Part shown: piece by piece, positions 1-64,000 of the stretch
Position numbering within the stretch: the stretch's first letter is position 1
How the letters are laid out: each line of letters starts with the position of its first letter
Origin: Psammoneis japonica
Taxonomy: Eukaryota
Direction of reading: 5' to 3'
Length of the DNA stretch: 64,000 nucleotides
Assembly (NCBI GenBank): GCA_008632985.1
Contig: QPGO01000073.1
Span: 248,001 to 312,000, forward strand
Translations under genes and position numbers: made by a program
Notes under the pieces: generated by a model
The model's database searches: none
What the model was told of the DNA's origin: nothing
The model's input: the letters and a program-made list of their open reading frames with translations, nothing else

Positions 1-2300
1 CATTGGTGGAATGTTCCCTCTGAAGCACACCAAATTCTGCCAACCAAAATGATGTTTTCAAGAAACAAAATCATTTTGGTCATGAGCATCAATTTTGTCA
101 ACAAATTGCACCAACCCAAGTGCCCATTTTGGTCAACCAAAATGCACACTCAGGAAATGCCATTGCAGAGTTTTGGATCCAGAAAAGCAGGGCACACTTC
201 ATTCAGGACATGACATGAACACAAACAACATTGCACTCTCACTCATGCAGCCAAAAATTGTCAACTGCATGAATGGAGATGTTTTTCACGAGTGCAGATT
301 TGTCAAAACAGCAACATGTCTTCAATCAAATGGAGAAATCACCTGACTGCAAATCAAACGCTCTTGATGGCAGGAATGAGACCTGGATCATTGGTGTCCC
401 AGAGATGTGCAATCTTGGGCTTGCTCCAATCCATCTTCAAGAATTGGAAAAATCTGCTTCACTCCACAGTCATCTTGCAAAGTGTCCTGTGACCGCTGCC
501 CCCAAAACCTGGAGCTCATCAAGTCATCAAGTTGCAGCTTTGTGGTTCTCTGTCTTGGACAACAGTTGACATTGTCCTGTTGCATCGCCCCATCATGTGT
601 GCCCTGTTTGTGATCACATTGAACTTTGAGAAATGACACTCCAGCAAACACATTGCCACTCTGCTCCATTTGATTTCTGGATTTGATGTGCCCAACACCT
701 TGACATCCATCCATCAAACAAAAAGTGGCTTCAATCTGACCTTGCTGCAGCAGCTGCTGCTTTTGCCACCAAAAGCAAATGTCAATGGGGAGCCACACTG
801 AACCTGAAAGCAAGTCCTGTGCCAAATCAAAGGAAAATTAACCAAAAACAACACCTCATCACACCAGCCAAACTGATGACACATGAAGTTCAATGATGAA
901 ACAAAGACATCAAATGCAATGCTGGGCAGTCTGAAGTCAAGACAATGGCTCTGGAAAAAATGCCAAGCTGTGTCCATTCGTGTGTCCTTTTGTTCAAACA
1001 AATGCGGAGCAAGATGCTTTTCTGCCAGAGCAATGCCTGCAACTCAACTCTGACAAAGATTGCAGCACAGACAAGAAAAGGTGACACCTGCTGTTGGATG
1101 CTTGCAGCTGGAGAGCCTCTCAAATTGTCCTTGAATTGGCTGAAGCAGCAGCCCCATGGATCTGGGATTCTTGCCACACCTCAAATGCGCTTGCACAAAT
1201 GGGGCCATTAGAATTTCAAACAAAACTCTTTTCAATCTCCAGCAAATGCCATTTTCAATCTGTTTTGCCTGGGAATCATGTTCCAGAGCAAATTTTTTGC
1301 TGTGGTGCAGGGTTGGGAATGATGTGAAGCCCACAGCATTTTGCAGAAAAATGCAAGCTGATGACTCGGTGACCATGACTCCAAACCAATGACTTTTTTG
1401 CAGAAAGCTGCAAGTTCTCACATTTTTCCCAAACACCAGAGCTCAGTGCAAAAATGGCGCAGTTCCAGAACATTTCCCTGGAGCAGCCCTGGTCTTTCTC
1501 AACTGCTCCTGCTGGCATTTGTGTGATGCACTCCAGCCCCGCCCAGGTGGGGCTCCATGTGACGTGGGCCTGCAGAGCTCCATTTGCAAGCTCCACAGCA
1601 AAGTTGTCAAGCAGCAAACGTGCAAACAATTGTCAACAGAAAAAGAGACAATTTTGCAAATGTGCCTCCTCTTTCACAGTTAAGCACATAATTTCAAGTT
1701 TGCCTGGGTGCACTCTTCAGACACCCAGCCTGGTTTTGCCGCCACCGATGTTGGCTGAGCACCCAATCATGTCAAACACTGCCATCAAATGATTGCTGAT
1801 GTCTTGTTGCCCATGCATTTGTTGTGTGCAAGCAACCCAGCAATTCAACAATGGAGCAATGGAGCTCAAATTGCAATCCATCCAATCATTGCAACAAATG
1901 AGTGACAAGTTGCCATGTCAGTGGAGTGTGTCATGCAGTTGCACAAGAGTGATTTCGATGACAATTGCAAGTGAGTGTCTCAAATTCATGGAGACATTTT
2001 ATTGAAGACAATGACCAGTGAAATGGATGTGGCACAAAATTGTGAGAAGAGAGCAAGTGTGCAGTGGAGGGAAATGAGAAGCAAAAGGAGAGCAACACAA
2101 ATGCGGGAACAAGTGGGTCACCTCTCTTGTGTCTCAGTCACGTGAGGTGGCAAGAATCCTAAATTGTCGAGGGGCATTTTGTCTTGTTGAGAACAATCCA
2201 TTTGTTTTACAAATGTGTCAAAAGGATGCGCTCTCTACCAGCAGCGAGTCGCATGTGCAGCTGCATAAAATGGCAAATGTGTTGATGGCTCGCCTGAATC
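1..2300. repeat. TpA/CpG-depleted degenerate repeat block (decayed transposon sequence, family not resolved)
   Basis: Only a few TA dinucleotides seen in 2.3 kb (e.g. ~1208, ~1681, ~1689, ~2000). ORFs are nearly Tyr-free and Cys/His/Gln-rich. Contains a MITE fragment. Normal composition resumes by ~2500. Confidence 0.75.
1531..1727 (-). mobile_element. Truncated, TpA-converted copy of the ~400-bp MITE family
   Basis: ctccag...caggtggggctccatgtgac...caacagaaaaagagacaattttgcaaa...cctgggtgcactcttcagacacccag aligns with the reverse complement of ~51915-52120 and with 54303-54510; the internal hairpin is partly deleted. Confidence 0.75.
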
Positions 2301-2379
2301 TAGAAAAAGGCAGACGCCACGCAGCTCCACCCTTTCTGCTGGTTCCGGTGGGAAACAGCACACGCACAAAAAGCACTCA

Positions 2380-2452
2380 GAGAGAGAGAGAGAGAGAGAG
2401 AGATTTGTTCGTTCGTTCGTTCATTCGTTTGAGAGAAAGAGAGAGAGAGAGA
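2380..2452. repeat. Compound microsatellite (GA)n-(TTCG)n-(GA)n
   Basis: Directly visible; lies at the border of the TpA-depleted block. Confidence 0.95.
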
Positions 2453-2979
2453 GTTGCTGACTCTACGAGAAGCGAGATTTGCACCTCCGTTTGAAGGAAC
2501 GATCGAGACCAACATGGGCTAGAGCAGACCAACAACACCTTTCGCTAAGTGCGCACTGCTGCAAAAGAGATCTTTCTTTTGTTCGTCCGTTTGTTTGAGA
2601 GAGTTTGGATAATGATAGATTTGAATAATAGATTCGGGCTTGACTGCTTGTCGATCAATCGATGGGACAATGTGGTGCACTCTAGAGGCTAAAGTCGACC
2701 ACCACCTCAAACAGTCTTGACGGCAATGGGACTAGCTTTCAGTTGATTGGACAAAGATCTGGAAACAATGGCAACTACCTTTTAGTGAGTGGCACACTCA
2801 AGAGAGATTGCAATGCACAGACCAAAAGAGGCCGGACGGAAATATATCTGGGAGAACGAAGTTACGGAATTGCAACACAACAAGTTGAGCCAATGGGGCT
2901 TGTACACAATACCATGGCTGCCTTGTGTATGAGAACTCAGATACTCTTCTTCATCCATCGTTTAGAGCAAAAGGTGAGC

Positions 2980-5064
2980 TCATCTACCCAACAGTCCTTT
3001 CTTGCGGTAGACTTTTTCCTTGTACTCCTCTGTCAGCGCCCTCACTTTGTCCAGCTTTTTGAAGAGGTCGGCCCGATTTATCTCGGGAAGTTTTACCGGA
3101 TCCTGATTCATCCAGTACTTGTCAAAGTCGAAAATGCGAATGTATTCGCCTTTTACAATCATGTTGCAACACGTATTCAAATCGTATGGTCTGATGCCGT
3201 TTGCCGTGAAGATATCATAGGCTTGGACTAAAAAGTCACTGTAGTAGGAAAAGTTTGCTGACCATTCGTTCCGGTGCTTCTCTTCACTTTGGTTCTCACC
3301 CTTTGGGAGGATGTTTTCCATGACGAGAACGTGACAATCGTCGTCTTTGTGGTACAATGCTGGAAAGAAGCGGGTGTCGGTTAGCACGTCAAATGCAAGT
3401 TTTTCATGTTGGTATGCTGCGGGTAGCATATGCTTCACGACAGTGTCACGGTTGATGCAAACTGTGGTTTCATTACGACGACTATGGCACTTGCTTCCCT
3501 CAAAGTAGGAATCTAGCTGTGACTGTTCACATCCCTCACCAAAACGCGTCACCTGCCAATTGCTGAGATCTTCTTCTTGCCAATATTTCACTGTGTAACC
3601 ATTCACTTCATCAAGCATATCTTTCAAGTGTGCACGATTCATCTCGCGAACGTCAGAAGGCTTCCGATTCAGCCAATACCTATCAAAGTCGAATATACGT
3701 ACGTAATCTCCTTTTACAACCATATTGCAACAGGTGTTCAAATCTTTCGGCATGATACCGTTTGCCGTGAATATCTCGAATGCTTCTGTTAAGAAGTCAC
3801 GGTAGAACGTAAAGTTTCCAGACCATTTGTTAACGTGCTTCTTGCCCTTTGGGATAATGTTTTCCATGACAATCACGCGACAACTGTCGTCTCGGAGGAA
3901 CAGCTTTGGAAAGAACCGGGTATTGTTTAGCACTTTAAATGCCTCTGTTTCTTGTCTGTAGGTTCCCGGTTCCATGCGTTTCAAGACATAGTCAGGATTG
4001 ATACATACCGTCGTTACATTGCTGCGAGTTTCGCACTTGTTCCCTCGAAAGTACAAGTCCAGCTGTGACTGCGTGCATTCTCCCTTGTTGATCGAACGCA
4101 TCAGTTGCGTAATGTTGGCGGCCTCTTCCGGCTCGTCTAGCCCTTTGTCAATGGAACCTTTCTTTTCAGGCAAACTTTCGTCGGTAACTTCATTCACAGC
4201 AGCAGCAGGTGGCACAGGATGTTGACACGTGCTTTTGGGGGCTTCCTTTTGCCTGTGCTGCTCTGTCAAAACCTTGACCTTTTCCAGCATTTTGTTCAAG
4301 TGGGCAAGATTGGTCTCGCGAATGGCACCAGGATCCTGATTCAATTGGTACAGATCAAAGTCGAGTATCCGTATGTACTCCCCTTTTACAATCATGTTAC
4401 CGCATGTGTTCAAATCATGCGGTTTTACGCCGTTTGCCGTGAATATTTCATATGCATCACTTAAGAAGTCGCGGTAAAACGAGTAGTTGGCCGACCATTC
4501 ATTCTTGTGTTTTATCTTTCCCTTCGGAATAACGTTTTCCATGACAATCACTTGGCAACTGTCATCTCTGTGGAACAACTTTGGAAAAATCTGGGGGTCG
4601 TTTAGGACTTCATATGCTCTTGTTTCGTTAACGTAATGTCTTTCCATTCCCATGTGTTTCACGACATAGCCAGGATTGATGCACACCGTGTTGCCATCGC
4701 GACGAGTCTGACACTTGTTCCCTCGAAAGTGCAAGTCCAGCTGTGATTGCTTGCAGTCTCCCTCGCTACTAGAACGCTTCAGTTGCGTAATGCTGGCCGG
4801 GGTATCGTTCATCACGTTCAACGGCTTCGACATGTTCTGTTTTCGCATGTTGTTGTCGGCGGTTTCTTCTTGAACGGCGGTAGGCGACAAAGGACGTCCT
4901 GCCGTACGTGAGTCAAACATTTTGTGCATCTTCCATTCATTCAATGCCTTATTGTCGGAGGATAGCTTCACAAAAAGGAGAGCAATGCCAAAAACAAGAG
5001 GAACCCCACGTGTTCCTCGTCGACGCGGCACTTTGCCATTGACAAATTCACTAGCATCGGCCAT
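2980..5064 (-). CDS. Type II membrane protein with three tandem protein-kinase-like domains
   Basis: 694-aa ORF with an N-terminal basic patch and hydrophobic segment (VPLVFGIALLFV). Three ~170-aa repeats each carry V(V/L)K, a Glu helix, P(K/A)L, VMEN, PxDLNTCxN and DFD, matching kinase-like fold motifs. Confidence 0.75.
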   Translation of the reverse strand: MADASEFVNGKVPRRRGTRGVPLVFGIALLFVKLSSDNKALNEWKMHKMFDSRTAGRPLSPTAVQEETADNNMRKQNMSKPLNVMNDTPASITQLKRSSSEGDCKQSQLDLHFRGNKCQTRRDGNTVCINPGYVVKHMGMERHYVNETRAYEVLNDPQIFPKLFHRDDSCQVIVMENVIPKGKIKHKNEWSANYSFYRDFLSDAYEIFTANGVKPHDLNTCGNMIVKGEYIRILDFDLYQLNQDPGAIRETNLAHLNKMLEKVKVLTEQHRQKEAPKSTCQHPVPPAAAVNEVTDESLPEKKGSIDKGLDEPEEAANITQLMRSINKGECTQSQLDLYFRGNKCETRSNVTTVCINPDYVLKRMEPGTYRQETEAFKVLNNTRFFPKLFLRDDSCRVIVMENIIPKGKKHVNKWSGNFTFYRDFLTEAFEIFTANGIMPKDLNTCCNMVVKGDYVRIFDFDRYWLNRKPSDVREMNRAHLKDMLDEVNGYTVKYWQEEDLSNWQVTRFGEGCEQSQLDSYFEGSKCHSRRNETTVCINRDTVVKHMLPAAYQHEKLAFDVLTDTRFFPALYHKDDDCHVLVMENILPKGENQSEEKHRNEWSANFSYYSDFLVQAYDIFTANGIRPYDLNTCCNMIVKGEYIRIFDFDKYWMNQDPVKLPEINRADLFKKLDKVRALTEEYKEKVYRKKGLLGR

Positions 5065-6734
5065 GTCGTTCTCGTGCTGCTATCTTTCATGAATGTCCTG
5101 GTAGCTTCCGTTGTTACGGTGTCAAAGATGCTAAATACAGTGCTTTCGATTTTTTATTACTGAAAAGGTGGCCGGTGGCCGGTGGTGCGGTGAGCAAAAC
5201 AATGGGTTCTCGTTTCTCTGCAGAGCATGAAGAAAGTCATCGCAGGACAGATTCGGATATGTCCGTCCGTGCAAAGATAGTTACAGTAGCAGTCGCAGAA
5301 TCTCAGAGCTCTAGAGTAGTTGTACTAGAGTAAAGCACATTTTGGATTTCTCCGATGCGGATATGTTTCCACGATGATGATGCATACACTCGACGAAGGC
5401 GAAGCTGCATCACTGTTGTCCTTGTAGTCCGGTATCTTGACCCGCGTTCCCTCTAGTTTCTCTCCGTGGAAGACGCGGAACGCTATTGTTGCTATTTTCC
5501 ATATTCATCAGTAAAAGTTGCTCTACACTCTGTAAAATTTTTGACACGCGAGAGGTTTGGAAGATCCTATAAAACTCGTAGTGTTCTTCAGCGGTACAAC
5601 GAGACTATTCAAGAAATGGAATACTCCACAGAATATTTCATTTGTGTGCGACTTTTCGAGTGAGAGTTATTACAATACTGAAGCAATGTGATAGTCCTTC
5701 CAGCTCTAGCACCATGGTAGACAGTCAAGCTATCCATCGTGCGTCTTGCTGATCTAAAGGTCATCGATTTGGGAGCTCAAGTCGAATCCGTTGAGGATTC
5801 TTTTACTAGTGGCCACCTCGCCGTGGAACGAGAGAACGAAGAGACGTGCACCATACACAATGCAGCTATCCATTTGGGGTCAAGATCTCTCGTCTGTGAA
5901 TTCAGATGATCCTACATTGATTCTGCTGTCTCTATATGCCAGGCTCGAATGCGCCGTGATGAAGGTGCTGTTCCTAGTTGGACGTTCTGCTTGACGAAAT
6001 TTATCTTCAAAGTCGCAGGGGATGCCCATCATGATTCTTCCTTTGGACAAGTCCTAGAAGACACAGACAATGATTTGGTACTTGATAAGCTAACCATTCC
6101 GTGTTTGTTTTGGATAGAGTGAGGATGAGAGTCTGACGAGTCTTTCCGTGTTTCCGGAGCGATAGTGGGAGGCACAGTTGAAACGGAGTATGGAGTGTAA
6201 CTATCGGCGACCGTGCATCCTCATTCAGACTGCAAGTGTGGGACAAGCATATGGATCTGAGTGAACTCAGCATTCATTTCACCCTGCAAACCTGCCTCTT
6301 CGAGTCTTCGAGGATGTCACCGAAAGTACCTACTTCTCGGGTTGGGTGCGTGCGGTTCCTCTCCAATTATCTCGGAAACGCCGCAGAGGGAGGGCTCAAG
6401 GACCGCACGTATAGTGTCGGAGATCAAGAGGACGATAAAGACTTGAATGGATGAAGAGTAGGAGGTTGACTCTCTATTAGATGCGGAATCGCCCTTGAAA
6501 TCAGGTGAACTAGGTCCTCGTTTTCTTTCAGCCGCTCGGACACACCCCAATAAATAATGTGGCGAATAGTCTGATGCAATATCTGTTGAGGTAGTCAGCA
6601 CCGAAGTAGTAGGTTTACTTTCTTCCATTATCAGTCGCTGACATAGTGCATATTCGGCATGGTGCAGTACCTGCAACCCTCAACTACGAACCGATTGACA
6701 TATGGCGTTGCCGTCCCTTTGCCTTGAACGCAAT

Positions 6735-7204
6735 TTATACAGTACCCATGACCGCCATGACGGAAAAAACGGATGCTACCAATGATAAATAGGTACGCAC
6801 ATCGTTCAACTTGTTCCAAGCTTGGATTTCGTCTTTCACCTTATCGCCATCGGTTGCTGCCATGAGAATATCGTCCTTGGGTTTCACACAAAGAGCTGTA
6901 AATGGGCCACATGCGCCAAGGAGCAACGACGGTATCCACCACATTTTCTTTTCGGTGAGATTGCCGTTGCCATTGCCACCATCGTCAGGGGAGGAGCAGT
7001 TGCTTTGAAGAAGTTAGTGGCGAGTGGGAAAACTCCCTGATAATTCTCCAGTTGGTACTGGGGAGATTTGCTGGCTCGTCCAGGAACTTCGACAAAGGTT
7101 ATGTACGCGACCCCACCCGTCACCACACCCATACCCAACAAACAACCTAACTCCAATGTCTGCAAGGTGTGCGGATGTGTCAGATAGTGCCCAAGGCAAC
7201 TCAT
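6735..7204 (-). CDS. DUF1772/anthrone-oxygenase-like membrane protein, one frameshift near 6955
   Basis: ORFs 6884-7204 and 6735-6944 join into a multi-TM protein with YITFVEVP...PFTA..VKP...WNKLNDVRT, typical of this family. Confidence 0.6.
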
Positions 7205-7399
7205 TGTTATTGTCGTTGCTGTTGCTTTGAAGATGATTGTGAAGAAGGTAAATTACCGCAGGCACAAGGTGAGCCCTACAACTGCAACACTTCGGACTGC
7301 GATTGACCTGACTCAGCGCTCAGCCCGACTGAATGAATGAATGAAATAAACAAATTGTGAGCGTTCGTGCGTGGGTGCGGTGTTTGTACCTTTTTCTTC

Positions 7400-8320
7400 G
7401 CACTCCGTTTTGGGGCATTCCTTTTGTTCCTTGGAGTGTGCCTCATGTTCCACACTTTGTTGCACCTCAGCCTCATTGCGTGACAGCATGTTTTTGATCT
7501 CACTCAGCCTGATGTGGTGTTGACGAGTTGAAGCACCACCTGGCAGAGCAGCATTCAAGAAGTCTCCTTTCTCTCAAGACATCTTCAAAAGGCACAGGTG
7601 CTCTTTTGGGCATGGCCTTTCAGCAGAGCAAGCAGATTGTTTGTGTGCATTTCTTGCACCACAGCTCAGGCCAGAAAAGAGCAAAAATGAGAAGTGCCAG
7701 AGAGAATGTGACCCCCACAGCTCTGCGTGTTAAAAAAGAAGCACCAACAACATGTTTTCTTAAAAAGCTGCAGCAAGCAGCAGAAAACAGAGCTCTGCAG
7801 GCATGTGAAACTCACGGGGGCACCCAAGCTCTCACAACCCACTGTTCAAGCAGAGAGCCTTTGCGCAGGCAAAAAGGTGCCAAAGGAGCCAACTGGGCCT
7901 GAGGACATTCTCCACACACCTCAAATGATGGTGAGGCTCAAGCATCTGGTCTGGAGGCTCCCAGAGTGGAACCTGCCCCAGAGTCTCCTGAACATTGGAA
8001 GAGAGCTGTGTGGCACAAGCACGCTGCGTGGCACGTGTGTGCTCCCTGCGCCGCACCACTTCCAGAGCTTCTGCTGCGGGCTTGTCAGCACCATCACCCA
8101 CAGCACCATTTGTTCCATTCCAGTGTCAACAATGCCCATTGCCTGTGATGCATCCTCAACATTGCCAACTGGGAATCATCCCTCTGCTGAGGGAGTTTGT
8201 TTTTGTGCAATGCTGCGCCGACACACATGAGATGAGAAAAGAGCAGCACAAAAATGTGGCATCCCACAGGACCTGGTGCACAGATCCATGATCTCATGAG
8301 GCGTGCAACAAAGGCTAAGA
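7400..8320. repeat. TpA-depleted degenerate repeat block
   Basis: TA nearly absent (survivors in ttaa at ~7731 and ~7761); ORFs in all frames lack Tyr. Confidence 0.7.
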
Positions 8321-8831
8321 TGAAAAAGTGTGTGACTTTGTTTTAAGTTGATGTCCCAATTCATTCCTTCCTTCCCTTCTCTATCCCCTTGCCGGTGCCG
8401 GTCGCAATTTGGGGGGCGTCTTTGGAAGTGAGATCGTCGAAGGCGGTCTGATCGCCAGTGCGTTTGGGGTTTTTTCCAGTACAATTTGTACGCACAAGAA
8501 AACACGGTCCAGCGGTCCCAAATACCCAATCGCACTGATTGACAGACTGTTTTAGTACAAATTCTACGTAACTTTCTTCGACAGTCTCACTTCCGAAGAC
8601 GTCCCCCAAATTGGCCCGTGCATCTGCTACAGCATTTCTCTCTGCGCTCACTGCATTCCGCGCGCAGTGTCGGAAGCACATTGACATTCAGCACGATGAC
8701 AAACTTTGTGTGGTGCTAAGTAGCTACTCTGCCTATCGTTATCGTCCTGTTCATCTTACCATAGAAGGAAGACTTATTCTATCATCTCTGCATAGCAGAC
8801 ACACGCAACCTGATTCAACACAGCACGTATT

Positions 8832-9227
8832 ATGCAATTCAGAGTTGTTATTCCGTCTGGTGTCCGTTCCGGTCAAACCATTCGTATTCGTTGTCCCGAC
8901 GGCAGCGAAGGCGATGTCAAGGTCCCAAGGGGCTTACGGCCCGGCGATTCCTTTATATTTGAAATGCCCGATGTCTTTCCTCCCAAATCATCATCGTCAT
9001 CGTCGTCTTCGTCAGCCAGTGTGACGGCAGAAAAGAATGGGTTTTTGGATCGAGAAATTGCCACCATGCAGGATTTTATCATGGCGCTTGGAGTCGGACT
9101 TTTGATTGGTGGATCCATCGTCTTGGGGTTCTTGTTGGGTGTTCTGGCTGTGACGGATCCTAATTATCAAGTGGAACCACTCACTGCAACACCGCCGCCT
9201 CCACCAAAAATGACAATGGGTGTGTAG
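8832..9227 (+). CDS. Small hypothetical protein with a VxIP-G-G repeat domain and a C-terminal TM helix
   Basis: FRVVIPSGVRSGQTIRI / VKVPRGLRPGDSFIF internal repeat, Ser linker, hydrophobic segment; may have an upstream exon. Confidence 0.7.
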   Translation: MQFRVVIPSGVRSGQTIRIRCPDGSEGDVKVPRGLRPGDSFIFEMPDVFPPKSSSSSSSSSASVTAEKNGFLDREIATMQDFIMALGVGLLIGGSIVLGFLLGVLAVTDPNYQVEPLTATPPPPPKMTMGV

Positions 9228-9678
9228 CTAGAAAGACCTGAGCTGAACCGAGCTGAGCAGTAGTAGTACTCTTCGGGGAGCAGGTAGAGGGGATGACAAT
9301 TGGTTGTGAGGGTATGCAGATCACCTTGCGCTATATTTTCTGCTGATAGTATCTACGAGAGGAATCCTCGAGCTATTGCATATCGAGATCGATATAGAGA
9401 AGCTTCTCGTGTTGAAGCCGCGTTGTTTTTGTTTGGGGTATTTGGATGTTTAGGAGTTTTTCTTTTTAGCTTCATATTTAAGATAGATATTGTAGTGACG
9501 ATGAAGTAGTAGCTGTGTATGTTTGCATGCTATATTTATGCTGTCACATTAAATCCCGAGATCTAACGAGGCCAATTTCGAAACAGGGATTACAAGTGGT
9601 CCTCGGCATTCAAAGATATAGAGAATAGCTCCAAGCTATTCCGCACATCGATAACAGAACCACGATTCCCGTTCCTTT

Positions 9679-11472
9679 CTAGTTTCCGAGGAAAAAGGGG
9701 TGCCAACTTGGATTTAAATTCGTGATTGTAGAGCCACGCCGCAGGACTTTCTTTGTAACGATACCGGTGGGAGAAGTGTTTGGTTTCCTGCGGCCTGGTC
9801 TTGACACGGCAATGCTCACGTCTGCATGCCACGGCACGCGGTTCCTGACAATGCCATGGACTCGAATGGTGACTGTCTTTCCAGAACCGCTGTAATTCTG
9901 AATGGCATGGGATTGTCCGGCGCCTAACTTAGCTACAAGTGTGGACTGACCTGTCCTTCCTTGCTTTATGATTGTAATGAGGTTGCGTGCTTCGCGGGTG
10001 CCCCTTGTCATCCCAGAAGCGCGGTTGAAACCAATGTGATAATTCGCGTTCCTGTGCTTGAGTCTAAGAGTCACCAGCTGATTACCTTTGGCGTGTTTGT
10101 ATTCGGAAATGCCAACAATCTGTCCTCTCCACTTGGTAACTGCAAGTGGATTGATTGCTCTTTGTTTATCCCTATACCATCCAAGCTTGATACAAGAAAA
10201 GAGCGGGTATGAAACACACTGTCAGGCGATGCACAGAAATGACATACATTTGAGTTACAAAGCGTGGGCTTTTCTGTTTCCGTACCTGCCAAGATTTTGC
10301 AGCGTTGAAGCACATTCTAGGGCCCTCGTCACTCAGGTACGAGTAACCCATGAAACCTGACTTATCCCCGTATTGAGTTTTAGCATTGCCAGAATGAGAT
10401 AGATTGAGATTATGAGCTGAAGACAAAACCAGAGAAAAAGAAGAAGCACAACGCGGTGAGCAACGTGTATCTTGCATGTTGGAGCCATTCAAAATCGCCA
10501 GAACTGCCTTACCAATCTCGTGAACTTGTGTACTGACGCTGTTACACCACCTGTCGTTATAGACGGAGAGCCAGTGATCCTCATACGCGTACGCCTGCCA
10601 ACCTTCTGGCGTTCCAGGAGGGAGACAAATCATCACGTGATCAAACTGCTTTTCCAAGTTTCCAAATTGCTTGTTAGCGGCGTTGACTACGGCGTTCCTT
10701 AGTTTCGAGTCATTCGCATTCTTTGCATTCATTGGAATCCTAATGGTGGTTACTCCACCATAGACTCTTCTGCCTCCTCTTGTCTTTCCATGGAATTTCT
10801 TCAAAATAAGTTTGCCATAGGAACACCTTTTGAATCTCTCGACAAGATTGAATGAGTCTCGACTATTTGGGCCAAATATGTCGGCGCGGATCTCTCCTAT
10901 ACTTTTTGTTGTAGTCGAGTCCTGTGCGACAGTCTGGATGACCAGCACTGTTCTCGTGCCCATCTTTGCCGTAGGCCTTTTCCATCTTCTCCATAATTTC
11001 CTGGCATCTGTGCTTGATATTTGGGGAACGGTCCCACGTTTGACATTTAGGTCCATGTCATTCAGAGATCCGACAACGGTGAGCTCAACTCTCCCCTTAT
11101 CCATTGCTGGCTTAAGTTTTCTTTTGGCCCAATTACTATCGAGTCCCTTTATTGTCACAATGGTGCCTGAGTTAAAGCCTGGGGCATATTCCGGGTACAA
11201 TTCCAGCTCCAATTGCTCTTGTTGAAAAATGTTATTGGCGGTTCTCCTATCGCCGCCACGTCTGATGACACGCCCTTTTATCCTTCTCTCCTGTTTATTC
11301 TTACCTCGAAGGCTCTGTAAATAATAAACACAAGATGCGAGGTGAGACAAAAGGCCTTGCGAGAACGCCCACAATGATGCAGCTCCATAGCAGATAGCAG
11401 TTCACTCACCGTCGAGCTGCCTAAAACTATGTTCGACGCTATAGACAAGAGCAAGAAACGTAAAAGTATCAT
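9679..11472 (-). CDS. Secreted gametolysin-like metallopeptidase (M11), multi-exon
   Basis: Signal peptide MILLRFLLL. HEIG|HNLNLSHSG zinc motif is split by an intron (~10420-10510). YGDKSGFMGYSY and MCFNAAKSWQ follow; second intron at ~10190-10280. Confidence 0.85.
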
Positions 11473-12281
11473 CTCTCATGGGTGAATTGCTCCTGTTTAT
11501 AAAGCATCTGCTTCAGTTTCAATACCGATTCGTGGTCGGGAGAGGGACTGCGTTATTGAGAGGAACGAGAATAGGAGATATTTGGTGAAAGATGAGCAAA
11601 CCGACGAATCTCCCCACGACTTGGACTCAACTTTTTCGAAAAATGTCTCAAGGCACACTTTGCATGTTCTCTTAGAAAAGACATTTGTCTCTGATGAGTC
11701 ATAAGACTGCTTGTGACTTCATCGAATAAAAGTTCACGACTACAGGTATGTCCCAGGGCAATGGTTGTGCGAGTTGTCTCACTTTTTGTGGTCTTTAGTG
11801 ATGTACAGTACCGTATGCCTGCGATCTCTGATGTTTCCCAAATTCTCGTTCTCGAGCTGAGGTTGTTCTTCTGGGTAGACCTGCGATCCCGTTACCGATG
11901 ACGAAGAAGGGGAAGAAACCATCTTTGCCATCTCAGCAAGCATTGAAGCGATGACTACGCTACGACCCCAAGGATGGCACAAGCGCCAGAAATTCGAATG
12001 CGTTGTGACCTAGAATTGAAATCGTGATGGAGGCTCCGTTTCATGCATTAGTCCTGCAAGCGGCAATTGCTTCTCCCACGAAAGTGATTCTTGCAGTCTT
12101 ATACCAGCTCAAGGGCATCGTGCATTCGCCTATAGCGTCGTTTTTGAGTGCAAGACGATATAGCGGCACTTTTTCGCGAGAACATATTGGCATCTATTGA
12201 CATATCCAGAGCACAACTTTTCTTATTTACAAGGATGATACACGTTGCTCGGCCATTCAACGACGAAAGAGGAAAAGGGGA

Positions 12282-14037
12282 TTAACGCCAGCCACGCTGA
12301 GGGATTCGATGGTGAGCACAAGTGTAGCAAACAGTTGATCCACAATCAGAGCGGCATCGCATGCCGTACGCCCACATGGTGAAGTCGCAATTGGGACAGT
12401 CGCCCTTGTAACCATCGCTACGAGTCCATTGATGAATACAAATTTCATTGGCTCGAAGTGCTGCTATCGCATGGCGAAGACGTTCTCTTCGAACCGCCCT
12501 TGGGAGAGCCCTGCCTATGGCGGCCTCTTCTTGTTGCATTCTGGCCTCTCCTGCCTCCAGTAGACGATTTTCATCCCATAACTCGCACCTACCTGACGAG
12601 CACTGCGATGTTCGAGAGTTCCAATCGCTAAGGCATCGGTAGCAGAACTGGTGCTCACAGGAAGCACAGGTCATGTGATTGCAACCTGATCGGAGCTCGA
12701 TAATAATTGCGCACTTGGGGCACTGCTTCCAACCTTGTTGCCGGGAAAGCTCCAGGACCAAAGAGTCCGATCCGGATTTTTTGCTTTTATTCTGTTCGCA
12801 CGTTTGTCCCGTGTGTTGTCTCGTCTTACAGACTGCACACAAGATAGAGCCACAGTCACAAGACACCACGTTATCTTGAAGGAAACGTACTTCAATCAAA
12901 TCGAGATTCAAGAACTGACTGCAATCAGGGCAGTACATCTTGTTCTTCGCTTCTTTCTCGGCGGCTCTCTTGTGGATTTCCTGAGCTTCAGATGCTTTGA
13001 GCAAATGAATGGCGATGTTCATATCAATCGGTACCTCACAACAACGTAGTGGGAGTAGAGAGGTGTCTTTCAAGGCCGTCTTGAAGAGCTTTCGCAAACA
13101 CTTCATGCATTGCTTGTGCCCACATGCCAATTCATATCCCTTAACATTGTCTTCGTAACATACGCTGCAGGAATCAAGCAAGGGAAGGGCATCAAGACCA
13201 TCAGCTGAGGGAGCTCGATGTCTCAAAATGTCATCTTCTTGGCTACTCTCGTCGTCGCTCGCGGTTTCCCCCTGCTTGAACGCACAGACCAAACAAGGAC
13301 GCAAGTCTCAGTGTGTCTTGACCTTCATCTCGATCGCTAGCATTCACTGCTGCTTCGGTGGTTTCATTTCTTCGACTTCGGGCTCGAAGCGCAATGCGCT
13401 CCCGTCCTGCTGCCAGACTCTCGGCGTAGACTCGATCACGTTCCGCTTGTTCATGTAAAAGATTCAAGCGCTCTTGTTCTTGATGCGCCCTTTCGGCGTC
13501 TTCGTAGATGGTGTGACTACCGCCATGCATAACTCGCTGTAAGCGATGTGCCAGCATATGATCAGCAACCACTTGCTTTTGTCGCTGGGCATCCAATGTC
13601 AATTCCTCAACAGCGGCAGCTATAGAGGTCTCATTATCCCTTGTTTCACCAGCACCCGAAACTTCATCGCCCCCTGTGACAGCAGGGATTTTAGAAGATC
13701 CTAAAATGGCTTCAATCTCTTCTTGATATGTGTCAATCCCGGCCGAAAAATCTAATGTAACGTCTTCGTCTTTTAGACTCTTCAAGAGTTCCCAGAAGTT
13801 TCTTCGGGCTGGCAAAGAGGCAATACCAAGCTCGGACTGTAAATCGGCTTTGGATAAGGTGAGAAGCGTGGGCCCGTCCACTTGATTTTGGTTGAGGGCT
13901 ACAATCGTATCGGCTGCCAGCTTGGACTGTGTGGCCCAAGCTACCACCTCTTCTGCAGTCCAGGCGGACGGGGAACGTGAAGCAACGACTCCGCCGAGGT
14001 CGCCTGCTAGAGTGGGTTCCATGATGGAGCAACTCAA
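12282..14037 (-). CDS. SAM-domain plus RBR (RING1-IBR-RING2) E3 ubiquitin ligase; two overlapping ORFs
   Basis: N-terminal SAM (WTAEEVVAW...VDGPTLLTL...ELGI); CSVC..CGHKQC..C; YCPDC; QCPKC...GCNHMTC..CEHQFCYRC. Frame change near 13250-13300. Confidence 0.85.
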
Positions 14038-14319
14038 AATTCAATAACCCTAATACAACAGCACTTTGAATTCTCACTAGCTTCTGTTTTTTAAGTGCAA
14101 GAAAGAAAAATGAGCAAGCAACTTGGTTACGAAGAGGCAGAGATTCTTAATTTCAAGCTTTTGCGTGAAGTTCTTTTTTCTTCCCGTAGGGACGGTACAT
14201 GATTTTAGAATTTTTGTGGCCAATTAGAATATCGAGCTGTATGTGTTCCATGCGCACGCTCGCTATGGCAGATTTCACACAAAAAGCTATTATACTGCTT
14301 AAACTCTTGCTATCTAGAG

Positions 14320-15253
14320 CTACCCCGGCTCAATTTCTGTGAAGCAAGTCTTCACTGCTGTCGATGCCTCCCGTCGACATATCGGACAGCTCCCGTACCT
14401 GATGATGCACCTGAAAGCACAAACTTGACAAACACAAAAGTGACCGCATGGAACAAAAGAATGGGACTTCTCTTCATCCATACATACAATGCACAGTCCA
14501 ACTGGGTCCTTGTGAGATTCGGCATTCACTGCCGTTTCCGTTTTGGCGTCGAGGCGAAACTGAGACCTTGCCGTCTCTTGAGCCATAACAGGTAGGAAAG
14601 GAATGAACTCCTCGAGTAGGTCTTGGTGTCCATCAAACAACGTCGCAACGCCGTCAATCAAAGCTCTGAAATTGCCTCGATTCTTCGTCTGGTACTCATA
14701 AAGCATAGATAGAAAGCGCCGATATTCTTCTGAGTACTTGCCAAACCGTTCCTTGACCGTTTCGACGTATTGCCTCGACCGGCTATGCCTAGCAACCGTT
14801 CCACTTCCCGTCGACGCACTAGAACTATCGAAAGCTTCACCTACGCTGGTAGAAAATGTGTCTCTCGGAAGTGATGGGCTAGTCTCTGTGTGTGACTCTT
14901 CCATAGGGTCAGCAAAGTCCCCGCCAGTGGAGTCATTCTGAAAGGCAAAAGAACACAGAAGCCTGCCATCAAAGGCCGTCAAAGCAAAACAGAACGTTCA
15001 CTTTCTCAATGACTCTGCGTGTGTCAATCTCGCCGCTTCTGTACCTCGTGAGGATGTCAATGAACTCACGGTGAATATGTGGGTAGTCCTTCAAGCGATC
15101 GGCGACATAGTTGAGATACTGCTCAGCGACGTCTTGAACAAGCTCAGCGACAATGGATTCAGAAGAAGTTGACTGGGTAGAAGCGTTGCTGGGAACTGAT
15201 GGTGGGTGATCGACGGGCATTACGACTGATGATTCATTGATATGATGCAACAA
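14320..15253 (-). CDS. PAH (Sin3-like) x2 plus C3HC4 RING protein, frameshifted near 14930-14980
   Basis: YLNYVADRL...FIDILTRY...VNVLF and YVETVKERF...YRRFLSML...LFDGHQDLLEEFIPFLP; C-terminal CIVC...PCGHFCVC..C...CPICR. Confidence 0.75.
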
Positions 15254-15930
15254 TTGAAGGGTATCGGACTAGATGGACACGCCTTGGATTGGGCACAAAG
15301 CGATTCAGTAGTCGAGAGGAAGGGAGGTGACCTGGACAAGTTTCGCCAGTTGTAACGGCAGTGATGTAGAGAGAAATACTGTAGCCACTTTGCGTCGACA
15401 CCTTGACAGAGGTGATCTTTTTGCGCGACTGGATGTTTCGTTTCTCGTTCATCTCTTTCCTCATCTCAGAAAAAAAGTGAGAGGCGGTGTGTCCAACCTC
15501 AAAGACACAATTGCCCTTCCAGTCGCGCGAACCACAAGTATTGCCCTTGTGAGTAGTACGACTGGAGCTGATAGCTGATGGCGGGCCAACCTTCATTTAC
15601 CGGTACGAGTAGCCTTCTATTCGTACTCGAACGCAACCGGGAAGAACTGCAAGAACCAACCTGAGTGCTGTATGCGAGTGTGCAAACAATTTTAAGAGAG
15701 TGCTGCATCATTACAGGCCAAAACTTTTTACAGTTTTCTTGTTGCGCGTTTGGCTTGCGAAGTTAAGCTCTGATGCCTCCCGTGCGTGGAACACACCCAC
15801 TCATGGTACATCTACATTTAGCAGCAAGCATCAGAAAAAGTAGGGTTTGAGAAGATTATTTATACCGTGCAGTAGGCCAAAAGGAAGTCGCAGCTTCTAA
15901 AGCGAAACTGACATGTAATTGTGCGCAGTC

Positions 15931-16892
15931 TCACGGTAAAAACACCCTCATGACTCGTTCGGGCTTCTCGGAACAGATTGGACAACATCCTGTTCGAACC
16001 AAAGCCAATGCCGCACAGAATCCGCAAGCGCATAGGTGACCACACGGTACAAAGGAGTGACTCCGCGGTCTATCCATACACAATGTACAAATTCCAAAGT
16101 CGGGTTGCTTCGTTTGTGTCAACTGAAAAGCTTCTGTTCTAATGCTTTCAAGATGATCCTTTGCAAAATCATGTATCTCCGTAGGAAGGAAGTATATGAA
16201 ATCCTCGATAAGCTCGACTTCGTCCACAAACAACAATGATATCTGTTCAAAGCCCTGGAGTACATACAGCACCGGTAGGTAGGAACAAAACATAGAGGGC
16301 GTAAATCACGGAAAGATGAGCATAATACCGATACTGTCATCATAGAAACAAGCCCCATAATTCCTGGTAACCAGCACTGGTACTGCACAGTGAACACGTC
16401 ATAACTTATAGCACTCACATCTTTCAGAGCAATTTGTCCCGATCTGCATCCCGTAAGTAGTGCTATAAAGCTTTTGAAAGTCTCCGTTTCACTCGGGTAT
16501 ATCTTCTTCACTTTAACGACATACTCTGCAGCACGTTGTAGATCGGCATCCACTTCATCCTCTTTAGTTTCGACAGCGGCAGGCTTTTGTGGTTCTCCCA
16601 AATGGGCATCAATGTCGATGCGGTGGCTGTCGGGCAAGAAGGAGTTGAAGCCAACCAGCATATTCACATTGCCATGGAACAGTCTCGAGACACTATCCCG
16701 TACACCGATTGAGCACATTTCTTGGGCGATAAACTTTTTCAGAATACCCTCAAACTCAGAATACACCTGAGGTCGATCACGAAACTCCATCTTGACACAT
16801 TGCAGAAAGTCCATGGCTTCATACACACTCGCATCTGGATCTTCTTCTTCTTCCTGAGAGGGAGCCACCGCATATGCCCGGCTTTGCGCCAT
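15931..16892 (-). CDS. PAH x2 plus C3HC4 RING protein (tandem paralog), one intron at ~16260-16415
   Basis: AMDFLQCVKMEFRDRPQVYSEF...GFNSFLP; AAEYVVKVKK...LIEDFIYFLP; CTLC...PCGHLCAC..C...CPIC. Confidence 0.8.
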
Positions 16893-17560
16893 GGCTATAT
16901 GTATTCTTCACACGACTGTCTCTGGCGTCGTCCAAACAAAATATCCAACAAATTGCCAATCACGTTTCAACGTGACACATGCGCATGGTCGATGGTCGAT
17001 GGCCGTCGTACGAAAAGCCGAAGCGAACAAAGAAGGTGCGGTCACGTGTCGCGATGGTGGATGCCATTCAAAATGATTTGAAAGCTCTTTTCAGACGATA
17101 GTAGACTGGCATACTCTTCCGTTGAAAGTGATGACGTTAGGATGTTCGTGATGTCGGTCTGATCATTGATCCCTCCGACGCAATCGACAAGCTAGCTACT
17201 GTACAGTACAGTAGATTAGGACCAGAAAATATGCAGCTAGACTCCAGAGAGAAATACCTTCTTTCTCTATCTAGAGTGAAAAGAGAGAACGGTATGCAAA
17301 AAGAAAAACAGTTTCGTATAAGATTCCCACATGGAAACCTTTGAAACTAGATTCGAGATGGCTCCTGAACTCTAGAAATAGGTTCTACAGGGGAAAGCTA
17401 TGAAACCAGGGTCCATAACGGACCATACAGGAACTCAATTTTTAAAATTACATACCTAGTTGAATCCCCTATGACCCCAAGCAAAAGCACTATACACATC
17501 ATGGCAACATCAAAAAAGAACAACAAGCCCAGTCTCTCTCTCAACCAGATACATAAGTAG

Positions 17561-19077
17561 TTAACCCGCAACATCACCTCCGTCGTCCAACATTTCCGAT
17601 AATTGTCCCTTGGAAAACGTCATGGTCGAATCGTTACTACGTGCCATGGCGGACTTTAACACAGACATGGACGAACTTCCGAGATAACTCATATTGTCGG
17701 GATCCTTATCCATGACGGATACTCGTCTTGGAAGTGCCGTCGTCAATTGACCCGTTTCATCCGGATCTTCTTCTTCAATGACACCACCAATGGGTCGAAC
17801 AAGTCGTTCTCTTTTATACACATCTTCCAATTGTATCGATGCATCCGACGCTCCGAATTGTAGTACTTGTTGTTGCTTCAACGAGGGCGACGCTGCGGCA
17901 CTCGACGACGAGGACGATGCGTGTAGAGGTCCCGTCACGAGCTTGGCCGCCGCCAGGAGCGAATCACTCTCCACGGATACTCCACTCATGTTGCTAGAAA
18001 ATTGCTTGCATTGCTTGCCTTGGTGGAGTTTGTCCCACTCGACATGCCACGAGATACCACGTCGGGACGTGGATGATCCACTGTTTCAATCGTGTCGCTC
18101 GAACCGATAATCGCCTCATCGTCCATGGTTTGTGTGGAAAGACGCATAATACCAGACGTGACATCGTCCATTTCCGTGGAACTTTCGGGTTCTCGTTCCA
18201 ATGGACCTTCTCCCTCCAAATCGGAAATTTGAAGAGACTGTCGTCGATTGCCCAAAACACAGCGCTCCAGGGCAGCTCCTCCCGCAGGTGCTGCAGGTGC
18301 CACGCCGCCACCTTGATTGGCTTTTTGTTGTGATTCAAAATCGGCCCACACTTCGAGTCCCGATGTCATACTTTGTCTCTCGCTCAGGACTCCCACCGGA
18401 ATGGGCTCGTACGGATCCATACCCAACGAATCTGTCATGGATGCATCACCAATTGCCGAAAAGCCACTGGCAGAGAGTAGAGAGGATGAAGTGATTTCCT
18501 CGCTATTTGTCACTTCTCTACTAGCAGGAGTAGTCTCCTGTTGCTGCTGAGTCGTCTCCTTACGGACAGCAGGTGAACGAGGTGGTGGTGCAGCCATTCT
18601 TTCATTTGCAGCAGAAGAGAGAATTTCTGGGGGTTTCACAAGTTCTTGTGGTGCTTTTGGTGGTAATACCTGCTGTACAGGAGGAGGCGGTGCTGGTTTT
18701 GTAGCTGCGGCAGCGGCTGGTGCTTTTTCTCGGTTTTGTCGAAGGGCTTGTTTTGCCTTTTCCAACGTTGTGTCTTCATCCACCACACACCACGCATCGA
18801 CACCTCCATCGACTCGTTTTAAAAACCGTCCGCCTTCACTCCATACGACATTGCAAATCTCTCGTGCAATCGCCGCCTTGGTTTGACGGTGTGTCGTGGC
18901 GAGATAGTCGGGTTTGCGTTCGGCAACCAACTGACGAAAATAAACGTTACCCTGATGATCATTCGGACCGGAACCTCGACCAAACAACACGTCTTGTGGT
19001 TTCACCGAGGTGATCCATTCCTCGTCTGGACGATTTTTGGGTCTTCTGCTGTTTGTGTTATTGCTTCTTCGAGACAT
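17561..19077 (-). CDS. DUF6824-domain protein with low-complexity tail (frame change near 17990)
   Basis: DVLFGRGSGPNDHQGNVYFRQLV...GGRFLK...EKAKQALRQ motif typical of this diatom-expanded domain. Confidence 0.8.
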
Positions 19078-19080
19078 GGT

Positions 19081-19177
19081 TACAACAACTGTACAATAGG
19101 CTAATAAGAACTTGAGAGAGGCAACTTTTTACAACAACTGTACAATAGGCTAATAAGAACTTGAGAGAGGCAACTTA
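19081..19177. repeat. Two-copy ~49-bp tandem repeat immediately upstream of the DUF6824 gene start
   Basis: tacaacaactgtacaataggctaataagaacttgagagaggcaactt occurs at 19081 and 19130. Confidence 0.9.
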
Positions 19178-20064
19178 GCAGCTTGGTGTGGTTAACAGCA
19201 ACAGGAACAGCAGTGCAACACACTTTGCAGTCGGTATGTTGACAGCAATACCGCCTCCACAGCAGAACATCATGGGCACACCGCGGACACCGCAGTCACG
19301 AACGATCACATAAATAGCACCCCGGAAAGTTGGGCCCACATGCCACCGTACAAATCGTACCAGGAAACACGTAGGACCCCGAGCAGGTGAAGATGGGTCA
19401 CAATGTCTATTGCCCTTGATTGGGTGGTGACACGTAATATATGTATCGAGTAATTAAGGTTAATTTATAGAATTGGAAAGTACTTATTTATTACACAAAC
19501 ATTTATGAATAGAAGTACTATATAGATGAAGCAACCCGTCCGTCCTGCACTCGGCAAGGAACAGATGCTCTAGAGCGAGTAGAGGTAGAGAGAGAGAGAG
19601 AGAGAGAGAGTGGTAGCTAGAAGTACAGTACTCTAGTAGAGTGTGATAGGTAGTAGGTATGACAAAGAGGTAGCTCCATGATGGATAGGGCCCTAGAGTC
19701 TTTCTCTCTAGTAGTAGCTACGAGTAGAGCAGAGACTCAAGCTACAGTAGAGAACGGAAGGGACTCTTCGAGAAGGTCTAAGACAACAAAACTATGGTAC
19801 TCTGGAGCGTTCTTTTTCACGCACCACGAGTAGCATTATTGGAGTATATATGTAGGAAGAAGAGTTTTGGATCCTATGAAACGAGTTCCCCTATAGAGAA
19901 TAGAGTTCTTATTGTGTCGTTGCGTACAACATAAAACAAAACAACAACGACTAGCACCTTGTTCTTTTAAAATGCAATTGTCTTTATTATTTTCTTAAAA
20001 TAGAGATAAAACAACCTCTTTCTCTTTGAAGTTTCTTTCCCTATACACACACACACACATAACA

Positions 20065-21827
20065 TTACTTTAAAACTTGCGAAGCCAAGTCCAACGAGTT
20101 GAGTGCTTCACTCAAGTCGGTCATTTCCGACATGAGACTCATGTGATCGTCATTGCTCATTCCAGAAAAGTTGGATATACCCGACATTAAACTTATATCG
20201 TCCTTGCAAACACTGGATTGTTTGCTTTTGCTCGAACGATGACTCTTGCCACTCATGACGGACGAAGTTGCTGTTTTGGATTTGGAACGCTTTTGATCTT
20301 GCAAGGAAAAGTGAGCCTTGAGTCCGCTCCTGTTACTGGCACGGCTGTTGCGGCTGGACGAGGACGTGTAGCGCTTGTTCGAAGACGACGACGTCTTGTT
20401 GGATGGTGCATTTGCCGACAAAAAGGAATCAATCCCGCCACCCTTCTTGTGCTTGGAAGTATAACTCATAATGGATAACGACTCGGCCATGCTTTCGAGA
20501 TCGCCCGTTTCACTCTGGTTGAAGGTACCAATCGAGTCTTGATCCGCCATGCTGCCACCCAGATCGGGGTTGGACATCATGGCGCTGTTGCTGTCTCCCA
20601 GCGTGCTGCTGAGATACTGTTCCAGCATCATTTGGTAGTCACCCAAGGACTGATCGTCCGTTGTATCGGTGGGTTCCAGGTCCTTATTGGGTCCTCCGGG
20701 TGCGATGGGACTTCAAAGCCGCCGCCGGTAGTAGTATCCAAATTGGTACTTGAAGAAGACGTTTGAGGAGGTTGGATTCCAGAAACACCGTTTTGAGAAA
20801 ACTGGTTGCCTCCAGCCGAAGACGACGACGTCGTCCTCTCCCTATTGGCAGCCATGGTGTAGAGATTAAAGCCACCGCCGCCCATGTTGGGAGGAGCACT
20901 CTGAAAGTGACCGTTGTTGTTGCCGCTGCTGGGCCGTAGTGCCGGAGGAGGCATGCTTGGATTGGACTGGGAAGCCGAAGGCATGTGAAGGTTCTGTTGC
21001 TGCTGCAACATTTCGGCTGCTGATGGGTAAGGATTGACATTGGGTGTCGGTCCTCCTCCACCTAGTCCTTGACGAGCTCGGTTGGACTCGGCCAGAGCAG
21101 CATCCACAATCTCTCGAGCAATCATGGCCTTGGTGTTGGGGTCGTTGGCACAAAAGTACTCGTCCTTGCGGACATTGACGATGCTCTGAATGAGATTGGA
21201 AATCTCCACGCTTCCTGTAAGTTCCGACAAGGAGTTGGCCTTGACTTGCTGTTGTGGATTCGACATGGAGAAACCGCCGTTATTACTGTTCATTGCGGCC
21301 CAGGCTTCCATGTTTGCCGGGGAGGAAGAGAAATTCGGTTGCGGTTGAAACGATTGTGTCGGCATCATGGGCAACACTTCACGGACAGGATCCGGTTCAT
21401 ACGGATCAATGCTACCTCCTGGAGTAACAACTCGTGGTGCATTCATTCGTAAGTCCATATTGCTATTGCGCCCTTCCTTGTTTTGCTGCCGCTCCAAGTT
21501 CTGCCGCAAGGCTTGCTTTGCCTTTTCCATCATGGTTTCATGATCCACGGCACACCACACTTCACCCGTCTTGATGCCCTTCTTTTCCGCATCGGCCGGA
21601 CTGACGCGTTTGAGGAAGCGACCGCCATTGGCCAAGACTTGCTGAACAATCTCGCCGGCAATCTTGACTTTGGTCTGACGGTGGTTGGTACGAAGGTATT
21701 CTTCCTTGCGTTGATTCACGAGTGCTCGGAAACGAACATTTCCGTCGTGACTATTTGGACCGGATCCTCGACCAAACAAGACATCGTGAGGGCCGATTTC
21801 GGTAATGTATTCTTCTTCACCACCCAT
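20065..21827 (-). CDS. DUF6824-domain protein (tandem paralog; frame change near 20640-20700)
   Basis: DVLFGRGSGPNSHDGNVRFRALV...GGRFLK...EKAKQALRQ; partial second copy (RKDEYF...TKAMIAREIV); Ser-rich C-terminus in ORF 20065-20646. Confidence 0.8.
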
Positions 21828-22593
21828 AGTGGAATGTTACTGTGATTGTAGTCGGTGTTGTTGTGATTCAACAACAACAACAAGAGTGCCAACACAATGG
21901 GTATGTTGCAGTTGAGGGTAGAGAGGAGTCGTATTCTGTGGGCTATTTTGAGAGGCTTCTTGTAGAGTTCGGTACAAAACCTACGTACGCAGCTGAGTCT
22001 CGGCGAAATCTGCAACGCGAATGACTTGTGAGCCAAAATCGAACTTCTACGTGAATGCCCACAGAGAAATTAGTACGGGCAAATTATAAAAATTTGAGAA
22101 TGACCCTGTATTCGTCATTTCTAGGAGTCTCTGGTAGAAAATCTCAATAGAGTCTGAATGGAAAATGGGGTCATTGAGCAATATCAAAATATGTACATAA
22201 CTTTTGAATTGTTATTAAGGTCATTAGTGGATACATATACAATCTTAAAGTTTGAACTAAAGTACATGTTATTGAGTCGCGGGGGTTAATTAAACGAACA
22301 ACGAGGGGTCATTGTCGAATGGTAGGGGCATAAACATCAGCGCGATGTCCATCAGAACATCCGGGTCGCTTTTTTCCACATCCGATCTTCACAAAGAGCA
22401 CTTGCAACCAGAACTGATCAACACACATCACACGGCAACACGCATTCACTTTTTTATGCGTTGTCTCGCCCTTTTCTCTCTCCTCTTTTGTTACAAATTA
22501 TTGTATCGCCATGACTTCTGAAGTACGTCTAGTAGTAACGAAGTATCCTTATCGGAAAATTACATTTCCAATTCGAGTCAGTTTACGAAATGG

Positions 22594-23712
22594 ATGTATA
22601 CACCAGAAGAACTGATGAACTGCCGAAAACACGCCAATCTCAAGGCACGTCAGGCGCTATTGGAGAATCCCAAACAACAAACTGTAGAGCACTTTGCCGC
22701 AACCGAAAAGCAATTCATGGATACGGACGATATTCCGTCACACGATTCCAACGGCAATGAGTTTCTGAATGTCGACGAAGAAGCCATGCTCGTTTCGTTT
22801 TATGGTTCCAAATTGCTCGGACTGATTGGACCCATGGCGCAGGTTGGCAAATTACGACGTGAAGCAAAAGTCGTTGCCACGGCGGCCATGCTGTATCGTC
22901 GCTTTTTCTTATCCAATTCCGCCCTCATGTTTGACCCCAAGGCCGTCATGGTGGCGAGTGCCTTTCTAGCCACCAAAGTAGAAGACTGCATGGCGGATGT
23001 CAAGAATTTACAAGAGGGAACGACGCTCATGAAATCGACTGTGGAAATACAAGATATCATTTCCAATGAATTATTCTTACTGAGTGGCGTTGATTTTGAT
23101 TTAACGTGTATTCATCCCTACAAGGCGGTTTTAGCCTTTACCGAAGACTTGAGGACCTTTCTCAAGAGTGACAAGGGACGAACGTTGGCAAGCTTTGAAG
23201 ACGATAGCAACGTCCTAGTCAGTGGTCAAGATTTGAAACCCATGCACGATATCGCTCGGAAACTCATGGATGATGTCATTGTGAGTGATATTCCGCTTCT
23301 GTATCCCCCCGGCCAAATTGGCTTGGCGGCACTCATGCTGGCCAATCAAGAGTTGCTGTCGCAAGACCCCGAGACGAGACGACGCAATCACGTTCCCAAA
23401 ATTGATTTTCGTGGATATCTCTTGCATCTCTCGTCTCTGGAGGACAACAATAATAATAGGAGTGATCACAGTTTGTTGGAACAGCGAGTTCACGACGTGT
23501 GTCAAATGTTGAGTGGTTTAAAGAATGGCTTGCACGGCTGTGGTAACCACAATCTCGATTTGGCAAAATTGAAACAAATCAACAAGAAACTCAAAAAATG
23601 CAAGGCATGGGGAAAAGAGGGGGGAAAGAAAAAGAAACGTAAACACAATGCGGAACAAACAGTGGAGGGCGATGATAATGCGGCACGCAAAAAGGCAAAA
23701 ACAGAAGCATAG
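22594..23712 (+). CDS. CCNH: Cyclin H
   Basis: ATAAMLYRRFFLSNSALMFDPK...FLATKVED, FDLTCIHPYK, LLYPPGQIGLAAL; basic NLS-like tail. The true start probably lies slightly upstream. Confidence 0.85.
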   Translation: MYTPEELMNCRKHANLKARQALLENPKQQTVEHFAATEKQFMDTDDIPSHDSNGNEFLNVDEEAMLVSFYGSKLLGLIGPMAQVGKLRREAKVVATAAMLYRRFFLSNSALMFDPKAVMVASAFLATKVEDCMADVKNLQEGTTLMKSTVEIQDIISNELFLLSGVDFDLTCIHPYKAVLAFTEDLRTFLKSDKGRTLASFEDDSNVLVSGQDLKPMHDIARKLMDDVIVSDIPLLYPPGQIGLAALMLANQELLSQDPETRRRNHVPKIDFRGYLLHLSSLEDNNNNRSDHSLLEQRVHDVCQMLSGLKNGLHGCGNHNLDLAKLKQINKKLKKCKAWGKEGGKKKKRKHNAEQTVEGDDNAARKKAKTEA

Positions 23713-24055
23713 AGAGCTACGTAGCTGTGTATCTTATTTTGGCGAGTAGAGAATGTTCAGAAGACTGCAGTTGCTTCTTACTCTTGCCTTTTCAACCTTT
23801 GTGCTTCTGAAGAATGCTCGAGTCTCTTTGGAATCCGCGGTTTGTCGTGGATGAGGTGGTTTGCTTCTTGCTGTAGACCGATTCCCATCGAGGAATAGGA
23901 GTGGCAGCGAATAATATAACACTACTTATAATAGTCTTTGAGTCTGACATAGAGCATTATGCTCCGACAGAGAAACAAACTAATTCTACTCGAAGAACAA
24001 CATAGTATCTTTATGTAGTTGAAAGAACAATGAACCAACAAAAGGAAGGAACAAA

Positions 24056-24846
24056 TCATTCGGACGTCTTGCGTTTCCTTAGATTCTGATCTTGTTGTAA
24101 GTAGTCCAACAAATCGGGTTTCTGTTGAAGCAGAGAAAATAACAAACTTAGCCTACCCGGGGTTTTCTCTCGTCCGACTGTTGCAAACGCTTGCGCCAAT
24201 AAACCGGGATTGGCGTTGTCAATAGCCAACAACTGTCTCGCATGAGCTTCCATCAAGAGCAGCCTTACGGGTTCGCCCTCTTTTCCGATTGTGCAATTAG
24301 TCGGAATGCACCCCCTGTTGTCGCTTGCATTCAAATTTGCGCCTCGTTCAATCATCAACCGTACCACGTTTTCATGCCTGATGCTGCATGCGTTGTGCAG
24401 CGGGGTCCGTCCCAAACTGTCAACTGCGTTCAAATCAGCGCCATTTTGCATCAAGACCTCGACAAAAGCGTCGCCGCCTCCGCGCATGGCAGCTGCATTC
24501 AGAGGCGTGGAGCCCCACTCATCTGTAGCATCCACTTCAGCCCCATGCAATAACAGCAATTGTGCTTTGGATGCGAGTCTGTGCCCGCCAGAGGAGCAAG
24601 CCAACCTGTGCAGCGGCATAGAACCGTAATGTGTTGAAACATGGTTCGCGTTGGCACCACATTCCAGGAGGAGCTCTAGCATATTGTTGTCTCGGACTTC
24701 GAGAGCCAAAAAGATTGGAATTTCCAGTGAGCCACCGCGCCCTCTTCGCGTTGCGTTCACGTCCTGTCCTGCTTGAAGGATGCTTCGAACTCGATCCACC
24801 TCTCCTTGTCGAATACCTCAAAAAAATCATCAGAACTGTTAGCCAT
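24056..24846 (-). CDS. Ankyrin-repeat protein (frameshift near 24795)
   Basis: GSMPLH, GSTPLN, GRTPLH repeats with GADLNA; C-terminal LLQQKPDL...RKRK shared with the protein at 36062-37153. Confidence 0.85.
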
Positions 24847-25227
24847 GGTGGTGTCAGTTGGTTCCAATTCAAACAACGACAGCAACAACAACGCAACATA
24901 GGGCCTACGGTACTGTAGTACTACCGGTATGAACGAAACAGTGAAACAGTCCTCCAAGAGCGAACGTCTGTCCTGCGGTCGGTGCCTGTGGTGGTACCAT
25001 TCAAAATAACATCTTTCCCGCCCACCATGTGCGAAATAATCGGGTCGACAATTCGAGAATGTGGGGATCTGAGCAAGAAAGGAAAACAACATGATACATT
25101 GTGCATAACATAAACAGGTTGCAAAATTGTATTATCTATACCTGCTGTTGGAGTCTCTTCTCATCCTCTTCAATCAAAACTCTAGTTATGTCTAGTATCC
25201 CCCTCATTATTGTTGATAACTGTAGTT

Positions 25228-26265
25228 CTAAGCAGCTGCTGCTTCTGCAACTTCTTCATCTTGTGGAGGAGGCTGTTCCGTTTGCTTTTTGGACACGGAC
25301 CCACTCTTGAAGGGCCGTACCGCTACCGATTGAAACCCGAGCTCCTTTAGAAAATACGGTTCCAATTCTTCCTTCAACAACTGTTCTATATCCTTTACCA
25401 GTTCCTCATCAATTTCAATCATGGCCCGTTGTTTTGCCAGCATGCGGACACGCATATTATGATGCGGACCGAGTTGTTGTTGTATACTGTTTCGTACACG
25501 CCGTTCTGCCAATTCAATTTTGGCAAGATGTTGTTGGGTGGCTTGTACTCCCAGTGCCAATCGTGATCGCAAACACGGAGAGGCGGCAGCATCGTGATTG
25601 GGCAATCCCAACCACCGTGCGGCACGACGAACCTCGTGCTTGGTAATGCCCGCAAGGGGGGACTTGACGTGAAACTCACGAGCCGCAATCAAACCGACTC
25701 TCGTGTCGTCTTGCAAATCGTCCACGTTGGTGCCATTGTATAAATGAAAATTATGTTGCAAACAAGAATTGGAAGTCGCATAGTCTACCACCGTCGTCAT
25801 GGCCGAGTACAAGTGTGTCTTGCACGCAAAACAAGCCTGTCCTTGATTGGAAATGTACATGGGATTGGATTGTTCGTTGGTTTGCACTTTGACGAGCTTG
25901 ACTCGAAGCAACTCGGCCACCTCTTGTGCTTGTTGTACTTGTTCTTGAGACACGGATGGAGAAATTCCCAAGACGGCTTGGACGTTTTGTTCGTTAGAAG
26001 CACATTGCTGAAGCAACGCCGCGACGAGAGACGAATCGACTCCACCCGAATACGCAACCACGTGATGATGGCTTCCAGTCATTAATTCACTCGTGTGTAC
26101 CAAGAGCCTGTCGACGAGCGACGTGTCGTCGTGGCTTGTTCGGACCGCAGTTGCCTTGTTGTTGTTGTGGTAGGTAAGAATCGGCCGTGGCGAAGTTGTG
26201 TGAACAAATCGTCGTTTCTGAAATCTTGAAAACGCCGTGTGGCATAAGCGCTGTACATTTTTCAT
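25228..26265 (-). CDS. LarE-like ATP-dependent sulfur transferase (PP-loop) with probable mitochondrial presequence
   Basis: VVAYSGGVDSSLV PP-loop, CFACK, GTNVDD, SPL..ITKHEVR, AASPCLRSR, MRVR; Arg-rich, acid-free N-terminus. Confidence 0.85.
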   Translation of the reverse strand: MKNVQRLCHTAFSRFQKRRFVHTTSPRPILTYHNNNKATAVRTSHDDTSLVDRLLVHTSELMTGSHHHVVAYSGGVDSSLVAALLQQCASNEQNVQAVLGISPSVSQEQVQQAQEVAELLRVKLVKVQTNEQSNPMYISNQGQACFACKTHLYSAMTTVVDYATSNSCLQHNFHLYNGTNVDDLQDDTRVGLIAAREFHVKSPLAGITKHEVRRAARWLGLPNHDAAASPCLRSRLALGVQATQQHLAKIELAERRVRNSIQQQLGPHHNMRVRMLAKQRAMIEIDEELVKDIEQLLKEELEPYFLKELGFQSVAVRPFKSGSVSKKQTEQPPPQDEEVAEAAAA

Positions 26266-29200
26266 ACTAAAAATTGAAATAGAGGCTAAGCAATACCGTA
26301 AGTACTGTTGGTGTTAATGGTCTCGCAACACAATCAACAAGGCGAAATGCCGATGCCGGAGTCGTCGATGTGTCGAAGAAAAATGAGCAAGAATCTTGAT
26401 CTTGCGTGGCGGCAATCGGCAATAGTCTTGGACGGATGCGCGGACTGACGGCGCCTGAACGGAAATGCGGACGGACGATAAACGGACGAGCGTCAACACG
26501 AAACAACATGACATGTCATGACAGCCAAGGCTCATCAGGGAGGGGGCAACCCGTTTTCTCTTCCAAACAAGTGGGCCGAGACACAAGGACAAAAGGAGTT
26601 GTTTTTCAGGATGTCCTGCTTTGTGGGAGTCTCCGGCATGTGAGATGACTCAGTGGCGACAGCTTGCTGATGGCAGAGTGCCCTCAACTTGTTGTTGAGT
26701 GATGTGGCGAAACAGCACTGGGAGACAACTGACAGAGCATCCTGCACACTTCAACATGACAAACATTTTTGGCACCACAAAATGTGAAGAATCAAGTCAA
26801 AGTCTTTTGATGCCACATCTCACATCGCCAAAATGGCGATGTGGTGTGCACCAACAAAGCAACGCGGCACGACGTTGCTGCGCCAGGTGGGAACTCACTC
26901 ACTTCAAGAACACCCAATGCATGAAAACCGCTGCACTCTTTTGGTGATTGAGTTGACTCTGCTCACACTCATTGCATCACACAGCAGCAAGCACAGCCTG
27001 ATGCTCAAAGTCACACAACAAGCCAAGGTCATGAGAGCAGCAGCGAGGGGGGGCAACAAGCAAGCCAAAAGCATTTGTTGCCTTGACTCCTGCACCACAG
27101 CACTCCAAAAGATGCTGGATCACAGCAGGGCTTCTCTCACATGCCCAGCCTTTCAAAGCAGGCAGGTGGTGGCAGCAAGGTCTTTGTGAGGTTGTGGTCT
27201 CCTCACAGGTGCTCAGCAAAAGGCGGCAAACAACTTGCCCCACACCTCAACTTCTTGTGCTTCAATCACATCTTCCACAAGCTGTGGCAAGAAATCTTGT
27301 TGCAATTGCCCCCTGTCCTGCCTCTTGGGGAATGTTGCTCTGTCCAGGCACCACCACATTGTCAAGACACCTGCTGTGTTGTTCCATCCGTTCAATGGAA
27401 CAACGATCCATTGGATCTTGTCAAGCAACAATCTGGCCATTGCTCAAACAAGCCTCGTCATTTCAAATTTTCAAAGTGTTGGACAGATCCTGTGCAGATC
27501 TTAGTGGCAGCAAAGCAGCACTGCCACTGTCAGAAGAAACATGCAAATTGAGCTTTGACAAGAGAGCACCCATTTGGAAGGAGAAAGCAAACCAAAACAG
27601 CAAACTTTTCATCAGAATGTTTGTGCACCTGCAATGCAACACTTGGAAGTCACCAAGGATGACTCTCTCAGTGTGTCATCTGTTTTTTTGCCATTCTTTG
27701 CCTTTTCCACAAGAGACATTGGAGCGCCCCCCACAAAATGGCAATCTTGACCAGACGGGATGGATGACACATCACCATCGTCTCATGCAGGTTTCTCCAT
27801 TGAATGCAAACAATTCTTCCAACAGCACAGTGTCCCTCTTGGCCACAAAATGCCACCCCATGTTGCAACCAATGGTGCCAGCACCAGGATCTGCAAAGCA
27901 ATTCAAAATTGAGTCATTGCCCTCCTCATCAACCCAATCAACCCACACATTTTCCAACATGTTGTGCTGCATGCAGAACAAATGGTTGTGTCAGAAGAAC
28001 AAACAGTTGTCAGATGAAGCATGGACAGACCACAAAGTGTGGGAACTTTCACGCAGATTCTGCAAGACAAGTGGGTGACAGACAGACACATGTGACAGAA
28101 GAGTCAATTGTTTCTGTTGTCCCTGTGCTTTTTGTGCGGTGTTTGATGCAGACAATGGCGTGCACCACCACAGGTGATGCCATTGATCAAATGCATGTTG
28201 TTTGGTGAGTGACAAGTGCAGACATGTGCCCACATTGACTGTGGATGTGGGTTGCAGTTGAACTCAGGTTGCTGTTGTTGCCAGCCGTTTTGCATTTTCT
28301 GTGTGAATTGTGTGTGGCAACCACATGAAATGTTGATGACAATGGTGTCATCTTGAAAGGTCAATTGGAGCACACCCCCAGACAGACATGAGTGAGCCAA
28401 ATTGTGCTGTTGTGTTTGCATGCCTCAAATCAGTGTGGATGTTGTTTTCATCCCCACATGCTTGGCACTGCAGCATGGCAACAATGCTGGATTTTCAGTG
28501 TTGTTGAGTGGAAATGGAAACGTCTTGGCTGTTGGAAGCTGCAAAGATGCCCAACCCCCCCCCTGCTCCTCTGGGAATGGACAATGGAGCAAGGCACCAG
28601 GTGCATGTGTCACATTGCTGTTTTCTGAGCACTCACTTGTTCATCCTTTTGATTGAATGCACGTGAACATCTCTGGTGGCAGGAGATGATTCTTGAATGA
28701 TTTGATGAAGAAACTCCTCAGACACTTTCAGCAACCACCAGTGCTCATGATGATGCCAGCAATGGTGTTCCATGCAACAAGATGGCACAGATGAGCCTTG
28801 GGGCTGTCATCAAAAGGCGTTGAGTCACTCCTTGGACAAGCTCCCTGTTGACGGATCATTGTGGAATGTGCGCAAGGACGTCCCAACATGCCAAATGTTT
28901 TCGCCCATTCTGTGGCACACGTGCACCATTTTTTCTTTCAAATTCAACATTGAAACATCGAACAAAGATCCAAATGGAAGAAGTGGGCCACCAGAACAGC
29001 AACTGAAAACCAATCAAATTGAGCCTCATTTTCTTCAACAATTGTGCTGTCAAAATTTGTGTGCATGTCAACATCAGGTTGCCACATGATTGAAAAAGTG
29101 GGTGTTGCTTTGCAGCTTTGAAATTCAAACAGATTCTGGTGCCATGACCACTGAGCTGGTGGGGTTTGGTCAGTTGTCTTGTTGGCATGATGTCAACAGT

Positions 29201-29299
29201 GTCTGAGGAGGGGGTCAGCATTCCATCTTAGTGGACAGAACTTGACTCAATTGTGACCCCCTCATTGTCTGCAAAGGGGCAGATCAGTGCTGCCCTCCC

Positions 29300-29880
29300 A
29301 CTGGGGATCATGCCTGCTGGTCCAGGGCAAAGGGGTGTGAGATCCCCAAAGGCAACGGTGGGTTGCTCACACTGTTGTGATGCTCACTCTTGTGTTGACA
29401 CAGCCAAATGCCTCTGAGCATGGCTTTTGTCACTTGCCTGCTGGCTTCAAAGTTGCTTTGGCTCACCTTGTGCCCCAGCAGATGGCCAAAGAGGTGCCTG
29501 ACATGTTGTGCACATTGTGTGACATCAGGATGCTGTTCTCTTCATTGAATCTGTTGGAGGCATCAACAAAAGGAAATGCAAAGTTGTCTTCAAATTTGTG
29601 TTGCTCCCAGAGCACATTTGCAGCACAAATTGTGCCTTTGTTCAGTGCCTGCTGCTTTGAGTCCTGCACACAGCTGATCTGCACTGCAATCATCCTTGGC
29701 CTCCACTCCAGCAACTGAGGAGAATGGCTTTGGTCATGTGGCTTGCTGCCATGCCTTCCCAATGCTGGCTGATGTTTTCTCTCAAATTCAAAACTCAAAT
29801 GTTGCACACAGATCCATTCAAAAGAGCTCAGAAGTTGGCGAGAGCCAAACAGCTGGCTCGCTGCCAATTTCACAAAACAA
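29300..29880 (-). mobile_element. Decayed non-LTR retrotransposon reverse transcriptase fragment (CRE/RLE-type)
   Basis: Across frames: QLCAGL..., VLWEQH..EDNFAFPFVDASNRFNEENSILM, resembling the VDAxNAFNxxxR motif of RLE-clade RTs. Confidence 0.6.
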
Positions 29881-30949
29881 ATTGAGTCATCGTCCTTGTG
29901 CTTTTTTCTGACAATTCCAAATTTTCAAAATCCACCATCAAAATGTGTGCACACCACCATGGAAGAAATCCTCTGCATGGGGCACCCAGCTCAGCTTTCA
30001 CATCCAAACCATCAACCCAAGTGAGCCTCATCAGCTCTCACTTGCTGTGAACTGGCATTTTGCACCCTGCACACCAAGCTGAAAACACCCAACATGCTGT
30101 GGGTGTGCATTCAGCAGAGGGTCTCCTGATCCAACCAACCCAACAGTCCCTCACACAAGGTTGGGGACACACCAGCAAGGAGTGGGAAAAGATGACTTGG
30201 CATTTCTGCAACTGCCCCAATCATTGTGATTGCATCAGGTGGCACGCTCACCCAGATGCCAACCACTGTGGGCACCAACAAGAATGCCAACATCTGTGAG
30301 CACATGATGACAGTGCCACACCTCCTGCCTCCTGCTGATGGTGGTGGCACAATGAATGATGTTGCCTGTGACACCCACCACTCTGCTTGCTGATTCATGC
30401 GGGCCATCCTGAGTGGTCGCAGTGCACCCAACGATTGTCAGATTGCTGCTGACATGTTCGCTTCCCTCCAAGCTGGCAAAAATGAAGGTTGTGCCATGGT
30501 GGAGCAATGCTGCTGATGTTCCTGGGATCATTTCCATTGAACATTTTTGATGCCCCGCCATGGCTGTTCTCATGTCTTGTGGTGCTGCCCCCACACTGAA
30601 ACACCCAACACTTGTCAAGGCACCACTTCCAATCTGCTTCCCTCTGGTCACAGGATTCCAAGGGAGGGGCACTTTCCCTCAAACCATTGTCAACTTTCTG
30701 TCTCTTGCAAAGACTCCATTGTCAAGTCCTGCAACCCTTGTCATCAGTCAATGCACCAACACACTGGGCACTGCCTCAAAGCACTTTTGTTGCATGCCTT
30801 GTGTGGCCCTGTTGACCGTGTTGCTTGCTGTCACACACCATCTGTCAGCTGGTGAAAAGGGCAGGAGGATGCCTGGCTGCTGGCCTTTCTGGCTTTTTGA
30901 GGACCTGTCCACTGCACCTGCTGCACCTGCTCTCATTGGTGTGCAAATC

Positions 30950-31930
30950 ATGCCTTGAAGCAAAATGAGACCTCCTTTGACACAATTGGACAGCAAGGGC
31001 ACATTGAGATTGTGGCCAATGACGCCACTGTCACTTTTTCATTTCAACCAAACAAGGGCTTGCCTCCAGCCCCTGACAACTTGCTTCAATGCCAGCACCA
31101 ACAGATTTGTCTTCAATGGTGTCCAGCATCCAGGTGGCGGACATCCCAGAAAGCTTCTCCCAGGAGGCACGCGAGTCCAGGAGTGCTGGTGCAGCTGCAG
31201 TCCCATGAGATGGGCACACCAAGCCAAGGGAGAGATGTGTGTGCAACCACTTTGCCCCACAATCTCATCCCCCCTGCAGCTGCTCATCAAGCCATGAAGG
31301 CTTGATGGCACATGTCAGAGCCCCCTGTTTGCCATGACAACAAGAGATGCACCAGCTGACAACCAAAAGTGGCAAAAGCTTGCTGCTGCCACCTCCAATG
31401 GTGCCTCTCTTCTTTAGCGCTGAGCCCAAATGCAACAAATGCTGCCCTTCAGTGCTGAGCCAAAATGCAGCAAATGCTTCTGCACAGCCACACCCACAAG
31501 TGCAATGCTGAGTGTGGCTTTTGCCAGCATTGGCAACTCTCTTCTCTGCCAGGTGCTGCCGAACACGACTCTTCAGACGAAAAAGATGAGGAATGAGCAC
31601 ACACAAACCAAGGGACCTGTCAATGTCCCCAGAGAAGCCCACGGAGCTCATCAAGTCCTCCAGCAGGAAACCAAAAAACCAGACCCAAGTGGACCAGCAC
31701 ATTGAGCTCCATGTGATGAGACCAACTTCAACCCAGCTGACAACAACCCACAAAGTGGCGCTGCATTCTTGACCACCACAAAGCCATGCTCCAGCCAGCC
31801 CATCTCTCATGCACCCTTTCTCACCTCTCTGAAAAGGTCGCTGCCATTCAGAACAAAAGTTCTTTTCTGGTTTCAACCACATCACCCAGGGTTGTGTGCC
31901 ACAGTTTTGAAGGTGACAAGAGCTGTGTCA
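30950..31930 (+). mobile_element. Decayed Copia-like gag-pre-integrase/integrase fragment
   Basis: Remnants across frames in Copia order: VTFSFQPNKGLP, LLQ..H, F.GVQH, MLLH, PKW. Heavily degraded. Confidence 0.4.
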
Positions 31931-32083
31931 AGACTGCTGCAAAATCACTGCACAGGTTGCGCCATGTGGGAAAACTGCTCAAATGTGTGCACGCATGCAA
32001 CCACAACCAACATGAGAGAATGCAATGCCAAGTGACATTCAACGGTCATGACTGAGAGTTCCAGCCTTGGTTTTTCCAACCAA

Positions 32084-32842
32084 AAGTTTGAGCAATTGCT
32101 CAAACTTGCATCCACCACATTTGCTCAAACTTGGCAAGTTTGAGCAATTCCCCAAACTTGCTGCAAGTTTGAGCAAATGCTCAAACTCACACAAAAAAGT
32201 TTGAGCAATTTCTCAAACATGTGCAAAAACAAAAAAAATCTGTGTTGGCATGATGGTGCACGGTGCTGTGACCTGTGACGACAGCATGAAGACAGCACCA
32301 GCACTGATGGTCTGTTCGCCACATCATTTGTGGTGACTTGGAACAACAAGTGTCAATGTTGTGGCACATGTCAACACCAAAGCATGCTTTGAAGAATTTT
32401 TGATTGAATCAAAAGGCAAAATGATGTTGTGTGATGCTGTTCCTTGTTGGTCCCTGCAGCCCCCCAACAAGCCCATTCCATCGGAGCTTTGACATTTTTG
32501 TGTGTGGGTTTGTGTTGCATGTTTTTCATCAGATTGTTGGGTTTCTTGAAGGTGCTGTCATTGAGAAATTGTCATTTGTGTTGTCATGGTGTGATGGTTG
32601 TGATTGTGTTGTTTGTCTCCAACAGCTGCAAGCGCCTTTTGTCTCCATTGCACTTGTTTCTTTGTGCTGACACCTGCTTGCACAGTGAAAGCAGCAATCA
32701 CACAGTGCACACAGCAAGTGCTGTGCAGCCAGGCTGGCCCTGCATGACTGTTTTGCACTGGCGGCATTGACTTTGGCCTCAAAATGCAAATTTGAGCAAT
32801 TGCCCCACTTTTCGCAGGTTTTGATCGTTTGCTCAAACTTGC
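32084..32842. repeat. Array of palindromic AAGTTTGAGCAATTGCTCAAACTT-like units
   Basis: Perfect 24-bp palindrome at 32084-32107, further variants to ~32220, and more at ~32788-32842. Confidence 0.8.
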
Positions 32843-33374
32843 TGCCACTGAGTTCCATTTTCTGAACATGACATGTTTGAGCAGCACAAGGTGGTGTTTT
32901 GACAAAACACAACTCAAATGGCACATTGCCTGTTGTGGCAGCACATGTTTTTTCAAAATGCTGTCGTGCAAAATTCATGCGTTTTGAGCAGAATTCCCAC
33001 ACAGTGCTGCGTGTGAACACTTGTTTGTCTGTCTCCCCGCGGCTGCTTTGCTTTTGTTCCCATGTTGTCAAAGCAAAACCATCGTGATCAAACAAACATC
33101 TGCAGAGGAGCAGATTGCAGCATCTTTGCCACGGAGCCCTTGCCAAAAGATTGGTTTGAGAAGTTGCGCTCTGAGCTCATGTCCAATGAAATGTGTCAAT
33201 GCAGACCGAGCTGTTGGCGGTTGGATGGATTGCGGGCAGGTCGGTCTCGCGCAAAATTTTGGAATTTTGAGTTAGGCTGGCGTGGCATCGTAGGAAATGT
33301 ACGTGCTTCTACGCTTTGGCACACCGCATTCCGTTTCCGCCGCAATTTGACCCGGTGCATGGAGTTGAGACGCC

Positions 33375-35296
33375 ATGGCAAGCCAACAAGAACAAGAGCT
33401 TACGGCAGTTGCACGTGCATCTTTTGATGCGTGTGTCGTGGTTGAGGAAACTGGAAAGGTTGAGTTTGCCAATGATGCTGCTCGAGAAATGTTTGGTGAA
33501 ACGCAAGACATGAATGAAAGTCTCATTTTTCTCAAGAACGACGACTCGCAGACGTCATGGGAGGAACTTCAAAGAGTGCAACATACAGAGACCTTTTCTG
33601 TCGAATTCAAACGCGATAGTGAAACTACAGTTTCAGCGAAAGCGCGATTGGCATATATGGGATCTCTTCACTTGTCTTTTTCCGCCCAAACAAAGCAAAA
33701 ACAGAGGACGCGGCGGCTTCCCCTTCACAGGCACTCGTTGCAGGTATTTTGGAGGCAGCGTTGGACCCACTCTTTCAGGTCAGTCAGCATGGCATTATCC
33801 AGATGGTCAACACAGCAGCAGTAAAACAATTTGGATGGACAAAAAACGAGTTTATTGGGAACAACATTAGCATGATTATGGGAAAAGAACATGCGGCAAA
33901 GCATGACGGGTACATGGCACGATACATTCGTACGGGGGAGAGCCGCGTCATGGGGAGCAAACGGGAGTTGCCGGCTCGTCGAAAGGATGGAAGTGAATTC
34001 ACAATACAACTAAGTCTTGTGGAAGTTCCGGTGGAAAAAGGAGAGGAGCGTACCTTTTGTGGTTTCGTTTTCGATCTAACAGAACACAAGAGACACGTGA
34101 ACGAGATTCAACGACGAGAAACGTTCACAGACACAATCATCGAAGGGTCCTACGACGCGCTGTTGGTGACAGACGAAGAGGGAAATATCATTCGTGTCAA
34201 TAATACGGCTGAGAACAAGTTCATGACGTCGGGAAGAAATGATTTGCACGGCAAGTCTGTATTCACGTTTCTTAATCCGAAGGATGCCAAGTGGCTCAAG
34301 GATCAAATGGACCAGTCCTCGACCGTGGGTATTCCCATGACGGTTCAACAGGAGGTGAGTGTCATGCTTCCGAATGGAAAGACGCGTCCGGTAATGCTGG
34401 GTGCGTCCGACGTGGAAGGGCTCCTCGGCGAGCCTTGTTTTGCACTCTACCTTCACGACTTGACAGAGCAAAAGAAGAGGCAAAAGGTCGAAGCTGAAGT
34501 GCGCGCCGCGGAGTGCCTGCTGTTCAATATGCTTCCAGAATCAATTGCTGATCGCCTTAAGGATGACCCATCTCATATTGCAGAGAGCCATAGATATGCT
34601 GCGGTGCTCTTTGCGGATATTGTCGGCTTCACAACCATGTCGAGCCAAATGGAACCCTGCGAGGTAGTCGCTATGCTCAATGAGCTCTTTTGTATATTTG
34701 ATGGACTAGTTGACAAATATGATCTGAACAAGGTCAAGACTATTGGTGATTGTTACATGGTCACGACTGTCCCTGGAGTCACTGAGGATGAAGAGGAACA
34801 CTGTCGGCGCTTGTGTCATTTTGGTTTGGATTTGATTTTGGAGATCAACAAGTACAACGCAACAAATGGACAAAATAGAACATTGGATCTCCGAGTTGGT
34901 CTTCATTGTGGTCCTGTTGTTGCTGGTGTAGTAGGCACGAAAAGGTTCTTGTACGATCTCTGGGGCGATGCTGTAAATGTAGCCTCTCGAATGGAGAGTA
35001 CCGGAGTTCCTGGTAGAGTTCAGACCACTAAACACGTCGCTGAACTCATGGAGGATGATTTTGACTTTGAACGGCGTGGTATGGTGCAGGTGAAAGGAAA
35101 AGGTGAAATAGAGACTTTCTTTATTACGCAAGGAAAGAAGGAGTACGCGCTCCCGGAGTTTGACTTATCAAGCGCACGAAGACGTCGCAGTTCCATCTTC
35201 TCGGACGAAGACAGTGCAAGCCTCCTCAAGTCGATTCGATCGTTTGAGTCCTCTCTCTTGGAGCGCCTTGACGATTCGCTTGCCGAAAACGCGTAA
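33375..35296 (+). CDS. PAS-PAS-PAS class III adenylate cyclase (1-bp deletion near 33670)
   Basis: VLFADIVGFT, KVKTIGDCYM, YDLWGDAVNVASRMES; Lys/Asp specificity residues indicate ATP. FixL-like PAS (HAAKHDGYMARY..TGE...RKDG). The paralog has ggatcttttgcac versus ggatctcttcac here. Confidence 0.9.
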
Positions 35297-35515
35297 ACCA
35301 TAGGTGAGATCCGAACAGGATCCAAATTGAAATGTGTAGCTGCTCCTTTGAGTCGTCGAGAAAAGTCGAAAGACTCATCTGCACCGTTGACTGTTATTTG
35401 TAGGACTATTCGATTCCAACTGAGAAAATCTGTGCAGCAGTCGAGCAGTAAATTGCAAATAGCAAACCTTTTGCTTTTGACAAGGCCATATCAACCAAGT
35501 CGAGTGAAATGAAAC

Positions 35516-35640
35516 TCGACGAGTAGTCGCCATGCTCAACGAGCTGTTCAGTTCTTTCGACAAACTGGTTGACATGTATAGTTTGAACAAGGTCAAAACT
35601 ATTGGAGATTGCTACATGACACCACTATCCCTGGTGTCAT
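35516..35640 (+). pseudogene. Short duplicated fragment of the cyclase catalytic domain
   Basis: gagtagtcgccatgctcaacgagctgttcagttc...aacaaggtcaaaactattggagattgctacatg matches ~34660-34775 and ~38850-38965. Confidence 0.85.
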
Positions 35641-36061
35641 CGGGATAACTCAGAGCACTCTTGGCGCACGCGATGATGTTGCTGAAAGCGACTAAGCGGT
35701 TTTGGGGTCCGAACTTGAAATGCGATTCTTCCCTACTACGACAGAGAGAATTACAGCGCTACATCCTATACAAACATGCTCAACGTACAAACCGTAGATG
35801 TAAAGCATCTACAATAATACGCTGAAAGACTAGACTACTCGCACAATTCAAGGTGCGAAACGCTCATTTCCCGGTTATTTCGATTGGACCTTGTGGACAG
35901 CGGACGAGAGCTTTAGGAAACATTCTGACAAGTAGAAAACGAGACACCGGGCTACTATTAGCTATAGGTATGCATTCGGACACGAAATATCCAGATACTT
36001 CAGTTCAATGCCAGTGCCTGTATCTCCTGGATGAGAAACGTCTCAAGACAATATATCTTTT

Positions 36062-37153
36062 TCAACGTCCTGAGGTGAATCCTTCTGGTGCCTTTCTTTT
36101 TCTGGAGTTCGCCGCCAAATTGATCAGGTCAGGCTTCTCGCGGAGCACAGAATAGATCAAGGTTGCGCCTTTCGACTCATGGGTATAGCAGTTAATTTTG
36201 CCAAACAAGTGGGCAAAGAGACAAGGATGGAAGGAAGTGCACTTCAAGAGGTCCTGCTTGATATGAGCCTCCATCAGGCGAAACGTGACGGCTCGATGAT
36301 TTCCTTGAAAGGAGCGAGTGGCGCAATCGAGAGGCATCTGCCCGTGGATGTTTTTGTGATGCAACGAAGCGCCATGCTCCAACAGAACTTTTACCAAGGC
36401 AGCATTGCCGTTGCTGCTAACAAGATGTAGTGGTGACTCACACAAACGAGTGGGTAGTTCCGGGTGGGCTTCGTTTTCCAGAAGCATGCGAACAATGTTG
36501 ATTGCTCGACTCTCGCATGCATGTAGTAAAGGCGTCCGAACGCTGCCATCATAAGCATTCACATTACAACCTAGTTCAACCAACAAATATGCCATCCTTA
36601 CGTTTTGCTGGGCGCAAACCAAGTGCAATGGTGGAAGTCCTTGCCTATTTGTAGCTTCCAAATCAGCGCCATTCTGAACAAGGGCTTCGACCACATCTTC
36701 ATCATTTGGGCGCAGCATCTGACACGCAAAATGCAAAGGTGTTTGACCGCTCCAGTTTTTTGCGTGTATGTCAGCACCATTCTCCACCAGCAAGCTTATT
36801 AATTGAGTGTGGCCTGCACGGCATGCAAAAAACAGCGGGGTTTCCCCATCATCCATTTCGACTGCATTCACATTTGCATCACGTGACAAAAGCAACCGTA
36901 CAATTGATTCAAAACCAAGATGACAAGATACGTGAAGTGGTGAGGTGACATTAGACTGGCCCATAACATTTGCACCGTGGTCCAAGACCAGCTGCACCAT
37001 TTCGTGGTTTCCAGTGCGCACAGCCTCGTAGATTGGAGGTTGTGAACCCGCCGGAGAATTGATCAGCAAACGGCGAACCTCCTCCACATTTCCGTTTCTT
37101 ATGAATCGACGGAGATCGTCCATGCTGCAAGTGGCAAAGTCAGAAGAGAACAC
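36062..37153 (-). CDS. Ankyrin-repeat protein
   Basis: About 7 repeats (SPLH, GETPLF, GQTPLH, GLPPLH, RTPLL, ESPLH); C-terminal VLREKPDL...RKRK. Confidence 0.9.
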   Translation of the reverse strand: MFSSDFATCSMDDLRRFIRNGNVEEVRRLLINSPAGSQPPIYEAVRTGNHEMVQLVLDHGANVMGQSNVTSPLHVSCHLGFESIVRLLLSRDANVNAVEMDDGETPLFFACRAGHTQLISLLVENGADIHAKNWSGQTPLHFACQMLRPNDEDVVEALVQNGADLEATNRQGLPPLHLVCAQQNVRMAYLLVELGCNVNAYDGSVRTPLLHACESRAINIVRMLLENEAHPELPTRLCESPLHLVSSNGNAALVKVLLEHGASLHHKNIHGQMPLDCATRSFQGNHRAVTFRLMEAHIKQDLLKCTSFHPCLFAHLFGKINCYTHESKGATLIYSVLREKPDLINLAANSRKRKAPEGFTSGR

Positions 37154-37543
37154 TCTCAGATAGAAACAACGCTCTGCATTCTACATCTGTGCACGCTTTC
37201 TTTCCTCGGCACCTCACCTGGGTACCGGTATCTTCACACCTCCCTCCCCATGCGCCTCGTCATCGCGTCGCTGCAAATTTTGGAATTTTGAGTTAGGCTG
37301 GCGCGTGTCGTAAGAAATGTCCCAAAACATGATTATTCTAAATCACATATACTTTTTAAAAAATATGAATTGCCCCAGAACACCTGGTATTGAATTTAGG
37401 TAACGGGTTTAACGTCTACATTTTTGGAATTTTGCACGTCGGCATACCTTGGCTTGGGGCATACGGTAGTTTCGCGCCAGCTCATCCCACAGGACCGTCC
37501 GTAAGCATTCGAGGGTATTCCGATCCCGCATAGAGCCAACACC

Positions 37544-39488
37544 ATGACTACCGGTAGTCGACAACAGGAACTTACGGCAATCGCACGTGCATCTTTTGAT
37601 GCATGTGTTGTGGTTGCGGAATCTGGAAAGGTTGAATTTTCCAATGACGCTGCTCGAGAAATGTTTGATGATGCGCTTGTCGACATGAATGATGAGGCTC
37701 TCATTTTTCTCGATAAGGACGACTCGCAGACGTCATGGAAGGAAATTCGAGGGGCAGAACATGCAGAGACCTTTTCTCTCAAATTCCAACGCGACAGCAA
37801 AACTGTGATTTCGGCAAAAGCCCGATTGGCATATATGGGATCTTTTGCACTTGTCTTTTTCCATACAAACGAAACAAAGCAAGGCACCGTGCCCTTCTGC
37901 AGATGCTGCCAATTCTCAAGCTATCGTTGACGGCATTTTCGAGGCAGCGCTGGATCCACTCTTTCAGGTTAATCAACACGGTGTCATCCAGATGGTCAAC
38001 AATGCGGCGATAAAGCAATTTGGATGGACAAGAAACGAGTTTATTGGGAGCAACGTTCGCATGATTGTGGGATCAGAACATGCTGCAAAACATGACGGCT
38101 ACATGGAACGGTACCTCCGTACTGGAGAGAGTCGCGTCATGGGGACCAGACGTGAGTTGCCAGCTCGTCGAAAGGATGGGAGTGAATTCACCATACAGCT
38201 AAGTCTTGTGGAAGTTCCGGTAGCCAAAGGAGAAGATCGTACCTTTTGCGGTTTTGTTATTGATTTGACAGAACACAAGAGACATGTGAGCGAGATTCAA
38301 AGACGAGAAACCTTTACAGACACAATTATCGAAGGGTCCTACGATGCACTCTTGGTGACAGACCAAGACGGCGATATCATTCGTGTCAATAATACGGCTG
38401 AGAACAAGTTCATGACGCCAGGAAGAAATGATTTGCACGGCAAATCCGTTTTCACGTTTCTTAGCCCGAAAGATGCCAAGTGGCTCAAAGAGCAGATGGA
38501 GCAGTTCTTGAGCGTGGGTATTCCCATGACGGTTCAACAGGAGGTAACTGTCACACTTCCGAATGGAAAGACGTGTCCGGTAATGCTCGGTGTATCTGAG
38601 GTGGAAGGACTATTGGGCGAGCCTTGTTTTGCCCTATACCTTCATGATTTAACGGAGCAAAAGAAACGCCTAAAAGTGGAAGCGGAAATGCAAGCCGCGG
38701 AATATCTCTTGTTCAACATGCTCCCTGCGCCTATTGCGGATCAACTCAAGGATGATCCGTCTCATATTGCAGAGAGCCATAGCTATGCTGCGGTGCTGTT
38801 TGCCGATATTGTCGGCTTTACAACGATGTCGAGTACTATGAAACCCGACGAGGTAGTCGCCATGCTCAACGAGCTATTCAGTTCATTTGATGTTCTGGTT
38901 GACAAGTATGATTTGAACAAGATCAAAACGATTGGCGATTGCTACATGGTCACGACTGTCCCCGGTGTAAGTGGGGACGAATTGGAGCACTGTCGGCGCT
39001 TGTGTCATTTCGGTTTAGATTTGATTGGGGAGCTCCACAAGTACAACACAGCAGACGGCCGGGACAGAACGTTAGATCTCCGAGTTGGCCTTCACTGCGG
39101 CCCGGTTGTTGCCGGGGTGGTTGGTACAAAAAGGTTCTTGTATGATCTCTGGGGTGATGCTGTCAATGTTGCCTTTCGCATGGAGAGTACCGGTGTTCCT
39201 GGGAGAATCCAGACGACGAAGCACGTTGCAGAACTCATGGAGGAGGATTTTGTTTTTGAAAATCGAGGCATGGTGCAAGTAAAGGGAAAAGGTGAAATCG
39301 AGACTTTCTTTATAACCGAAGGAAAGAAGGAGTACCAGCTGCCGGAAAACGACGAGTCAATCGCACGCAGGAGGCGTCGAAGTTCAAACTTCTTGCAAGA
39401 CAGTGCAAGCCTTCTCCAGTCAATCCGAGCATTCGAAACCGCAATCTTGGACCGTCTTGATGACGATTCGGCTATCGAAAACGACTAA
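37544..39488 (+). CDS. PAS-PAS-PAS class III adenylate cyclase paralog (frameshift at ~37870-37890)
   Basis: Collinear, highly similar paralog of 33375-35296; upstream motif aattttggaattttgagttaggctggcg is shared at ~33255 and ~37276. Confidence 0.9.
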
Positions 39489-40197
39489 ACGGTTCGTTGA
39501 TAAGAGAAACGCGAGAGTGGGCAGTTTTGCTTACTAGTAATCGTTGGATTGGTTGATTGTTGCTGCAGCCTTTTTTATCGAGAATTACCGTTAGTTATGA
39601 AGTAAATGCAAACGTCTATCATAAAAGCGACAGAGCGGTTAGAATAGGTTTGCTGTCACAACCCTGGAATGAAGCGATCCGGTCTCTTGTTTTCCTATTC
39701 TATGCAAGAACATGAACAACGGCTTTTTGCTGACGCACAGATGCGGAACAGGTCTATCAACGGGAAATTTGGACCTTTGCACCACCGCCGGCACAGCTCT
39801 GTGGCTACACAACCGAAATGGAGGAGATTGAAAAGTGTGGATAGGCTGGAATCATACGGAAAACTTTATGGGCTAGTATCGACAAATAGAAAAGATAGAC
39901 ACTTCTATGGAAAGCTCTACTAGCCAGTCGAACATATCGCCTTCAATAGAGTTCCCTACATAGTTCTGTTTTAAAATTAATGTCGTTGTGCTTGCCCATG
40001 TGCTTCCCCTTAATGTAATTATTTGGGCTTTCAATTCGTCATCTAACCCTCAATCAGGATATATGAGCTTCGTGGTCGCGTAGATCAGTCGGTAGTCCGT
40101 CGGTCATGCTTCGATACAGCCTTGTTTGTCGTAGCGTGTGATTCTTGTAAACGTGATGTGTGATGGATGCGTGATTTCTTTCGTATAAAGACAGAGG

Positions 40198-41273
40198 CTA
40201 TCGATTCATGGATTTGGCTGCAAAAAATGGGTCATATACATAGTTCTTGAACAAACTCAAAAAGGTCCCTTCTCCAATCGGCAAGACTTCATTGTAAAAC
40301 CACGGTAGTGTGCCCTGTGCGGGAGCATTCATCAAGACGCGGGAAAACCACTTGGGTGTCGTAAAGAAGGCTGCCATGCCGTCCTTGGCAAATCCCTCGC
40401 GAATAATGGAGCGATAACAAATCTTGCCGTGTTGTTGGGCATAATCCAGCGTGCGTCCCCACAACGCTTGTTGTGTAATGGCAAAGACGTTTCCAACAAA
40501 CATGTTCATACCGAGTCCATACCAAAAGACAGAAGACTGCGATTTGTACTCTTGTGGAAAGTACAGTTTGTAGGTGATGGGTGTCAAAACAAAGGAGGTT
40601 TGACACATGATAATGTTGCGCGTTGCATTGGGAAGAAAGGCTGGACCCGCAGCGCTCTGTAGCTTGTTGAGTTTCATGCTGGAAACAACTTTCTTAAATT
40701 CTTTTGGCCAAAATAACGCTGTACCTCGGCACGGTTAGAAACCTTACTCTCAAAGCTGGCAGAGAGAATGGGTGCCAGAAATGTTTTGAAGCAAACTTGA
40801 CTTGATAATCGAGCGGTTTCTTCTCTTCCTCCTCGGGAGAAAGCATGAGCTCTTTGCCGTATGCGACTGGTTTGACTCCCATTAAGCTGCTTAGGGAATG
40901 ATCGAAAAACTGAAAGGCACATCCCATTACAGAATACTGCAAGAACCAGGCAGTGATAGACGCCGGTCCCACCACCCTGTAAGGCGCCAGAAAACCCTCT
41001 GAAAAGGTAAGTCGGATAGCTTGCTGAAACGGATTCTTGCCCGAAACCTGCGACGAATTCATGTACAGTGCAATCTTTCCAGGGCATACCGAGGAATCGC
41101 ATGGCGACACCAAACAAACCAATCCCGGTGGAACGATAAATCACCGCGAGAGGCTCGACCCACGCCATGGGCATCTGCAGCGTCCGGACTTGAAAGTCAA
41201 TGTTGGACTCTCGTCGTCGAATCAACGCGGTCTTGCTGCGGCGGGGAGATGGAGGAGAGGATGAAGATGCCAT
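40198..41273 (-). CDS. Hypothetical membrane protein, possibly a divergent mitochondrial-carrier-like protein; fragmented over three ORFs
   Basis: ORFs 40674-41420, 40694-41122 and 40198-40677 each contribute protein-like segments (EPLAVI, FLAPYRVVGP, YRSIIREG..KDG.AAFF..KWFSRVLMNAP). Confidence 0.5.
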
Positions 41274-41390
41274 GGTGATACAGGGACGAATGTCGAATTT
41301 ATCAGAACCGTGAACCGTCACAACAAGCGTCGTGCGTCGTCGCAGGATGCTCGGGTTCGCATCGTGGCATTCCACATCGCTAAAAAAATG

Positions 41391-42840
41391 CTGACACGAT
41401 TTTTCTCGTCTGTCAATCACTCGCCCCCAAATTGTGATTGGAGCCAGGTTCCATGGCTCCAGGGTGCTGCTTGAGAGATTAACACTGGGCTCTATCTACT
41501 AGCTAGTGCTAGCTAGGCTAGAGTAGCAACTAGCTCTAGAGATCTAGTCTCTAGAGTAGAGACTCTAGCAGGGCACTCTGCTGGCCACAGGAGACTGCTT
41601 CTGCCAAGCCCCGGGAGCGCACTCTGCCACCAGAAATTGCTGGCTGCTGCTTCTGCTCATGATGGAGTGCCGGCACAAGATGAAGCAATTCTTGAAGATG
41701 TACACTACAACACACAGTTAGGCCTAAGTTGAAATCAAACACAACGCATTGTCTCTTTACCTCGCTTCTCAGAATCAACTTGTGGCAGAAGCAAACGTCG
41801 TTTCGAACGCGCTCGGCACACAAAGACATGCAGCACAGTTGTCAACATCCAAAAACATTTTCATTTTGCATTCCAGCCTCAAGGAGCGACTCCCAGGGTG
41901 CAAATCCATTCACCATTCGCTTGAAGATGTTTTTTGGAGGGCATTCTTTCACTTGTCCATCGTCTGGGTCGATGTGCCGAATGCAAACGCCCATCCTGAC
42001 GCTTTCCGGAGAACACATGTGGAAAAACTCATCCATCTCAAACTCAATGCTTTTGTCACACATGCTTGGGATGTCAGGCATCACTGCAAATTCAAACGTC
42101 ACCTTGGCAGAATTGCCGCAGACATCGGACTCCACAGCACTTGCGGCGCACACGCAATCAGAGTCATTCCTCTGACACCACTTTCTGTGTCCACGCACAA
42201 GTGCAGCACGTTGTCTTGGAGGAAGCAACCCGTTTCTCCGTCATGGTCTCTGGATGACGTCTCATGATTAGACTCACAAGTTGCAAAGCTCGCAAGAACG
42301 TCGTCGTCGCAATGCTGCAGTGGACTTGTGCCACAGTGTCTTGACTGGCCGAAAAGCCAAAACGAGCATCCGCCGTCAAATCCAACATGACCCACCCCTT
42401 GTTTTTGTTGGCATCACGAGAAGAAGTTGGGCAATTTGTCGTTCCACTTGAGGCAGGAGGCATGTTGTCACACACCTCAATTGTCTTGGTTTCAGACACC
42501 TCATTTCCAGCTGCGTCAGATGTGTTCCAGAGGTCCGAGCAAGCATGTGACTGTTGGGACAAGCACCGTCATCCCGCAGTTCCTCAATGTCAACCTGGCC
42601 ACCAAAGCACGGGTCATCATCAAGTGCCAGGACCGTCTCCAAGGGCGGCACCCTGTTGACGGGGAGGCTTTCATCCGTGAAACCATGCAACGAGAAAAGT
42701 GCGGGATTCTTTGTGTCAGCTTTGGGTGCATTCACGTTAGGATCAAGGCACTGTTCTGCCGGCCATGGTCTGGTGCAAGATCCTGAAACTCCCGGGTTGC
42801 GGTCACACGTCTGCCAGCAGCTGTCGCCTCCATCATGCTG
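41391..42840 (-). pseudogene. TpA-converted duplicate of 44413-45842 (3' end and downstream flank of the large Cys-rich gene)
   Basis: Collinear direct duplicate offset by ~3.0 kb; multiple frameshifts; Tyr codons changed to His/Cys (DNVLYLYMDTE vs DNVLHLCVDTE). Confidence 0.95.
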
Positions 42841-44734
42841 CACTCGATTTTGGGGGGATCAGTGACTCCAAGAGAGGGGGGGAGGGGAGAGGAGAAAGAA
42901 GGAGGAAGAGGAGAGAAAGGAAGGAGAGAGGAAGGGGTTGAGAGGGCAGCGAGCTTGATCTAAAATGCGGAAGTGGTTTGAAGAGCGATCCTCACTTCTT
43001 TCTCACCCGATGTGTCAGATCTCCGGGTGCTCGCATGTTAAAGTAATTTGGTGTGGTGACACCGATGAGACATTGTAGTGTTGAAGTATCTCTAGTATGA
43101 ATTTTACGTAGAAATCTACGCAATTCAGGAGTTTCCCTCCGACACCAAACAAAAAATCGACCATGACAGCTGCAAGAGCCGGTAGTCGAAATTGTCGCCG
43201 TCACTTGTGATAATGCTGTGACAACAAAGCACGCATTAAAACTCTCTCTGATAAATGAATATACGAAAAGAGAGGTGTGAAAAACGTGAAAAATGGATAA
43301 GAAATGCCTTGGTACTTTTGCCATTTTTAGAACTCGTCTCTCACTCTTGCGTTGCAATTTCTGTTCGTTCTTGACAGATTGAAGAGCCCTCCTTTAAGTA
43401 TCGAGCATTAATGGCGTCTCGTATGCTGATGTTTTGTATTTCAATCGTTGTGGCTCCAGTCGACTCTTCTCCAGTCGTCAATGAGGGTTTGCTAGTCATC
43501 GGGGTGGCGTTTCAGGATTTCTACAGTGTCGCTGCTTGCGGCGTTGCCGCAGGTGCCATTGACACGCGACTTGAAGAGATTGATGGCCATACATTGATTG
43601 TGGGTGCGGTTTGTGTCGTTTTTCAATCTACAATCTACCACTTTGGCTGGAAAAGTCCGCGTATGAGCGGCAGACGAGGTTGCCCTCGTCTTTAAATAAC
43701 ACGGGCCACTGCCGAGGTTGCTGACTGCAGCAGCGCCTCGGCAATTTTTTTCTGCAATAATGTTCATGTGGCCCCACCTCTGAATATTGAGACGGCTGAC
43801 GAGAGCCAAGGGGTTGCTCCCCGGTAAGGCGTTGACTGGTGCTTCCAAGGACGGGAGTGCCTTCAACCGCCGCAGACCCGAATCTCCGTTGCGATAGGGT
43901 TCACCTGCCCTCAAAGGTGGTTTGGATTGTTAAAGTTTTGCAGCTGGGTGGCACAGGGAGCAGGTGGCACTGGATCAGCTGTGCAGGAGCATGGGAGTCT
44001 ACGGTGTTGGAGCAGCTGGTCGTGGTTCTGTTGCATTGCAAACGTTACTTTTGTCCTAGAGTTCATCTCTGTGGCATTGTTTCTGACTTCAGTCATTAAC
44101 AGCGTGTTCCATAGGGCACGCAAGTACGACTGCTGCTGCAACTCTTACGACCACTGCTGCAACTCTTGTGACTACTGCTGTTGTTGCGACCACTGCAACT
44201 CTTGCGACCCCTGCTAAAAAAAAACAAAGGTTGTTGATGCTGTTGGAGCGCAGGAATCGGCAGCGTTGATGCAGCTAGGCAGCACGGTACTCGGTGGCAT
44301 TGGAGCAGCCAGACGGTGAAGTAGGCGGCAGTGTTTGAGTAGCTGGGCAGCATGGGAGTCGGTTTGGACAAGAAATAAAATAGTGAATTATAAACTCATG
44401 GCTGAATGAAATCTGACACGATTTTTCTCGTCTGTCAATCACTCGCCCCCAAGATTGTGATTGGAGGCAGGTTCCGGGGAACCAGGGTGCTGCCCTCACT
44501 CTACTCTAGAGAGAGTAGCTACCCTTGCCACTCGAGAGACTAACACAGGGCTCTATCTAGTAGTAGCTAGTAGCTACTGCTCTAGGGCTGCTCGACATAC
44601 TAGCTACAGGAGACGGGAGTGCACTTCTACTAGAAAATGTCGACTGCTGCTTCTACTCTAGATAGTGTACCGGTGCAAGATGAAGCAATTCTTGAAGATA
44701 TACACTACAATATATAGTTAGGCCTAAGCCGAAA

Positions 44735-47700
44735 TCAAACACAACGCATTGTCTCTTTACCTCGCTTCTCAGAATCGATTTGTGGCAAAAGCAAATGTCG
44801 TTTCGAACGCGTTCGGTACACAAAGATATGCAGCACAGTTATCAACAGCCAAAGAACATTTTCATTTTGCATTCCAGCCTCAAGGAGCGACTCCCAGGGT
44901 GCAAATCCATTCACCATTCCGCTTAAAGATGTTTTTTGGAGGGCATTCTTTCACTTGTCCATCGTCTGAGTCGATGTACCGAATGCAAACGCCCATCCTG
45001 ACGCTTTCCGGAGAACACATACGGAAAAACTCGTCCATCTCAAACTCAATGCTTTTGTCACACATGCTTGGGATATCGGGCATTGCTACAAATTCAAACG
45101 TCGCCTCGGCAGAATTTCCGCAGACATCGGACTCCACAGCACTTACGGTGTATACGCGATCAGAGTCATCGCCTCTGACACCACTTTCTGTGTCCATGTA
45201 CAAGTACAGCACGTTGTCTTTGAGGAAGCAATCTGTTTCTCCGTCATGGTCTTTGGATGACGTCTCGTGATTATACTCGCAAGTCGTAAAGCTCGTAAGA
45301 ACGGCGTCGTCGCAGTACTGTGGTAGACTTGTGCCACAGTCGTCTTGACCGGCCGAAAAGCCAAAACGAGCATCCGTCATCAAATCCAACATGACCCACC
45401 CCTTGTTTTTATTAGCGTTACGAGAAGAAGTTAGGCAATTTGTCGTTCCACTTAAGGCAGGAGGTATGTTGTCATACACCTCAATCGTCTTGGTTTCAGA
45501 CGCCTCATTTCCAGCCGCATCAGATGTGTTCCAGGTCCGAACAAGCGTATAACTGTTAGGACAAGCACCGTCATCCCGCAATTCCTTAACATCAACCTTA
45601 CCACTAAAGCACGGGTCGTCATCAAGTGCCAGGACCGTCTCCAAGGGCGGCACCCTGTTGACGGGGAGGCTTTCATCCGTGAAACCATGCAACGAGAAAA
45701 GTACGGGATTCTTCGTGTCAGCTTTGGGTGCATTCGCGTTAGGATCAAGGCACTGTTCTGCCGGCCATGGTCCGGTACAAGATCCTGAAACTCCCGGGTG
45801 GCGGTCACACGTCTGCCAGCAGCAGTCGCCTCCATCATACTGATTCTCCTCCGTGTTGAGATCAGGGTCGCAGAATCTGTCACCCGCTTCTTGCAGTCCC
45901 CGTCCGCGTTGCTCAATCCTCTCCAAGGAACGACCTCCACTGCCGCTGCCTGCGCACTGCTCGCTGCTGACGGGTGTCCCGACAACAGATGGGTCCAAAC
46001 AATACATGGTGGCTGCATCGCAAAGGTTCAATGGCTCCCAGTCGGTCTCGCCGTCGTTGTTTTCGGGTTTCATGCAGGTGTGCATACAACAGTCACCCCC
46101 GTCATACTTGCACTGCGGAGTATTCCATGGGCCTCCATTGCAAAAGCCGTTGCCTGTCTGATTGAGCCGACGTTCGGTTCCGTTCGTGTCGGACGGATCC
46201 AGATCAAGCGATAAGAGCTGCTCGCAAGTGAAATCATCATACTGAGGATCTGAATAGTCAATGGGCTCTGGTTTCTCCACGCAAGCATCGATCGACGTTT
46301 GTCCAACCTGCAATGTGATTCTTCCATCCGGACACACCTCGCACGACTTGCTACCATACCCGGCTGCATAGGAGTTCACAGGACAAGGCTCGTAATGGTC
46401 CAATCCTCTGCGAGCTGTGTACGTCCCTGGACCGCACAGATCGCAAGATCGCATGGCTCCCGTCCTGCTGCTGTACGTGCCAGCTTCACAAGGGATGGCG
46501 CCGGTGCCCTCGTCTGAGTAGAACCCAGGCAGCACTTCGACACAACGCGTGCTTCCTTCGTCTATGGTTTCCGTTCCGGCGTCACACTCTTTGCACTGGA
46601 TTGCTTCTCCCTTGACGTCGGAGTAATGATTCGGTGGACACAAAATGCAACCGCTTTGTCCATCAATGGGTTGATACGTCCCTTTGTCACAGAGGTCGCA
46701 CTTGGCGTTCCCGGTCCCTGTTGAATACGATCCAGCCACACAAATCTCGCATCTAGTTGCCTTGGCTTCGGAATAATATCCTTCCTGACAGGCTTCGACT
46801 GCGGCCATAGAGGAGTTTCGATAGCTTCCAGCTTCGACGGGTTCGCAGAGGCCTGTCTGCATGTTGAGGAGGGGGTGGAAGCCTTCGCCGCAGCGGCACT
46901 CGTAGTCGACCCGAAGTGCCTCATCGTCTGGGTGTCCGATGTCTTCTGGAGATATTTCACAACTATCCTCCCCATCACAAGCGGTATACGCGACCGTCTC
47001 CTGCATAAACCCACTGCCTGTCTTGACTTCCAGCACGAATATCTCTCCACCTTCAATTGTGGAGCATTCGTCAAGGCTTGCAGCTTTCAAAGGTCCGTTC
47101 GCCTCCGAGAAAGCAACATCAGTACGCACGTTTGTTCCCTGTTCTGTCGTGTCTCTTCCAACCTCGAGGCAGGTGTACTCAACAGTAATTCCGTCGCATT
47201 CTTGCACGGTGCATGAATCTGTCTTCTTCCCATCACAATCCTGGCGAGCTCCACTCAGACAAGCTTGTCTCTGAGTCCACCGGGCGGTGTGTGTCTCTCG
47301 CTGTTCGACGTAAGATCCTAAAACTTTACTAAGAGCTTTGTACTCATCAGCGAGGTGATTGCAAGCTTCTGAAGGATTGGCGCAGTTGTTTAGTCTTGTG
47401 AATCCCTGTTTCGCACATGCACATTTTAAATCCTTTTCAAGCCTTTTATCCATTTCAGTTGAGATTTTGTAACTGTTGGGGACAGTTTGACAACATGCAG
47501 ATGGTGAGGGAGCGCCACCTGGCCCCGTGCAAAACCTGGTACAAGTTCTGTAAATTTTCTCCATTTCTTTCCTAACTCCATTTCGCTTTCCTTTGAGGAA
47601 GGCAAGCATCAGATCGGCTGAGTCCCATCCATTCACAGATGGCTCGACGCTGGTGCGATACTGGCAGAACAGCGGAATAGAAGGTTTGAACGTCGGGTCT

Positions 47701-49610
47701 GCGCAAGGATACCCGTACAAGAGGCTGTCGATGGCGATGATGTCCTTACCAGACGGTGAGCAATTCATCGTCCCTCTGTCAGCTGTAAGCCAGTAGGGGA
47801 GTAGGTCGATCTCTTTGATTTGATCTGAAGAAACACAGGTGTAAAACACAGTCAGCGAATTGAAAGTATCCTGCTCAAGCCCGGGCATTGAGTTCTCGGG
47901 TTCTGAGATGAACCTGTCAAAGGGGAATCCGTCGCATGCTTGCGACCCAAGGAGGCTGGCATCGATTTCACAGCTGTTTACGTCGGTGTCGCACGGGAAA
48001 ACAACCTTTCCGGTTATGTCGTCGGAGCCATCCAAACACAACGCCGTTCGGCGAACAGCCTTGATAACCAGCGGCACCGTTTCAGTAGGACAGGTCACTG
48101 ATGTTTTCCAAGTCGTGGACGTTGACATGCGGTATTCCAGACCACCAAAAAGCGTCGTGTCAATATTGCCCGAAGTGTCAAACACGCCAGCCCAAGGATC
48201 AAAGACAACCTTTTCCATAAGGCCGTTCAGAAGGTCGAAGTGAGGGTCGATGTAGCGGGCCAAAAAATCCGTGGGAATGATTTCGGGCATATTGACATCG
48301 ATATCAGCCAACTCGGGTATGTCCAGTTCTTCTGCTAGATAGTCAAGAATGTCCTCCACAATCTCATCAGGATTGATATGTAGCTCCTTCAAAAGCGCTT
48401 CTGCAAATTCATACACCATGTCTTCCAAATCACAAATGGCTGTCAATGCGTCCGGGCACGCCAAGAACGAGAACGCGCTGATTACCACGTCGAAGGCTTC
48501 GAACAATGGAGCAAAAGGTTCGACCGCTCCACCAACTTTGTTGAGGGGAACCTTGATATCTTCAACGAACGACTGAACGGCCTGGTAGGCTGGTAGAATT
48601 GTGTCATCTAGATACGCGTCGATTCTTTCCATATCCGTGTTGAATCGTTCCAAAGGTGGTATCGCCTCGCTGAACTTTTCGAGATCAAAAGTGCCCGTGT
48701 AGCTCAGCCTCCGGTCCGAACTGTGGCTGCCACCGGTGGAATCGTAAAACTCTTTCAATGTCAGCCCTTCTAGTTTGCGAGAATGAAGCTGAATCAAACG
48801 ACGAATAGTTCTACGAGCCTCGGGGTCCTTGACGTCGTCCAAGAGAGTGGTAAGAGCCCTCGCAGCGTCAGTATCGGGTGTCACAGTCCCGTCATCGACT
48901 CGAAGATTGCGGCGAGACACGGCGTCTTCGATCTTCTTGAAAAACGCTTGGACATTGTTAACGGTGCAAAGACTCTCATGGACTCCGTAAAGCGCGGGCC
49001 GCAGAGCATATCGAAAGACGCTGTTTATTAACCCCTTGCATTACACAGAATGAAGCAACGTGTTAGTTCACTTCATAATACGAAAAAATAGAAAAAAGAA
49101 TGCGTGGTGTATGCATTACTTACGAGTTTTCCGACGGCCTTTACAAAGTACCGCTGCATTTTCGAGTTCAATTCGCACTTTTCATCCAGTTTATTTTCGA
49201 GTTTCACAATTTTTTCGGCGAATGTTTTAAATGGCTTTAGTCGCCTCCCATACTTTTTGATGTAAGGAATTTTCACCGAGATACCAATGGCATTAGCAAC
49301 TTTTTTTCAATGCCCTAGATACCTTGACGATTTTCCAGACGTCGCTAGCATATGCCGCACAAAACGGAGAAGCCGAAAATTTCATAGCTTCCACGATATA
49401 AAAGATCTTGAAATTCTTGTAGTTCGAGTTGTAAATAAACATTGGCTCCTCAATTTTTCGAATCCATTCACCGGCATCGCGTAGATCCTGAGGCCCATCT
49501 TCGTCAAACTCGCAATACGAAAACCCGGTGTCGTCAGTGGCCTGACCCAAGCTCTCGTTCAAACTTCCCATAGCCACAACGGCGAGCAAGAGAAGGACTA
49601 GTCGCTTCAT
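44735..49610 (-). CDS. Large secreted/surface Cys-rich protein with ephrin-receptor-like (GCC2/GCC3) repeats and Notch/LNR-like modules, multi-exon
   Basis: Signal peptide MKRLVLLLLAVVAMG at 49610; 1346-aa ORF 44880-48920 with CxxCxxGxY repeats and two YDGGDCC modules. The true C-terminus is uncertain (44880 or 44735). Confidence 0.8.
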
Positions 49611-49809
49611 CCTCCTCCAGCACGAATCTGTAGGGAGGGAAGGCGGTCAAGGGGGTGAGAGTACGGCATCTTTTCATCATTGTCGAAGCGGGAATTCAGA
49701 GCAAGATCGTTATGTGCGCCTGTGGTCCGCCGAAAAATAGCGCGCGAAATCTGCGCCAGAGATCTTGCGTGCTGAACAACGCAAGTCCTGCTAACTCCGC
49801 CGTCATGCC

Positions 49810-52800
49810 ACCATGTTAAAAGCTGATGAGTCTTCCGCACTGCACACCAGTGTCACAACACCACCAAAGACAATTCAAACGGGGGGGGGTCAATGCATCG
49901 TCGCAATTCCAACATCGACCATTGCACATCATCACATGTTGATGGGTCCAACGGCTTCTTTTTATGGTGAAACAAAACCCCTGCAACTTGGTCATGACAT
50001 GATGTGGTGAGGCAGCATCAGAGTGCAAACAACGCCATTGCATCATCGTCATTGTGAGTGTGGCATGCATGGATGCTGCAGGTTGCTTCACAAATTTGAA
50101 CGAGCTGACCTCCGGGCAAATCCTTGCCTCCGGGTGTCTGTTGTCCCCACTTCCTCTGCAGTGCTTGGCTGGCTGTGCACCAGCCATTTGCACAAAATTG
50201 CTGAAAATTGCGGCATTGCATGGCCGGCGGTGCACCAACTGCATTTTGAGGCTTGTCTTTGATGGTCGATGTGTCAGCAATGCAGTGTGTCTTAAATGAT
50301 CTCATCGCTTCAGACAACAAAGCAAACATTGAAATTCATCCTGCTCAGTTTGTGGAGTTTGATTTGCTTGGTGTGTGTCATCAAAAAAGACATTGGTTTT
50401 TGCTGTTGCAAAATCTCTTGCTGCACCTTGGTTTCTGTGTCAAATCAACCAGAGAAATTTGTTGCTGCTTTCCCCTGGGCACAACCGCATGAGTCCGTTT
50501 TTGGAGTCATTTGCTGTTGACAGAAAACCTGACTGGCACCAACCAAACAAGAAGACAACAAAATGTGACTGAGTTTGAAGAGCACAAGGAATTGGCATTC
50601 CCAGATGATGATGATGATTCAAGCCATGAAAGCCAAAGCAGCACAACATCCATCGGCAGTCAAAGCAACTCATCCGATGAAAAAGAGGATGAGACTGCAG
50701 AATGGTGTGAGACTCCGTTTGGTCCTGGTGAAACGGAACTTCATTTTGGTGATGCTGAAGACACTTTTTTGAAGAACCACTTTGAAGAAACAGGACAGAT
50801 GAAACAAAACCTGGTGACCAAAGTGAGAACTTTGCACTTGCAGCAAGCGGCAACATCAACATCAAACATGCGCCATGAGCCAGATGAGGCAATGGCAGCA
50901 AATGAGATGTTCAATGTGCTGTTTGATCCTCTGTCAGTTTGTGACGAGTTTCTCGGTGCAATGAACACCAACCTGCAGCAGAAAGATTGCATCTCAGCAA
51001 TTTTTGCAGAGCTTCAAGCGTTTGTTTGGATCACATTGTGGCTCTGCTTCTGCAACAAGGGACCTGGAGAATTCATTAAATTTCCTGAAGACCACCCATC
51101 TGTCCAGAATGAAATTGACAAATTGAGTGGTGGCAGCCCTGCCAAAAAGCATGAGTGCCTGCATCATCTTTTGTGAGGAGTTTGGAAAGAGACACCCAGC
51201 CAAGCCAAATGTCATCAATGACTTGGTGCCCTGTCTTTGACTGTGATTGGTCATTGGAAATTCTTTTTTTGAAATGAGGGGTGAAGCTGCATCAAGCATC
51301 TGCTGCATGCCGGGGAAGACTCAGCTGGTGACAGATGATGACAAGCTTCGCATGCGGTCTTTCTTGTCAGCAAATGTCTTGCTTGCAAGGAGCAAAGAAC
51401 TTCACTCATTTGGCCCAGCATGCAATTCTGTCAATTCCCTTGCCACTGGTGCAGAGCTTTCAGGACACATGACACACAACTCAAAGAGTGCCACAGATGC
51501 CCTTAAAACAAATCTTCTCACCACATCTGGGCAGCAGAATCCTAAGTTGAGGCAGTTTCCGGACACAATGACACTTGGAGATTGAGGACATGGTGATGAT
51601 GACAGCAACAAGTGTTGTGATCTCTTGGAAGCAACAGACTTGGACACAGTGAACACCATGAAACATGGGCCAAACATGTCATTTGAGTTTGGTGAGACAG
51701 GACACAAGACAAGCCTCAAGCAGCATGTGACGTGTTCCAGCTCTAGCTAGGTGGGACCTCGCACTACTGAACTGTGACATAATTATTTTTTATCATCCGT
51801 CGTATGTTTCGCACGTACATTTCTACGTGTTCTATTATAAAAAATTGTTCCACACTGCCTGTTTTGCGAAGCCAAAGGCTTTCTGTTATCTGCACTTATG
51901 TCAATAAAAATGCGCTGGGTATATTCTTTAATGTCTAAAGAATATACCCGGGCATACTGTAAAGAATGTACTTCAAGTGTGGAGGAGGAGATACGTTCGC
52001 AAAATTGCCTCTTTTTCTGTTGGCGATCATTCACATATACATTGCTTAATAATTTTACTACGGAGCTCGCACGTAGAATTCTACGGGCCCAATGTCACAA
52101 AAAGTCCCACCTAGGACTGGAACCCGTCATGTCATTGTGGAGGGCGGACCTGCCATTGCAATCAGCGCACACAAAAAAGTGGGTAGAATGACACTGTGTT
52201 TGACAGCTTGGCAAAATGGAGCAGGCCGTGTTGCATTTCTGCAATCTGCCAAGCCACAGCTCAGTGCATCACAGGTTGAGTGTTGAGTGAGAGTGTTTGA
52301 GAAGTGAGCTTCCCCACCCTGAATGTTTTCACTCAGCAGCAAGTGGCAGCATGCATCATGGGGGCCATGGACATGCTTCCAATTGCTGGATTTGCTGGGC
52401 AAATCTCTTTGTGTGGAAACATGAAAGCAAGGCTTGCTGGAGTGGTTTGTGCCATGATTGTGGTGATTGACTTCCACTCTGTCGCACCACTTGTTGCCGA
52501 GGTTGAGGAGCGGACCATCTGTGACAGAAATGGATCTGCTTGAAAATGTTCTCCACATCAAATTGCAGAACGACCCACCACCAACTGATCTCTCTCATTC
52601 AACAAAGTCAATTTTGCATCTCTCATGGGACTCCAAAGAGATGAGCTTGCACACATTTCAAGGTCGCGTGGTCATCCTGCGAGAGGTGCCAAGGCTGTCT
52701 TGGTGGACAGGATTCACAAAGGACCAGCCAAGCATTTGGAGCCAACTGGGTTTGAATCGTTGGTTAAGAGAACCTTTCTGAAACTGCTGCCCGACAAAGA

Positions 52801-54290
52801 CAAGAGTGCCCACAAGCTCGGATTGCTCAATGAATGGAAAGTCTGGGGTGCAATTGGCCCAATCCTGTCTGACCATTTCGAGTGTGACTTGGCAGAGCTG
52901 AACAAATGTGGACTTGTTGGTTGGCAACATTCCAACTGGTTGGCAACGTCACCAGACGGATGGATCACATGCAAATCTTGCCCCCCCTTCCTGCACGGAT
53001 GAAAGTGGCAGAGCTGATTCAAGTCTGAGTGACCGACTCTGTGCTGGATCAGAGATGAAGTCACCTGCAGGAAAGGACACAAAGAAACTCGTCCAGTGAC
53101 ATCAAGATGAGTTTGGCAATCATTCAATGCACAAATGTGATGATGCTCTTTTCAAGGCGTTGGTTTGCAAACTGGAGTGCCGAGTCCAAGTGTTGCATCA
53201 TGCCGTGGTTTGCAGCTTTGAAAAAGTTCTGTTCATGGTGGCCAATGAATGCAAACCAATGTTCTCTGTTGTGGTGTCTTTTTGAGAAGACCAGAAATGC
53301 AACTGCGAGACTTTGTCATTTCAAACACATCAAAGGGACTTGGAGTGGGTGCACACAACAGCATGGGACAATGAGTCGAATCCAAAAAACCACAGGCCAC
53401 ACCAAGCAATGCTCACAACATTGATCATGACACCATTTTGTTTCAATGCGCAATGTGGCACAAGCTGCTTCTAAAAACAAGTGCAGCAAGAATGCCACTG
53501 CCTGTGGCAAAGTGCATGGTGTCATCCATTGCAGCTTTCTGTTGGAACAAGGGAAAGGGAAGGATTGATGAAATGAGCCAACACTTGTTGCTCCACATGA
53601 TGTGACACATTTCATGTGGAACACCAAAGCAGCTTTTGAGTCTTCAAGAAATTGAAAAAAATGTCTCTCTGAAGAAGCAATGTCATCATTCCTTCCCAAA
53701 AGAAGCACCCAAAGGAAGAACACTGTGTCAGATCAAGCACGCACTTGACAAAAGAGAAGGGTCTGTCACAGCTTTTTTGAGTGAGCTTGCTGCCACATGC
53801 ACCACAGTTGCACAGATGCCTGCGACACCTGCGTCTCCATGCACGGCCTTCCACACACCAGTGTAGAAAGCTGTGCAGAATTTTTGCATGAAAATTGACC
53901 AATTTCATGGTCAAACGATGAGTCAACTGCAAGATTCAATGGGTCTCTCGAATTCAAATGTCTTGGTCTGATTTTGCAAAACACTTGAAACACACAACAC
54001 TGCATGGCCGGCCGTGCACTGTGCACTGGGAGTGGGGGCAGGTGTGCTGCCGTGCCACAGCAGAGTCGTCGGGCACACAACGTGCGCATGTGTGGGGCCT
54101 TGCCCTGCACATGACAACATCGTGCCAGGCAATGTGCCGGCCAGGAGACCTCCAACTGCATGGACCGCCACACGTCACCCATGCACTCCCTTCCCTTCTC
54201 TCTCTGCTTGCAAGCCTCACACTCCACTCCCTTGCCTGCTTGCTGCCCCAACAATGCCTGAACCCTGAGCAGTTCTGCCTCATGCTGCAA
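49810..54290 (+). mobile_element. Decayed DNA transposon block with DDE-transposase-like and YqaJ/lambda-exonuclease-like remnants
   Basis: Acidic N-terminal region (50511-51176); LVTDDDKLRMRS; GD*GH (probable GDRGY) at ~51577-51591; CGLV...WLATSPDGW, EMKSP and QVLHH at ~52905-53200. TpA-depleted except for the nested MITE. Confidence 0.55.
51729..52128 (+). mobile_element. 400-bp MITE, unconverted TA-rich copy
   Basis: Terminal inverted repeats GACG(T/G)GTTCCAG...TAGGTGGGAC...TGTGACAT; flanked by ATGT on both sides; perfect 14-bp-stem hairpin at 51917-51949. Confidence 0.9.
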
Positions 54291-54297
54291 CGCAAAT

Positions 54298-54694
54298 GAC
54301 AGGTTCCAGTCCCAGGTGGGACTCCGTGTGACATTGGGCCCGCAGAATTCTGTGTGCAAGCTCCGCAGTAAATTTGTTCTGCAATGAAAATGCACATGAT
54401 TGCCAACAGAAAAAGAGGCAATTTTGCGAATGCATCTCCTCCTCCATGCTTGAAGCACATCATTGACAGTTTGCCCGGGTGCATTCTTCAGACATTGAAG
54501 AACACACCCAGCGCATTTTCATTGTCACAAATGTTGAAAACAGAAAGCCTTTGGCTTCGCAAAACAGGGAGTGTGAAACAATTTCAGAGAACATGACATG
54601 CAGAAATGCATGTGCATGACATGTGACACGATCCAAAAAACCATTGATGTCACAGTGCAGCAGTGCCAGGTCCCACCCAGAGCTGGAACGCGTC
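54298..54694 (-). mobile_element. Full-length, TpA-converted copy of the same MITE (inverted)
   Basis: Aligns end to end with the reverse complement of 51729-52128; flanks are caaat / taaat. Confidence 0.9.
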
Positions 54695-55520
54695 TAAATT
54701 GCAGCTCCCCATCTCGCCCCCACCAGCTCAAGTCTGCCTCTTGCCCCTCTTGCTCTGGCACCATTGACCCATGCGGTGACCACGCCTTCTGCTGCCAATC
54801 CCTTGGACACAAAACAACCATGTCCAATGCCATCCATGATGGCCCACGTGCCACTTTCCAAACACTTGCCCTGCTTTCCGGCATCTGCGTGCTTTCTCTT
54901 CCGCCTCACATCATGAACCAACCAACCTCCTGATGCCTCATTCACCCCTCAAACGCCCCACCAATGCGGGCATCCAACTCACCCCAGCCACCTTTGCTGC
55001 CTCCCCCATTGGCCACCGACACCTCGCCATTGATGTCGCTGTCCCCAACCCCCCCCCCATTGCCTGCTCCTGGCTTGCCTGCCCCCGCCCTCAACCCTCA
55101 CACCGAGGCACACCATGCAAGCACAAAACGGAAGTTCAACGGAACCCATGAGACTCAAAATGAAGCAACCCTCACATCCGCCCTTGACAACACCGGCAAC
55201 CACCTCATTCCCTTTGCCATCGACCATCTGGGGGCCCCAGGCCACACTTTGCCCATCGCCTTCTTTTCTGCGCCAACCAAGACCACCCCATCCCTGCCCC
55301 ACCCGCCCCACCCTGGACCACTGAACCCTCCTTTCAACACCCAGCTGCTCATGCCGCACACGCCTGTGCCCAACAATCCCCGTCCGCCATCCTCCCTGCC
55401 ACCACCGACACCTGGCAAACCATCTCTCTGCCGAACACTTTGGCCTGACCCACCACTCTTCAACTCCGTCACAATGGGGTCTTCAAAGCCTGAGCCTTGC
55501 AATCACCAAATTGCTTGCTG
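54695..55520 (+). mobile_element. Decayed 3' end of an RLE-type non-LTR retrotransposon (CCHC knuckle plus restriction-like endonuclease)
   Basis: CPSC...DPCGDHAFCC...NAIHD, KRPTN (probable RPAD), LAIDVAVP, HLIPFAIDHLGAPG. Confidence 0.75.
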
Positions 55521-55779
55521 ACCAACTAACCCGCTACTCCACCAAACTACAATCTCAAACATCCAACCCCAACTCGAAATCCATCCCTTTTCCTGCCTAC
55601 ATGACTCAGTCCGTGCAGTTCCACCTCCGCGTCTGTCCCTTCCCCCGTGCCACTAGCTAGTTGCACGTGAACTCCTCACGCGCGCGTACGGTACTACTAC
55701 CGTACATACGGTAGGTAGTTTCCCTAAAACCCATGATAACTTGAACTGCCAACAATAACGTCGAGAATCATCGAGGATC

Positions 55780-58700
55780 GTGTTCTGCGACGAAGGAGCC
55801 TTGACCCACAAGCCACAAGGAGCGACAATGAATGGACATCGGCGAGCGAGCCTCGGGCGTCTCGATTTTTCGGTCGACCGTCGGCTGTGGGGAAGAGCAG
55901 GGGAAGTGAATCAAATTCGGAGTATCTTTGACAGAATATGCGAACCCGAAGCACCCGTTCAAGTGTGCATGGTACACGGCTTGTCTGGAACGGGCAAGAC
56001 GAGGCTCTGTAGGGAATCGACAAAGCACGTTCCGATATTTTTGGAAGGAAAATTCGAGCAATACGTCGACTTTTCATCGCCGTATTCGGCCATCGTTCAG
56101 GCCCTTGATGGGCTCGGCAAAGCTTTGCTGCTCCGAGAAGAGGACGATAAAGACGTGGAAGATTTTCGAAATGCTCTTTCTCTTGAAGGAAAAGTCCTCA
56201 CCCGGTTGATCCCCAGCTTTGCTCAGCTCGTGCTCAATGAGGACTTGTGTAAGTCTTCGTCGGGAAACCTCAACATGGCCTCCGAACGCCTTGCTGTCGC
56301 CTTGCGGGCCTTCTTGCGCACCTTCTGCACGCAATCACGTCCATTGGTTCTGTTTATTGATGATGTACAATGGGGTGATGTAAACTCATTGCAGCTGCTG
56401 TCAGCTGCAGTTGCAGATCAAGAAGCACATCACCTGTTGCTGCTGATGGGCTACCGAGATGAGGAGTCGAGCAGGATAGACTCGTTTCTTTCGTCGCTAC
56501 CGAGTTCGGTCCACGATGTTCCTGTTAAGAACTTGAATACTGAAGCTTTAAACGATATGGTGGCGGAGATCGTGTCCCGAGATCCCAGCGACACAAAGGA
56601 ACTGGCTGAGCTCATACACCAAAAGACGTTTGGCAACCCATTCTACGCGATGCAGTTTCTGGAAGGTCTAAAAACAAACAAACTGCTCACGTTTGATATA
56701 ATGTCTGTGCGATGGAACTGGAAGATGGAAGAGATACGTTCCCAAACAGTTGTAGCCGAGAATGTTGCCGACTTTGTGACAAGAAGAATTGTAGAATTGG
56801 ACTATAAAGTCTTGCAGGTCTTGCAGCTGGCCGCTTGTTTGGGCTTTCTCGTTGACCTACAGCTACTGCGACGTTTGCACGACGCATTATCCGAGTTCTA
56901 TCCCGAGAATCAAACACCTGACGAATCACAAAAGGAGAATGAAACGGCGACGTTTAACTCTTCTATTGCCGTCGCACAAGAAGAGAATCTAGTTGTGGCT
57001 ACGGAATTCCAGTGTAGATTTACCCACGATCGGATACAGCAGTGCGCGTACGAGCTCATCCCCGCCGGTACACCCCGTGAGCGGCTCCACTTTGCTATCG
57101 GGTTACACATTTCTCAGCTTGGTCAGGATCAGTTTGTCTTTTTGGCAGCAGATCAGCTCAATCGCGGTTCATCGTGTATCAAGAATGATGCAGACCGACT
57201 GGCACTCATTCAATTGAACGTTAAAGCAAGCAAAGCTGCCCAGAAGAGGGCTAGCGTCGTTTTGGTGGCTGACTTTCTCTCCCGAGCTGTAGATCTGGTT
57301 AAAAGCTCTGACTGGGACAGATCGTACGACCTGGTTCTTGACCTGTACTGTAGTCTTGCCGAGGTCGAGTCGACGAGGGGGGATTTTGACAAAAGCAACG
57401 ATTTGGTTCAGACTGTACTGAGCAATTCAAAAAGCGATAATGACACAGTTCGGGTATTGGCAGCACGGGCGAAGGCACATTTTTCGCGCCTAGATTGTCA
57501 AGCAGCTCTCAGAGACTCACGAAAGGCGTTGCGTCTTCTCGGCGTTCACATGCCAATGTCGAACTATCTTTCGCTCTTTATCGAGCTCAAAAGGACGAAG
57601 CGGCTTTTACAAGGCTTCTCAGACAATGATCTCCTCGAGCTGCCTCTAATGACAGATGTAGACAAGGAAGAGGCCGTGATGATCTGCCTCGATTGTTGTG
57701 TTTATGCCTGGAGCAATAACGATTCTATTACGTACGTGCTCTCCTGTCTTGAAATGATGAAACTGTCTCTCCTCCACGGAAAGAGCGACGTAACTCCCCA
57801 GGCGTTTGGTGCTTATGCTATAGTGCTTGCTTTCATGGGCGAGAAACCGCAAGCCTTCCGGTTTGCGCAGCTGGCCTTGAATTCCATCGCTTCTCGTAAG
57901 TCCATTCCTCCGACGTATGTGTCTGCGTATTGCTTCGTCAATCACGTGAAGCTTCCTTGTGCTCTGAGCATCGAGCCCATGCTCACCGCGTATAGAATCG
58001 GAATCGAAACCGGGGACATGCTATGGGGGTGCATCTGTTTGGGTCTCTACTGCGACTTCTACAAGTTCTGTGGACTGCCTCTTGGCACGTTCGCGTCGGA
58101 TATGCGTCGCTTTGCGGGTCAGCTCAAGCTTTGCCATCAAACACTCATGCTTAGTTTAATGCTGCCAAACTATCAGCTAGCGTTGAATCTGTCTGGGCAG
58201 TCGGATGACAGTGTTGAGATTTCATGGGACGCGATCAAGAAGCATGGATTCCTCGATGATGCTGATACGGATGTTGAGAACAATAATGCTACCATCGTTC
58301 TTGATTACAACCAGATCTTTAACGCCTATATTCTGGGGGAACTAGATGTTGCTCGAGAGGCTCTCGATCGAGTCTTGAGCCGTAAAATCGGGCAAAGGAG
58401 GTACGAGGGGAATCACTTTCTCAATTATATGTTTAACTTCCTCGATGGTCTTGTTGGACGTGAAGTCTACGCTGCAACCAAGAAACGGCGATATCATAAG
58501 TTTTCCGAGCAAGCTCTGCGATGGCTGACGAAGACAAATACGGTCGACACTTTCCCGCTTCGGCGTCTGTTGGAAGCGCAGAAGGTGGCAATGTGCCGTT
58601 CTGTTGATGGAGAGACTGCTAGACAGGGCTACAACGAAGCCATTGCTCTTTTGGCACGAGCTGGTTTCACTCATTTCTGTGCAATTGCAAACGAGCAGAT

Positions 58701-59024
58701 TGGAAAAACATGCTGGTATTGGAGGACAACGATTGGGCAGAGCACTACCTCGCGAGTGCCCTCAGACTCTACCAGGAATGGGGCGCAAGTGTCAAAACCC
58801 AGCAGATGCTTGATATGTATGGCTTTCTGACAGCCTCTAAGGCCAGTGTCAAGAGGACGTCAAACATTCGCGGGTTGGCTCGCTTTGACTCGAACAAAGA
58901 TACCAGTAAATCGGAGGAAGTATCCAGCTCTCGTCGGGTATCCGAAGCGACTATGCTTCCCGCGAATGAAGTAGAGCTGGATTACCACAGAAGTGGAGAA
59001 ATAGTTCTGCGGGGTCGCACTTGA
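55780..59024 (+). CDS. COG3899-like P-loop ATPase (AAA_16) with helical/TPR-like C-terminus; frameshift near 58705
   Basis: GLSGTGKT Walker A, LVLFIDDVQWGD Walker B, KTFGNPFY, FTHDRIQQCAY, AADQLNRG; the tail YQEWGASVK is in ORF 58710-59024. First ATG is at 55828. Confidence 0.9.
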
Positions 59025-59399
59025 CATTGTCGGTAATGTTGCCGGATGGGTCACACTCATTTTCTCGGACCTGGTCGTTCGAGAAACAGGGCCTAGGACG
59101 CCGTTCAATATATGAAAGGAGAAACGATTCCATCATGGACCCGTTTGCCTGACCATGAAATGAATTTCGCGGCACCCGACTTTGCACGCCGTTCCGGTGG
59201 TGCTTTCAAGTAGGGTGACCTAAGTTGTCATGAGGGCAATCTAGATTTTCTGAATTTATGTTGAGCCTTGTAATACTTGATATGAAACAGCACAGTAAAA
59301 AGTTGCCAACCCATGCACGTTTGTCTGTCAATTTGGGTTCACTCCTCTGACATCTAGAACAGCTGTGAGTCCTTGAGGAGGTCATTCCGACTGCAACAA

Positions 59400-60131
59400 C
59401 TCCATTCAATTTCTGCTCTTCATCTTGAGACAATTCCTCAAACACTTGCAAAAAGGCCTGGGTTCGTTGTGCCCCCGAAAGACCACAGGGTGTTTGTCCT
59501 TCGGCTCCAATGACAAAAAAGGGAACACCTGACCTGTGATGGCGTCATCACCTGGATTCAATTTCCTCCAATGCTTGCTGCATGCTCTCTTTGCTCTCCA
59601 GAAATGCTTGAGTCTCTTGCAGCTCTGGGATTAATTTTGAACTTGCCACCTCGACCAATGCACCGCCCATGAGAGAAACATTTTCACCCTCTTCATGAGT
59701 GGCTTCAAAGAGAACTTGGTTCACAAGACTCATGTCAATGCTGTGCCTTGTGTTTGCAAACCACACGAGACGATGCACCAAAAGGGTGTGTGACCACCAC
59801 TTCCAATTCAAAAATTTTGCACTGTCTTCTTGTCATTTTGGATCTCGCATCCATCCACTCCCACCCCAACGGCGGTGATTGCATGCTTCAAACTCTTCTC
59901 CCACCTTGTTGGTGCCATTGTCAATCATGTGAGTTTCCAGTTGACATTGACATCATTGCCCTGAAAGTGGTCCATGGCCTTGTTCAACCGCATTTCCCCC
60001 ACCAAACACCAGGGTTGGGCCAAATCAGAGCAGACTGCAGCACGAGCGGGTGGTTTTGCAGAAAGAGACATGGCACACTGGATGGCAAGCAACAACAATG
60101 CAAGTGATGAGAGCCTCTGCAGAGTTGTCAT
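59400..60131 (-). pseudogene. TpA-converted DsbA/FrnE-like oxidoreductase pseudogene
   Basis: Signal peptide; VCSDLAQPWCLVG..RL.KA; HRLVWFA; LFEATHEEGENVS; FLESKE; SGVPFFVI; LSGAQ..QAF. Contains stops and frameshifts and no Tyr. Confidence 0.75.
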
Positions 60132-61299
60132 TGTGTTGGTGTCTGCCGAGTCATTTTTCCAAACCAAGAAACAGGTTGCAATTTCAAATTGCCCTTTTCC
60201 CGCCTTTTTTTTTGGTTTTCATTTTTGCACACATTTTGTGGAGGGGCCTCTTTTCACGGAACGTGCCTCCACACTCCGTTTCAAGGAGATGCCCAAGGAA
60301 TGTGGCAAGCATGTTCCATGTGACCATTGCTCTCTTTGCACTCTACAATGATGACCCATTCCCGGTGTGCATTGCACACAATGCACGTGGCAAAATTCAT
60401 GAGATTGCCCAAAATCGCTGACGTGCATCATGGGCAATGCACGTGACATCTTTTTGCACAACTTTGTTGTTTGACTTGTCTCTTAAAGAGCCTCAGTTAC
60501 AAATGCCAACACATCCTTGTCATCTGCTGTGCTTGACATGCTTTGTGCTGTTTTTCCAGGGTTTGATTGGCTCAGCTTGTTTTCCAACAATTGCTTCATT
60601 TTCCACCACTCAGAAAGCACGCGACAATGCACGCAAACAAGACACAAAAACTTCTGACCCTGCTTTGTTGTTGAGAAGCATTTCCAGGTGAGACAAGCAA
60701 AATCTGGGATGACAATGACCCTGCATGGAAAAAAAGATGCAGAAATGGACTGATGCATTGCCCACAGCACACATGCAAAGAAGCTGTGCAAGTTTTCCCA
60801 CCACAAGTGCCCAGTGTTTGTGCATCAGCTTTGATGAGACAGGTTGACTTGGCACTTTTTGCTTTTGGGGAGGAACAACCTTCCATCCACTGCAAGATTC
60901 ATGTGGTCACTCTGATTCAAGCTTGGCAGGGGAAAGGCATGAGAGGGTCTGAGTTGGTGTGCATCATGTGCAGCATCATGTGCAGCATGCACTGTTGTGC
61001 ACATTTTGCATGCATGCATGTGCATTTAAATGTTGCTGCACTCCAATTGTGCATCAATCATGGGTTTGTGCGAAGGACAGATCAACTGCACAGAGTTGAT
61101 TGGATGTCAAAAATTGCAAACACAATTGCTTGATGATGTTGACATCTCATGTGTCAATGACAATTGCATCCAGACAATCTGTCATCATGATCACATTTTC
61201 CAAAAGGCCTTTCATGTGCACAAGCATCACAGAAGCTTCAGGGCATTGAGAGCTGATTCAGAGAAACCCGGAATGATTGAGCAAAATCTAATCTCATGA

Positions 61300-63828
61300 T
61301 TTTCACTTTTCACACTTCACTCTGCTTTTGTCTGTGCTCATTCTTTGAGCACATTGCATTGTGGCAGACAATGGCACTCATGAAATTCTGAGCTGAGCAC
61401 CAAATGTTGGAAAACCAAAATTCCCCAAGGGTGGAGCCTTCAAAAAATGTCAACAGCACCTTGCAAGGCATGTTTTTCCCAAGAGCGCACTTCAGGTTCA
61501 GAAGTGTTGTCTGCAGTGCAATCTCAAGAAACCAGAGATGATGAAAATTTGAGAAATTGCCGCTTGGGTCCAAGAAGTCATCAAAGACCTCAAGTTCCAC
61601 CCTCCCTTTTAGGAAGATCAGAAGATCAAGGCAACAAGCTCAAGGACATCCTTCACAATCTTGCACTTGCCATTGTCAAGGTTTTGAAATTTTGAAGCAT
61701 GCCTTTGACAAGTTGGTCAAGTTTTTGGAGCATCTGGAGGTTGCCAAGGACACATTTGACTCCATTCATGTCAAGGCTGATGCCAGCAGCAAGTCTGGAT
61801 CAAAAGCAATGACAAATCCAAACATGGTTCCAAAAATGGTTGCCAATCTTGTGCCAAATGGTCTGAGTCCAACAAGTGGTGCAATTGTTGTGAAAAGACC
61901 ATTCATGTTGTGGACAAGCGCTGGGTCACATCAAGAGACCAGGCAGCAGAAAAAAAACTCAAGGCAAGTTCATCAAAGAAGAACATGAAATGCAAGGACA
62001 AAGAGTGCAGCTCTGACACCCTCACTGAGGAGAAATGCCAATTGAAAAATTGACTCACAGCAAATCTGATGAATGACTGTTGTGTGCAGAGGAGTCGTGC
62101 GCATCACTGGATGTCAGGAAGCCCAGACAAAAGGCCAAAGTGGCACACACTGGTCCACCAGCAGTCATTGCCTGCATGACACTTCTCCAGAAAAAGAGAA
62201 AAATGAGCCTTTGTGTGTTCTGCTCAACAGCGGAACATTGTCGACCACAATTTTGCAGAAGTTTGTGTGAAAATTGAGAATGAAGAAATCTGCTGCCAAA
62301 ACTTGGGAAACCAAGGGTGGGCTCTTCACAACTGACAGCTGCTGTTCAACTCAGTTCTCATTGCCTGAATTTGACAAGCATGAAAAGAATGAAGCCACTG
62401 TGCATGTGGACATCAGCGCTGCTTCTTCATGTTGCTGTGATGTGGTCATGGGACATGACTTGATGTCCAGTCTTGGAATTGTCCTGGACTTTGTGAGTGA
62501 AGAAATTGAATGGGAAGATGCCATGACCACACCCATGAAGAACCCAATGCCATTTTGGATGCCAAAGTGTTCGCACTGATGGCCAGTCACATTGAAGAAT
62601 CTCATGCTGTGAAAAGTCTTGATGACAGGATTGACAAAATCCTTGCAGCGACTGTCATGCTGCCAACCTCAATGATGCAATGGCTGCTGCAACTCAGCCA
62701 ACTCCAGTGGAGCAGAAACAACTGAACTTCCTCCTAAAAAGATTGGAGCCCTTTTTTGTGGTTCTCCAGGCAAATGGACAGGGAAACCAGCGCATCTCAA
62801 GGTGAAGCTGGGTGCATGTCTGCATCACATGATGTCATTTCCCGTCCACAAGCCTTGGAGGCAACCACTTGCCAGGAGGTTGTGAGACCATGCAAGCCAA
62901 AAGTGCTAAGAAAAATGACCATTTGAGTGGGCAGCTCCAACCTTTGTTCAACCCAAAAAATGGCCAAGTTTGGTTTCCACCCAACTTCCCTGAACTGAAC
63001 AGTGGTCAATGCATGCACTGCATCCTCTGCCAGATGTTCAGGACATGCATCAGAAGCCAGAAGGTTTCAGGTGTGCAAACTCACTTGATTTAAACATGGG
63101 ACACCATCATGTCAAGTTGGTGCCATTTGCACAGCACTTGCACAATTGTCATGTTGTGGGGCAAACATGAACATTGCAGACCACCCATGGACATTTGTGG
63201 AGCTCCAGACATCTTTCAGGGGGCACATGAGTGAGCTGATGGCAGGTCCAGAGTTTGTCAGGATGCGTGTTGACACCACATGCCATGCACTGAAAAAGGT
63301 GACTTCAAAAACCACCTCTCAACACAGATGATCTTCATGTCGCTCAAACAAGCTGGTGTCAAGCCACCAGAAGTTGACTGCTTGGGCTTTCACATCACCT
63401 GAAATGGCGTTGAGCCAATGCTTGAGAAAGTGGAGCAGATTTGCTCCATTGCAACTCCTGCAACTTGCAAGGAATTGCAGTGTTTCATTGGTGTGTCGTC
63501 AATTGCTTTTGGGGCATGTGGCCTGGACGGTCTCATGTGCTGCCCCTTGGCCAGACTTGGATGAGCACAGAACAAAAAGCCTTCAAAATGTGAAGTGCAC
63601 TGTGTCAAAATGTGTGCTGTTGTCATGCCCAAATTTCAACAAACCCTTTAAGACACACACGCTGATGCAAGCAGTGCTCAATTGGGGGTGGTTGTGACAC
63701 AAAACAACTGACCCATTGCCTTCTGCAGTTGCAAGTTAAATGCACCAGTGCAGATGCACTGCACTGCAACAGAAAAAGAACTTCTGTCCATGGTTGAAAC
63801 ACTTGAGGAATTCCAAAACATCCTGTTT
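61300..63828 (+). mobile_element. Decayed Ty3/Gypsy LTR retrotransposon (gag-protease-RT-RNase H), interrupted by a MITE
   Basis: VLLNSGT protease site, WETKGGLFTT, CDVVMGHDLMSSLGIVLDF, PDIFQ..MSELM, LLSCPNFNKPF, DAS, PIAFCSCKLN, TEKELLSMVETLEEF. Confidence 0.9.
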
Positions 63829-64000
63829 GACGCGTTCCAGCCCTGGCAGGTGGGAGCTCGTAGTGCTGACGTGTGACACAAATAATTTTTGTCATCCGTC
63901 GTATGTTTCGCACGTGCATTTCTACGTGTGACATTAAAAAAAAATTGTCCAGACTCGCTGTTTTGCGAAGCCCCAGACGTTTTACATGACGAATTTATAG
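63829..64000 (+). mobile_element. Partially converted MITE copy running off the window end
   Basis: GACGCGTTCCAG terminus; tcatccgtcgtatgtttcgcacg is identical to ~51793-51815. Confidence 0.9.

Follow-up and report, generated by a model that had tools for sequence, protein, structure and literature searches.

Introduction

Hypermutation restricted to TpA was recently reported from mutation-accumulation lines of the chlorarachniophyte Bigelowiella natans, in which only A>G and T>C changes at this dinucleotide are involved (Mettrop et al., bioRxiv 10.64898/2026.01.13.699255). According to the accessible part of this preprint, de novo mutations at TpA arise at about 1000 times the background, and the process is active in some lines only, hence episodic. 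Clusters poor in TpA and rich in CpA and TpG are enriched for RT and DDE domains, while the best-studied targets are single-copy integrated DNA of giant viruses and virophages with a Rho TpA of 0.45. An ADAT2-like enzyme was proposed as candidate, and ADAR is quoted there as favouring a 5' U (10.64898/2026.01.13.699255).

The diatom DNA analysed here resembles the B. natans case, as far as the latter is described in the accessible part of the preprint, in the A>G/T>C change at TpA giving TpG or CpA and in its confinement to discrete regions; all changes in the diatom are fixed differences and not de novo events. The part-depleted targets of B. natans contrast with saturated (o/e 0.02) and CpG-decayed tracts in the diatom, which extend to MITEs and to a fragment of a host gene, unlike the best-studied viral targets. 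New features of the diatom tracts are the saturation, the CpG decay over the same span and the conversion of a host gene fragment whose functional twin is spared. Also new are MITE copies that stay unmutated amid saturated DNA, and a flank preference (RTAY fastest, YTAR slowest), which is absent from the accessible part of the B. natans description. An earlier note on this DNA knew of no description of such a process, a statement now superseded by the 2026 preprint; no report of TpA hypermutation in diatoms was found in a literature search.

RIP of ascomycetes shares with the diatom pattern the dense transitions in mobile or duplicated DNA, the sharp or leaky edges, the destruction of coding capacity and a tie to DNA methylation. 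Fungal RIP relies on cytosine methyltransferases of the RID/Dim-2 type. It acts by C>T mainly at CpA, which creates TpA, and mutates both copies, whereas in the diatom TpA is destroyed, and in one copy. ADAR, ADAT and APOBEC are similar in that their transitions are of the deamination type, depend on a fixed 5' neighbour and are aimed at repeats or invaders. ADAR edits RNA, so that its changes would be passed on by retro-copied elements alone, and APOBEC yields C>T at TC/CC, which was not seen here.

TpA is erased from discrete tracts

The window, the whole stretch of 64,000 nt of the diatom Psammoneis japonica that was analysed, contains seven TpA-erased tracts with a total of 20,258 nt, corresponding to 32% of the window (Table 1). 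Only 29-30 TpA were counted in the tracts, where base composition predicts 1,348 and the TpA frequency elsewhere in the window predicts 808. The TpA o/e is 0.024 inside the tracts (0.007-0.037 in individual tracts) and 0.586 outside (Poisson P ~1e-293). The longest stretch devoid of TpA measures 2,186 nt (P ~1e-38 at the outside frequency). Dinucleotide counts gave the same limits, almost to the base, as the six TpA-poor blocks delineated in the earlier note, the fifth block (49964-55526) being split by a TA-bearing island at about 51504-52184. Boundaries are sharp (tens to a few hundred nt), and the adjoining genes have ordinary TpA, as had been claimed. Non-coding DNA off the tracts is ordinary as well (e.g. 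o/e 1.04 at 19001-20000), and the erased tracts are confined to discrete regions of otherwise ordinary window DNA. The largest one occupies the gap between the divergent genes 25228-26313 (-) and 33623-35296 (+).

Table 1. Coordinates of the TpA-erased tracts, repeated elements and paralogous copies in the window
Position	Strand	Feature	Remarks
1-2160		TpA-erased tract, runs off the window start	5 TpA vs 160 expected; CpG o/e 0.15
1542-1723		Mutated MITE-like fragment	Within tract 1-2160
7388-8315		Short TpA-erased tract	2 TpA vs 54 expected; CpG o/e 0.26
26480-33272		Largest TpA-erased tract	3 TpA vs 446 expected; CpG o/e 0.21
41375-42840	-	Dead copy: 3' part of Ephrin_rec_like gene and downstream flank	89.7% identical to 44397-45842
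41759-42960		TpA-erased core over the gene-fragment copy	Near-complete conversion; graded edge 41507-41758
44397-45842	-	Ordinary paralogue, internal control	C-terminal part of the 1386-aa gene 44880-49040 and 3' flank
49964-51503		TpA-erased tract, left part of fifth block	2 TpA vs 111 expected
51729-52130	+	Unmutated MITE-like element, ~402 bp	34 TpA, 18 CpG; within erased DNA
52185-55526		TpA-erased tract, right part of fifth block	5 TpA vs 198 expected; CpG o/e 0.37
54296-54694	-	Mutated MITE-like copy, same family as 51729-52130	1 TpA, 10 CpG
59356-63827		TpA-erased tract	10 TpA vs 311 expected as far as 63648; beyond it, TpA only at 63649 and 63737
62722-63835	+	pol remnant of Ty3/Gypsy type, spanning RT to RNase H and broken by frameshifts and stops	RT_RNaseH_2
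63828-64000	+	TA-bearing MITE-like copy, cut by the window end	8 TpA, 13 CpG in 173 nt

The loss of TpA and a decay of CpG cover the same DNA. The CpG o/e is 0.27 in the tracts vs 0.96 outside, and both TG (1.91 vs 1.17) and CA (1.72 vs 1.19) are increased, while ApT is unaltered (0.88 vs 0.91). The G+C content is equal in both compartments (48.4% vs 47.8%): the GC-ward mutation pressure exactly balances the CpG decay, so that G+C content conceals the process. Deamination of 5-methylcytosine would account for the CpG decay and yields the same TG/CA products, but it offers no way of turning TA into TG/CA.

Comparison with a public read set

Contigs from a public short-read run (X1) have a depth of about 60 in genes as well as in tracts. 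Since X1 may derive from the assembly's own sample, it is not fully independent, although the X1 contigs do differ from the window. The X1 contig 24776-28026 spans a gene/tract edge and agrees with the window. Differences between the window and X1 amount to 28 in 2,063 nt of tract contigs vs 9 in 7,433 nt of gene contigs (P 4e-12), a density 11 times greater in the tracts. Five of the 32 in-tract events listed are adjacent TG<>CA swaps and two are TA<>TG/CA changes; among the differences listed (40 of 285), only one adds a TpA. Judged from these sequences, the tract differences may be signs of recent activity.

The tracts coincide with DNA that is likely modified, and an artefact of sequencing, base-calling or assembly at such DNA could mimic the pattern if the true sequence carried TA and CG. 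This explanation is very unlikely. The X1 contigs repeat the TpA-free state and bridge the tract edge, and unrelated metagenome assemblies carry the same signature. Opposite outcomes occur as close as 6 nt in the dead gene copy (TG at 42409, CA at 42415), which an error of strand read-out cannot give. Illumina-based de novo events have moreover been published for another alga (10.64898/2026.01.13.699255).

One copy of a duplicated gene fragment is converted

The dead copy of a host gene fragment was compared with its paralogue at 44397-45842 (pair 1), in which TpA and CpG are ordinary and Pfam Ephrin_rec_like was recognised. Where the ordinary copy has TA, the dead copy has TG 27 times and CA 18 times, and 14 sites were kept; CG was changed to TG/CA at 25 of 78 sites. 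In the core, conversion reached 32/36 for TA and 20/68 for CG, compared with 22/857 (2.6%) for other sites. Relative to this background, CpG was converted about 7 times more often and TpA at least 42 times, the latter being a lower bound since the comparison is saturating. Deamination of 5-methylcytosine as the whole cause was rejected, as CpG conversion in the core trails that of TpA.

Over the two pairs in the window (pair 1 and the MITE-like pair below), TA>TG/CA changes total 67 (27+18 and 17+5) and the reverse change was seen at one site; TA>TT/AA was rare. The direction proposed in the earlier note is borne out by these counts, and CpA>TpA, the hallmark of RIP, is represented by that single site. 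The mutation of both copies, also typical of RIP, was not observed either: 44397-45842 is ordinary and 41759-42840 is converted. Neither RIP nor deamination of 5-methylcytosine explains the TpA loss, as had been stated.

Duplication itself could nevertheless be the trigger. In a RIP-like process, perhaps linked to the sexual cycle, both the TpA and the CpG changes would stem from homology. Multi-copy elements are among the targets, as is a gene fragment present in duplicate; in pair 1 the duplicated span and the mutated tract are about the same, and episodic action would suit the unmutated MITE copies. On the other hand, one member of pair 1 only was altered, including its non-coding flank. 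The tandem cyclase genes (33391-35298 and 37563-39490), which are 82% identical over 1.9 kb, are both ordinary, and the internal repeats of 2980-5079 carry no conversion. The X1 depth of the largest tract is single-copy-like over most of its length, although depth is not copy number, and the direction is opposite to that of RIP, as TpA is destroyed and not created. A homology trigger is considered unlikely, if still worth weighing. The label "repeat-targeted" given in the earlier note is likewise doubtful, as one member of pair 1 only was altered, the tandem pair was untouched and two MITE copies were unmutated.

MITE-like copies occur in both states

The unmutated MITE-like element at 51729-52130 has terminal inverted repeats of about 25 nt and is flanked on both sides by ATGT. 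In the mutated copy 54296-54694, 17 TA of the intact element read TG, five read CA and one was kept, and CG was changed to TG/CA at 10 of 18 sites. The copy at 63828-64000, 83% identical to 51728-51873, was inserted into the Gypsy remnant, and the tract 59356-63827 terminates exactly at this insertion. As members of a single MITE family contain 34 TpA in one case and one in another, and a host fragment was altered while its twin was not, the signature is not a native family composition. From the pairs and the Gypsy remnant, TpA loss postdates insertion. The two TA-bearing copies lie in saturated DNA, hence location in such a domain is not sufficient for mutation. Together with untouched Gypsy sisters (see below), they fit a non-constitutive action; a very recent insertion fits equally well.

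The same data bear on explanations without any special process, i.e. a foreign native composition, selection against TpA, GC-biased gene conversion or unrepaired UV thymine-adenine photoproducts. TpA is indeed mildly scarce across the whole window (o/e 0.59 off the tracts). However, both states are found within individual families and for a host gene, and the paralogue comparisons already contradict this view. The unchanged G+C content speaks against GC-biased gene conversion. UV photoproducts at TA give A>T and not A>G, according to the accessible part of a published account (PMC13187834), and TA>TT/AA changes are rare here. Such explanations are hardly credible.

Content of the tracts

Among mobile-element domains, only Gypsy pol was detected in 148 ORFs of the blocks and in the read-through frames of four of them; for 7388-8315 and 41759-42960 the domain scan covered the ORFs. 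No Pfam domain was found in the six read-through frames of 1-2160 and of 26480-33272, the latter also showing no LTRs, and no domain was found in the ORFs of 7388-8315 or in the tracts 49964-51503 and 52185-55526. The origin of about 13 kb of tract was not recognisable by ORF and read-through domain scans. In the Gypsy remnant, RT_RNaseH_2 was detected with E 1.1e-7, better than the curated cut-off, and its polyprotein relatives are P0121 (E 7.7e-23) and P0122. It contains no Tyr in 384 aa, compared with 3.6-4.1% in the relatives; where these have Tyr, the aligned residue of the remnant is H (6) or C (3) and in no case Y.

The targets are mobile in part (Gypsy remnant, MITE copies) and also include the host gene fragment. 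All three carry the signature, so that the claim of unrelated material in the blocks, and with it the independence from element family, stands. The individual labels fared unevenly: host-gene copy, MITE-like family and Gypsy were retained, and "non-LTR" and "DNA transposon" were dropped as no domain supports them. ADAR editing via retrotransposition was rejected, because the MITE, the gene fragment and intergenic tracts were all converted, on both strands, with TG and CA outcomes about equally frequent and interspersed.

Flank context and proposed mechanism

The surviving TpA of the tracts are biased in their flanks: 24 of 30 are in the context YTAR, compared with 300 of 1,752 outside (P 2e-13), and none of the 30 is in RTAY. 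Conversion is fastest at RTAY and slowest at YTAR. TG and CA outcomes are not clustered by strand in the saturated tracts (z -1.9 to +1.9, as in controls) and only weakly in pair 1 (P 0.011). A processive single-strand deaminase is expected to leave runs, and this lack of clustering counts against it. The strand rule predicted by a 5'-TAY target was observed as a trend (18:10 vs 5:11, P 0.06).

A locus-restricted hypermutation in the diatom, turning TpA into TpG or CpA in inert DNA, is the probable explanation, and that hypermutation occurred can be held with high confidence. The earlier note named DNA adenine deamination and error-prone repair synthesis as candidate routes. In the favoured chemistry, an enzyme acting on 5'-TA in DNA would deaminate the adenine to hypoxanthine, with G fixed at the next replication, and A>G on either strand would turn TpA into TpG or CpA. 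This chemistry is the likeliest one and has about an even chance of being correct; no deaminase domain was detected in the 27 window gene ORFs scanned. The targets would lack transcription and look CpG-methylated (a dead gene fragment, decayed retroelements, MITE copies), and genes and ordinary intergenic DNA are spared. Conversion proceeds to saturation, at a pace far above that of the CpG decay seen there, and may take place in episodes rather than continuously. The chromatin silencing state, and not duplication as such, is somewhat favoured as the feature selecting the target. As had been proposed, the losses are restricted to silent-looking, CpG-decayed DNA, methylation and silencing being read solely from CpG decay.

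Thymine may be the modified base instead. In silenced DNA, an oxidation of T at TpA of the TET/JBP type would give 5-hydroxymethyl- or 5-formyluracil, which mispairs with G and leads to T>C, the other strand yielding the same TA>CA/TG change. As TpA is self-complementary, A>G and T>C are indistinguishable in these data, and the equal frequency of TG and CA agrees with it. In dinoflagellates 5hmU prefers TpA, and 5-formyluracil is mutagenic. Because such bases mostly retain their pairing with A, a near-complete conversion would need a very high level of modification. The sole published candidate for the signature, as far as the accessible part of the preprint goes, is a deaminase (10.64898/2026.01.13.699255). 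Thymine oxidation is regarded as rather unlikely.

A two-step path through methyl-adenine is less likely still. A symmetric adenine methyltransferase of double-stranded DNA would mark (R)TA(Y) in silent DNA, with subsequent deamination of the marked adenine, in parallel to 5mC>T at CpG. The co-extension of TpA loss and CpG decay would suit it, and the contexts converted most readily (ATAT, GTAC and ATAC/GTAT) make up a palindromic class, as would fit recognition of both strands. Known eukaryotic 6mA, in contrast, sits at ApT, whose o/e is unaltered in the tracts.

Implications

If the hypermutation reading is correct, the TpA-erasing process of one rhizarian alga also acts in diatoms, which are major primary producers, and goes to completion in them; this would suggest a widespread, overlooked pathway of genome defence in eukaryotes. 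Some diatoms are genetically tractable, so the responsible enzyme should be findable by phylogenetic profiling and knock-outs. A natural motif-specific enzyme making A>G in DNA would be of interest to mutation biology and base editing. Erasure deprives elements of Tyr codons and of all stop codons but one, and domain searches miss them. More tentatively, diatoms, and perhaps SAR lineages generally, might own a dedicated adenine-editing genome defence acting on double-stranded DNA at (R)TA(Y), recruited episodically to newly silenced DNA and running its targets to full TpA loss. The pathway would be ancient, RIP-like but chemically opposite, and would rest on a naturally occurring adenine editor of DNA whose kind is so far uncharacterised.

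Gypsy copies in metagenomes

None of 78 metagenome loci was free of TpA overall. In the metagenome Gypsy family, where the family majority, dominated by one subfamily, was taken as ancestor, majority TA was replaced by TG/CA at 20/37 sites in L032, 8/23 in L075 and 18/42 in L006, against only 0-1/42 in L002 and L007. The reverse change was found at 4/250 sites. RTAY was kept at 1/18 sites in these copies, compared with 49/76 for other contexts, and L075 is adjoined by a diatom-like gene.

Composition of the erased tracts

The six TpA-poor blocks named in the earlier note were confirmed by dinucleotide counts, and seven TpA-erased tracts fall inside them. With the last one counted to 63648, the tracts amount to 20,258 nt, or 32% of the window. 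In them 29-30 TpA were counted, while 1,348 were predicted from base composition and 808 from the TpA frequency of the remaining window. The observed/expected ratio (o/e) of TpA was 0.024 in the tracts and 0.586 outside (Poisson P about 1e-293), and the longest TpA-free run reached 2,186 nt (P about 1e-38). The loss is local: the tracts occupy intergenic space, stopping about 100-350 nt short of the adjacent ORFs, and non-coding DNA beyond them is ordinary, as in 19001-20000 with a TpA o/e of 1.04. A perfect tandem duplication of 49 nt (2.0 copies) was also seen in ordinary TA-rich intergenic DNA.

CpG decay covers the same extent as the TpA loss (o/e 0.27 in the tracts, 0.96 outside), and both TG (1.91 against 1.17) and CA (1.72 against 1.19) are abundant. 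CpG decay is the usual trace of cytosine methylation, and CpG methylation of repeats occurs in diatoms. As the earlier note had argued, 5mC deamination offers no route to the removal of TpA, and the decay present in the tracts cannot account for this loss. The G+C content is unchanged (48.4% in the tracts, 47.8% outside), which together with the dinucleotide specificity led to the rejection of gBGC as the cause. GpC is slightly increased (o/e 1.21 against 1.03), as expected from GTA>GCA and TAC>TGC changes.

Positions of erased tracts and of other features in the window
Feature	Position	Basis or remark
Erased tract 1	1-2160	dinucleotide counts
Erased tract 2	7388-8315	dinucleotide counts
Erased tract 3, largest	26480-33272	dinucleotide counts
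Erased tract 4	41759-42960	dinucleotide counts
Erased tract 5	49964-51503	dinucleotide counts
Erased tract 6	52185-55526	dinucleotide counts
Erased tract 7	59356-63827	dinucleotide counts
MITE-like copy, ordinary	51729-52130	34 TpA, 18 CpG
MITE-like copy, erased	54296-54694	1 TpA, 10 CpG
MITE-like copy, ordinary	63828-64000	to window end
MITE-like copy, erased	1542-1723	
Pair 1, erased copy	41375-42840	
Pair 1, ordinary copy	44397-45842	
Gene of 1386 aa	44880-49040	
Ty3/Gypsy pol remnant	62722-63835	
DSBA-like match	59445-59787	minus strand
Near-palindromic units	32082-32841	
Shared short sequence	28495-28538	
High-depth region	42676-43999	
Tandem duplication	19080-19176	
Cyclase paralogues	33391-35298, 37563-39490	
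ORF of 699 aa	2980-5079	minus strand

Content of the tracts

A Ty3/Gypsy pol remnant was recognised by an RT_RNaseH_2 match (E 1.1e-7) and by matches to two related polyproteins, P0121 (E 7.7e-23) and P0122. Not one of its 384 residues is Tyr, against 3.6-4.1% in the relatives, while Cys reaches 7.0% and His 4.7%. Opposite the tyrosines of the relatives, the remnant carries His (6), Cys (3) and other residues or gaps, never Tyr.

Besides this remnant, the MITE copies and a gene fragment, about 13 kb of tract has no recognisable origin. None of the 148 block ORFs of at least 75 aa contained a mobile-element domain, and reading 26480-33272, 49810-55526 and 1-2300 through in all six frames revealed no domain. 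The read-through frames of 59330-64000 gave the RNase H match and a sub-threshold DSBA match, and nothing else. These ORF and read-through searches lend no support to the labels 'non-LTR' and 'DNA transposon' given to parts of the blocks in the earlier note. The DSBA-like thioredoxin match, at the left end of the last tract (18.5 bits, cut-off 25.6), may be another erased host-gene remnant. A search for LTRs around the largest tract gave none. In the same tract a 27-nt near-palindromic unit (AAGTTTGAGCAATTGCTCAAACTT type) occurs six times, grouped in two clusters, where the summed depth of the public sequencing run X1 (Logan contigs) rises to about 230 from 60.

Direction of the change

Comparison of the window with itself revealed two pairs, each with one erased and one ordinary copy. 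In pair 1, the erased member derives from the 1386-aa gene, of which it is a dead copy comprising the C-terminal part and the 3' flank; it shares 89.7% identity with its ordinary counterpart. The TpA sites of the ordinary copy are read in the erased one as TG (27), CA (18), TA (14) or otherwise (4), while the reverse change, from TG or CA to TA, was found once. Its CpG sites are read as TG or CA in 25 of 78 cases. TpA is kept at the left edge of the erased copy; conversion is patchy at about 41507-41758 and nearly complete from 41759. In the core, conversion affected 32 of 36 TpA, 20 of 68 CpG and 22 of 857 other sites, corresponding to at least 42-fold over background for TpA, a lower bound since the sites are saturating, and about 7-fold for CpG.

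The second pair belongs to a MITE-like family. Its elements measure about 402 bp and end in inverted repeats of about 25 nt, and the intact copy is flanked by ATGT on both sides. The changes were TA>TG (17), TA>CA (5), kept (1) and other (9). Together with the Gypsy protein data, the alignments of both pairs indicate that the signature is acquired after insertion, in one direction, and that it affects retroelement, MITE and host-gene sequence alike.

The change runs opposite to RIP and only one copy is mutated, so that the process was not assigned to the RIP family; the earlier statement that RIP does not explain the TpA loss thus holds. ADAR-type RNA editing was rejected since DNA-only elements are converted, and on both strands. 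UV-induced thymine-adenine photoproducts lead to A>T according to PMC13187834, and were discarded as the cause for this reason.

Comparison with sequencing runs

Contigs of X1 (depth about 60) cover both genes and tracts over 24000-43999, and one of them (24776-28026) spans a gene/tract edge. They are not identical to the window, and X1 may share its sample with the assembly. The 40 listed of 285 differences between X1 and the window include a single gain and a single loss of TpA in a tract. It is very improbable that the signature represents an artefact of sequencing or base modification. A modification read as G on the sequenced strand would yield TG or CA throughout, whereas the two outcomes are interspersed and opposite ones occur only 6 nt apart (TG at 42409, CA at 42415), which rules out a strand read-out artefact. 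Moreover, the same signature is present in unrelated metagenome assemblies, and in another alga Illumina reads revealed de novo events. The feature is real and striking.

Differences from X1 numbered 28 in 2,063 nt of tract contigs, which lie wholly in the largest tract, and 9 in 7,433 nt of gene contigs (P 4e-12), the contig bridging the edge being in neither count; this excess was taken as a sign that the process was active recently. All 10 listed differences of the bridging contig fall within the tract. The in-tract events listed, 32 in all, comprise five adjacent TG<>CA swaps, nine CG<>TG/CA, two TA<>TG/CA, 11 other transitions, four transversions and one complex event. The largest tract retains 85 CpG, and nine single CpG differences are listed; about 0.1 cases of one CpG converted twice independently are expected by estimate. 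As such double conversion should be rare, the swaps in this partial list are best read as single ancestral TpA sites with a different outcome in two lineages.

A second run, X2, resembles RNA: one contig omits 35300-35401, in the cyclase gene region, with GT..AG ends like a spliced intron. X2 does not cover most of the largest tract, which is not evidence of silence. Within this otherwise single-depth tract, about 45 nt are common to many X1 and X2 contigs with loose ends on both sides (summed depths 538 and 202, respectively). A high-depth region further along (X1 summed contig depth about 1,400, compared with about 60 in other parts) is of ordinary composition (TpA o/e 0.55, CpG 0.91), and no domain-bearing ORF was seen in it. 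It may be a multi-copy sequence left unerased, bearing in mind that depth is not copy number.

Flanking bases and strand

Surviving TpA sites are found in TTAA or TTAG/CTAA in 24 of 30 cases, against 202 of 1,752 outside the tracts (P 3e-17). Sorted by flanks (R purine, Y pyrimidine), the survivors comprise 24 YTAR, 6 mixed and no RTAY sites, and the sites outside 300, 918 and 534, respectively (YTAR versus rest, P 2e-13). In the two pairs of the window, TpA was kept at 1 of 30 RTAY sites and 13 of 51 remaining ones (P 0.013). If the target was the A of 5'-TAY, YTAY should give TG and RTAR should give CA; this strand rule appeared as a trend only (18:10 against 5:11, P 0.06). TG and CA outcomes are weakly strand-clustered in pair 1 (P 0.011), and no clustering beyond controls was found in the saturated tracts.

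Copies in metagenomes

Scanning metagenome contigs with the Gypsy alignment gave 78 loci, none of which is TpA-free overall, the minimum being an o/e of 0.24 in locus L032. Only L032, L006 and L075 are clearly part-converted. Measured against the TpA sites of the P0121 family majority, which is dominated by one subfamily, L032 reads TG or CA at 20 of 37 sites, L006 at 18 of 42, L075 at 8 of 23 and L038 at 7 of 23, while L002 and both L007 copies do so at 0-1 of 42 and the more diverged L001, L003 and L004 at 4-7 of 24-42. L032 shows 59 differences in 1,396 nt overall and the reverse change at 4 of 250 sites (P 4e-17). The flank preference was also seen in the metagenome copies, with TpA kept at 1 of 18 RTAY sites and 49 of 76 sites in other contexts (P 6e-6), L038 being left out as a duplicate locus.

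L075 and L038 represent one locus in two assemblies (98.95% identity), which differ in the Gypsy part by one TG<>CA swap, two CA<>TA and four CG<>TG/CA changes. In L075 the Gypsy fragment adjoins a GH47 mannosidase gene, the best named relatives of which are from diatoms (Seminavis robusta with 51%, then Odontella, Bacillariaceae, Nitzschia and Attheya). L007 (1-12074) carries P0121-type Gypsy elements in a row, two full copies and a partial one; their family-majority TpA is ordinary (0/42 converted), yet CpG o/e is about 0.46.

Proposed mechanism and known systems

The best-supported reading is an enzyme that acts in episodes on DNA silenced by the cell and converts A to hypoxanthine at 5'-TA. 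It would prefer RTAY, and its product would become fixed as G, far faster than the 5mC decay of the same DNA. The data demonstrate the direction of the change, its specificity, its flank bias and its locality; a deaminase, a tie to silencing and the timing are inferred. As TpA is its own complement, chemistry on the thymine side is inseparable from this by sequence alone.

The earlier note knew of no description of what it called 'reverse RIP'; one is already in print. A 2026 bioRxiv preprint on mutation-accumulation lines of Bigelowiella natans (10.64898/2026.01.13.699255) reports that the 231 mutations recorded in two integrated viral regions included 230 A>G or T>C changes, every one of them on TpA, at a rate about 1000x background and in some lines only. 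It also gives 124 TpA-poor clusters and 324 TpA-poor coding sequences, enriched in RT and DDE domains, and proposes an ADAT2-like deaminase as candidate enzyme. The signature is of the kind first described there and the lineage differs, being here a diatom. Measured against the accessible part of the preprint, the present case adds that the TpA loss is saturated and coupled with CpG decay, that host-derived sequence is among the targets, that certain flanks are preferred and that traces occur in environmental diatom DNA. In the literature collection searched, no report of TpA hypermutation in a diatom was found.

Targeting and the genes between the tracts

The intervening genes are long and intron-poor. 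They encode two DUF6824 proteins, two PAS-adenylate/guanylate cyclases, a gametolysin-like peptidase, an Ephrin_rec_like protein, an NB-ARC/TPR protein, and ankyrin, IBR, RING/PAH and cyclin proteins. The closest matches of one cyclase are environmental proteins (63-67%), and its named relatives are all from diatoms (Attheya 48%, Cyclotella cryptica 43%, then Skeletonema, Conticribra, Thalassiosira and Epithemia), so that the window was assigned to a diatom. Within the 699-aa ORF a unit of about 550 nt is present three times with 69-74% identity; the ORF has no Pfam family and its composition is ordinary. An Rfam search of the window returned no family.

From these comparisons, duplication sensing is an unlikely mode of targeting, since only one member of pair 1 was converted, its non-coding flank included, and since neither the tandem PAS and class III nucleotidyl cyclase paralogues (82% identity over 1.9 kb, both of ordinary composition) nor the internal repeats of the 699-aa ORF were converted. 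Residing in saturated DNA is not sufficient either, as two TA-bearing MITE copies are found there, one of which begins exactly where the last tract ends. Either these copies are very recent or the process is episodic.

Follow-up and report, generated by a model that had tools for sequence, protein, structure and literature searches.

Fungal RIP changes C:G to T:A, usually at CpA, raises TpA, lowers G+C content, and hits both copies of a duplication. It depends on a RID-type (DNMT4-like) methyltransferase and operates at a premeiotic stage. Methylated CpG decays through deamination of 5-methylcytosine in silenced DNA. ADAR acts on double-stranded RNA with a preference for a 5' U, and APOBEC acts on single-stranded DNA; ADARs are not known outside animals. 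Diatoms encode DNMT4 proteins related to RID, and transposon methylation and DNMT families have been reported in them (PMC9998398). A mutation-accumulation study of Bigelowiella natans counted 302 de novo substitutions, of which 231 lay within two integrated viral regions (Mettrop et al., bioRxiv 10.64898/2026.01.13.699255). The preprint describes nearly all changes in those regions as A>G or T>C, all of these on TpA, and one of the two regions as transcriptionally silent and present in single copy; its authors propose an ADAT2-like DNA adenine deaminase (bioRxiv 10.64898/2026.01.13.699255). It was the only report found in our literature search for TpA-specific A:T>G:C hypermutation of nuclear DNA. 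The locus described here carries the same TpA-specific signature, and the process is thus not unprecedented. What is new is the different phylum, the host-gene target, the near saturation, and the coupling with CpG loss. We put at roughly 70% the probability that TpA-specific hypermutation as in B. natans, acting on silent territory, has here struck a diatom pseudogene.

The window, a stretch of 64,000 nucleotides of contig QPGO01000073.1 of Psammoneis japonica, contains the features collected in Table 1. A preliminary description had claimed a local duplication of 41391-42840 and 44413-45842, which was recovered both by repeat search and by blastn. In the blastn alignment, 41375-42840 (copy A) matched 44397-45842 (copy B) with 86.3% identity over 1480 columns; the duplicated segment is 1.45 kb long, and the two copies start about 3.0 kb apart. 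The well-aligned part (41624-42840) comprised 1215 aligned bases and 6 gap columns, with 105 differences (91.4% identity). The substitutions that had been given as examples were all seen in the alignment of the two copies. Copy B forms the 3' end of an Ephrin_rec_like ORF of 1346 aa (gene B), whose domains are PF07699 (E=5.8e-20) and PF23091 (E=2.7e-9) and whose homologues show 28-44% identity. Copy A contains the last ~320 codons of gene B together with ~490 bp of 3' flank, and tblastn matched it at 55% to gene B residues 1067-1374. With these domains in gene B and this tblastn match, copy A derives from gene B, and the target is host-gene sequence, as had been proposed. The spacer between the copies had a word depth of 640-1770, compared with ~57 for single-copy DNA, and read contigs had loose ends at 42848 and 44400. 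It is a repeat of about 10-30 copies with a TA obs/exp of 0.53, and none of its 11 ORFs matched a Pfam family above the curated cut-off.

Table 1. Positions of the duplicate, its surroundings and the TA-free blocks in the window
Feature	Position	Strand	Description
Copy A	41375..42840	-	Partial duplicate of gene B, promoterless, hypermutated; from alignments and tblastn
TA-free core of copy A	41758..42961	.	Two TA left, at 42269 and 42738
Spacer between copies A and B	42848..44400	.	Multi-copy repeat, TA normal, no recognisable coding
Copy B	44397..45842	-	Duplicated segment within the intact gene; ancestral TA and CG kept
Gene B	44880..48920	-	1346-aa ORF, cysteine-rich Ephrin_rec_like / ELAPOR-type protein
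TA-free, CG-poor block	1..2000	.	4 TA, 15 CG; continues past the left end of the window
Small TA-free block	7387..8316	.	
Largest TA-free, CG-poor block	26479..33273	.	Sharp borders, ancestry untraceable
Tandem PAS-guanylate-cyclase genes (control)	33391-35298 and 37563-39490	+	Both intact, 82% identity, TA normal
TA-free block	49963..51504	.	
Unmutated TA-rich repeat copy of ~400 bp	51729..52130	.	Sharp TA-normal island in TA-free DNA; 35 TA in ~440 bp
TA-free block	52184..55527	.	Includes mutated repeat arm 54296-54694
TA-free blocks 59355-60344 and 60498-63750	59355..63750	.	

The substitutions between the two copies were classified by dinucleotide. Within the 1215 aligned bases, 41 TA sites of copy B read TG (24) or CA (17) in copy A, and the reverse was seen at none; 22 CG sites of copy B read CA or TG in copy A, with 6 in the reverse direction, and transversions numbered 13. 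Chance is excluded by the 41:0 asymmetry (two-sided binomial p = 9e-13) and by the deficit of TA in copy A, which has 2 in 963 nt where the unduplicated part of gene B averages 27.9 per kb (Poisson P = 8e-10). Between 44761 and 45842 of copy B, 34 of the 36 TA were altered in copy A, 32 of these to TG or CA, and 20 of the 68 CG were altered; other dinucleotides were altered at 4-25%, mostly those neighbouring TA or CG. These counts bear out the earlier statements that almost all TA to the right of ~41800 are converted, to TG as well as to CA, and that CG goes to TG or CA in the broken copy. No TA was gained in copy A, and the TA left in it were also TA in copy B (7 of 7).

Conversion was partial at 41507-41758, to the left of the TA-free core. 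By interval of copy B, the TA kept in copy A were 7 of 12 (44413-44623), 5 of 15 (44624-44760), and 2 of 36 (44761-45842). Many TA are kept in the left part of copy A (41391-41758) though it is duplicated too, and this may reflect its overlap with the beginning of the next ORF (40674-41495). Of the 30 copy B TA sites aligned in the non-coding portion of the duplicate, 16 were TG or CA in copy A, while none of the 14 aligned TA sites of copy A was TG or CA in copy B. The process is therefore asymmetric between the copies and the open-frame copy keeps its TA, as first noticed, the ratio being 41:0 overall and 16:0 in non-coding DNA. Up to 4 positions show double differences, TG in one copy against CA in the other, and these could mean that copy B was also hit a few times.

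Copy A is a pseudogene, since the first ~1026 codons of gene B are missing, its 68 codons differing from copy B comprise 47 non-synonymous and 21 synonymous changes, and invariant residues are lost. All 9 Tyr codons of copy B are lost in copy A. The term broken copy thus stands on truncation, codon changes and lost residues; the indels do not serve as its proof. In the assembly, five small indels separate copies A and B, and the read contigs have one extra base in copy A after each of 41853 and 42337. Of the copy A indels, one or two at the least may be assembly or haplotype differences.

Reads were used to examine whether copy A could be a technical product, either an assembly duplication or haplotig of copy B or a product of systematic errors that base calling or polishing makes at modified bases. 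Long-read base callers are known to miscall modified bases, and the assembly and the read contigs disagree at a few positions of copy A (42440, 42442, and the two 1-base indels above), both of which speak for such an origin. The reads came from a single sample and study, from which the assembly was probably built, and are not fully independent of it. In read contigs built from exact 31-letter words, the TG and CA letters of copy A were found at depth 46-62, equal to copy B. Contigs specific to copy A stood at depth ~50-60, as on copy B, with two alleles at depth ~28 and ~33, which makes copy A diploid and distinct from copy B. Contigs of one run reached up to 315 kb, which indicates accurate reads, and the 9% divergence between the copies includes transversions and indels. 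The duplicate is therefore no assembly artefact, and we regard a technical origin as extremely improbable. The alternative copy A haplotype was at half depth (28.1/61.3) and mutated differently from the reference copy A. The two haplotypes differ at CG or TA sites, and where they differ, at least one allele equals copy B. These results indicate that mutation of copy A continued after its two haplotypes had separated.

Which copy is ancestral was decided from four independent lines of evidence. Taken alone, the pairwise differences between TG or CA and TA are exactly those of fungal RIP, and a conventional RIP-like C>T change at CpA might have hit the gene copy, with TG and CA ancestral and the TA of copy B gained. 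The TA levels were the first line. TA obs/exp was 0.04-0.10 in copy A, 0.56-0.63 in copy B, 0.48 in the unduplicated part of the gene, and 0.53-0.56 in the flanks, so that copy B stands at the level of its surroundings and copy A 10 times lower; copy A is TA-depleted, and copy B is not TA-enriched. For the second line, copies A and B were aligned with four distant homologues and invariant columns were inspected. In six such columns copy B has the conserved residue and copy A a derived one (copy B>copy A: Y216 TAC>CAT, Y271 TAC>TGC, L170 TTA>TCA, R269 CGC>TGC, T139 ACG>ATG, and C47 TGC>AGC), and the residues encoded by the TA-containing codons of copy B are those conserved in the homologues. 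The outgroup comparison that the preliminary description had named as able to overturn its polarity thus came out in favour of copy B. The haplotypes furnish the third: at 42292-42294, where copy B has CGTA, the reference copy A has CGCA and the alternative haplotype CATG, so that CA and TG are both found where copy B has TA. The non-coding ratio of 16:0 is the fourth. Moreover, copy B is still an open frame of 1346 codons, and RIP on the gene copy would need all 9 of its Tyr codons to have arisen from His, Cys or Ser codons. Therefore, we can conclude that copy B represents the ancestral state, in keeping with the original polarity, and that the chance of RIP on the gene copy, refuted by TA levels, haplotypes and homologue residues, is practically nil.

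With the direction settled in this way, rates were estimated against a background of 22 differences in 856 bases (2.6%). Loss of TA sites was ~112 times background per base (TA survival 2/36), a comparative estimate and not a per-generation rate, and loss of CG was ~13.6 times background (CG survival 48/68). Copy A has thus lost ~94% of its TpA and ~29% of its CpG. The 45 TA events (27 TG, 18 CA) were arranged in 15 runs, compared with 22.6 ± 3.2 expected (p = 0.012). The 25 CG events formed 18 runs, compared with 13.3 expected, and the product at a CG agreed with that at the closest TA in 13 of 25. The data show that TpA changes occur in strand-coordinated tracts, with moderate evidence (p = 0.012 in this pair, 17:5 in a second one), and the CpG losses look like independent single events. 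TA and CG changes act like two distinct processes within a common territory.

We then scanned the window in 128 bins of 500 bp. TA obs/exp was bimodal: 37 of the 128 bins were below 0.15 (mean CG obs/exp 0.25), 84 were at 0.35 or above (mean 0.96), and 7 were intermediate. None of the 128 bins combined low CG with normal TA. The TA-free blocks make up ~29% of the window, have sharp borders, and lie between genes; their end state is a TA obs/exp of ~0.01 and a CG obs/exp of 0.15-0.25, at a G+C content of 45-52% as compared with 48% for the window. The largest block retains 3 TA in 6.75 kb (26501-33250). No Pfam family was found in this block above the curated cut-off, its 347-aa ORF had no homologue among 1.84 billion representative proteins, and viral or transposon ancestry was not demonstrable for any TA-free block in the window. 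The unmutated repeat copy at 51729-52130 has a mutated inverted partner, and this second pair showed TA>TG 17 times, TA>CA 5 times and the reverse never, with CG>TG/CA 10 times versus 1. In the tandem cyclase pair the differences were symmetric (TA and TG/CA, 15 vs 13; CG and TG/CA, 27 vs 26). As regards copy number, copy A is itself a duplicate, and the multi-copy spacer and the cyclase pair are unmutated.

The bimodal bins, the sharp borders, the TA-normal spacer and the symmetric cyclase pair argue for territory rather than repetition. A repeat-triggered, RIP-like process would instead have exposed both copies through their homology, selection having removed lineages with hits in the gene copy so that only copy A accumulated them. 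The extent of mutation fits this explanation, as the mutated territory follows the outline of the duplicated segment, starting within ~100 bp of its left edge (conversions from 41507) and stopping where the segment ends on the right, and so do the RIP-like drop of intensity toward the edge and the strand-coordinated tracts. About two thirds of the changes are non-synonymous (47 of 68 codons), which would make most tracts in copy B deleterious, and the double differences leave room for a few hits on that copy. However, the 16:0 ratio was obtained in non-coding DNA, where selection on copy B should be weak, and copy B is no poorer in TA than the rest of its gene (0.56 vs 0.48). The adjoining repeat of about 10-30 copies is TA-normal, the intact cyclase pair is untouched, and the hypermutated NCLDV region of B. 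natans is described as single copy (bioRxiv 10.64898/2026.01.13.699255). We consider repeat triggering unlikely, and the apparently untouched spacer beside copy A is awkward for any reading as defence against repeats.

The distribution of the blocks might also arise if TpA were hypermutable genome-wide, whether owing to a deaminase of broad specificity, a modified thymine or adenine, or a lesion, with transcription-coupled or active-chromatin repair and selection clearing genes while untranscribed DNA decays. Genes are indeed TA-normal and intergenic blocks TA-free with borders near ORF ends, the promoterless copy A has decayed and the presumably expressed copy B has not, the part of copy A adjoining the following ORF retains TA, and TA obs/exp within genes is itself rather low (0.5-0.6). 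Yet several stretches outside ORFs are TA-normal, such as the spacer (42962-44412) and 39488-40674, and just 7 of 128 bins are intermediate. The activity in B. natans, reported from 11 of 15 lines only and limited to certain regions, argues for regulation (bioRxiv 10.64898/2026.01.13.699255). Untargeted decay is accordingly rather improbable in our judgement.

In sum, a 1.45-kb segment with the 3' end of the Ephrin_rec_like gene was duplicated, and copy A, cut off from the promoter and the first ~1026 codons, then lost TpA to TpG or CpA (A:T>G:C at TpA only). It also lost CpG to TpG or CpA, with the functional copy B untouched. Under the preferred reading of TpA-specific hypermutation in silent territory, the process would be the same kind of local TpA-specific DNA hypermutation as in B. 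natans, addressed to a chromatin or transcription territory, silent and probably CpG-methylated, and not to sequence repetition as such. We infer the link to silent or methylated chromatin from the co-occurrence of CpG loss and the position between genes. In chemical terms, an enzyme would most likely deaminate adenine to hypoxanthine on a single strand of 5'-TA-3', the product being read as G in the next replication, and the CpG loss is probably ordinary deamination of 5-methylcytosine within the same territory. Copy B may be spared through transcription and active chromatin, to which purifying selection may add.

The locus is an internally controlled natural experiment, in which ancestor (copy B), product (copy A) and two independently mutated haplotypes are adjacent; it gives direct access to polarity, context, relative rate, tract structure and copy-specificity. 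Host sequence, too, can be hit, and the CpG loss accompanying TpA loss suggests that the process is addressed to silent, methylated chromatin. Scans based on G+C or RIP indices miss the TA-free blocks, which have no protein-domain matches and are full of long spurious ORFs because TGA is the sole stop left. The same signature in a diatom means that the process is old or recurrent in SAR lineages. As a more tentative proposal, diatoms, and perhaps the whole of SAR, might possess a DNA adenine-editing system that acts on silent CpG-methylated chromatin and erases every TpA in one-strand tracts. If so, Tyr, Leu, Ile and Val codons, TATA boxes and poly(A) signals would be permanently scrambled at unchanged G+C in any DNA in that chromatin state, including the host's promoterless gene fragments. 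Such a system would have shaped about a quarter of the genome, by the sample of this window, and would have been missed by every RIP-style genome scan, since base composition is unchanged.

Among known systems, decay of methylated CpG resembles the CG>TG/CA changes, which were ~14 times background, unclustered, strand-independent and uncoupled from the TA products; it accounts for the CpG part only and not for TpA loss, and methylation here is presumed. With ADAR and APOBEC the locus shares A>G change next to a 5' T or U, clustered strand-coordinated changes, and a suggested role in defence. In contrast to those systems, the change is fixed in nuclear DNA, the segment was copied at the DNA level with its non-coding flank, and the 5' T specificity is near absolute. 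Ascomycete RIP likewise produces dense transitions at one dinucleotide in strand tracts over a duplicated segment, with a weaker edge and destruction of coding capacity, but it changes CpA/TpG to TpA, whereas here TpA goes to CpA/TpG, without a drop in G+C, in a single copy of the two and with a multi-copy neighbour untouched. The closest likeness is to B. natans as the preprint describes it: A:T>G:C change solely on TpA, giving TpG or CpA by strand (32 of 36 in copy A, 22:0 in the second pair), in confined regions with a very large rate contrast (here ~112-fold TA loss and sharp borders), and a regulated or territorial look. Independence of copy number, as in B. natans, may hold here too. B. 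natans is a chlorarachniophyte (rhizarian) and the present host a diatom (stramenopile); the targets reported there are viral, and the target polarised at this locus is a fragment of a host gene. The present blocks come close to saturation (TA obs/exp 0.01-0.1, against a Rho of 0.45 given for the NCLDV region) and have also lost most of their CpG, a dinucleotide that the preprint nowhere mentions. The evidence in B. natans consists of de novo mutations in lines, and here it is comparative, from a paralogue, haplotypes and an outgroup.

A repeat search and self-blastn of the window recovered the duplication of the preliminary description (41391-42840 and 44413-45842) as direct repeats of 41375-42840 (copy A) and 44397-45842 (copy B), lying about 3.0 kb apart with 86.3% identity across 1480 columns. 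Every example string quoted in that description was found in the A/B alignment. Copy B lies within the intact gene B, which encodes a cysteine-rich product with Ephrin_rec_like and ELAPOR-type modules. Copy A contains the last ~320 codons of this gene and ~490 bp of 3' flank, and lacks the upstream part of the gene. As A duplicates the 3' end of an Ephrin_rec_like gene, the affected DNA is indeed host-gene sequence. Both copies carry a CTAG/CTAC-rich, partly palindromic, microsatellite-like stretch within their left, non-coding portion (41480-41570 and 44500-44590), where the alignment falls into indels and most TA are kept in A.

We scrutinized the substitutions in the cleanly aligned part (41624-42840; 1215 aligned bases, 6 gap columns), where 105 differences were found. 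TA in B had become TG (24) or CA (17) in A at 41 sites, with none in the opposite direction; CG in B corresponded to CA or TG in A at 22 sites, with 6 in the opposite direction; and 13 differences were transversions. Within 44761-45842 of B, 34 of the 36 TA were changed in A, 32 of them to TG or CA, as were 20 of the 68 CG, and the remaining dinucleotides were changed at 4-25%, mostly where they adjoined an altered TA or CG. Background divergence outside TA and CG was 2.6% (22 of 856 bases). CG sites were lost at ~14 times this per-base background, which is the usual figure for methylated CpG, and TA sites at ~112 times, a lower bound since these sites are near saturation. GC-biased gene conversion was ruled out by the few W-to-S changes outside TpA, polymerase-eta-type WA errors by the alteration of only 9% of AA sites, and a retrocopy of edited mRNA by the non-coding flank within the duplicate together with the involvement of both strands.

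Public reads were used to assess the reality of copy A. They came from three runs of one sample in one study, which probably also supplied the assembly; the platform is not recorded. The letters specific to A were present in exact-word read contigs at a depth of 46-62, equal to that of B, and two alleles were visible. This establishes copy A as a genuine diploid locus, 9% diverged from B, and a collapsed or duplicated haplotig as its origin is ruled out by the depth and the two alleles. An artefact of any kind is thus very improbable. Read contigs were absent over bins 42002-42168 and 42670-42836 of A, and the A/spacer junction was not bridged. Compared with the window, the reads have one more base after each of 41853 and 42337 and differ at 42440 and 42442, so that some of the five small "breaking" indels of A may be assembly or haplotype differences. 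The indels are thus a less certain part of the earlier portrayal of A as a broken copy. The codons uphold the portrayal: among the 317 compared, 68 differed, 47 non-synonymously and 21 synonymously, the split expected for a dead copy. Apparent alternative letters on B (45703, 45714, and 45736) match those of A; the contig carrying them starts right after an A/B difference, and an X2 contig agrees with the B sequence of the window. We rejected them as alleles of B and read them as paralogue bubble-popping.

Which of the two copies is ancestral was determined by four independent lines of evidence. First, the TA observed/expected ratio stands at 0.04 for the coding-equivalent part of A and at 0.10 across 41624-42840; the corresponding values are 0.56-0.63 for B, 0.48 for the 3.1 kb of gene B outside the duplication, and 0.53-0.56 for the flanks. 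The contrast therefore reflects depletion in A and not enrichment in B. Only two TA occur in 963 nt of A, against 27.9 per kb (Poisson P = 8e-10), and the 7 TA left in A are all TA in B as well. Second, the protein collection contains no close orthologue of gene B (best matches 28-44% identity), and polarity was therefore read at the protein level, by alignment of the C-terminus of B with four homologues. At all six invariant columns where A differs, the conserved residue is the one found in B; the changes from B to A are Y216 (TAC to CAT), Y271 (TAC to TGC), L170 (TTA to TCA), R269 (CGC to TGC), T139 (ACG to ATG), and C47 (TGC to AGC). The 9 Tyr codons of B have become His (5), Cys (3), and Ser (1) in A. 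Third, contigs from public reads of the one sample revealed a second A allele with half the depth (28.1 of 61.3). One A allele retains the B-like CG at 42240, 42264, and 42303, where CA stands in the other. The sequence at 42292-42294 is CGTA in B, CGCA in the A of the window, and CATG in the other allele. Because CA and TG can both be reached in a single step from TA alone, TA was their shared origin, and one TA was hit twice independently. Fourth, in the non-coding part of the duplicate, the aligned TA of B are TG or CA in A at 16 of 30 sites, and the reverse holds at 0 of 14. The gene copy B is therefore ancestral, and the fragment A lost its TA. These four lines exclude an ancestral TG/CA state, in which conventional repeat-induced point mutation (RIP) would have acted in B, and we regard that reading as the least probable of those weighed; the outgroup comparison proposed earlier gave the opposite result. 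The asymmetry between the copies also stands, at 41:0 in 41624-42840 and 16:0 in the non-coding part.

The state of copy A is one instance of a state spread over much of the window. When TA observed/expected was scored in 500-bp bins (n = 128), the distribution was bimodal: 37 bins fell below 0.15, with a mean CG observed/expected of 0.25, and 84 bins were at 0.35 or above, with a mean CG value of 0.96, leaving 7 intermediate. No CG-poor bin had normal TA, and the two ratios were correlated (Spearman 0.66). Block borders are sharp; TA is absent for 1858 bp up to 33273, after which four occur within 40 bp. The G+C content of the blocks (45-52%) resembles that of the window (48%), because TA-to-TG/CA and CG-to-TG/CA changes cancel out.

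Coordinates of the TA-free blocks, repeats, and genes compared in the window
Feature	Position	Strand	Remarks
TA-free block	1-2000		
TA-free block	7387-8316		
TA-free block	26479-33273		3 TA within 6.75 kb of 26501-33250
TA-free block, copy A	41758-42961		
TA-free block	49963-51504		
TA-free block	52184-55527		
TA-free block	59355-60344		
TA-free block	60498-63750		
~400-bp repeat, TA-rich copy	51729-52130		island, 35 TA in ~440 bp
~400-bp repeat, TA-free copy	54296-54694		inverted relative to 51729-52130
PAS-PAS-guanylate/adenylate cyclase tandem pair, intact	33391-35298, 37563-39490		82% identity
Spacer, ~1.5 kb	42848-44400		fills A-B gap; read depth 640-1770 vs ~57
Gene B	44880-48920	minus	1346-codon open frame, B = its 3' end

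Long spurious ORFs of up to 347 aa abound in the blocks (e.g. 27035-28078 and 53766-54518), because TGA is the only stop left in TA-free DNA, and the proteins they would encode have a high content of W, C, Q, H, and M. False gene calls are probable there. Pfam searches with 17 ORFs of at least 90 aa from 26.4-33.3 kb, and with 128 ORFs of at least 60 aa from the other blocks and the spacer, gave weak matches only, all below curated cut-offs. The longest block ORF (347 aa, 27035-28075) had 0 matches by phmmer among 1.84 billion representative proteins, and viral relatives of two block ORFs were not found among IMG/VR viral contigs. When 18 intact ORFs of the window were searched against it by tblastn, the sole further decayed piece was a 29-aa ankyrin fragment (26553-26639). 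A LarE-like PP-loop ATPase gene (25228-26313, minus strand; TIGR00268, judging from how its relatives are named) borders the largest block, which is probably a coincidence.

We then compared how TA and CG products are arranged. Along A, the 27 TG and 18 CA products of TA group into 15 runs where 22.6 +/- 3.2 would be expected (p = 0.012). No such clustering is seen for the CG products (18 runs against 13.3 expected), which do not follow the neighbouring TA product, agreeing with it in 13 of 25 cases. Strand-clustered TA products beside unclustered CG products point to two processes in one territory: we conclude that TpA loss is an active process working in tracts, one strand at a time, and that CpG loss is ordinary scattered decay within the same DNA. 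Between edited and unedited strands, the base before T and the base after A showed no clear difference, nor was any flanking preference other than that for the 5' T apparent. When the large blocks were binned at 200 and 400 bp, TG-versus-CA over-dispersion was no greater than in TA-normal DNA.

A second repeat pair, the ~400-bp repeat with its TA-rich and TA-free copies, gave the same asymmetry: 17 TA had become TG and 5 CA with 0 in reverse, and CG-to-TG/CA changes numbered 10 against 1. The 17:5 ratio is one-sided (two-sided binomial p ~0.017, hand calculation). At 8 of 10 informative TA sites, two further mutated copies (1542-1723 and 54311-54494) carry identical products, and at CG sites they mostly differ, indicating that TA loss was early and fast and that CpG loss continued later. 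At least four members of the family lie in the window, two TA-rich (51729-52130 and ~63826-64000) and two TA-free; the TA-rich ones stand out as abrupt islands within TA-free DNA or next to it, as though they had arrived once the DNA around them was already mutated.

Repeats with normal TA served as controls. Changes between the two cyclase genes are symmetric (TA to or from TG/CA, 15 against 13; CG to or from TG/CA, 27 against 26), with TA normal in both. The spacer is, from its read depth, a repeat of roughly 10-30 copies, and retains a TA observed/expected of 0.53 despite its multi-copy state. As both remain untouched, repetition alone is not sufficient, nor is it obviously the address of the process. 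A repeat-triggered process, with selection cleaning B, is accordingly unlikely.

Several features of these surroundings were also recorded. A 180-bp cyclase-domain fragment (35492-35667) and an ankyrin-repeat gene (36062-37180, minus strand) lie between the cyclase genes, and a metagenome scan with the cyclase protein yielded three short, distant loci. The spacer, in which recognisable ORFs and terminal repeats are absent, starts with a 100-bp purine-rich tract (42850-42945). A ends at 42840 and B starts at 44397, and the spacer fits this interval almost exactly, so the duplication may have arisen together with the spacer insertion, as a long flanking duplication. Neighbouring DUF6824 genes (17986-19128 and 20628-21836, minus strand; 44-59% protein identity) are a local duplication with normal TA. 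A 699-aa open frame (2980-5079, minus strand), which had no Pfam match, contains three to four internal repeats of ~550-680 bp with 69-81% identity. For two neighbouring genes, the best named relatives are diatoms without exception: Cyclotella, Attheya, and Skeletonema, among others, for one (40-48% identity), and Cylindrotheca, Epithemia, a Bacillariaceae MAG, and Odontella, among others, for the second (47-53%); closer relatives (57-67%) are environmental sequences. From these relatives and the two DUF6824 genes, the window belongs to a diatom absent from the protein collection.

These results demonstrate a TpA-specific A:T-to-G:C hypermutation that is copy-specific, tract-wise, recurrent, and co-located with CpG decay. 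We infer that its address is the chromatin or transcription state rather than homology, such that silent, probably CpG-methylated territory would be selected. A chromatin or transcription address would explain why the promoterless A was hit and B spared, why neither the spacer nor the intact gene pair was affected, why block borders lie near gene ends, and why the left 350 bp of A, adjoining the start of the next ORF (40674-41495), keeps many TA; the TA-normal island would be a young insertion into addressed territory. Untargeted TpA damage that is repaired in transcribed DNA is also unlikely, to about the same degree as the repeat-triggered process. As for the chemistry, which we propose with less confidence than the chromatin or transcription address, a deaminase most likely converts adenine to hypoxanthine at 5'-TA-3' on a single strand. 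An alternative chemistry would be mispairing with G by an oxidised or modified thymine at TpA.

In the literature searched, this signature appeared in one report only (Mettrop et al., bioRxiv 10.64898/2026.01.13.699255), and the process, having a precedent, is not categorically new. According to the portion of that preprint available, two integrated viral regions of the chlorarachniophyte Bigelowiella natans received 231 of the 302 substitutions that arose in its mutation-accumulation lines; almost all of the 231 were A to G or T to C, every one of those lay on TpA, the rate was ~6e-7 per site per generation, and some lines only were affected. The larger viral region is described there as single copy and transcriptionally silent, and an ADAT2-like adenine deaminase working on DNA is proposed. 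The words "diatom", "stramenopile", and "CpG" occur 0 times in that portion. Many diatoms encode DNMT4 proteins akin to RID, the fungal RIP enzyme, and the available part of the paper on diatom DNA methyltransferases describes no mutation process (PMC9998398). The A/B locus is an unusually clean natural experiment, and the first instance found with a diatom host, a host-sequence target, coupling to CpG loss, and near-complete erasure. That the process is of the same kind as in B. natans is the proposal in which we have the most confidence, ahead of both the chromatin or transcription address and the deaminase chemistry.

Follow-up and report, generated by a model that had tools for sequence, protein, structure and literature searches.

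TpA dinucleotides in the diatom Psammoneis japonica are converted to TpG or CpA within particular blocks of DNA, and this change hits both strands of resident DNA, in place and with a trinucleotide bias. A local process acting at the DNA level with a preference for T-A-Y probably explains both the TA-free blocks and the different stages of conversion found within one MITE family. The window we analyzed is a stretch of 64,000 nt (assembly GCA_008632985.1, contig QPGO01000073.1, positions 248,001-312,000, forward strand), and its genes agree with an affiliation to the diatoms (stramenopiles). In seven TA-free blocks the observed/expected ratio of TpA is 0.01-0.04 compared to 0.55-0.61 in the remaining window. 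The corresponding ratio of CpG is 0.15-0.37 in six of these blocks and 0.77 in the youngest, as against 0.92-1.03 outside. Every block contains similar numbers of CA and TG, for example 493 and 477 in a gypsy-like element that lies on the plus strand. This degraded Ty3/gypsy-like retrotransposon (59356..63828, plus strand; observed/expected TpA 0.03, CpG 0.21) still gives an RT_RNaseH_2 match at about 63658-63825 when read through stops (E 1.1e-7, 32.3 bits with a cut-off of 29.8). Besides this element, MITE copies and a duplicate of a host gene are among the targets, and three blocks are of no recognisable origin. The largest block (26480..33272) contains 3 TpA in 6793 bp, and a domain search there returned no recognised domain. 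The block that hosts MITE copies A and B (49964..55526; observed/expected CpG 0.29-0.37) is low copy and has ten TpA outside copy A, four in 49964-51728 and six in 52132-55526. It is present in the run contigs in two versions at depths of about 67 and 69; independent run contigs reproduce it with 0-5 differences, so that it is not an assembly artefact.

The direction of the change follows from a gene and its tandem partial duplicate. A conversion zone (41567..43038) lies over a frameshifted duplicate (41375-42840) whose source is the 3' portion of a gene at 44880-48920; self-blast gives 86.5% along 1473 nt. The homology extends into the flank downstream of the gene, and the unconverted parent copy (44397..45842), lying in an open 1346-aa ORF with Ephrin_rec_like domains, is 3 kb away. 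At the 47 TpA of the gene copy the duplicate has TG 23 times and CA 15 times, a difference on one strand that is not significant (p 0.26); seven TpA are kept, mostly at the zone edges, and two are altered by transversion. TG or CA thus makes up 38 of 40 TpA changes. No TpA was gained in the duplicate. CpG was lost at 21 of 71 sites, the remaining differences are 27 other substitutions in 1185 columns, and six gap columns frameshift the duplicate. Because the duplicate lost 38 of 47 TpA to TG or CA and gained none, and because the gene copy is intact with its 47 TpA and its open frame, TA is the ancestral state. The conversion of the duplicate next to an intact gene also means that DNA itself is the substrate, that both of its strands are altered in place and that transposons are not the only targets; the zone even overruns the duplicated segment by about 200 bp. 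In this pair TpA has been fully lost by the time neutral divergence reaches about 3%. Per site, by an indirect estimate, TpA loss exceeds neutral divergence by a factor of about 100-200, and CpG decay is about 10 times slower than the TpA process.

The MITE family consists of an element of about 400 bp with terminal inverted repeats of about 25 nt and a 4-bp target duplication, a length that alone is insufficient to decide its superfamily. Four copies are located where a sequence-only reading of this DNA had placed them, one TA-rich, one half-converted and two converted with 0-1 ancestral TpA left. Copy A (51729..52128, plus strand, 400 bp) is essentially unconverted, with 34 TpA (tallied over 51729-52127, 399 nt), 18 CpG and an observed/expected TpA of 0.99. 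Its target-site duplication ATGT was read directly at 51725..51728 on the left and 52129-52132 on the right. Copy B (54298..54694, minus strand, 397 nt) is converted, retains 1 TpA and 10 CpG and is flanked on both sides by AAAT. Copy C (63829..64000, plus strand) is cut by the window end after 172 nt and is partly converted, with 8 TpA and 13 CpG; it is inserted into the RNase H part of the degraded Ty3/gypsy-like pol, where the RT_RNaseH_2 match stops. The truncated, fully converted copy D (best alignment 1542..1723, minus strand, 182 nt) is 71-77% identical to A and B by blast and has 2 CpG and 2 TpA, both of them its own and absent from the set in A. In A and in B, the two ends pair as inverted repeats along about 25 nt, interrupted by one small indel. 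As a whole, copy A forms a long foldback (folding z-score -6.3; copy B: -3.75) around a central perfect palindrome (51917..51949) with 14-bp arms and a 5-nt loop. The homologous stem in B, whose arms were read directly, retains 12 Watson-Crick and 2 G.T pairs, so that the hairpin is weakened and not broken as had been claimed.

Insertion of both complete copies is documented by empty sites. One run contig lacks copy A, with a joint 51710->52141 and the duplication word present once, as GTGT; this contig, aligned by eye, has about half the local depth, and its flank equals that of the window at the purine/pyrimidine level. For copy B two run contigs show a joint 54293->54696 with 402 nt skipped and the four common letters AAAT. 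In an alignment of 4109 pieces of run contigs, summed depth is 3e4-2e5 in the MITE bins compared to about 100-140 in host bins, although summed contig depth is not copy number. Short, non-coding and multicopy, with terminal inverted repeats, target duplications and empty sites, the element is a MITE. Copy A is young and represents a recent entry into an already converted block. It is TA-rich inside TA-poor DNA, as had been proposed, but its host could not be upheld as a transposon, since a Pfam search of the block found no domain and the block is low copy in the run contigs.

Loss of TpA and CpG is graded among the copies. Copy C has lost 6 of 11 scorable TpA and none of 8 CpG, the dead gene duplicate 38 of 47 and 21 of 71, copy B 32 of 33 and 11 of 18, and copy D all 17 and all 9, which bears out the proposal that conversion is graded and cumulative, with C partly and B and D almost fully converted. 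By CpG loss copy D is the oldest of the copies. The conversions in C comprise 4 TG and 2 CA, with 5 TpA kept and 3 ambiguous among the 14 sites of A that it overlaps. Between A and B, 17 TpA became TG and 5 became CA in the element's own orientation (p 0.017); together with ten CG->TG/CA changes, this amounts to 22 TA->TG/CA and 10 CG->TG/CA events, with 7 of the 18 CpG kept. The other ten of the 32 TpA losses in B are transversions (TC 4, TT 4, AA 1, GA 1), which speaks against the process at these sites. At least one of them, A>T at 52039, is common to 58% of the family depth and may be a subfamily difference. This value and all family depths given below come from the best 40 of 405 variant rows by support and represent a partial and biased profile of the family.

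The sequence context of the change is visible in what is left over. The blocks, 20,375 bp in total, retain 31 TpA, of which 25 are YTAR, 6 have TAY on a single strand and 0 are RTAY, compared to 299, 918 and 534 outside (chi-square p 7e-19). Since the leftover TpA are almost all YTAR, the preferred target is T-A-pyrimidine. Accordingly, the base after A on the edited strand is Y at 16 and R at 5 of 21 informative sites (p 0.027); in the gene pair alone the outcome is 7:4 and not significant. The gain of YTGY+RCAR (21.8 per kb) also exceeds that of YCAY+RTGR (15.3 per kb).

The proposal that conversion took place after insertion, so that TpA content could date insertions, is supported only in part by these data. 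In-place conversion is evident from the pseudogene; however, part of the converted state was inherited from source copies. This follows from shared outcomes and from the family depth, of which 56-84% already has one particular converted letter at the TpA sites of A (best 40 of 405 variant rows). Jointly converted TpA are concordant at 8 of 10 sites between B and D and at 4 of 5 between B and C, B and D agree at 3 of 3 jointly converted CpG and share 5 neutral differences from A, and A and B are both converted against the family majority at 51853-4 and 51884-5. At the latter site A and B have TG and 80% of the family depth has TA. It is therefore conceivable, at somewhat below even chances, that most TpA loss of B, C and D occurred in masters that were still transposing, in which case TpA would record lineage and not insertion time. 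On the other hand, the copies agree at 12 of the 15 sites converted in both members of a pair, which is not significantly more (p 0.29) than the 65% concordance expected by chance at a TG bias of 77%. Outcomes are discordant at 51833, 51992 and 52074, private CpG losses occurred (four in D, several in B), and the pseudogene demonstrates that full conversion is possible in place. Inheritance from masters would modify our main explanation and is compatible with the process itself. The concordant outcomes and the 17:5 TG bias of B may indicate a converted master or a strand-specific step. The expectation that TpA loss tracks divergence failed, since C has more neutral differences from A than B (30/126 and 18/126) yet is less converted; exposure time is thus not the sole variable. 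As a clock, TpA loss saturates at the low divergence seen in the gene pair and resolves only very young ages.

In the process we favor, the stretches selected would be degraded retroelements, MITE copies, blocks of low copy number and the dead partial duplicate of a gene, and A:T would be changed to G:C on either strand of the DNA, which turns TpA into TpG or CpA. These stretches would in addition undergo the change from CpG to TpG/CpA that is typical of methylated DNA, and with the TpA process being much faster than CpG decay, TpA would be gone first. T-A-Y would be preferred, and YTAR, having T-A-Y on neither strand, would survive longest. The MITE copies would then represent stages: A nearly untouched, C with about half its TpA but no CpG lost, B with all but one TpA and about half its CpG lost, and D with all of both lost; part of the conversion of B, C and D would predate transposition and have occurred in source copies. 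The blocks are presumably methylated, and an enzyme may be recruited to silenced chromatin. Copy number is a poor guide to this selection, as a copy of the very high-copy MITE is untouched and a low-copy block is fully converted, an observation that counts against the process. We know of no enzyme for natural TpA hypermutation. An ADAT2/TadA-like adenine deaminase acting on DNA is our preferred, though doubtful, candidate; the natural tRNA target of these enzymes, A34, also follows U.

Other explanations fit less well. A>G on one strand equals T>C on the other in our data, and T-A-Y reads R-T-A on the opposite strand, so that a modified thymine (5-hydroxymethyluracil or base-J-like) at R-T-A in silenced DNA, mispairing with G, could also produce the change as T>C. 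In dinoflagellate DNA, 5-hydroxymethyluracil occurs preferentially at TpA, which suits this idea. To our knowledge, however, no such modification occurs in diatoms and organisms rich in 5-hydroxymethyluracil or base J do not show wholesale TpA loss, and we regard it as improbable. A-to-I editing of element transcripts by an ADAR-like activity, followed by reverse transcription or RNA-templated repair, is more improbable by a wide margin. A>G after U would match the neighbor preference of ADAR as given in the main text of a preprint on Bigelowiella natans (10.64898/2026.01.13.699255), and one block is a retroelement. Yet TG and CA lie on one strand of one molecule, in the pseudogene and, balanced, in the gypsy-like block; copies of a DNA transposon and a tandem partial gene duplicate were converted in place, and the zone continues beyond the duplicated segment. 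This agrees with the earlier argument against RNA editing or reverse-transcription error. ADAR-type RNA editing, for which one-strand A>G is expected, was rejected: the pseudogene strand has 24 A>G plus 15 T>C at TpA.

Slightly less probable again is the reverse direction, in which a family TA-poor by origin would have given rise to A through RIP-like C>T at CpA/TpG. In favor of this direction, TG or CA makes up most of the family depth where A has TpA (best 40 of 405 variant rows), and B, C and D agree at many sites. However, A would also have needed T>C and A>G to make ten CpG from TG/CA. For A versus B it requires transitions of the opposite kind that would have produced TA and CG specifically. 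Moreover, A keeps 50 CA/TG, so that 24% would have been changed, yet in the palindrome arms 6 of 6 would have been, with a perfect hairpin as the restored state (0.24^6, an estimate of about 2e-4). Members of the family also differ in outcome at a single site. The TA of A at 51943-4 corresponds to TG in B and D but to CA in 69-70% of the family depth, and its TA at 51784-5 to TG in B and to CA in the family majority (best 40 of 405 variant rows). A 400-bp ancestor without TpA would itself need explaining, and the pair of gene and pseudogene settles the direction for this genome. The ancestry of TA, formerly argued from the hairpin, thus stands on the firmer ground of this pair and of A versus B. 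The least probable explanation is that the blocks are foreign DNA with its own composition or that selection purged TpA and CpG. Targets in B. natans are integrated viruses according to the preprint's main text (10.64898/2026.01.13.699255), and a host-block ORF at 52589-52999 gives a weak YqaJ-like, giant-virus-leaning lead (score 0.79, below the threshold of 0.9). But the duplicate of a resident gene shows loss relative to its nearby parent, one MITE family spans the whole range of conversion, and the many stops and frameshifts in the blocks make selection on coding or RNA unlikely.

Natural A:T -> G:C rewriting of DNA at a defined motif has been reported once so far, in a 2026 preprint on the chlorarachniophyte B. 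natans (Mettrop et al., 10.64898/2026.01.13.699255), and our literature search found no report of TpA hypermutation in diatoms. According to the preprint's main text, integrated NCLDV and virophage DNA is hypermutated at TpA, de novo mutations in mutation-accumulation lines occur only at TpA -> TpG/CpA in a strand-dependent manner and at a rate about 1000-fold above background, TpA-poor and CpA+TpG-rich windows are clustered, low-TpA coding sequences are enriched in reverse transcriptase and DDE domains, and the authors interpret the process as defence against invading DNA (10.64898/2026.01.13.699255). Like there, the change here is TpA -> TpG/CpA (38 of 40 in the gene pair; 22 of 32 for A versus B, the others being transversions) and restricted to certain regions, with an ordinary background elsewhere. 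Unlike there, the host is a stramenopile, MITE copies and a dead host-gene duplicate are among the targets, and conversion is saturated at 0-3 TpA per block (10 in the host block of A and B), as against a TpA content of 3.3% that persists in the NCLDV region described in the preprint's main text. CpG is lost in the same blocks and T-A-Y is preferred here, whereas CpG and the words trinucleotide and context are absent from that main text; its rate is de novo, ours an indirect ratio to neutral divergence (10.64898/2026.01.13.699255).

Parallels to other systems are partial. Both ADAR hyper-editing and APOBEC editing of cDNA share with our findings clusters of deaminase-type, context-dependent transitions in mobile elements, but they act on RNA or single-stranded cDNA and leave one-strand marks, unlike the change on both strands of resident DNA here. 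Fungal RIP, in which C>T at CpA creates TpA and both copies of a duplication are mutated, likewise wrecks repeated and mobile DNA by transition hypermutation with a dinucleotide signature that marks its targets. Here, TpA is destroyed by A>G and not made, and repeat number is no predictor. RIP itself was rejected because of its opposite direction (0 TpA gained, 40 lost) and the intact gene copy. The CpG deficit with TpG/CpA in the same blocks resembles decay of 5-methylcytosine, but the removal of TpA goes beyond 5-methylcytosine deamination.

Annotation is affected because neither TAA nor TAG stops occur in TA-free blocks, which therefore yield spurious long ORFs, and because codons for Tyr, Ile and Leu undergo systematic change there. 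For dating, TpA content must be combined with CpG loss and neutral divergence, since it saturates too rapidly and was in part inherited. The same signature as in B. natans, saturated in a diatom and with clean natural controls in the form of a gene versus its dead duplicate and one MITE family in all stages, suggests that major marine algae widely share the process. Both T-A-Y as the target and the link to DNA that is depleted in CpG and presumably methylated can be put to a direct test. The finding also points to a naturally occurring adenine deaminase that acts on DNA and would be of interest for base editing. Tentatively, we consider an active genome defence of diatoms that acts on silenced chromatin by DNA adenine deamination at T-A-Y and is of the same kind as in Bigelowiella. 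If true, this defence would be old and widespread in SAR lineages and would employ a naturally occurring editor of adenine in DNA, and TpA would be erased from any silenced DNA, dead copies of host genes included, with TpA and CpG decay providing a fast and a slow clock for the history of mobile elements.

We demonstrate a process that acts on DNA, on both strands and confined to blocks, in which TpA is converted to TpG or CpA with a preference for T-A-Y and alongside a loss of CpG. Seven blocks nearly without TpA (1-1999, 7388-8315, 26480-33272, about 41759-42960, 49964-51728, 52132-55526 and 59356-63648) alternate with ordinary DNA along the 64-kb window. Ordinary DNA contains ~20 TpA and ~28 CpG per 500 bp. 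The observed/expected ratio of TpA is 0.01-0.04 within the blocks compared to 0.55-0.61 outside, and that of CpG is 0.15-0.37 (0.77 in the 41759 block) compared to 0.92-1.03, while CpA/TpG reaches 1.4-2.1 within the blocks. Ordinary DNA harbors long intron-free ORFs encoding two DUF6824 proteins, two PAS-adenylate cyclases, a gametolysin-type peptidase, a cyclin and an NB-ARC/TPR protein. The adjacent DUF6824 genes lie on the minus strand (17986-19077 and 20628-21827) and this domain is typical of diatoms. For one cyclase the named homologues are from diatoms only (Attheya with 47% identity, Cyclotella, Skeletonema, the Thalassiosira group and Epithemia), and the best of the other matches in the same search is 66% identical. 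From this gene content we take the organism to belong to the diatoms or to a closely related group, and it is distinct from Bigelowiella. Because TAA and TAG are gone, the blocks contain many long and overlapping ORFs on both strands (146 stop-to-stop ORFs, each 72 aa or longer, across ~20 kb) that could pass wrongly for genes. No mobile-element domain was detected by Pfam in these 146 ORFs. With read-through stretches included, the sole Pfam match of the blocks is the RNase H of the block adjoining MITE copy C, a degraded Ty3/gypsy-like element (RT_RNaseH_2, E 1.1e-7, above the Pfam cut-off), and this match stops where copy C inserted. Tyr to Cys or His changes in the gypsy-like pol, judged against a consensus that we presume, were excluded from the evidence. 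Self-comparison of the window, applied as an LTR-pair test for in-place conversion, revealed no direct repeats inside the blocks.

The direction of the change can be read from a duplicated host gene. In the window self-comparison, 41375-42840 is a partial copy of 44397-45842 (86.5% over 1473 nt), which comprises the 3' part and downstream flank of an open 1346-aa Ephrin_rec_like gene (44880-48920). The tandem duplicate holds a TA-free block and is frameshifted, and the gene copy is intact. We aligned 44660-45842 of the gene copy with 41660-42840 of the duplicate. The gene copy has 47 TpA here, of which 23 are TG and 15 CA in the duplicate (23:15, p 0.26), 7 are still TA, mostly at the zone edges, and 2 are changed by transversion; not a single new TpA was found in the duplicate within this alignment. 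CpG was turned into TG or CA at 21 of 71 sites, and the remaining sites account for 19 transitions and 8 transversions, with six gap columns representing the frameshifts of the duplicate. We estimate that per-site loss exceeds neutral divergence about 100-200-fold for TpA and about 10-25-fold for CpG. The alignment therefore identifies TA as the ancestral state and implies that resident, non-mobile sequence was changed in place on both strands. The conversion zone has its left edge at about 41567-41760 within the duplicated segment and its right edge at about 43038, ~200 bp past it. At the zone edge, 41480-41566 and the corresponding 44485-44574 are unconverted and TA-dense, with 14 TpA in 90 bp of the duplicate and 11 in the gene copy. 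Elsewhere in the window, the PAS-adenylate cyclase paralogues (33391-35298 and 37563-39490) share 81.7% identity over 1.9 kb and have normal TpA and CpG in both copies; therefore, duplication as such is no trigger of conversion.

A MITE family provides a series of conversion states. With copy A as blast query, exactly four members were found in the window: A (51729-52128, plus strand), B (54298-54694, minus strand), C (63829-64000, plus strand, cut off at the window end) and the fragment D (1542-1723, minus strand). Terminal inverted repeats of about 25 nt, a target-site duplication of 4 bp (ATGT for A, AAAT for B) and the long foldback of copy A (z -6.3) fit the identity as a MITE. TpA counts are 34, 1, 8 and 2 and CpG counts 18, 10, 13 and 2 in A, B, C and D, respectively. 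Compared to A, copy B keeps 1 of 33 TpA (17 TG, 5 CA, 10 transversions) and 7 of 18 CpG, copy C has 6 converted, 5 kept and 3 ambiguous sites out of 14 TpA and keeps all 8 CpG, and copy D keeps none of 17 TpA and none of 9 CpG. Blast and site counts confirm the description of the four copies in the sequence-only reading with two corrections. The hairpin of copy A (51917-51949), described there as broken in the converted copy, is only weakened in B and not destroyed, as it retains 12 Watson-Crick and 2 G.T pairs when the arms are compared by eye (z -3.75). Copy A was also thought to be nested inside a transposon. However, the data do not identify the TA-free host block around A and B (~49964-55526) as a transposon. 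In the contigs this block is low-copy, and neither the 146 ORFs nor, even at E up to 5, six read-through frames of the host block yielded a Pfam domain. A 137-aa open frame of this block (52589-52999, plus strand) likewise lacks a Pfam match; its nearest protein-atlas clusters are YqaJ-like recombinases/exonucleases of giant viruses and eukaryotes, at a score of 0.79 that is below the threshold and makes this a lead only.

Our evidence comprises one window, four MITE copies and the contigs of a single sample, namely Logan contigs from three run rows of one study that is probably the source of the assembly. In the contigs holding the region, the family is very abundant (4109 contig pieces), and summed depth is 3e4-2e5 in MITE bins versus about 100-140 in host bins, although depth does not equal copy number. 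Empty-site contigs were found for both copy A and copy B. Scanning metagenome contigs with patterns of the conserved MITE cores gave no match. Within the family, turning B into A would combine C>T/G>A creating TpA with T>C/A>G creating 10 CpG; turning A into B needs the loss of TpA and CpG alone. Since copy A retains 50 CpA/TpG, the reverse process would have reached ~1/4 of the sites overall but every one of the six located in the hairpin arms. Site-wise depth figures for the family come from the read table, of which 40 variant rows (out of 405) and 10 pieces (out of 4181) are listed. On this basis, 51943-4 is TA in A, TG in B and D and CA in 69-70% of family depth, and 51784-5 is TA in A, TG in B and CA in the majority. 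The earlier view that TA is ancestral is thus borne out by the gene/duplicate pair, with its 47 TpA and none gained, and by three arguments from the MITE family. Copy A itself is not pristine, as it shares converted states with B against the family majority: 51884-5 is TG in A and B and TA in 80% of depth, and 51853-4 is CA in A and B and TG in 72-74% of depth. The terminal repeat of A has TG where B and C retain CG.

It had been proposed that conversion accumulates after insertion so that TpA content could date insertions. CpG loss rises from C (0/8) over the gene duplicate (21/71) and B (11/18) to D (9/9), and TpA loss follows the same order with 6 of 11 scorable sites, 38/47, 32/33 and 17/17. 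Conversion is hence graded and cumulative, TpA being lost first and saturating and CpG following later. This part of the proposal stands, whereas shared outcomes and a mismatch in the divergence of C and B speak against a simple insertion clock. Jointly converted TpA sites have the same outcome at 8 of 10 sites in B and D and at 4 of 5 in B and C. Under the TG bias of copy B (17:5, p 0.017), 65% concordance is expected, and the observed 12/15 is not significantly higher (p 0.29). B and D also agree at all three jointly converted CpG sites and have 5 neutral differences from A in common. At six TpA sites of A among the rows listed, 56-84% of family depth carries one converted letter. Of 126 neutral sites, 30 are different between C and A and 18 between B and A, although conversion has gone further in B than in C. 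We therefore consider some of the conversion to be a legacy of source copies that were already partly converted; place, besides time, also matters for conversion. Overall, the observation made in the sequence-only reading is confirmed and its interpretation is partly supported.

One contig links 51710 to 52141 via 25 letters without copy A, at a depth of 69, or about half of the roughly 135-150 summed locally. An alignment by eye of these letters with 26 flanking letters of the window contains 11 transitions, 2 transversions and 1 gap; 23 of 25 positions match at the purine/pyrimidine level and the target word is present once. So a homologous host version without copy A exists, either an allele or a paralogue, which differs from that of the window mainly by transitions, CA/TG swaps among them. 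Either way, copy A inserted later than the split of both host versions and into a block whose TpA was already gone. Alternatively, copy A may be TA-rich because the conversion process has stopped in that block. Across 51400-53600, the host block is represented by two versions of near-equal depth (about 67 and 69) that are 17-18% apart in 52141-53448 and seemingly merge between 53449 and about 53550; starting at 53551, one contig equals the window exactly and another differs at 53581-53585. At 51504, the window has T, which begins a surviving TpA of the TTAA type, and the contigs of one run (X1) read C, which gives CpA. This C accounts for all depth of that run (2 contigs, 153.5/153.5) and is the lone difference in an otherwise matching piece of 381 nt. 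A recent conversion, a difference between strains or an error in the assembly could each explain it.

The TpA sites that escaped conversion point to a sequence preference. In 20,375 bp of blocks, 31 TpA survive, of which 25 are YTAR, 6 have TAY on one strand and none is RTAY, compared to 299, 918 and 534 outside the blocks (chi-square p 7e-19). Retention relative to background is 18% for YTAR, 1.4% for one-strand TAY and 0% for RTAY, which fits a per-strand rate for T-A-Y that is ~4 times the rate for T-A-R. On the edited strand of the two pairs with known ancestor, the base after A is a pyrimidine at 16 and a purine at 5 informative sites (p 0.027), although the same test per pair (7:4 for the gene pair, 9:1 for A versus B) is weak on its own. 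The gain of converted dinucleotides in the blocks is also higher for YTGY+RCAR (21.8 per kb) than for YCAY+RTGR (15.3 per kb).

For the putative enzyme, the candidate that we favor is a DNA-acting adenine deaminase of the ADAT2/TadA-like type. The tRNA target of these enzymes, A34, follows the conserved U33 and precedes C in tRNA-Arg(ACG), which would fit T-A-Y. As T-A-Y is R-T-A on the opposite strand, either A or T may be the attacked base, and the main competing explanation is a mispairing thymine modification. Diatom transposons are CpG-methylated; the blocks would correspond to silenced, methylated chromatin to which the enzyme would be recruited. RNA editing, a RIP-like process running in reverse, and foreign composition or selection as the origin of the TpA deficit are disfavored by the comparison of A and B, the composition of the blocks, the gene/duplicate pair and the extent of the conversion zone. 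Fungal RIP itself is a different process since it creates TpA and mutates both copies of a duplication, the opposite of the destruction of TpA observed here.

This kind of process has already been known since 2026. Judged from the main text of the preprint, the closest known case is the TpA hypermutation in Bigelowiella natans (10.64898/2026.01.13.699255). In its mutation-accumulation lines, two integrated viral regions accounted for 231 of 302 nuclear mutations; with a single exception, these were A>G or T>C changes, which according to the authors all hit TpA. Reverse transcriptase and DDE domains were overrepresented among 324 coding sequences with low TpA, and an ADAT2/TadA-like adenine deaminase acting on DNA was proposed (10.64898/2026.01.13.699255). 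A term search found no mention of CpG, trinucleotide, context or diatom in the main text of that preprint (10.64898/2026.01.13.699255). No report of TpA conversion in a diatom was found in the literature searched, a scope outside most subscription journals. New here are the lineage, the saturated state, the MITE series, a dead copy of a host gene as target, the coupling to CpG loss and the T-A-Y motif. In Psammoneis japonica, TpA conversion may serve the same end as RIP does in fungi.

Follow-up and report, generated by a model that had tools for sequence, protein, structure and literature searches.

A degenerate Ty3/Gypsy retrotransposon near the right end of the window (the whole stretch of DNA that was analysed, 64,000 nt) has likely been rewritten by near-saturating TpA to TpG/CpA hypermutation, acting together with ordinary CpG to TpG/CpA decay, in a process that was targeted and probably driven by a deaminase. 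By analogy with what has been measured in the chlorarachniophyte Bigelowiella natans, we infer an enzymatic process directed against silenced or repeated DNA. The features that bear on this finding are collected in Table 1.

Judged from its sequence, the region 62200-63828 is the protease, reverse transcriptase (RT) and RNase H portion of a degenerate, dead Ty3/Gypsy LTR retrotransposon. The first-pass annotation had marked this interval as Gypsy pol, which is correct, but its right coordinate, 63828, is the insertion point of a MITE and not the end of the element. The block that contains the element was delimited on the left from a map of TA gaps and on the right by the MITE insertion. In frameshift-aware alignments, the pol remnant shares 231 identical residues out of 542 aligned with residues 82-653 of P0086 (14 frameshifts, 3 stops), and 220 out of 497 with residues 1-524 of P0014 (12 frameshifts, 2 stops). 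P0086 and the cluster of P0014 carry the RVP, RVT_1, RT_RNaseH, Integrase_H2C2 and rve domains, and the cluster member P0155 has them in this order. Protease, RT and RNase H are seen in the element, while the MITE at 63828 and the end of the window at 64000 hide the integrase part. A phmmer search retrieved 628 relatives at E≤1e-3 (best 1e-17), and 63658-63825 is the sole stretch of the element that still scores above a Pfam cut-off. No single-frame match to RVT_1 was found in the element at E≤0.01, and the RT aligns only when frameshifts are allowed; the missing RVT_1 and YxDD in the window copy reflect decay and not membership of another family. The copy is dead: within about 1.6 kb it has accumulated 12-14 frameshifts together with 2-3 TGA stops in frame, and it has lost the YIDD catalytic motif, which agrees with the earlier view that its coding function was destroyed. 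Self-comparison of the window did not find an LTR pair, and the 3' end of the element falls outside the window. When the RNase H piece served as query in a word-indexed homology search restricted to longer proteins, none of the 43 candidates was significant, and phmmer against PDB sequences (E≤10) returned no match, and so no solved Ty3 structure as a reference.

Table 1. Coordinates of the features discussed. Counterparts of the motifs are from two relatives of normal Tyr content, P0086 and P0014.
Feature	Position	Strand	Counterpart in relatives	Remarks
Largest TA-free block	26480..33272	.		3 TA across 6.8 kb; no domain can be recognised any longer
TA-hypermutated duplicate (block D) of the 3' end of gene 44880-48920(-)	41569..42840	.		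Compared with 44397-45842
Hypermutated MITE copy	54296..54694	-		Inside block 52131-55526
Degenerate Ty3/Gypsy block (upstream part, gag-like region, PR-RT-RNase H)	59356..63827	+		TA-free, CpG-poor
Pol remnant	62116..63825	+		Collinear with Gypsy relatives over protease, RT and RNase H
Protease active site, LLNSG	62220..62234	+	LLDSG	Asp lost, C-GAC to C-AAC
Protease, CDVVMGHDL	62436..62462	+	YDMIIGRDI / YDMIMGRDL	TAT to TGT, CGY to CAT
RT, MGHHHV	63096..63113	+	MGYYHV	Two Tyr to His
RT, catalytic YIDD region, FVRMRVD then frameshift at 63275	63254..63280	+	YVRAYIDDLLV	
RNase H, LLSCPNF	63617..63637	+	LLAYPDF (quoted as LAYPDF)	From the alignments
RNase H, Pfam matches	63658..63825	+		RT_RNaseH_2 32.4 bits (cut-off 29.8); RT_RNaseH 28.2 (cut-off 24.8)
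RNase H, PIAFCSCKL	63712..63738	+	PIAFYSRKL / PIAYYSRKL	TAC to TGC, CGC to TGC
HCTATEKELL	63757..63786	+	RYTTTERELL	Frameshift-aware alignment
Unmutated ~400-bp MITE copy	63828..64000	+		Inserted in RNase H region, cuts the visible element; TA and CG kept

Four motifs had been singled out earlier as carrying the signature of the change (LLNSG, CDVVMGHDL, LLSCPNF and PIAFCSCKL), and all four are present in the sequence and lie opposite canonical forms in the relatives. In an alignment of 48 sequences, Tyr is found under position 63724 in 73%, and under position 63760 in 96%, of the 45 relatives of normal Tyr content, and Arg under position 63730 in 91% of them. A count of Tyr replacements, as the annotation had proposed, gave no Tyr at all in the window copy: the 21 positions at which P0086 has Tyr are read as Cys (8), His (5), Phe (4) or other residues (4), and the 24 Tyr positions of P0014 as Cys (7), His (6), Phe (5) or others (6). 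The corresponding baseline among nine normal relatives (n=1920) is 54% Tyr, 15% Phe, 5.8% His and 0.5% Cys. Mismatches explicable by TA or CG decay amount to 67 of 311 with P0086 and 65 of 277 with P0014, against 24.9 (maximum 39) and 21.5 (maximum 35), respectively, in 1000 shuffles. By both the column counts and the shuffles, the reading of Tyr as Cys or His, and of Arg or Asp as Cys, His or Asn, exceeds what is expected by chance. The proposed cause, TAY to TGY/CAY changes combined with CpG decay, is borne out by the direction of the codon changes (CGN to TGN/CAN and C-GAY to C-AAY), which fits the relatives of normal Tyr content.

The interval 62200-63828 contains 5 TA dinucleotides where 115 are expected from base composition, and CG is likewise depleted (13, with 89 expected), while TG (201, with 97 expected) and CA (181, with 106 expected) are in excess. 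Across the whole block 59356-63827, the values are TA 12 (325 expected), CG 48 (237), TG 498 (262) and CA 516 (294). The observed/expected (o/e) ratio for CG is 0.15 in the interval, and the neighbouring host ORF (55780-58830) has ratios of 0.55 for TA and 1.03 for CG. The Gypsy interval belongs to one of six sharply bounded, TA-free and CpG-poor blocks in the window, with TA o/e values of 0.00-0.05 against a host background of 0.4-0.75. The change is confined to such blocks of repeats and pseudogene sequence, and the blocks extend past their recognisable coding parts. DNA that is free of TA lacks TAA and TAG stop codons and therefore shows long, spurious ORFs in all six frames; there are 107 ORFs of at least 90 aa in about 21 kb of TA-free DNA. 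A Pfam search with 107 stop-to-stop ORFs from the six blocks gave only chance-level matches below the cut-offs, and nine ORFs around block D gave no Pfam match.

Pairs of paralogues within the window also show that the change runs away from TA, and do so independently of the protein argument. The segment 44397-45842 lies inside an intact ORF of 1346 aa, and when it is compared with its duplicate at 41375-42840, TA has become TG at 27 sites and CA at 19 and is kept at 13, with only two changes in the reverse direction. Only one copy of this duplicated gene fragment (41375-42840) is mutated and its partner is spared. In a control pair of untouched tandem genes (33391 and 37563, 82% identical), the changes are symmetric (15 vs 13). 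The hypermutated MITE copy at 54296-54694 was compared with an unmutated copy at 51729-52130, which has 31 TA; these read TG at 16 sites and CA at 5, are otherwise changed at 9, and are kept at 1. With the copy at 63828 as outgroup, all five TA sites shared in the three-copy comparison are changed only in the copy within the block. The MITE at 63828-64000 is 83% identical to 51728-51873, and these two copies, in or beside blocks, are unmutated despite their mutual divergence of 17%. The region 51729-54697 had also been considered as a single 3-kb element with 400-bp inverted ends, and this was rejected, each arm being a complete MITE of about 400 bp with its own short inverted ends.

When the polarised pairs are pooled, 68 of 89 TA sites (about 76%) have become TG or CA, reverse changes are almost absent, and no TA site has become CG. 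The change is restricted to TpA: at TA sites, A to G is seen in 44 of 89 and T to C in 24 of 89, compared with 14 of 342 and 18 of 360 (4-5%) at other A/T sites. CpG losses in the same pairs number 31 in about 91 sites, and CG has become CA or TG at 23 of 78 sites in the block D pair and at 9 of 17 in the MITE pair.

Both strands are affected about equally, TG and CA being similarly frequent in the blocks (791 and 819; in the Gypsy block, 498 and 516). In runs tests on all TG/CA steps, z ranged from -1.9 to +2.3 for the blocks and from -1.6 to +1.6 for host ORFs, so that strand runs in the blocks do not exceed those of host ORFs. A runs test on the polarised sites gave a weak signal in block D (P=0.027) and none in the MITE pair, and processive single-strand tracts are not claimed. 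Since a MITE and a duplicated gene fragment are mutated and the strands are symmetric, the process acted on DNA and not on RNA. It prefers T-A-Y, with per-strand rates of 28/58 for TAC, 19/45 for TAT, 13/37 for TAG and 8/37 for TAA (TAY against TAR, p=0.028), counts that are not independent, since a hit on either strand of a TA site uses up the site for the other strand. Secondary targets follow the same pattern (CAC 7/56 and CAT 6/63, against CAA 1/65 and CAG 1/50). TTAA and TTAG/CTAA are refractory: of the 33 TAs that survive in the blocks, 14 lie in TTAA (42%, where the share among background TAs is 4.5%; p=1.5e-10) and another 12 in CTAA/TTAG (36% against 7%, p=1.7e-6).

The annotation had held that intact, active relatives with Cys or His at the same positions would speak against this polarity. 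Three relatives with such residues do exist in public data (P0004, P0026 and P0094), but they are mutated themselves, so that the direction of the change stands. They have Cys or His at the Tyr columns of the window copy and only 0, 2 and 0 Tyr, respectively, in 383-432 residues; they also resolve the same Tyr columns differently (C/H/H, C/H/F), and P0026 has HIDD in place of YIDD. Their few Tyr, divergent resolutions and HIDD mark them as further victims rather than functional variants. In a library of 1.84 billion proteins, 8 of 132 relatives of at least 100 aa are Tyr-poor and Cys/His-rich, and three of the eight have strong RT and RNase H domain scores with no breaks. These unbroken, Tyr-less relatives suggest that mutation comes in bursts faster than indels accumulate, and such Tyr-less 'proteins' already sit in public protein collections. 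A scan of metagenomes confirmed 514 relatives, and none of the 80 that were kept is TA-free (TA o/e 0.59-1.06); the ranking favours intact copies, so this gives no measure of frequency. Four of them (L050, L012, L072 and L020) are Gypsy relatives depleted in CpG (CG o/e 0.01-0.15) with normal TA.

Several known systems resemble this process in part. RIP of ascomycete fungi converts CpA to TpA, enriching TpA. Like the process described here, it works on DNA, hypermutates by transitions at a specific dinucleotide and so kills repeats within sharp bounds, and block D is nearly coextensive with the duplicated segment, as in RIP. The direction, however, is opposite, with TpA removed and A (or T) attacked instead of C; moreover, only one copy of a duplicate is affected, and the 82%-identical tandem pair is untouched. 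Deaminase-driven hypermutation of selfish elements is also known from ADAR and APOBEC in animals, and ADAR shares the preference for a 5' U, but these enzymes act on RNA or nascent cDNA and leave strand-biased tracts, whereas here DNA-transposon derivatives are affected and the strands are symmetric. Deamination of 5-methylcytosine accounts for the CG to TG/CA half of the changes (R to C/H/Q/W/stop, and D to N after C) but cannot yield the loss of TA. Diatom transposons are CpG-methylated via DNMT5a, and diatoms also have DNMT4 enzymes related to fungal RID (PMC9998398).

No report of TpA hypermutation in diatoms was found in the literature searched, and the one published case found is that of B. 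natans (Mettrop et al., April 2026, bioRxiv 10.64898/2026.01.13.699255). In mutation-accumulation lines of that alga, in a study that lists 231 de novo mutations, TpA alone is hit in integrated viral DNA (A to G, T to C), at a rate of about 6e-7 per site per generation, in a process that is episodic and not constitutive; reverse-transcriptase and DDE coding sequences are TpA-poor, and the authors propose an ADAT2/TadA-like adenine deaminase, for which an ADAT2-like candidate enzyme is named. Shared with the window are the change of TpA to TpG/CpA only, its action on both strands, its restriction to delimited selfish or foreign DNA, and a low TpA content combined with high CpA and TpG. The differences lie in the host, a rhizarian there and probably a stramenopile (diatom) here, and in the targets, which are NCLDV and virophage inserts in B. 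natans but an LTR retrotransposon, a MITE and a duplicated gene fragment in the window. TA o/e is 0.00-0.05 in the window blocks compared with 0.45 in the B. natans NCLDV region, CpG is depleted in every block here whereas the accessible text reports no such depletion, and the preference for T-A-Y with refractory TTAA and TTAG/CTAA has no counterpart in its main text.

Most likely, a TadA/ADAT-like deaminase converts the adenine of T-A to hypoxanthine. Hypoxanthine would pair as G at the next replication, and a single event would yield TG if it fell on the top strand and CA if on the bottom strand; either way the site would be destroyed, so that TG and CA would act as a sink. Among deaminases, PMC3239186 notes CDD/CDA-like ones with SAM and tudor domains that are specific to stramenopiles. 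This process would outpace both indel accumulation and the decay of CpG to TpG/CpA, the latter proceeding as for methylated repeats. Sequence comparisons suggest that the loss of TA can be separated from that of CpG, because block D is TA-poor yet CpG-richer (about 80% of TA lost, but only about one third of CG) and some metagenomic relatives lack CpG but have a normal TA content; the two losses coincide in every block, and a common cause of both is possible. More tentatively, the process could be a RIP-like defence of diatoms and, given B. natans, perhaps of the SAR group as a whole, in which a TadA/ADAT-type DNA adenine deaminase with T-A-Y preference would attack silenced or repeated DNA, perhaps led there by the marks to which CpG methylation also responds. 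Its bursts would erase nearly every TpA, Tyr codon and TAA/TAG stop before indels accumulate, and TTAA and TTAG/CTAA would be the blind spot of the enzyme.

Adenine deamination and oxidation of the paired thymine give the same products, so products alone do not discriminate between them, and the symmetry of the strands suits either. A TET/JBP-type dioxygenase could oxidise T at TpA to 5-hydroxymethyl- or 5-formyluracil, with the same targeting, and mispairing with G would give T to C. In dinoflagellates 5-hydroxymethyluracil is said to favour TpA and TpC, and 5-formyluracil causes A:T to G:C transitions, both of which favour this chemistry. It is nevertheless unlikely, since, among the 15 changes outside TpA that fall in a CA context, 13 carry a pyrimidine at +1, which is better fitted by a purine-centred Y-A-Y preference than by a T-centred one, and the analysis yielded no support for such a modification in diatoms. 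Improbable, too, is a slow, context-dependent replication or repair bias in heterochromatin that would convert TA to TG/CA beside CpG decay and would need no dedicated enzyme. TA and CpG loss do share blocks, and block age alone could account for the unmutated young MITE insertions, but TA sites are changed with a specificity at least 15-30 times that seen at other A/T sites, 99% of them are gone, and TA loss outruns methyl-CpG decay. Tyr-less relatives are also free of frameshifts over 380-430 aa, none of the 80 metagenomic relatives shows TA loss (the four CpG-depleted ones included), and the B. natans process is described as episodic and 1000-fold above background (bioRxiv 10.64898/2026.01.13.699255).

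The element under study is a retroelement, and RNA adenosine deaminases typically prefer a 5' U according to the same source (bioRxiv 10.64898/2026.01.13.699255), so ADAR-like A-to-I editing of retrotransposon RNA, fixed via reverse transcription, might be envisaged. It is highly unlikely given that the same changes are seen in the MITE at 54296-54694, which derives from a DNA transposon, and in a segmental duplicate of a gene fragment, that the strands of the Gypsy block are equal (TG 498, CA 516), and that the blocks exceed the coding parts. We attach similarly little weight to an artefact of sequencing or assembly, in which modified bases of silenced DNA were miscalled as TG/CA. The sharp block bounds would match DNA that is likely modified, and the confirming DNA run, X1 (probably from the assembly's own sample), has no recorded library type. 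However, an assembler artefact is disfavoured because the k-mer (Logan) contigs of X1 reproduce the TA-free blocks with 3 differences in 330 nt, 6 in 583, 1 in 336 and 3 in 671 (overall, 0-6 differences per 330-670 nt), and because their depth of 47-60 is like that of single-copy genes. The 12-14 frameshifts and many other substitutions in the element, the Tyr-less footprint in independent public records, and the measurement of the B. natans signature with Illumina reads (bioRxiv 10.64898/2026.01.13.699255) also speak against it. Least probable of all is adaptive avoidance of TA, in which a functional family would have purged TA and Tyr, for example to evade a TA-directed nuclease or mutator. 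The open frames of 383-432 aa in Tyr-less relatives would be in line with this, but for the window copy it is already refuted by the 12-14 frameshifts, TGA stops and missing YIDD; the Tyr-less relatives differ at the same Tyr column (C, H or F), with HIDD in P0026, and the same change is found in repeats that code for nothing and in a pseudogene fragment.

If diatoms, like a chlorarachniophyte, have this TpA-specific hypermutation, it would not be the oddity of one alga but a widespread eukaryotic means of inactivating selfish DNA, and the mechanistic opposite of fungal RIP (A:T to G:C as against G:C to A:T). Relative to the accessible text of the B. natans report, the near-complete saturation of TpA and its separability from CpG decay are new, as is the extended context preference, which points towards TadA-like enzymes. 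The involvement of a DNA-transposon derivative and a pseudogene copy is also new, and places the process at the DNA level and beyond viral inserts.

Two minor observations concern the window more generally. It contains two ORFs with a DUF6824 domain, and these, together with Atlas clusters scoring 0.89 (the strength of a lead), underlie the probable assignment to a diatom; a second Atlas query, a cyclin, carried no information on lineage. A second version of 59440-59769, at half depth, keeps TA at 3, and CG at 8, of the places where the window has CA/TG, which is the one hint of an elevated de novo rate.

The interval at 62200-63828, the protease-RT-RNase H part of a degenerate Ty3/Gypsy element, contains five TA dinucleotides where 115 are expected and 13 CG (89 expected), with 201 TG (97) and 181 CA (106). 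In the adjoining host ORF (55780-58830) the observed/expected (o/e) ratios are 0.55 for TA and 1.03 for CG. A 1-kb dinucleotide scan, together with a map of TA-free gaps, resolved six sharp-edged blocks in the window (see table), within which TA o/e is 0.00-0.05, CG o/e 0.1-0.4, and TG and CA are about two-fold over expectation. The DNA between blocks (TA o/e 0.4-0.75, CG o/e about 1) carries intron-poor host genes, including those for cyclin H-like, IBR, PAH, ankyrin, NB-ARC/TPR and Ephrin_rec_like (1346 aa) proteins, two DUF6824 proteins and two PAS-guanylate cyclases. The DUF6824 genes are neighbours, at 17986-19077(-) (E 4e-22) and 20628-21827(-) (E 2e-27), with the domain at the N-terminus, and the Atlas protein clusters nearest to a DUF6824 ORF are mostly from Bacillariophyta (score 0.89, a lead only). 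No other feature of the window points to a lineage, and the host is probably a diatom. The 694 aa ORF at 2980-5064(-), for which no Pfam family was found, has internal tandem repeats of about 550 bp (3014-3565, 3570-4119 and 4242-4797; 69-74% identical). About 21 kb of TA-free blocks (e.g. 26480-33272) hold 107 ORFs of at least 90 aa in all six frames, none with a credible Pfam match; long spurious ORFs occur there because DNA devoid of TA lacks TAA and TAG stop codons.

Coordinates of blocks, altered Gypsy motifs, MITE copies and matching X1 contigs in the window
Feature	Position	Remarks
Block	1-2000	
Block	7388-8315	
Block	26480-33272	
Block	about 41570-42840	
Block	49964-55526	interrupted at 51729-52130
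Block	59356-63827	contains the Gypsy interval
LLNSG	62220-62234	relatives: LLDSG
CDVVMGHDL	62436-62462	relatives: YDMIIGRDI/YDMIMGRDL
LLSCPNF	63617-63637	relatives: LAYPDF
PIAFCSCKL	63712-63738	relatives: PIAFYSRKL/PIAYYSRKL
MITE copy	51729-52130	
MITE copy	54296-54694	inverted
MITE copy	63828-64000	
MITE copy	1542-1723	partial
X1 contig	59440-59769	3 differences/330 nt
X1 contig	60543-61119	6 differences/583 nt
X1 contig	61708-62042	1 difference/336 nt
X1 contig	62926-63588	3 differences/671 nt

Three-frame translation and a motif search recovered every altered Gypsy motif quoted in the first-pass annotation, and further pairs were seen (MGHHHV against MGYYHV in relatives, and HCTATEKELL against RYTTTERELL). 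Only the last 56 residues passed Pfam cut-offs (RT_RNaseH_2, 32.4 bits; RT_RNaseH, 28.2 bits). A word-indexed search found no relatives of this RNase H piece, and no PDB sequence matched it. An exhaustive phmmer search of 1.84 billion representatives with window:63403-63828 (stops as X) yielded 628 matches at E<=1e-3 (best 1e-17), the long ones being Ty3/Gypsy Pol proteins. Relative P0086 has RVP, RVT_1 and RT_RNaseH domains, and P0014, like P0155 (1497 aa) from its cluster, has these as well as Integrase_H2C2 and rve. Using a frameshift-tolerant protein-to-DNA aligner written for the present analysis, 542 residues of P0086 were aligned to the window (231 identical, 14 frameshifts, 3 in-frame stops), and 497 of P0014 (220 identical, 12 frameshifts, 2 stops). 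The catalytic YIDD motif is lost, the window reading FVRMRVD and then a frameshift. The Gypsy copy is dead, in agreement with the loss of coding function proposed earlier.

The REPLACEMENTS count at the 21 Tyr positions of P0086 is Tyr 0, Cys 8, His 5, Phe 4 and other 4, and at the 24 of P0014 it is Tyr 0, Cys 7, His 6, Phe 5 and other 6. When nine normal long relatives are compared with each other (1920 positions), Tyr is kept at 54% and replaced by Phe at 15%, His at 5.8% and Cys at 0.5%. Among 48 sequences aligned over the RT-thumb/RNase H piece, the 45 normal relatives have Tyr in 73% at column 63724 and 96% at column 63760, and Arg in 91% at column 63730; the window has TGC at all three. 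Other replacements are L->P (six times, CTA->CCA), I->M (five times, ATA->ATG), R->Q/H/W/C/stop and D->N after C, which fit the same two decays, of TA and CG. Codon-level steps of TA or CG to TG/CA account for 67 of the 311 mismatches to P0086 (24.9 ± 4.3 in 1000 shuffles, maximum 39) and 65 of the 277 to P0014 (21.5 ± 4.1 in 1000, maximum 35). This excess and the Tyr counts bear out the earlier observation, its attribution to TAY->TGY/CAY change with CpG decay, and the argument for its polarity.

That polarity has to be weighed against relatives with Cys or His at the same positions. Eight of the 132 relatives of at least 100 aa, from independent JGI, ENA and NCBI records, are Tyr-poor (0-2 Tyr; Cys+His 5.5-12% vs 4.5% in the rest), and P0004, P0026 and P0094 retain uninterrupted matches to the RT and RNase H domains (75-91 bits). 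These three differ column by column in their use of C or H at conserved Tyr columns, and P0026 reads HIDD. An adapted, functional Tyr-free family would be expected to look otherwise; the Tyr-poor relatives are what a burst of TA hits outrunning indels would be expected to leave, and Tyr-less 'proteins' of TA-free origin already sit in public protein collections. An assembler artefact, though not every conceivable base-calling artefact, is excluded by Logan contigs of DNA run X1 (probably the same sample as the assembly; library type not on record), which match the TA-free block with very few differences and have a depth of 47-60, like a host gene. The Gypsy family is repeated (summed depth up to 3652 in X1), and other copies of it retain CG and TA opposite CA/TG of the window, as seen at loose ends 61132 and 61182. 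For 59440-59769, runs X1 and X2 also contain a half-depth variant in which TA persists at 59486, 59541 and 59573, and CG at 59470, 59491, 59530, 59537, 59547, 59550, 59553 and 59582. This variant represents the other haplotype or else a less-mutated paralogue; if the former, hypermutation would be recent or ongoing.

Polarity was also obtained without proteins, from three paralogue comparisons inside the window. The 3' end and downstream flank (44397-45842) of the intact ORF 44880-48920(-) have a copy at 41375-42840, and a site-by-site list shows the mutated zone to be roughly coextensive with the duplicated segment. Opposite 64 aligned TA sites of the gene the copy has TG 27, CA 19, TA 13 and others 5, the reverse (copy TA opposite gene TG/CA) is seen in two cases, and 23 of 78 CG sites have become CA/TG. 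In a MITE family (about 400 bp, short inverted termini TGACGYGTTCCAG...CTGGAACCCGTCA), the 31 TA sites of 51729-52130 correspond in the inverted copy 54296-54694 to TG 16, CA 5, other 9 and TA 1. With the unmutated copy at 63828-64000 as outgroup over 172 bp, all five TA common to both unmutated copies are altered in the block copy (TG 3, CA 1, TC 1), and no site in this three-copy comparison has the opposite pattern. The control, tandem guanylate-cyclase genes (33391-35298 vs 37563-39490, 82% identical), is symmetric (15 vs 13). Pooling the gene-fragment and MITE pairs, A->G is found at 44/89 and T->C at 24/89 TA sites; the paired rates elsewhere are 14/342 and 18/360 for the remaining A or T positions, 6/324 and 7/265 for C or G outside CpG, and 13/90 and 18/93 for CpG.

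The process acts on DNA, since the same changes are present in a MITE and in a segmental copy of a gene fragment, neither of which has an obligatory RNA intermediate. It is TpA-specific, regionally targeted and strand-symmetric (TG/CA counts of 791/819 for the largest block, 498/516 for the Gypsy one). Because runs tests gave z of -1.9 to +2.3 in seven block segments vs -1.6 to +1.6 in 13 host ORFs, no claim of long single-strand tracts is made. Per strand, A->G occurred at TAC 28/58, TAT 19/45, TAG 13/37 and TAA 8/37; TAY (47/103) exceeds TAR (21/74; p=0.028), counts that are not fully independent because both strands of one site compete. T-A-Y resembles the native U-A-C target of TadA. The few non-TpA changes in CA context lie in C-A-Y in 13 of 15 cases. 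The 33 TAs surviving in blocks are enriched in TTAA (14, 42% vs 4.5% of 1749 background TAs; OR 15.6, p=1.5e-10) and CTAA/TTAG (12, 36% vs 7%; OR 7.7, p=1.7e-6), and the process thus has an extended sequence preference. A single hit removes the target site, which accounts for the absence of TA-to-CG change and makes TG/CA a sink.

TA loss outpaces CpG decay, the TA-depleted gene-fragment duplicate having lost about four-fifths of its TA against roughly one third of its CG. The two are also separable. Among the best-scoring 80 of 514 confirmed loci of related Gypsy elements in metagenomes, a choice biased to intact copies, none is TA-poor (TA o/e 0.59-1.06), and four have low CpG o/e (L050 0.01, L012 0.12, L072 0.13, L020 0.15) with normal TpA (0.62-0.74). 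Their hosts may methylate and decay CpG without a TpA process.

The same signature is described in a preprint on mutation-accumulation lines of Bigelowiella natans (Mettrop et al., April 2026, bioRxiv 10.64898/2026.01.13.699255), the available part of which reports 231 of 302 nuclear mutations in integrated NCLDV and virophage, all but one of the 231 being A->G or T->C, these all on TpA, at about 6e-7 per site per generation in some lines only. Its TpA-poor coding sequences are enriched in reverse-transcriptase and DDE domains, and its authors propose an ADAT2-like adenine deaminase. Unlike that case, as far as this part of the account extends, the window probably belongs to another host lineage, the targets are an LTR retrotransposon, a MITE and a pseudogene copy, and there is near-complete saturation, concurrent CpG decay and extended context. 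Full-text literature searches yielded this preprint as the single directly relevant paper, and no report of TpA hypermutation in diatoms. Fungal RIP has the opposite direction (CpA->TpA), and the window does not belong with it. Diatom transposons are described as CpG-methylated via DNMT5a, and diatoms as carrying DNMT4 enzymes of unknown function, relatives of the RIP factor RID of fungi (PMC9998398); the stramenopile-specific deaminase-fold proteins listed in PMC3239186 could be candidate enzymes. We infer an adenine deaminase together with a targeting signal. The descriptive claim is held with high confidence, the combined statement as worded is likely, and adenine deamination specifically is tentative, falling a little short of even. 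The first-pass finding holds, and its interpretation was correct; it matters more than was stated, because the interval samples a regional TpA-erasing hypermutation, and less than 'new' would imply, because a process of this kind was already known from a 2026 description of another alga.

The MITE family is extremely abundant, given a summed k-mer depth of about 42,400 for 63729-64000 in run X1. Two copies are unmutated within or against TA-free blocks and 17% divergent from one another, and one is hypermutated. What resembles a single 3-kb element closed by inverted ends of 400 bp is in reality two MITE copies of about 400 bp, both of which have short inverted termini of their own. The tandem cyclase genes both encode intact PAS-PAS-guanylate/adenylate cyclases, with TA loss in neither, and between them, on the opposite strand, lies an ankyrin-repeat gene (36062-37153(-)).
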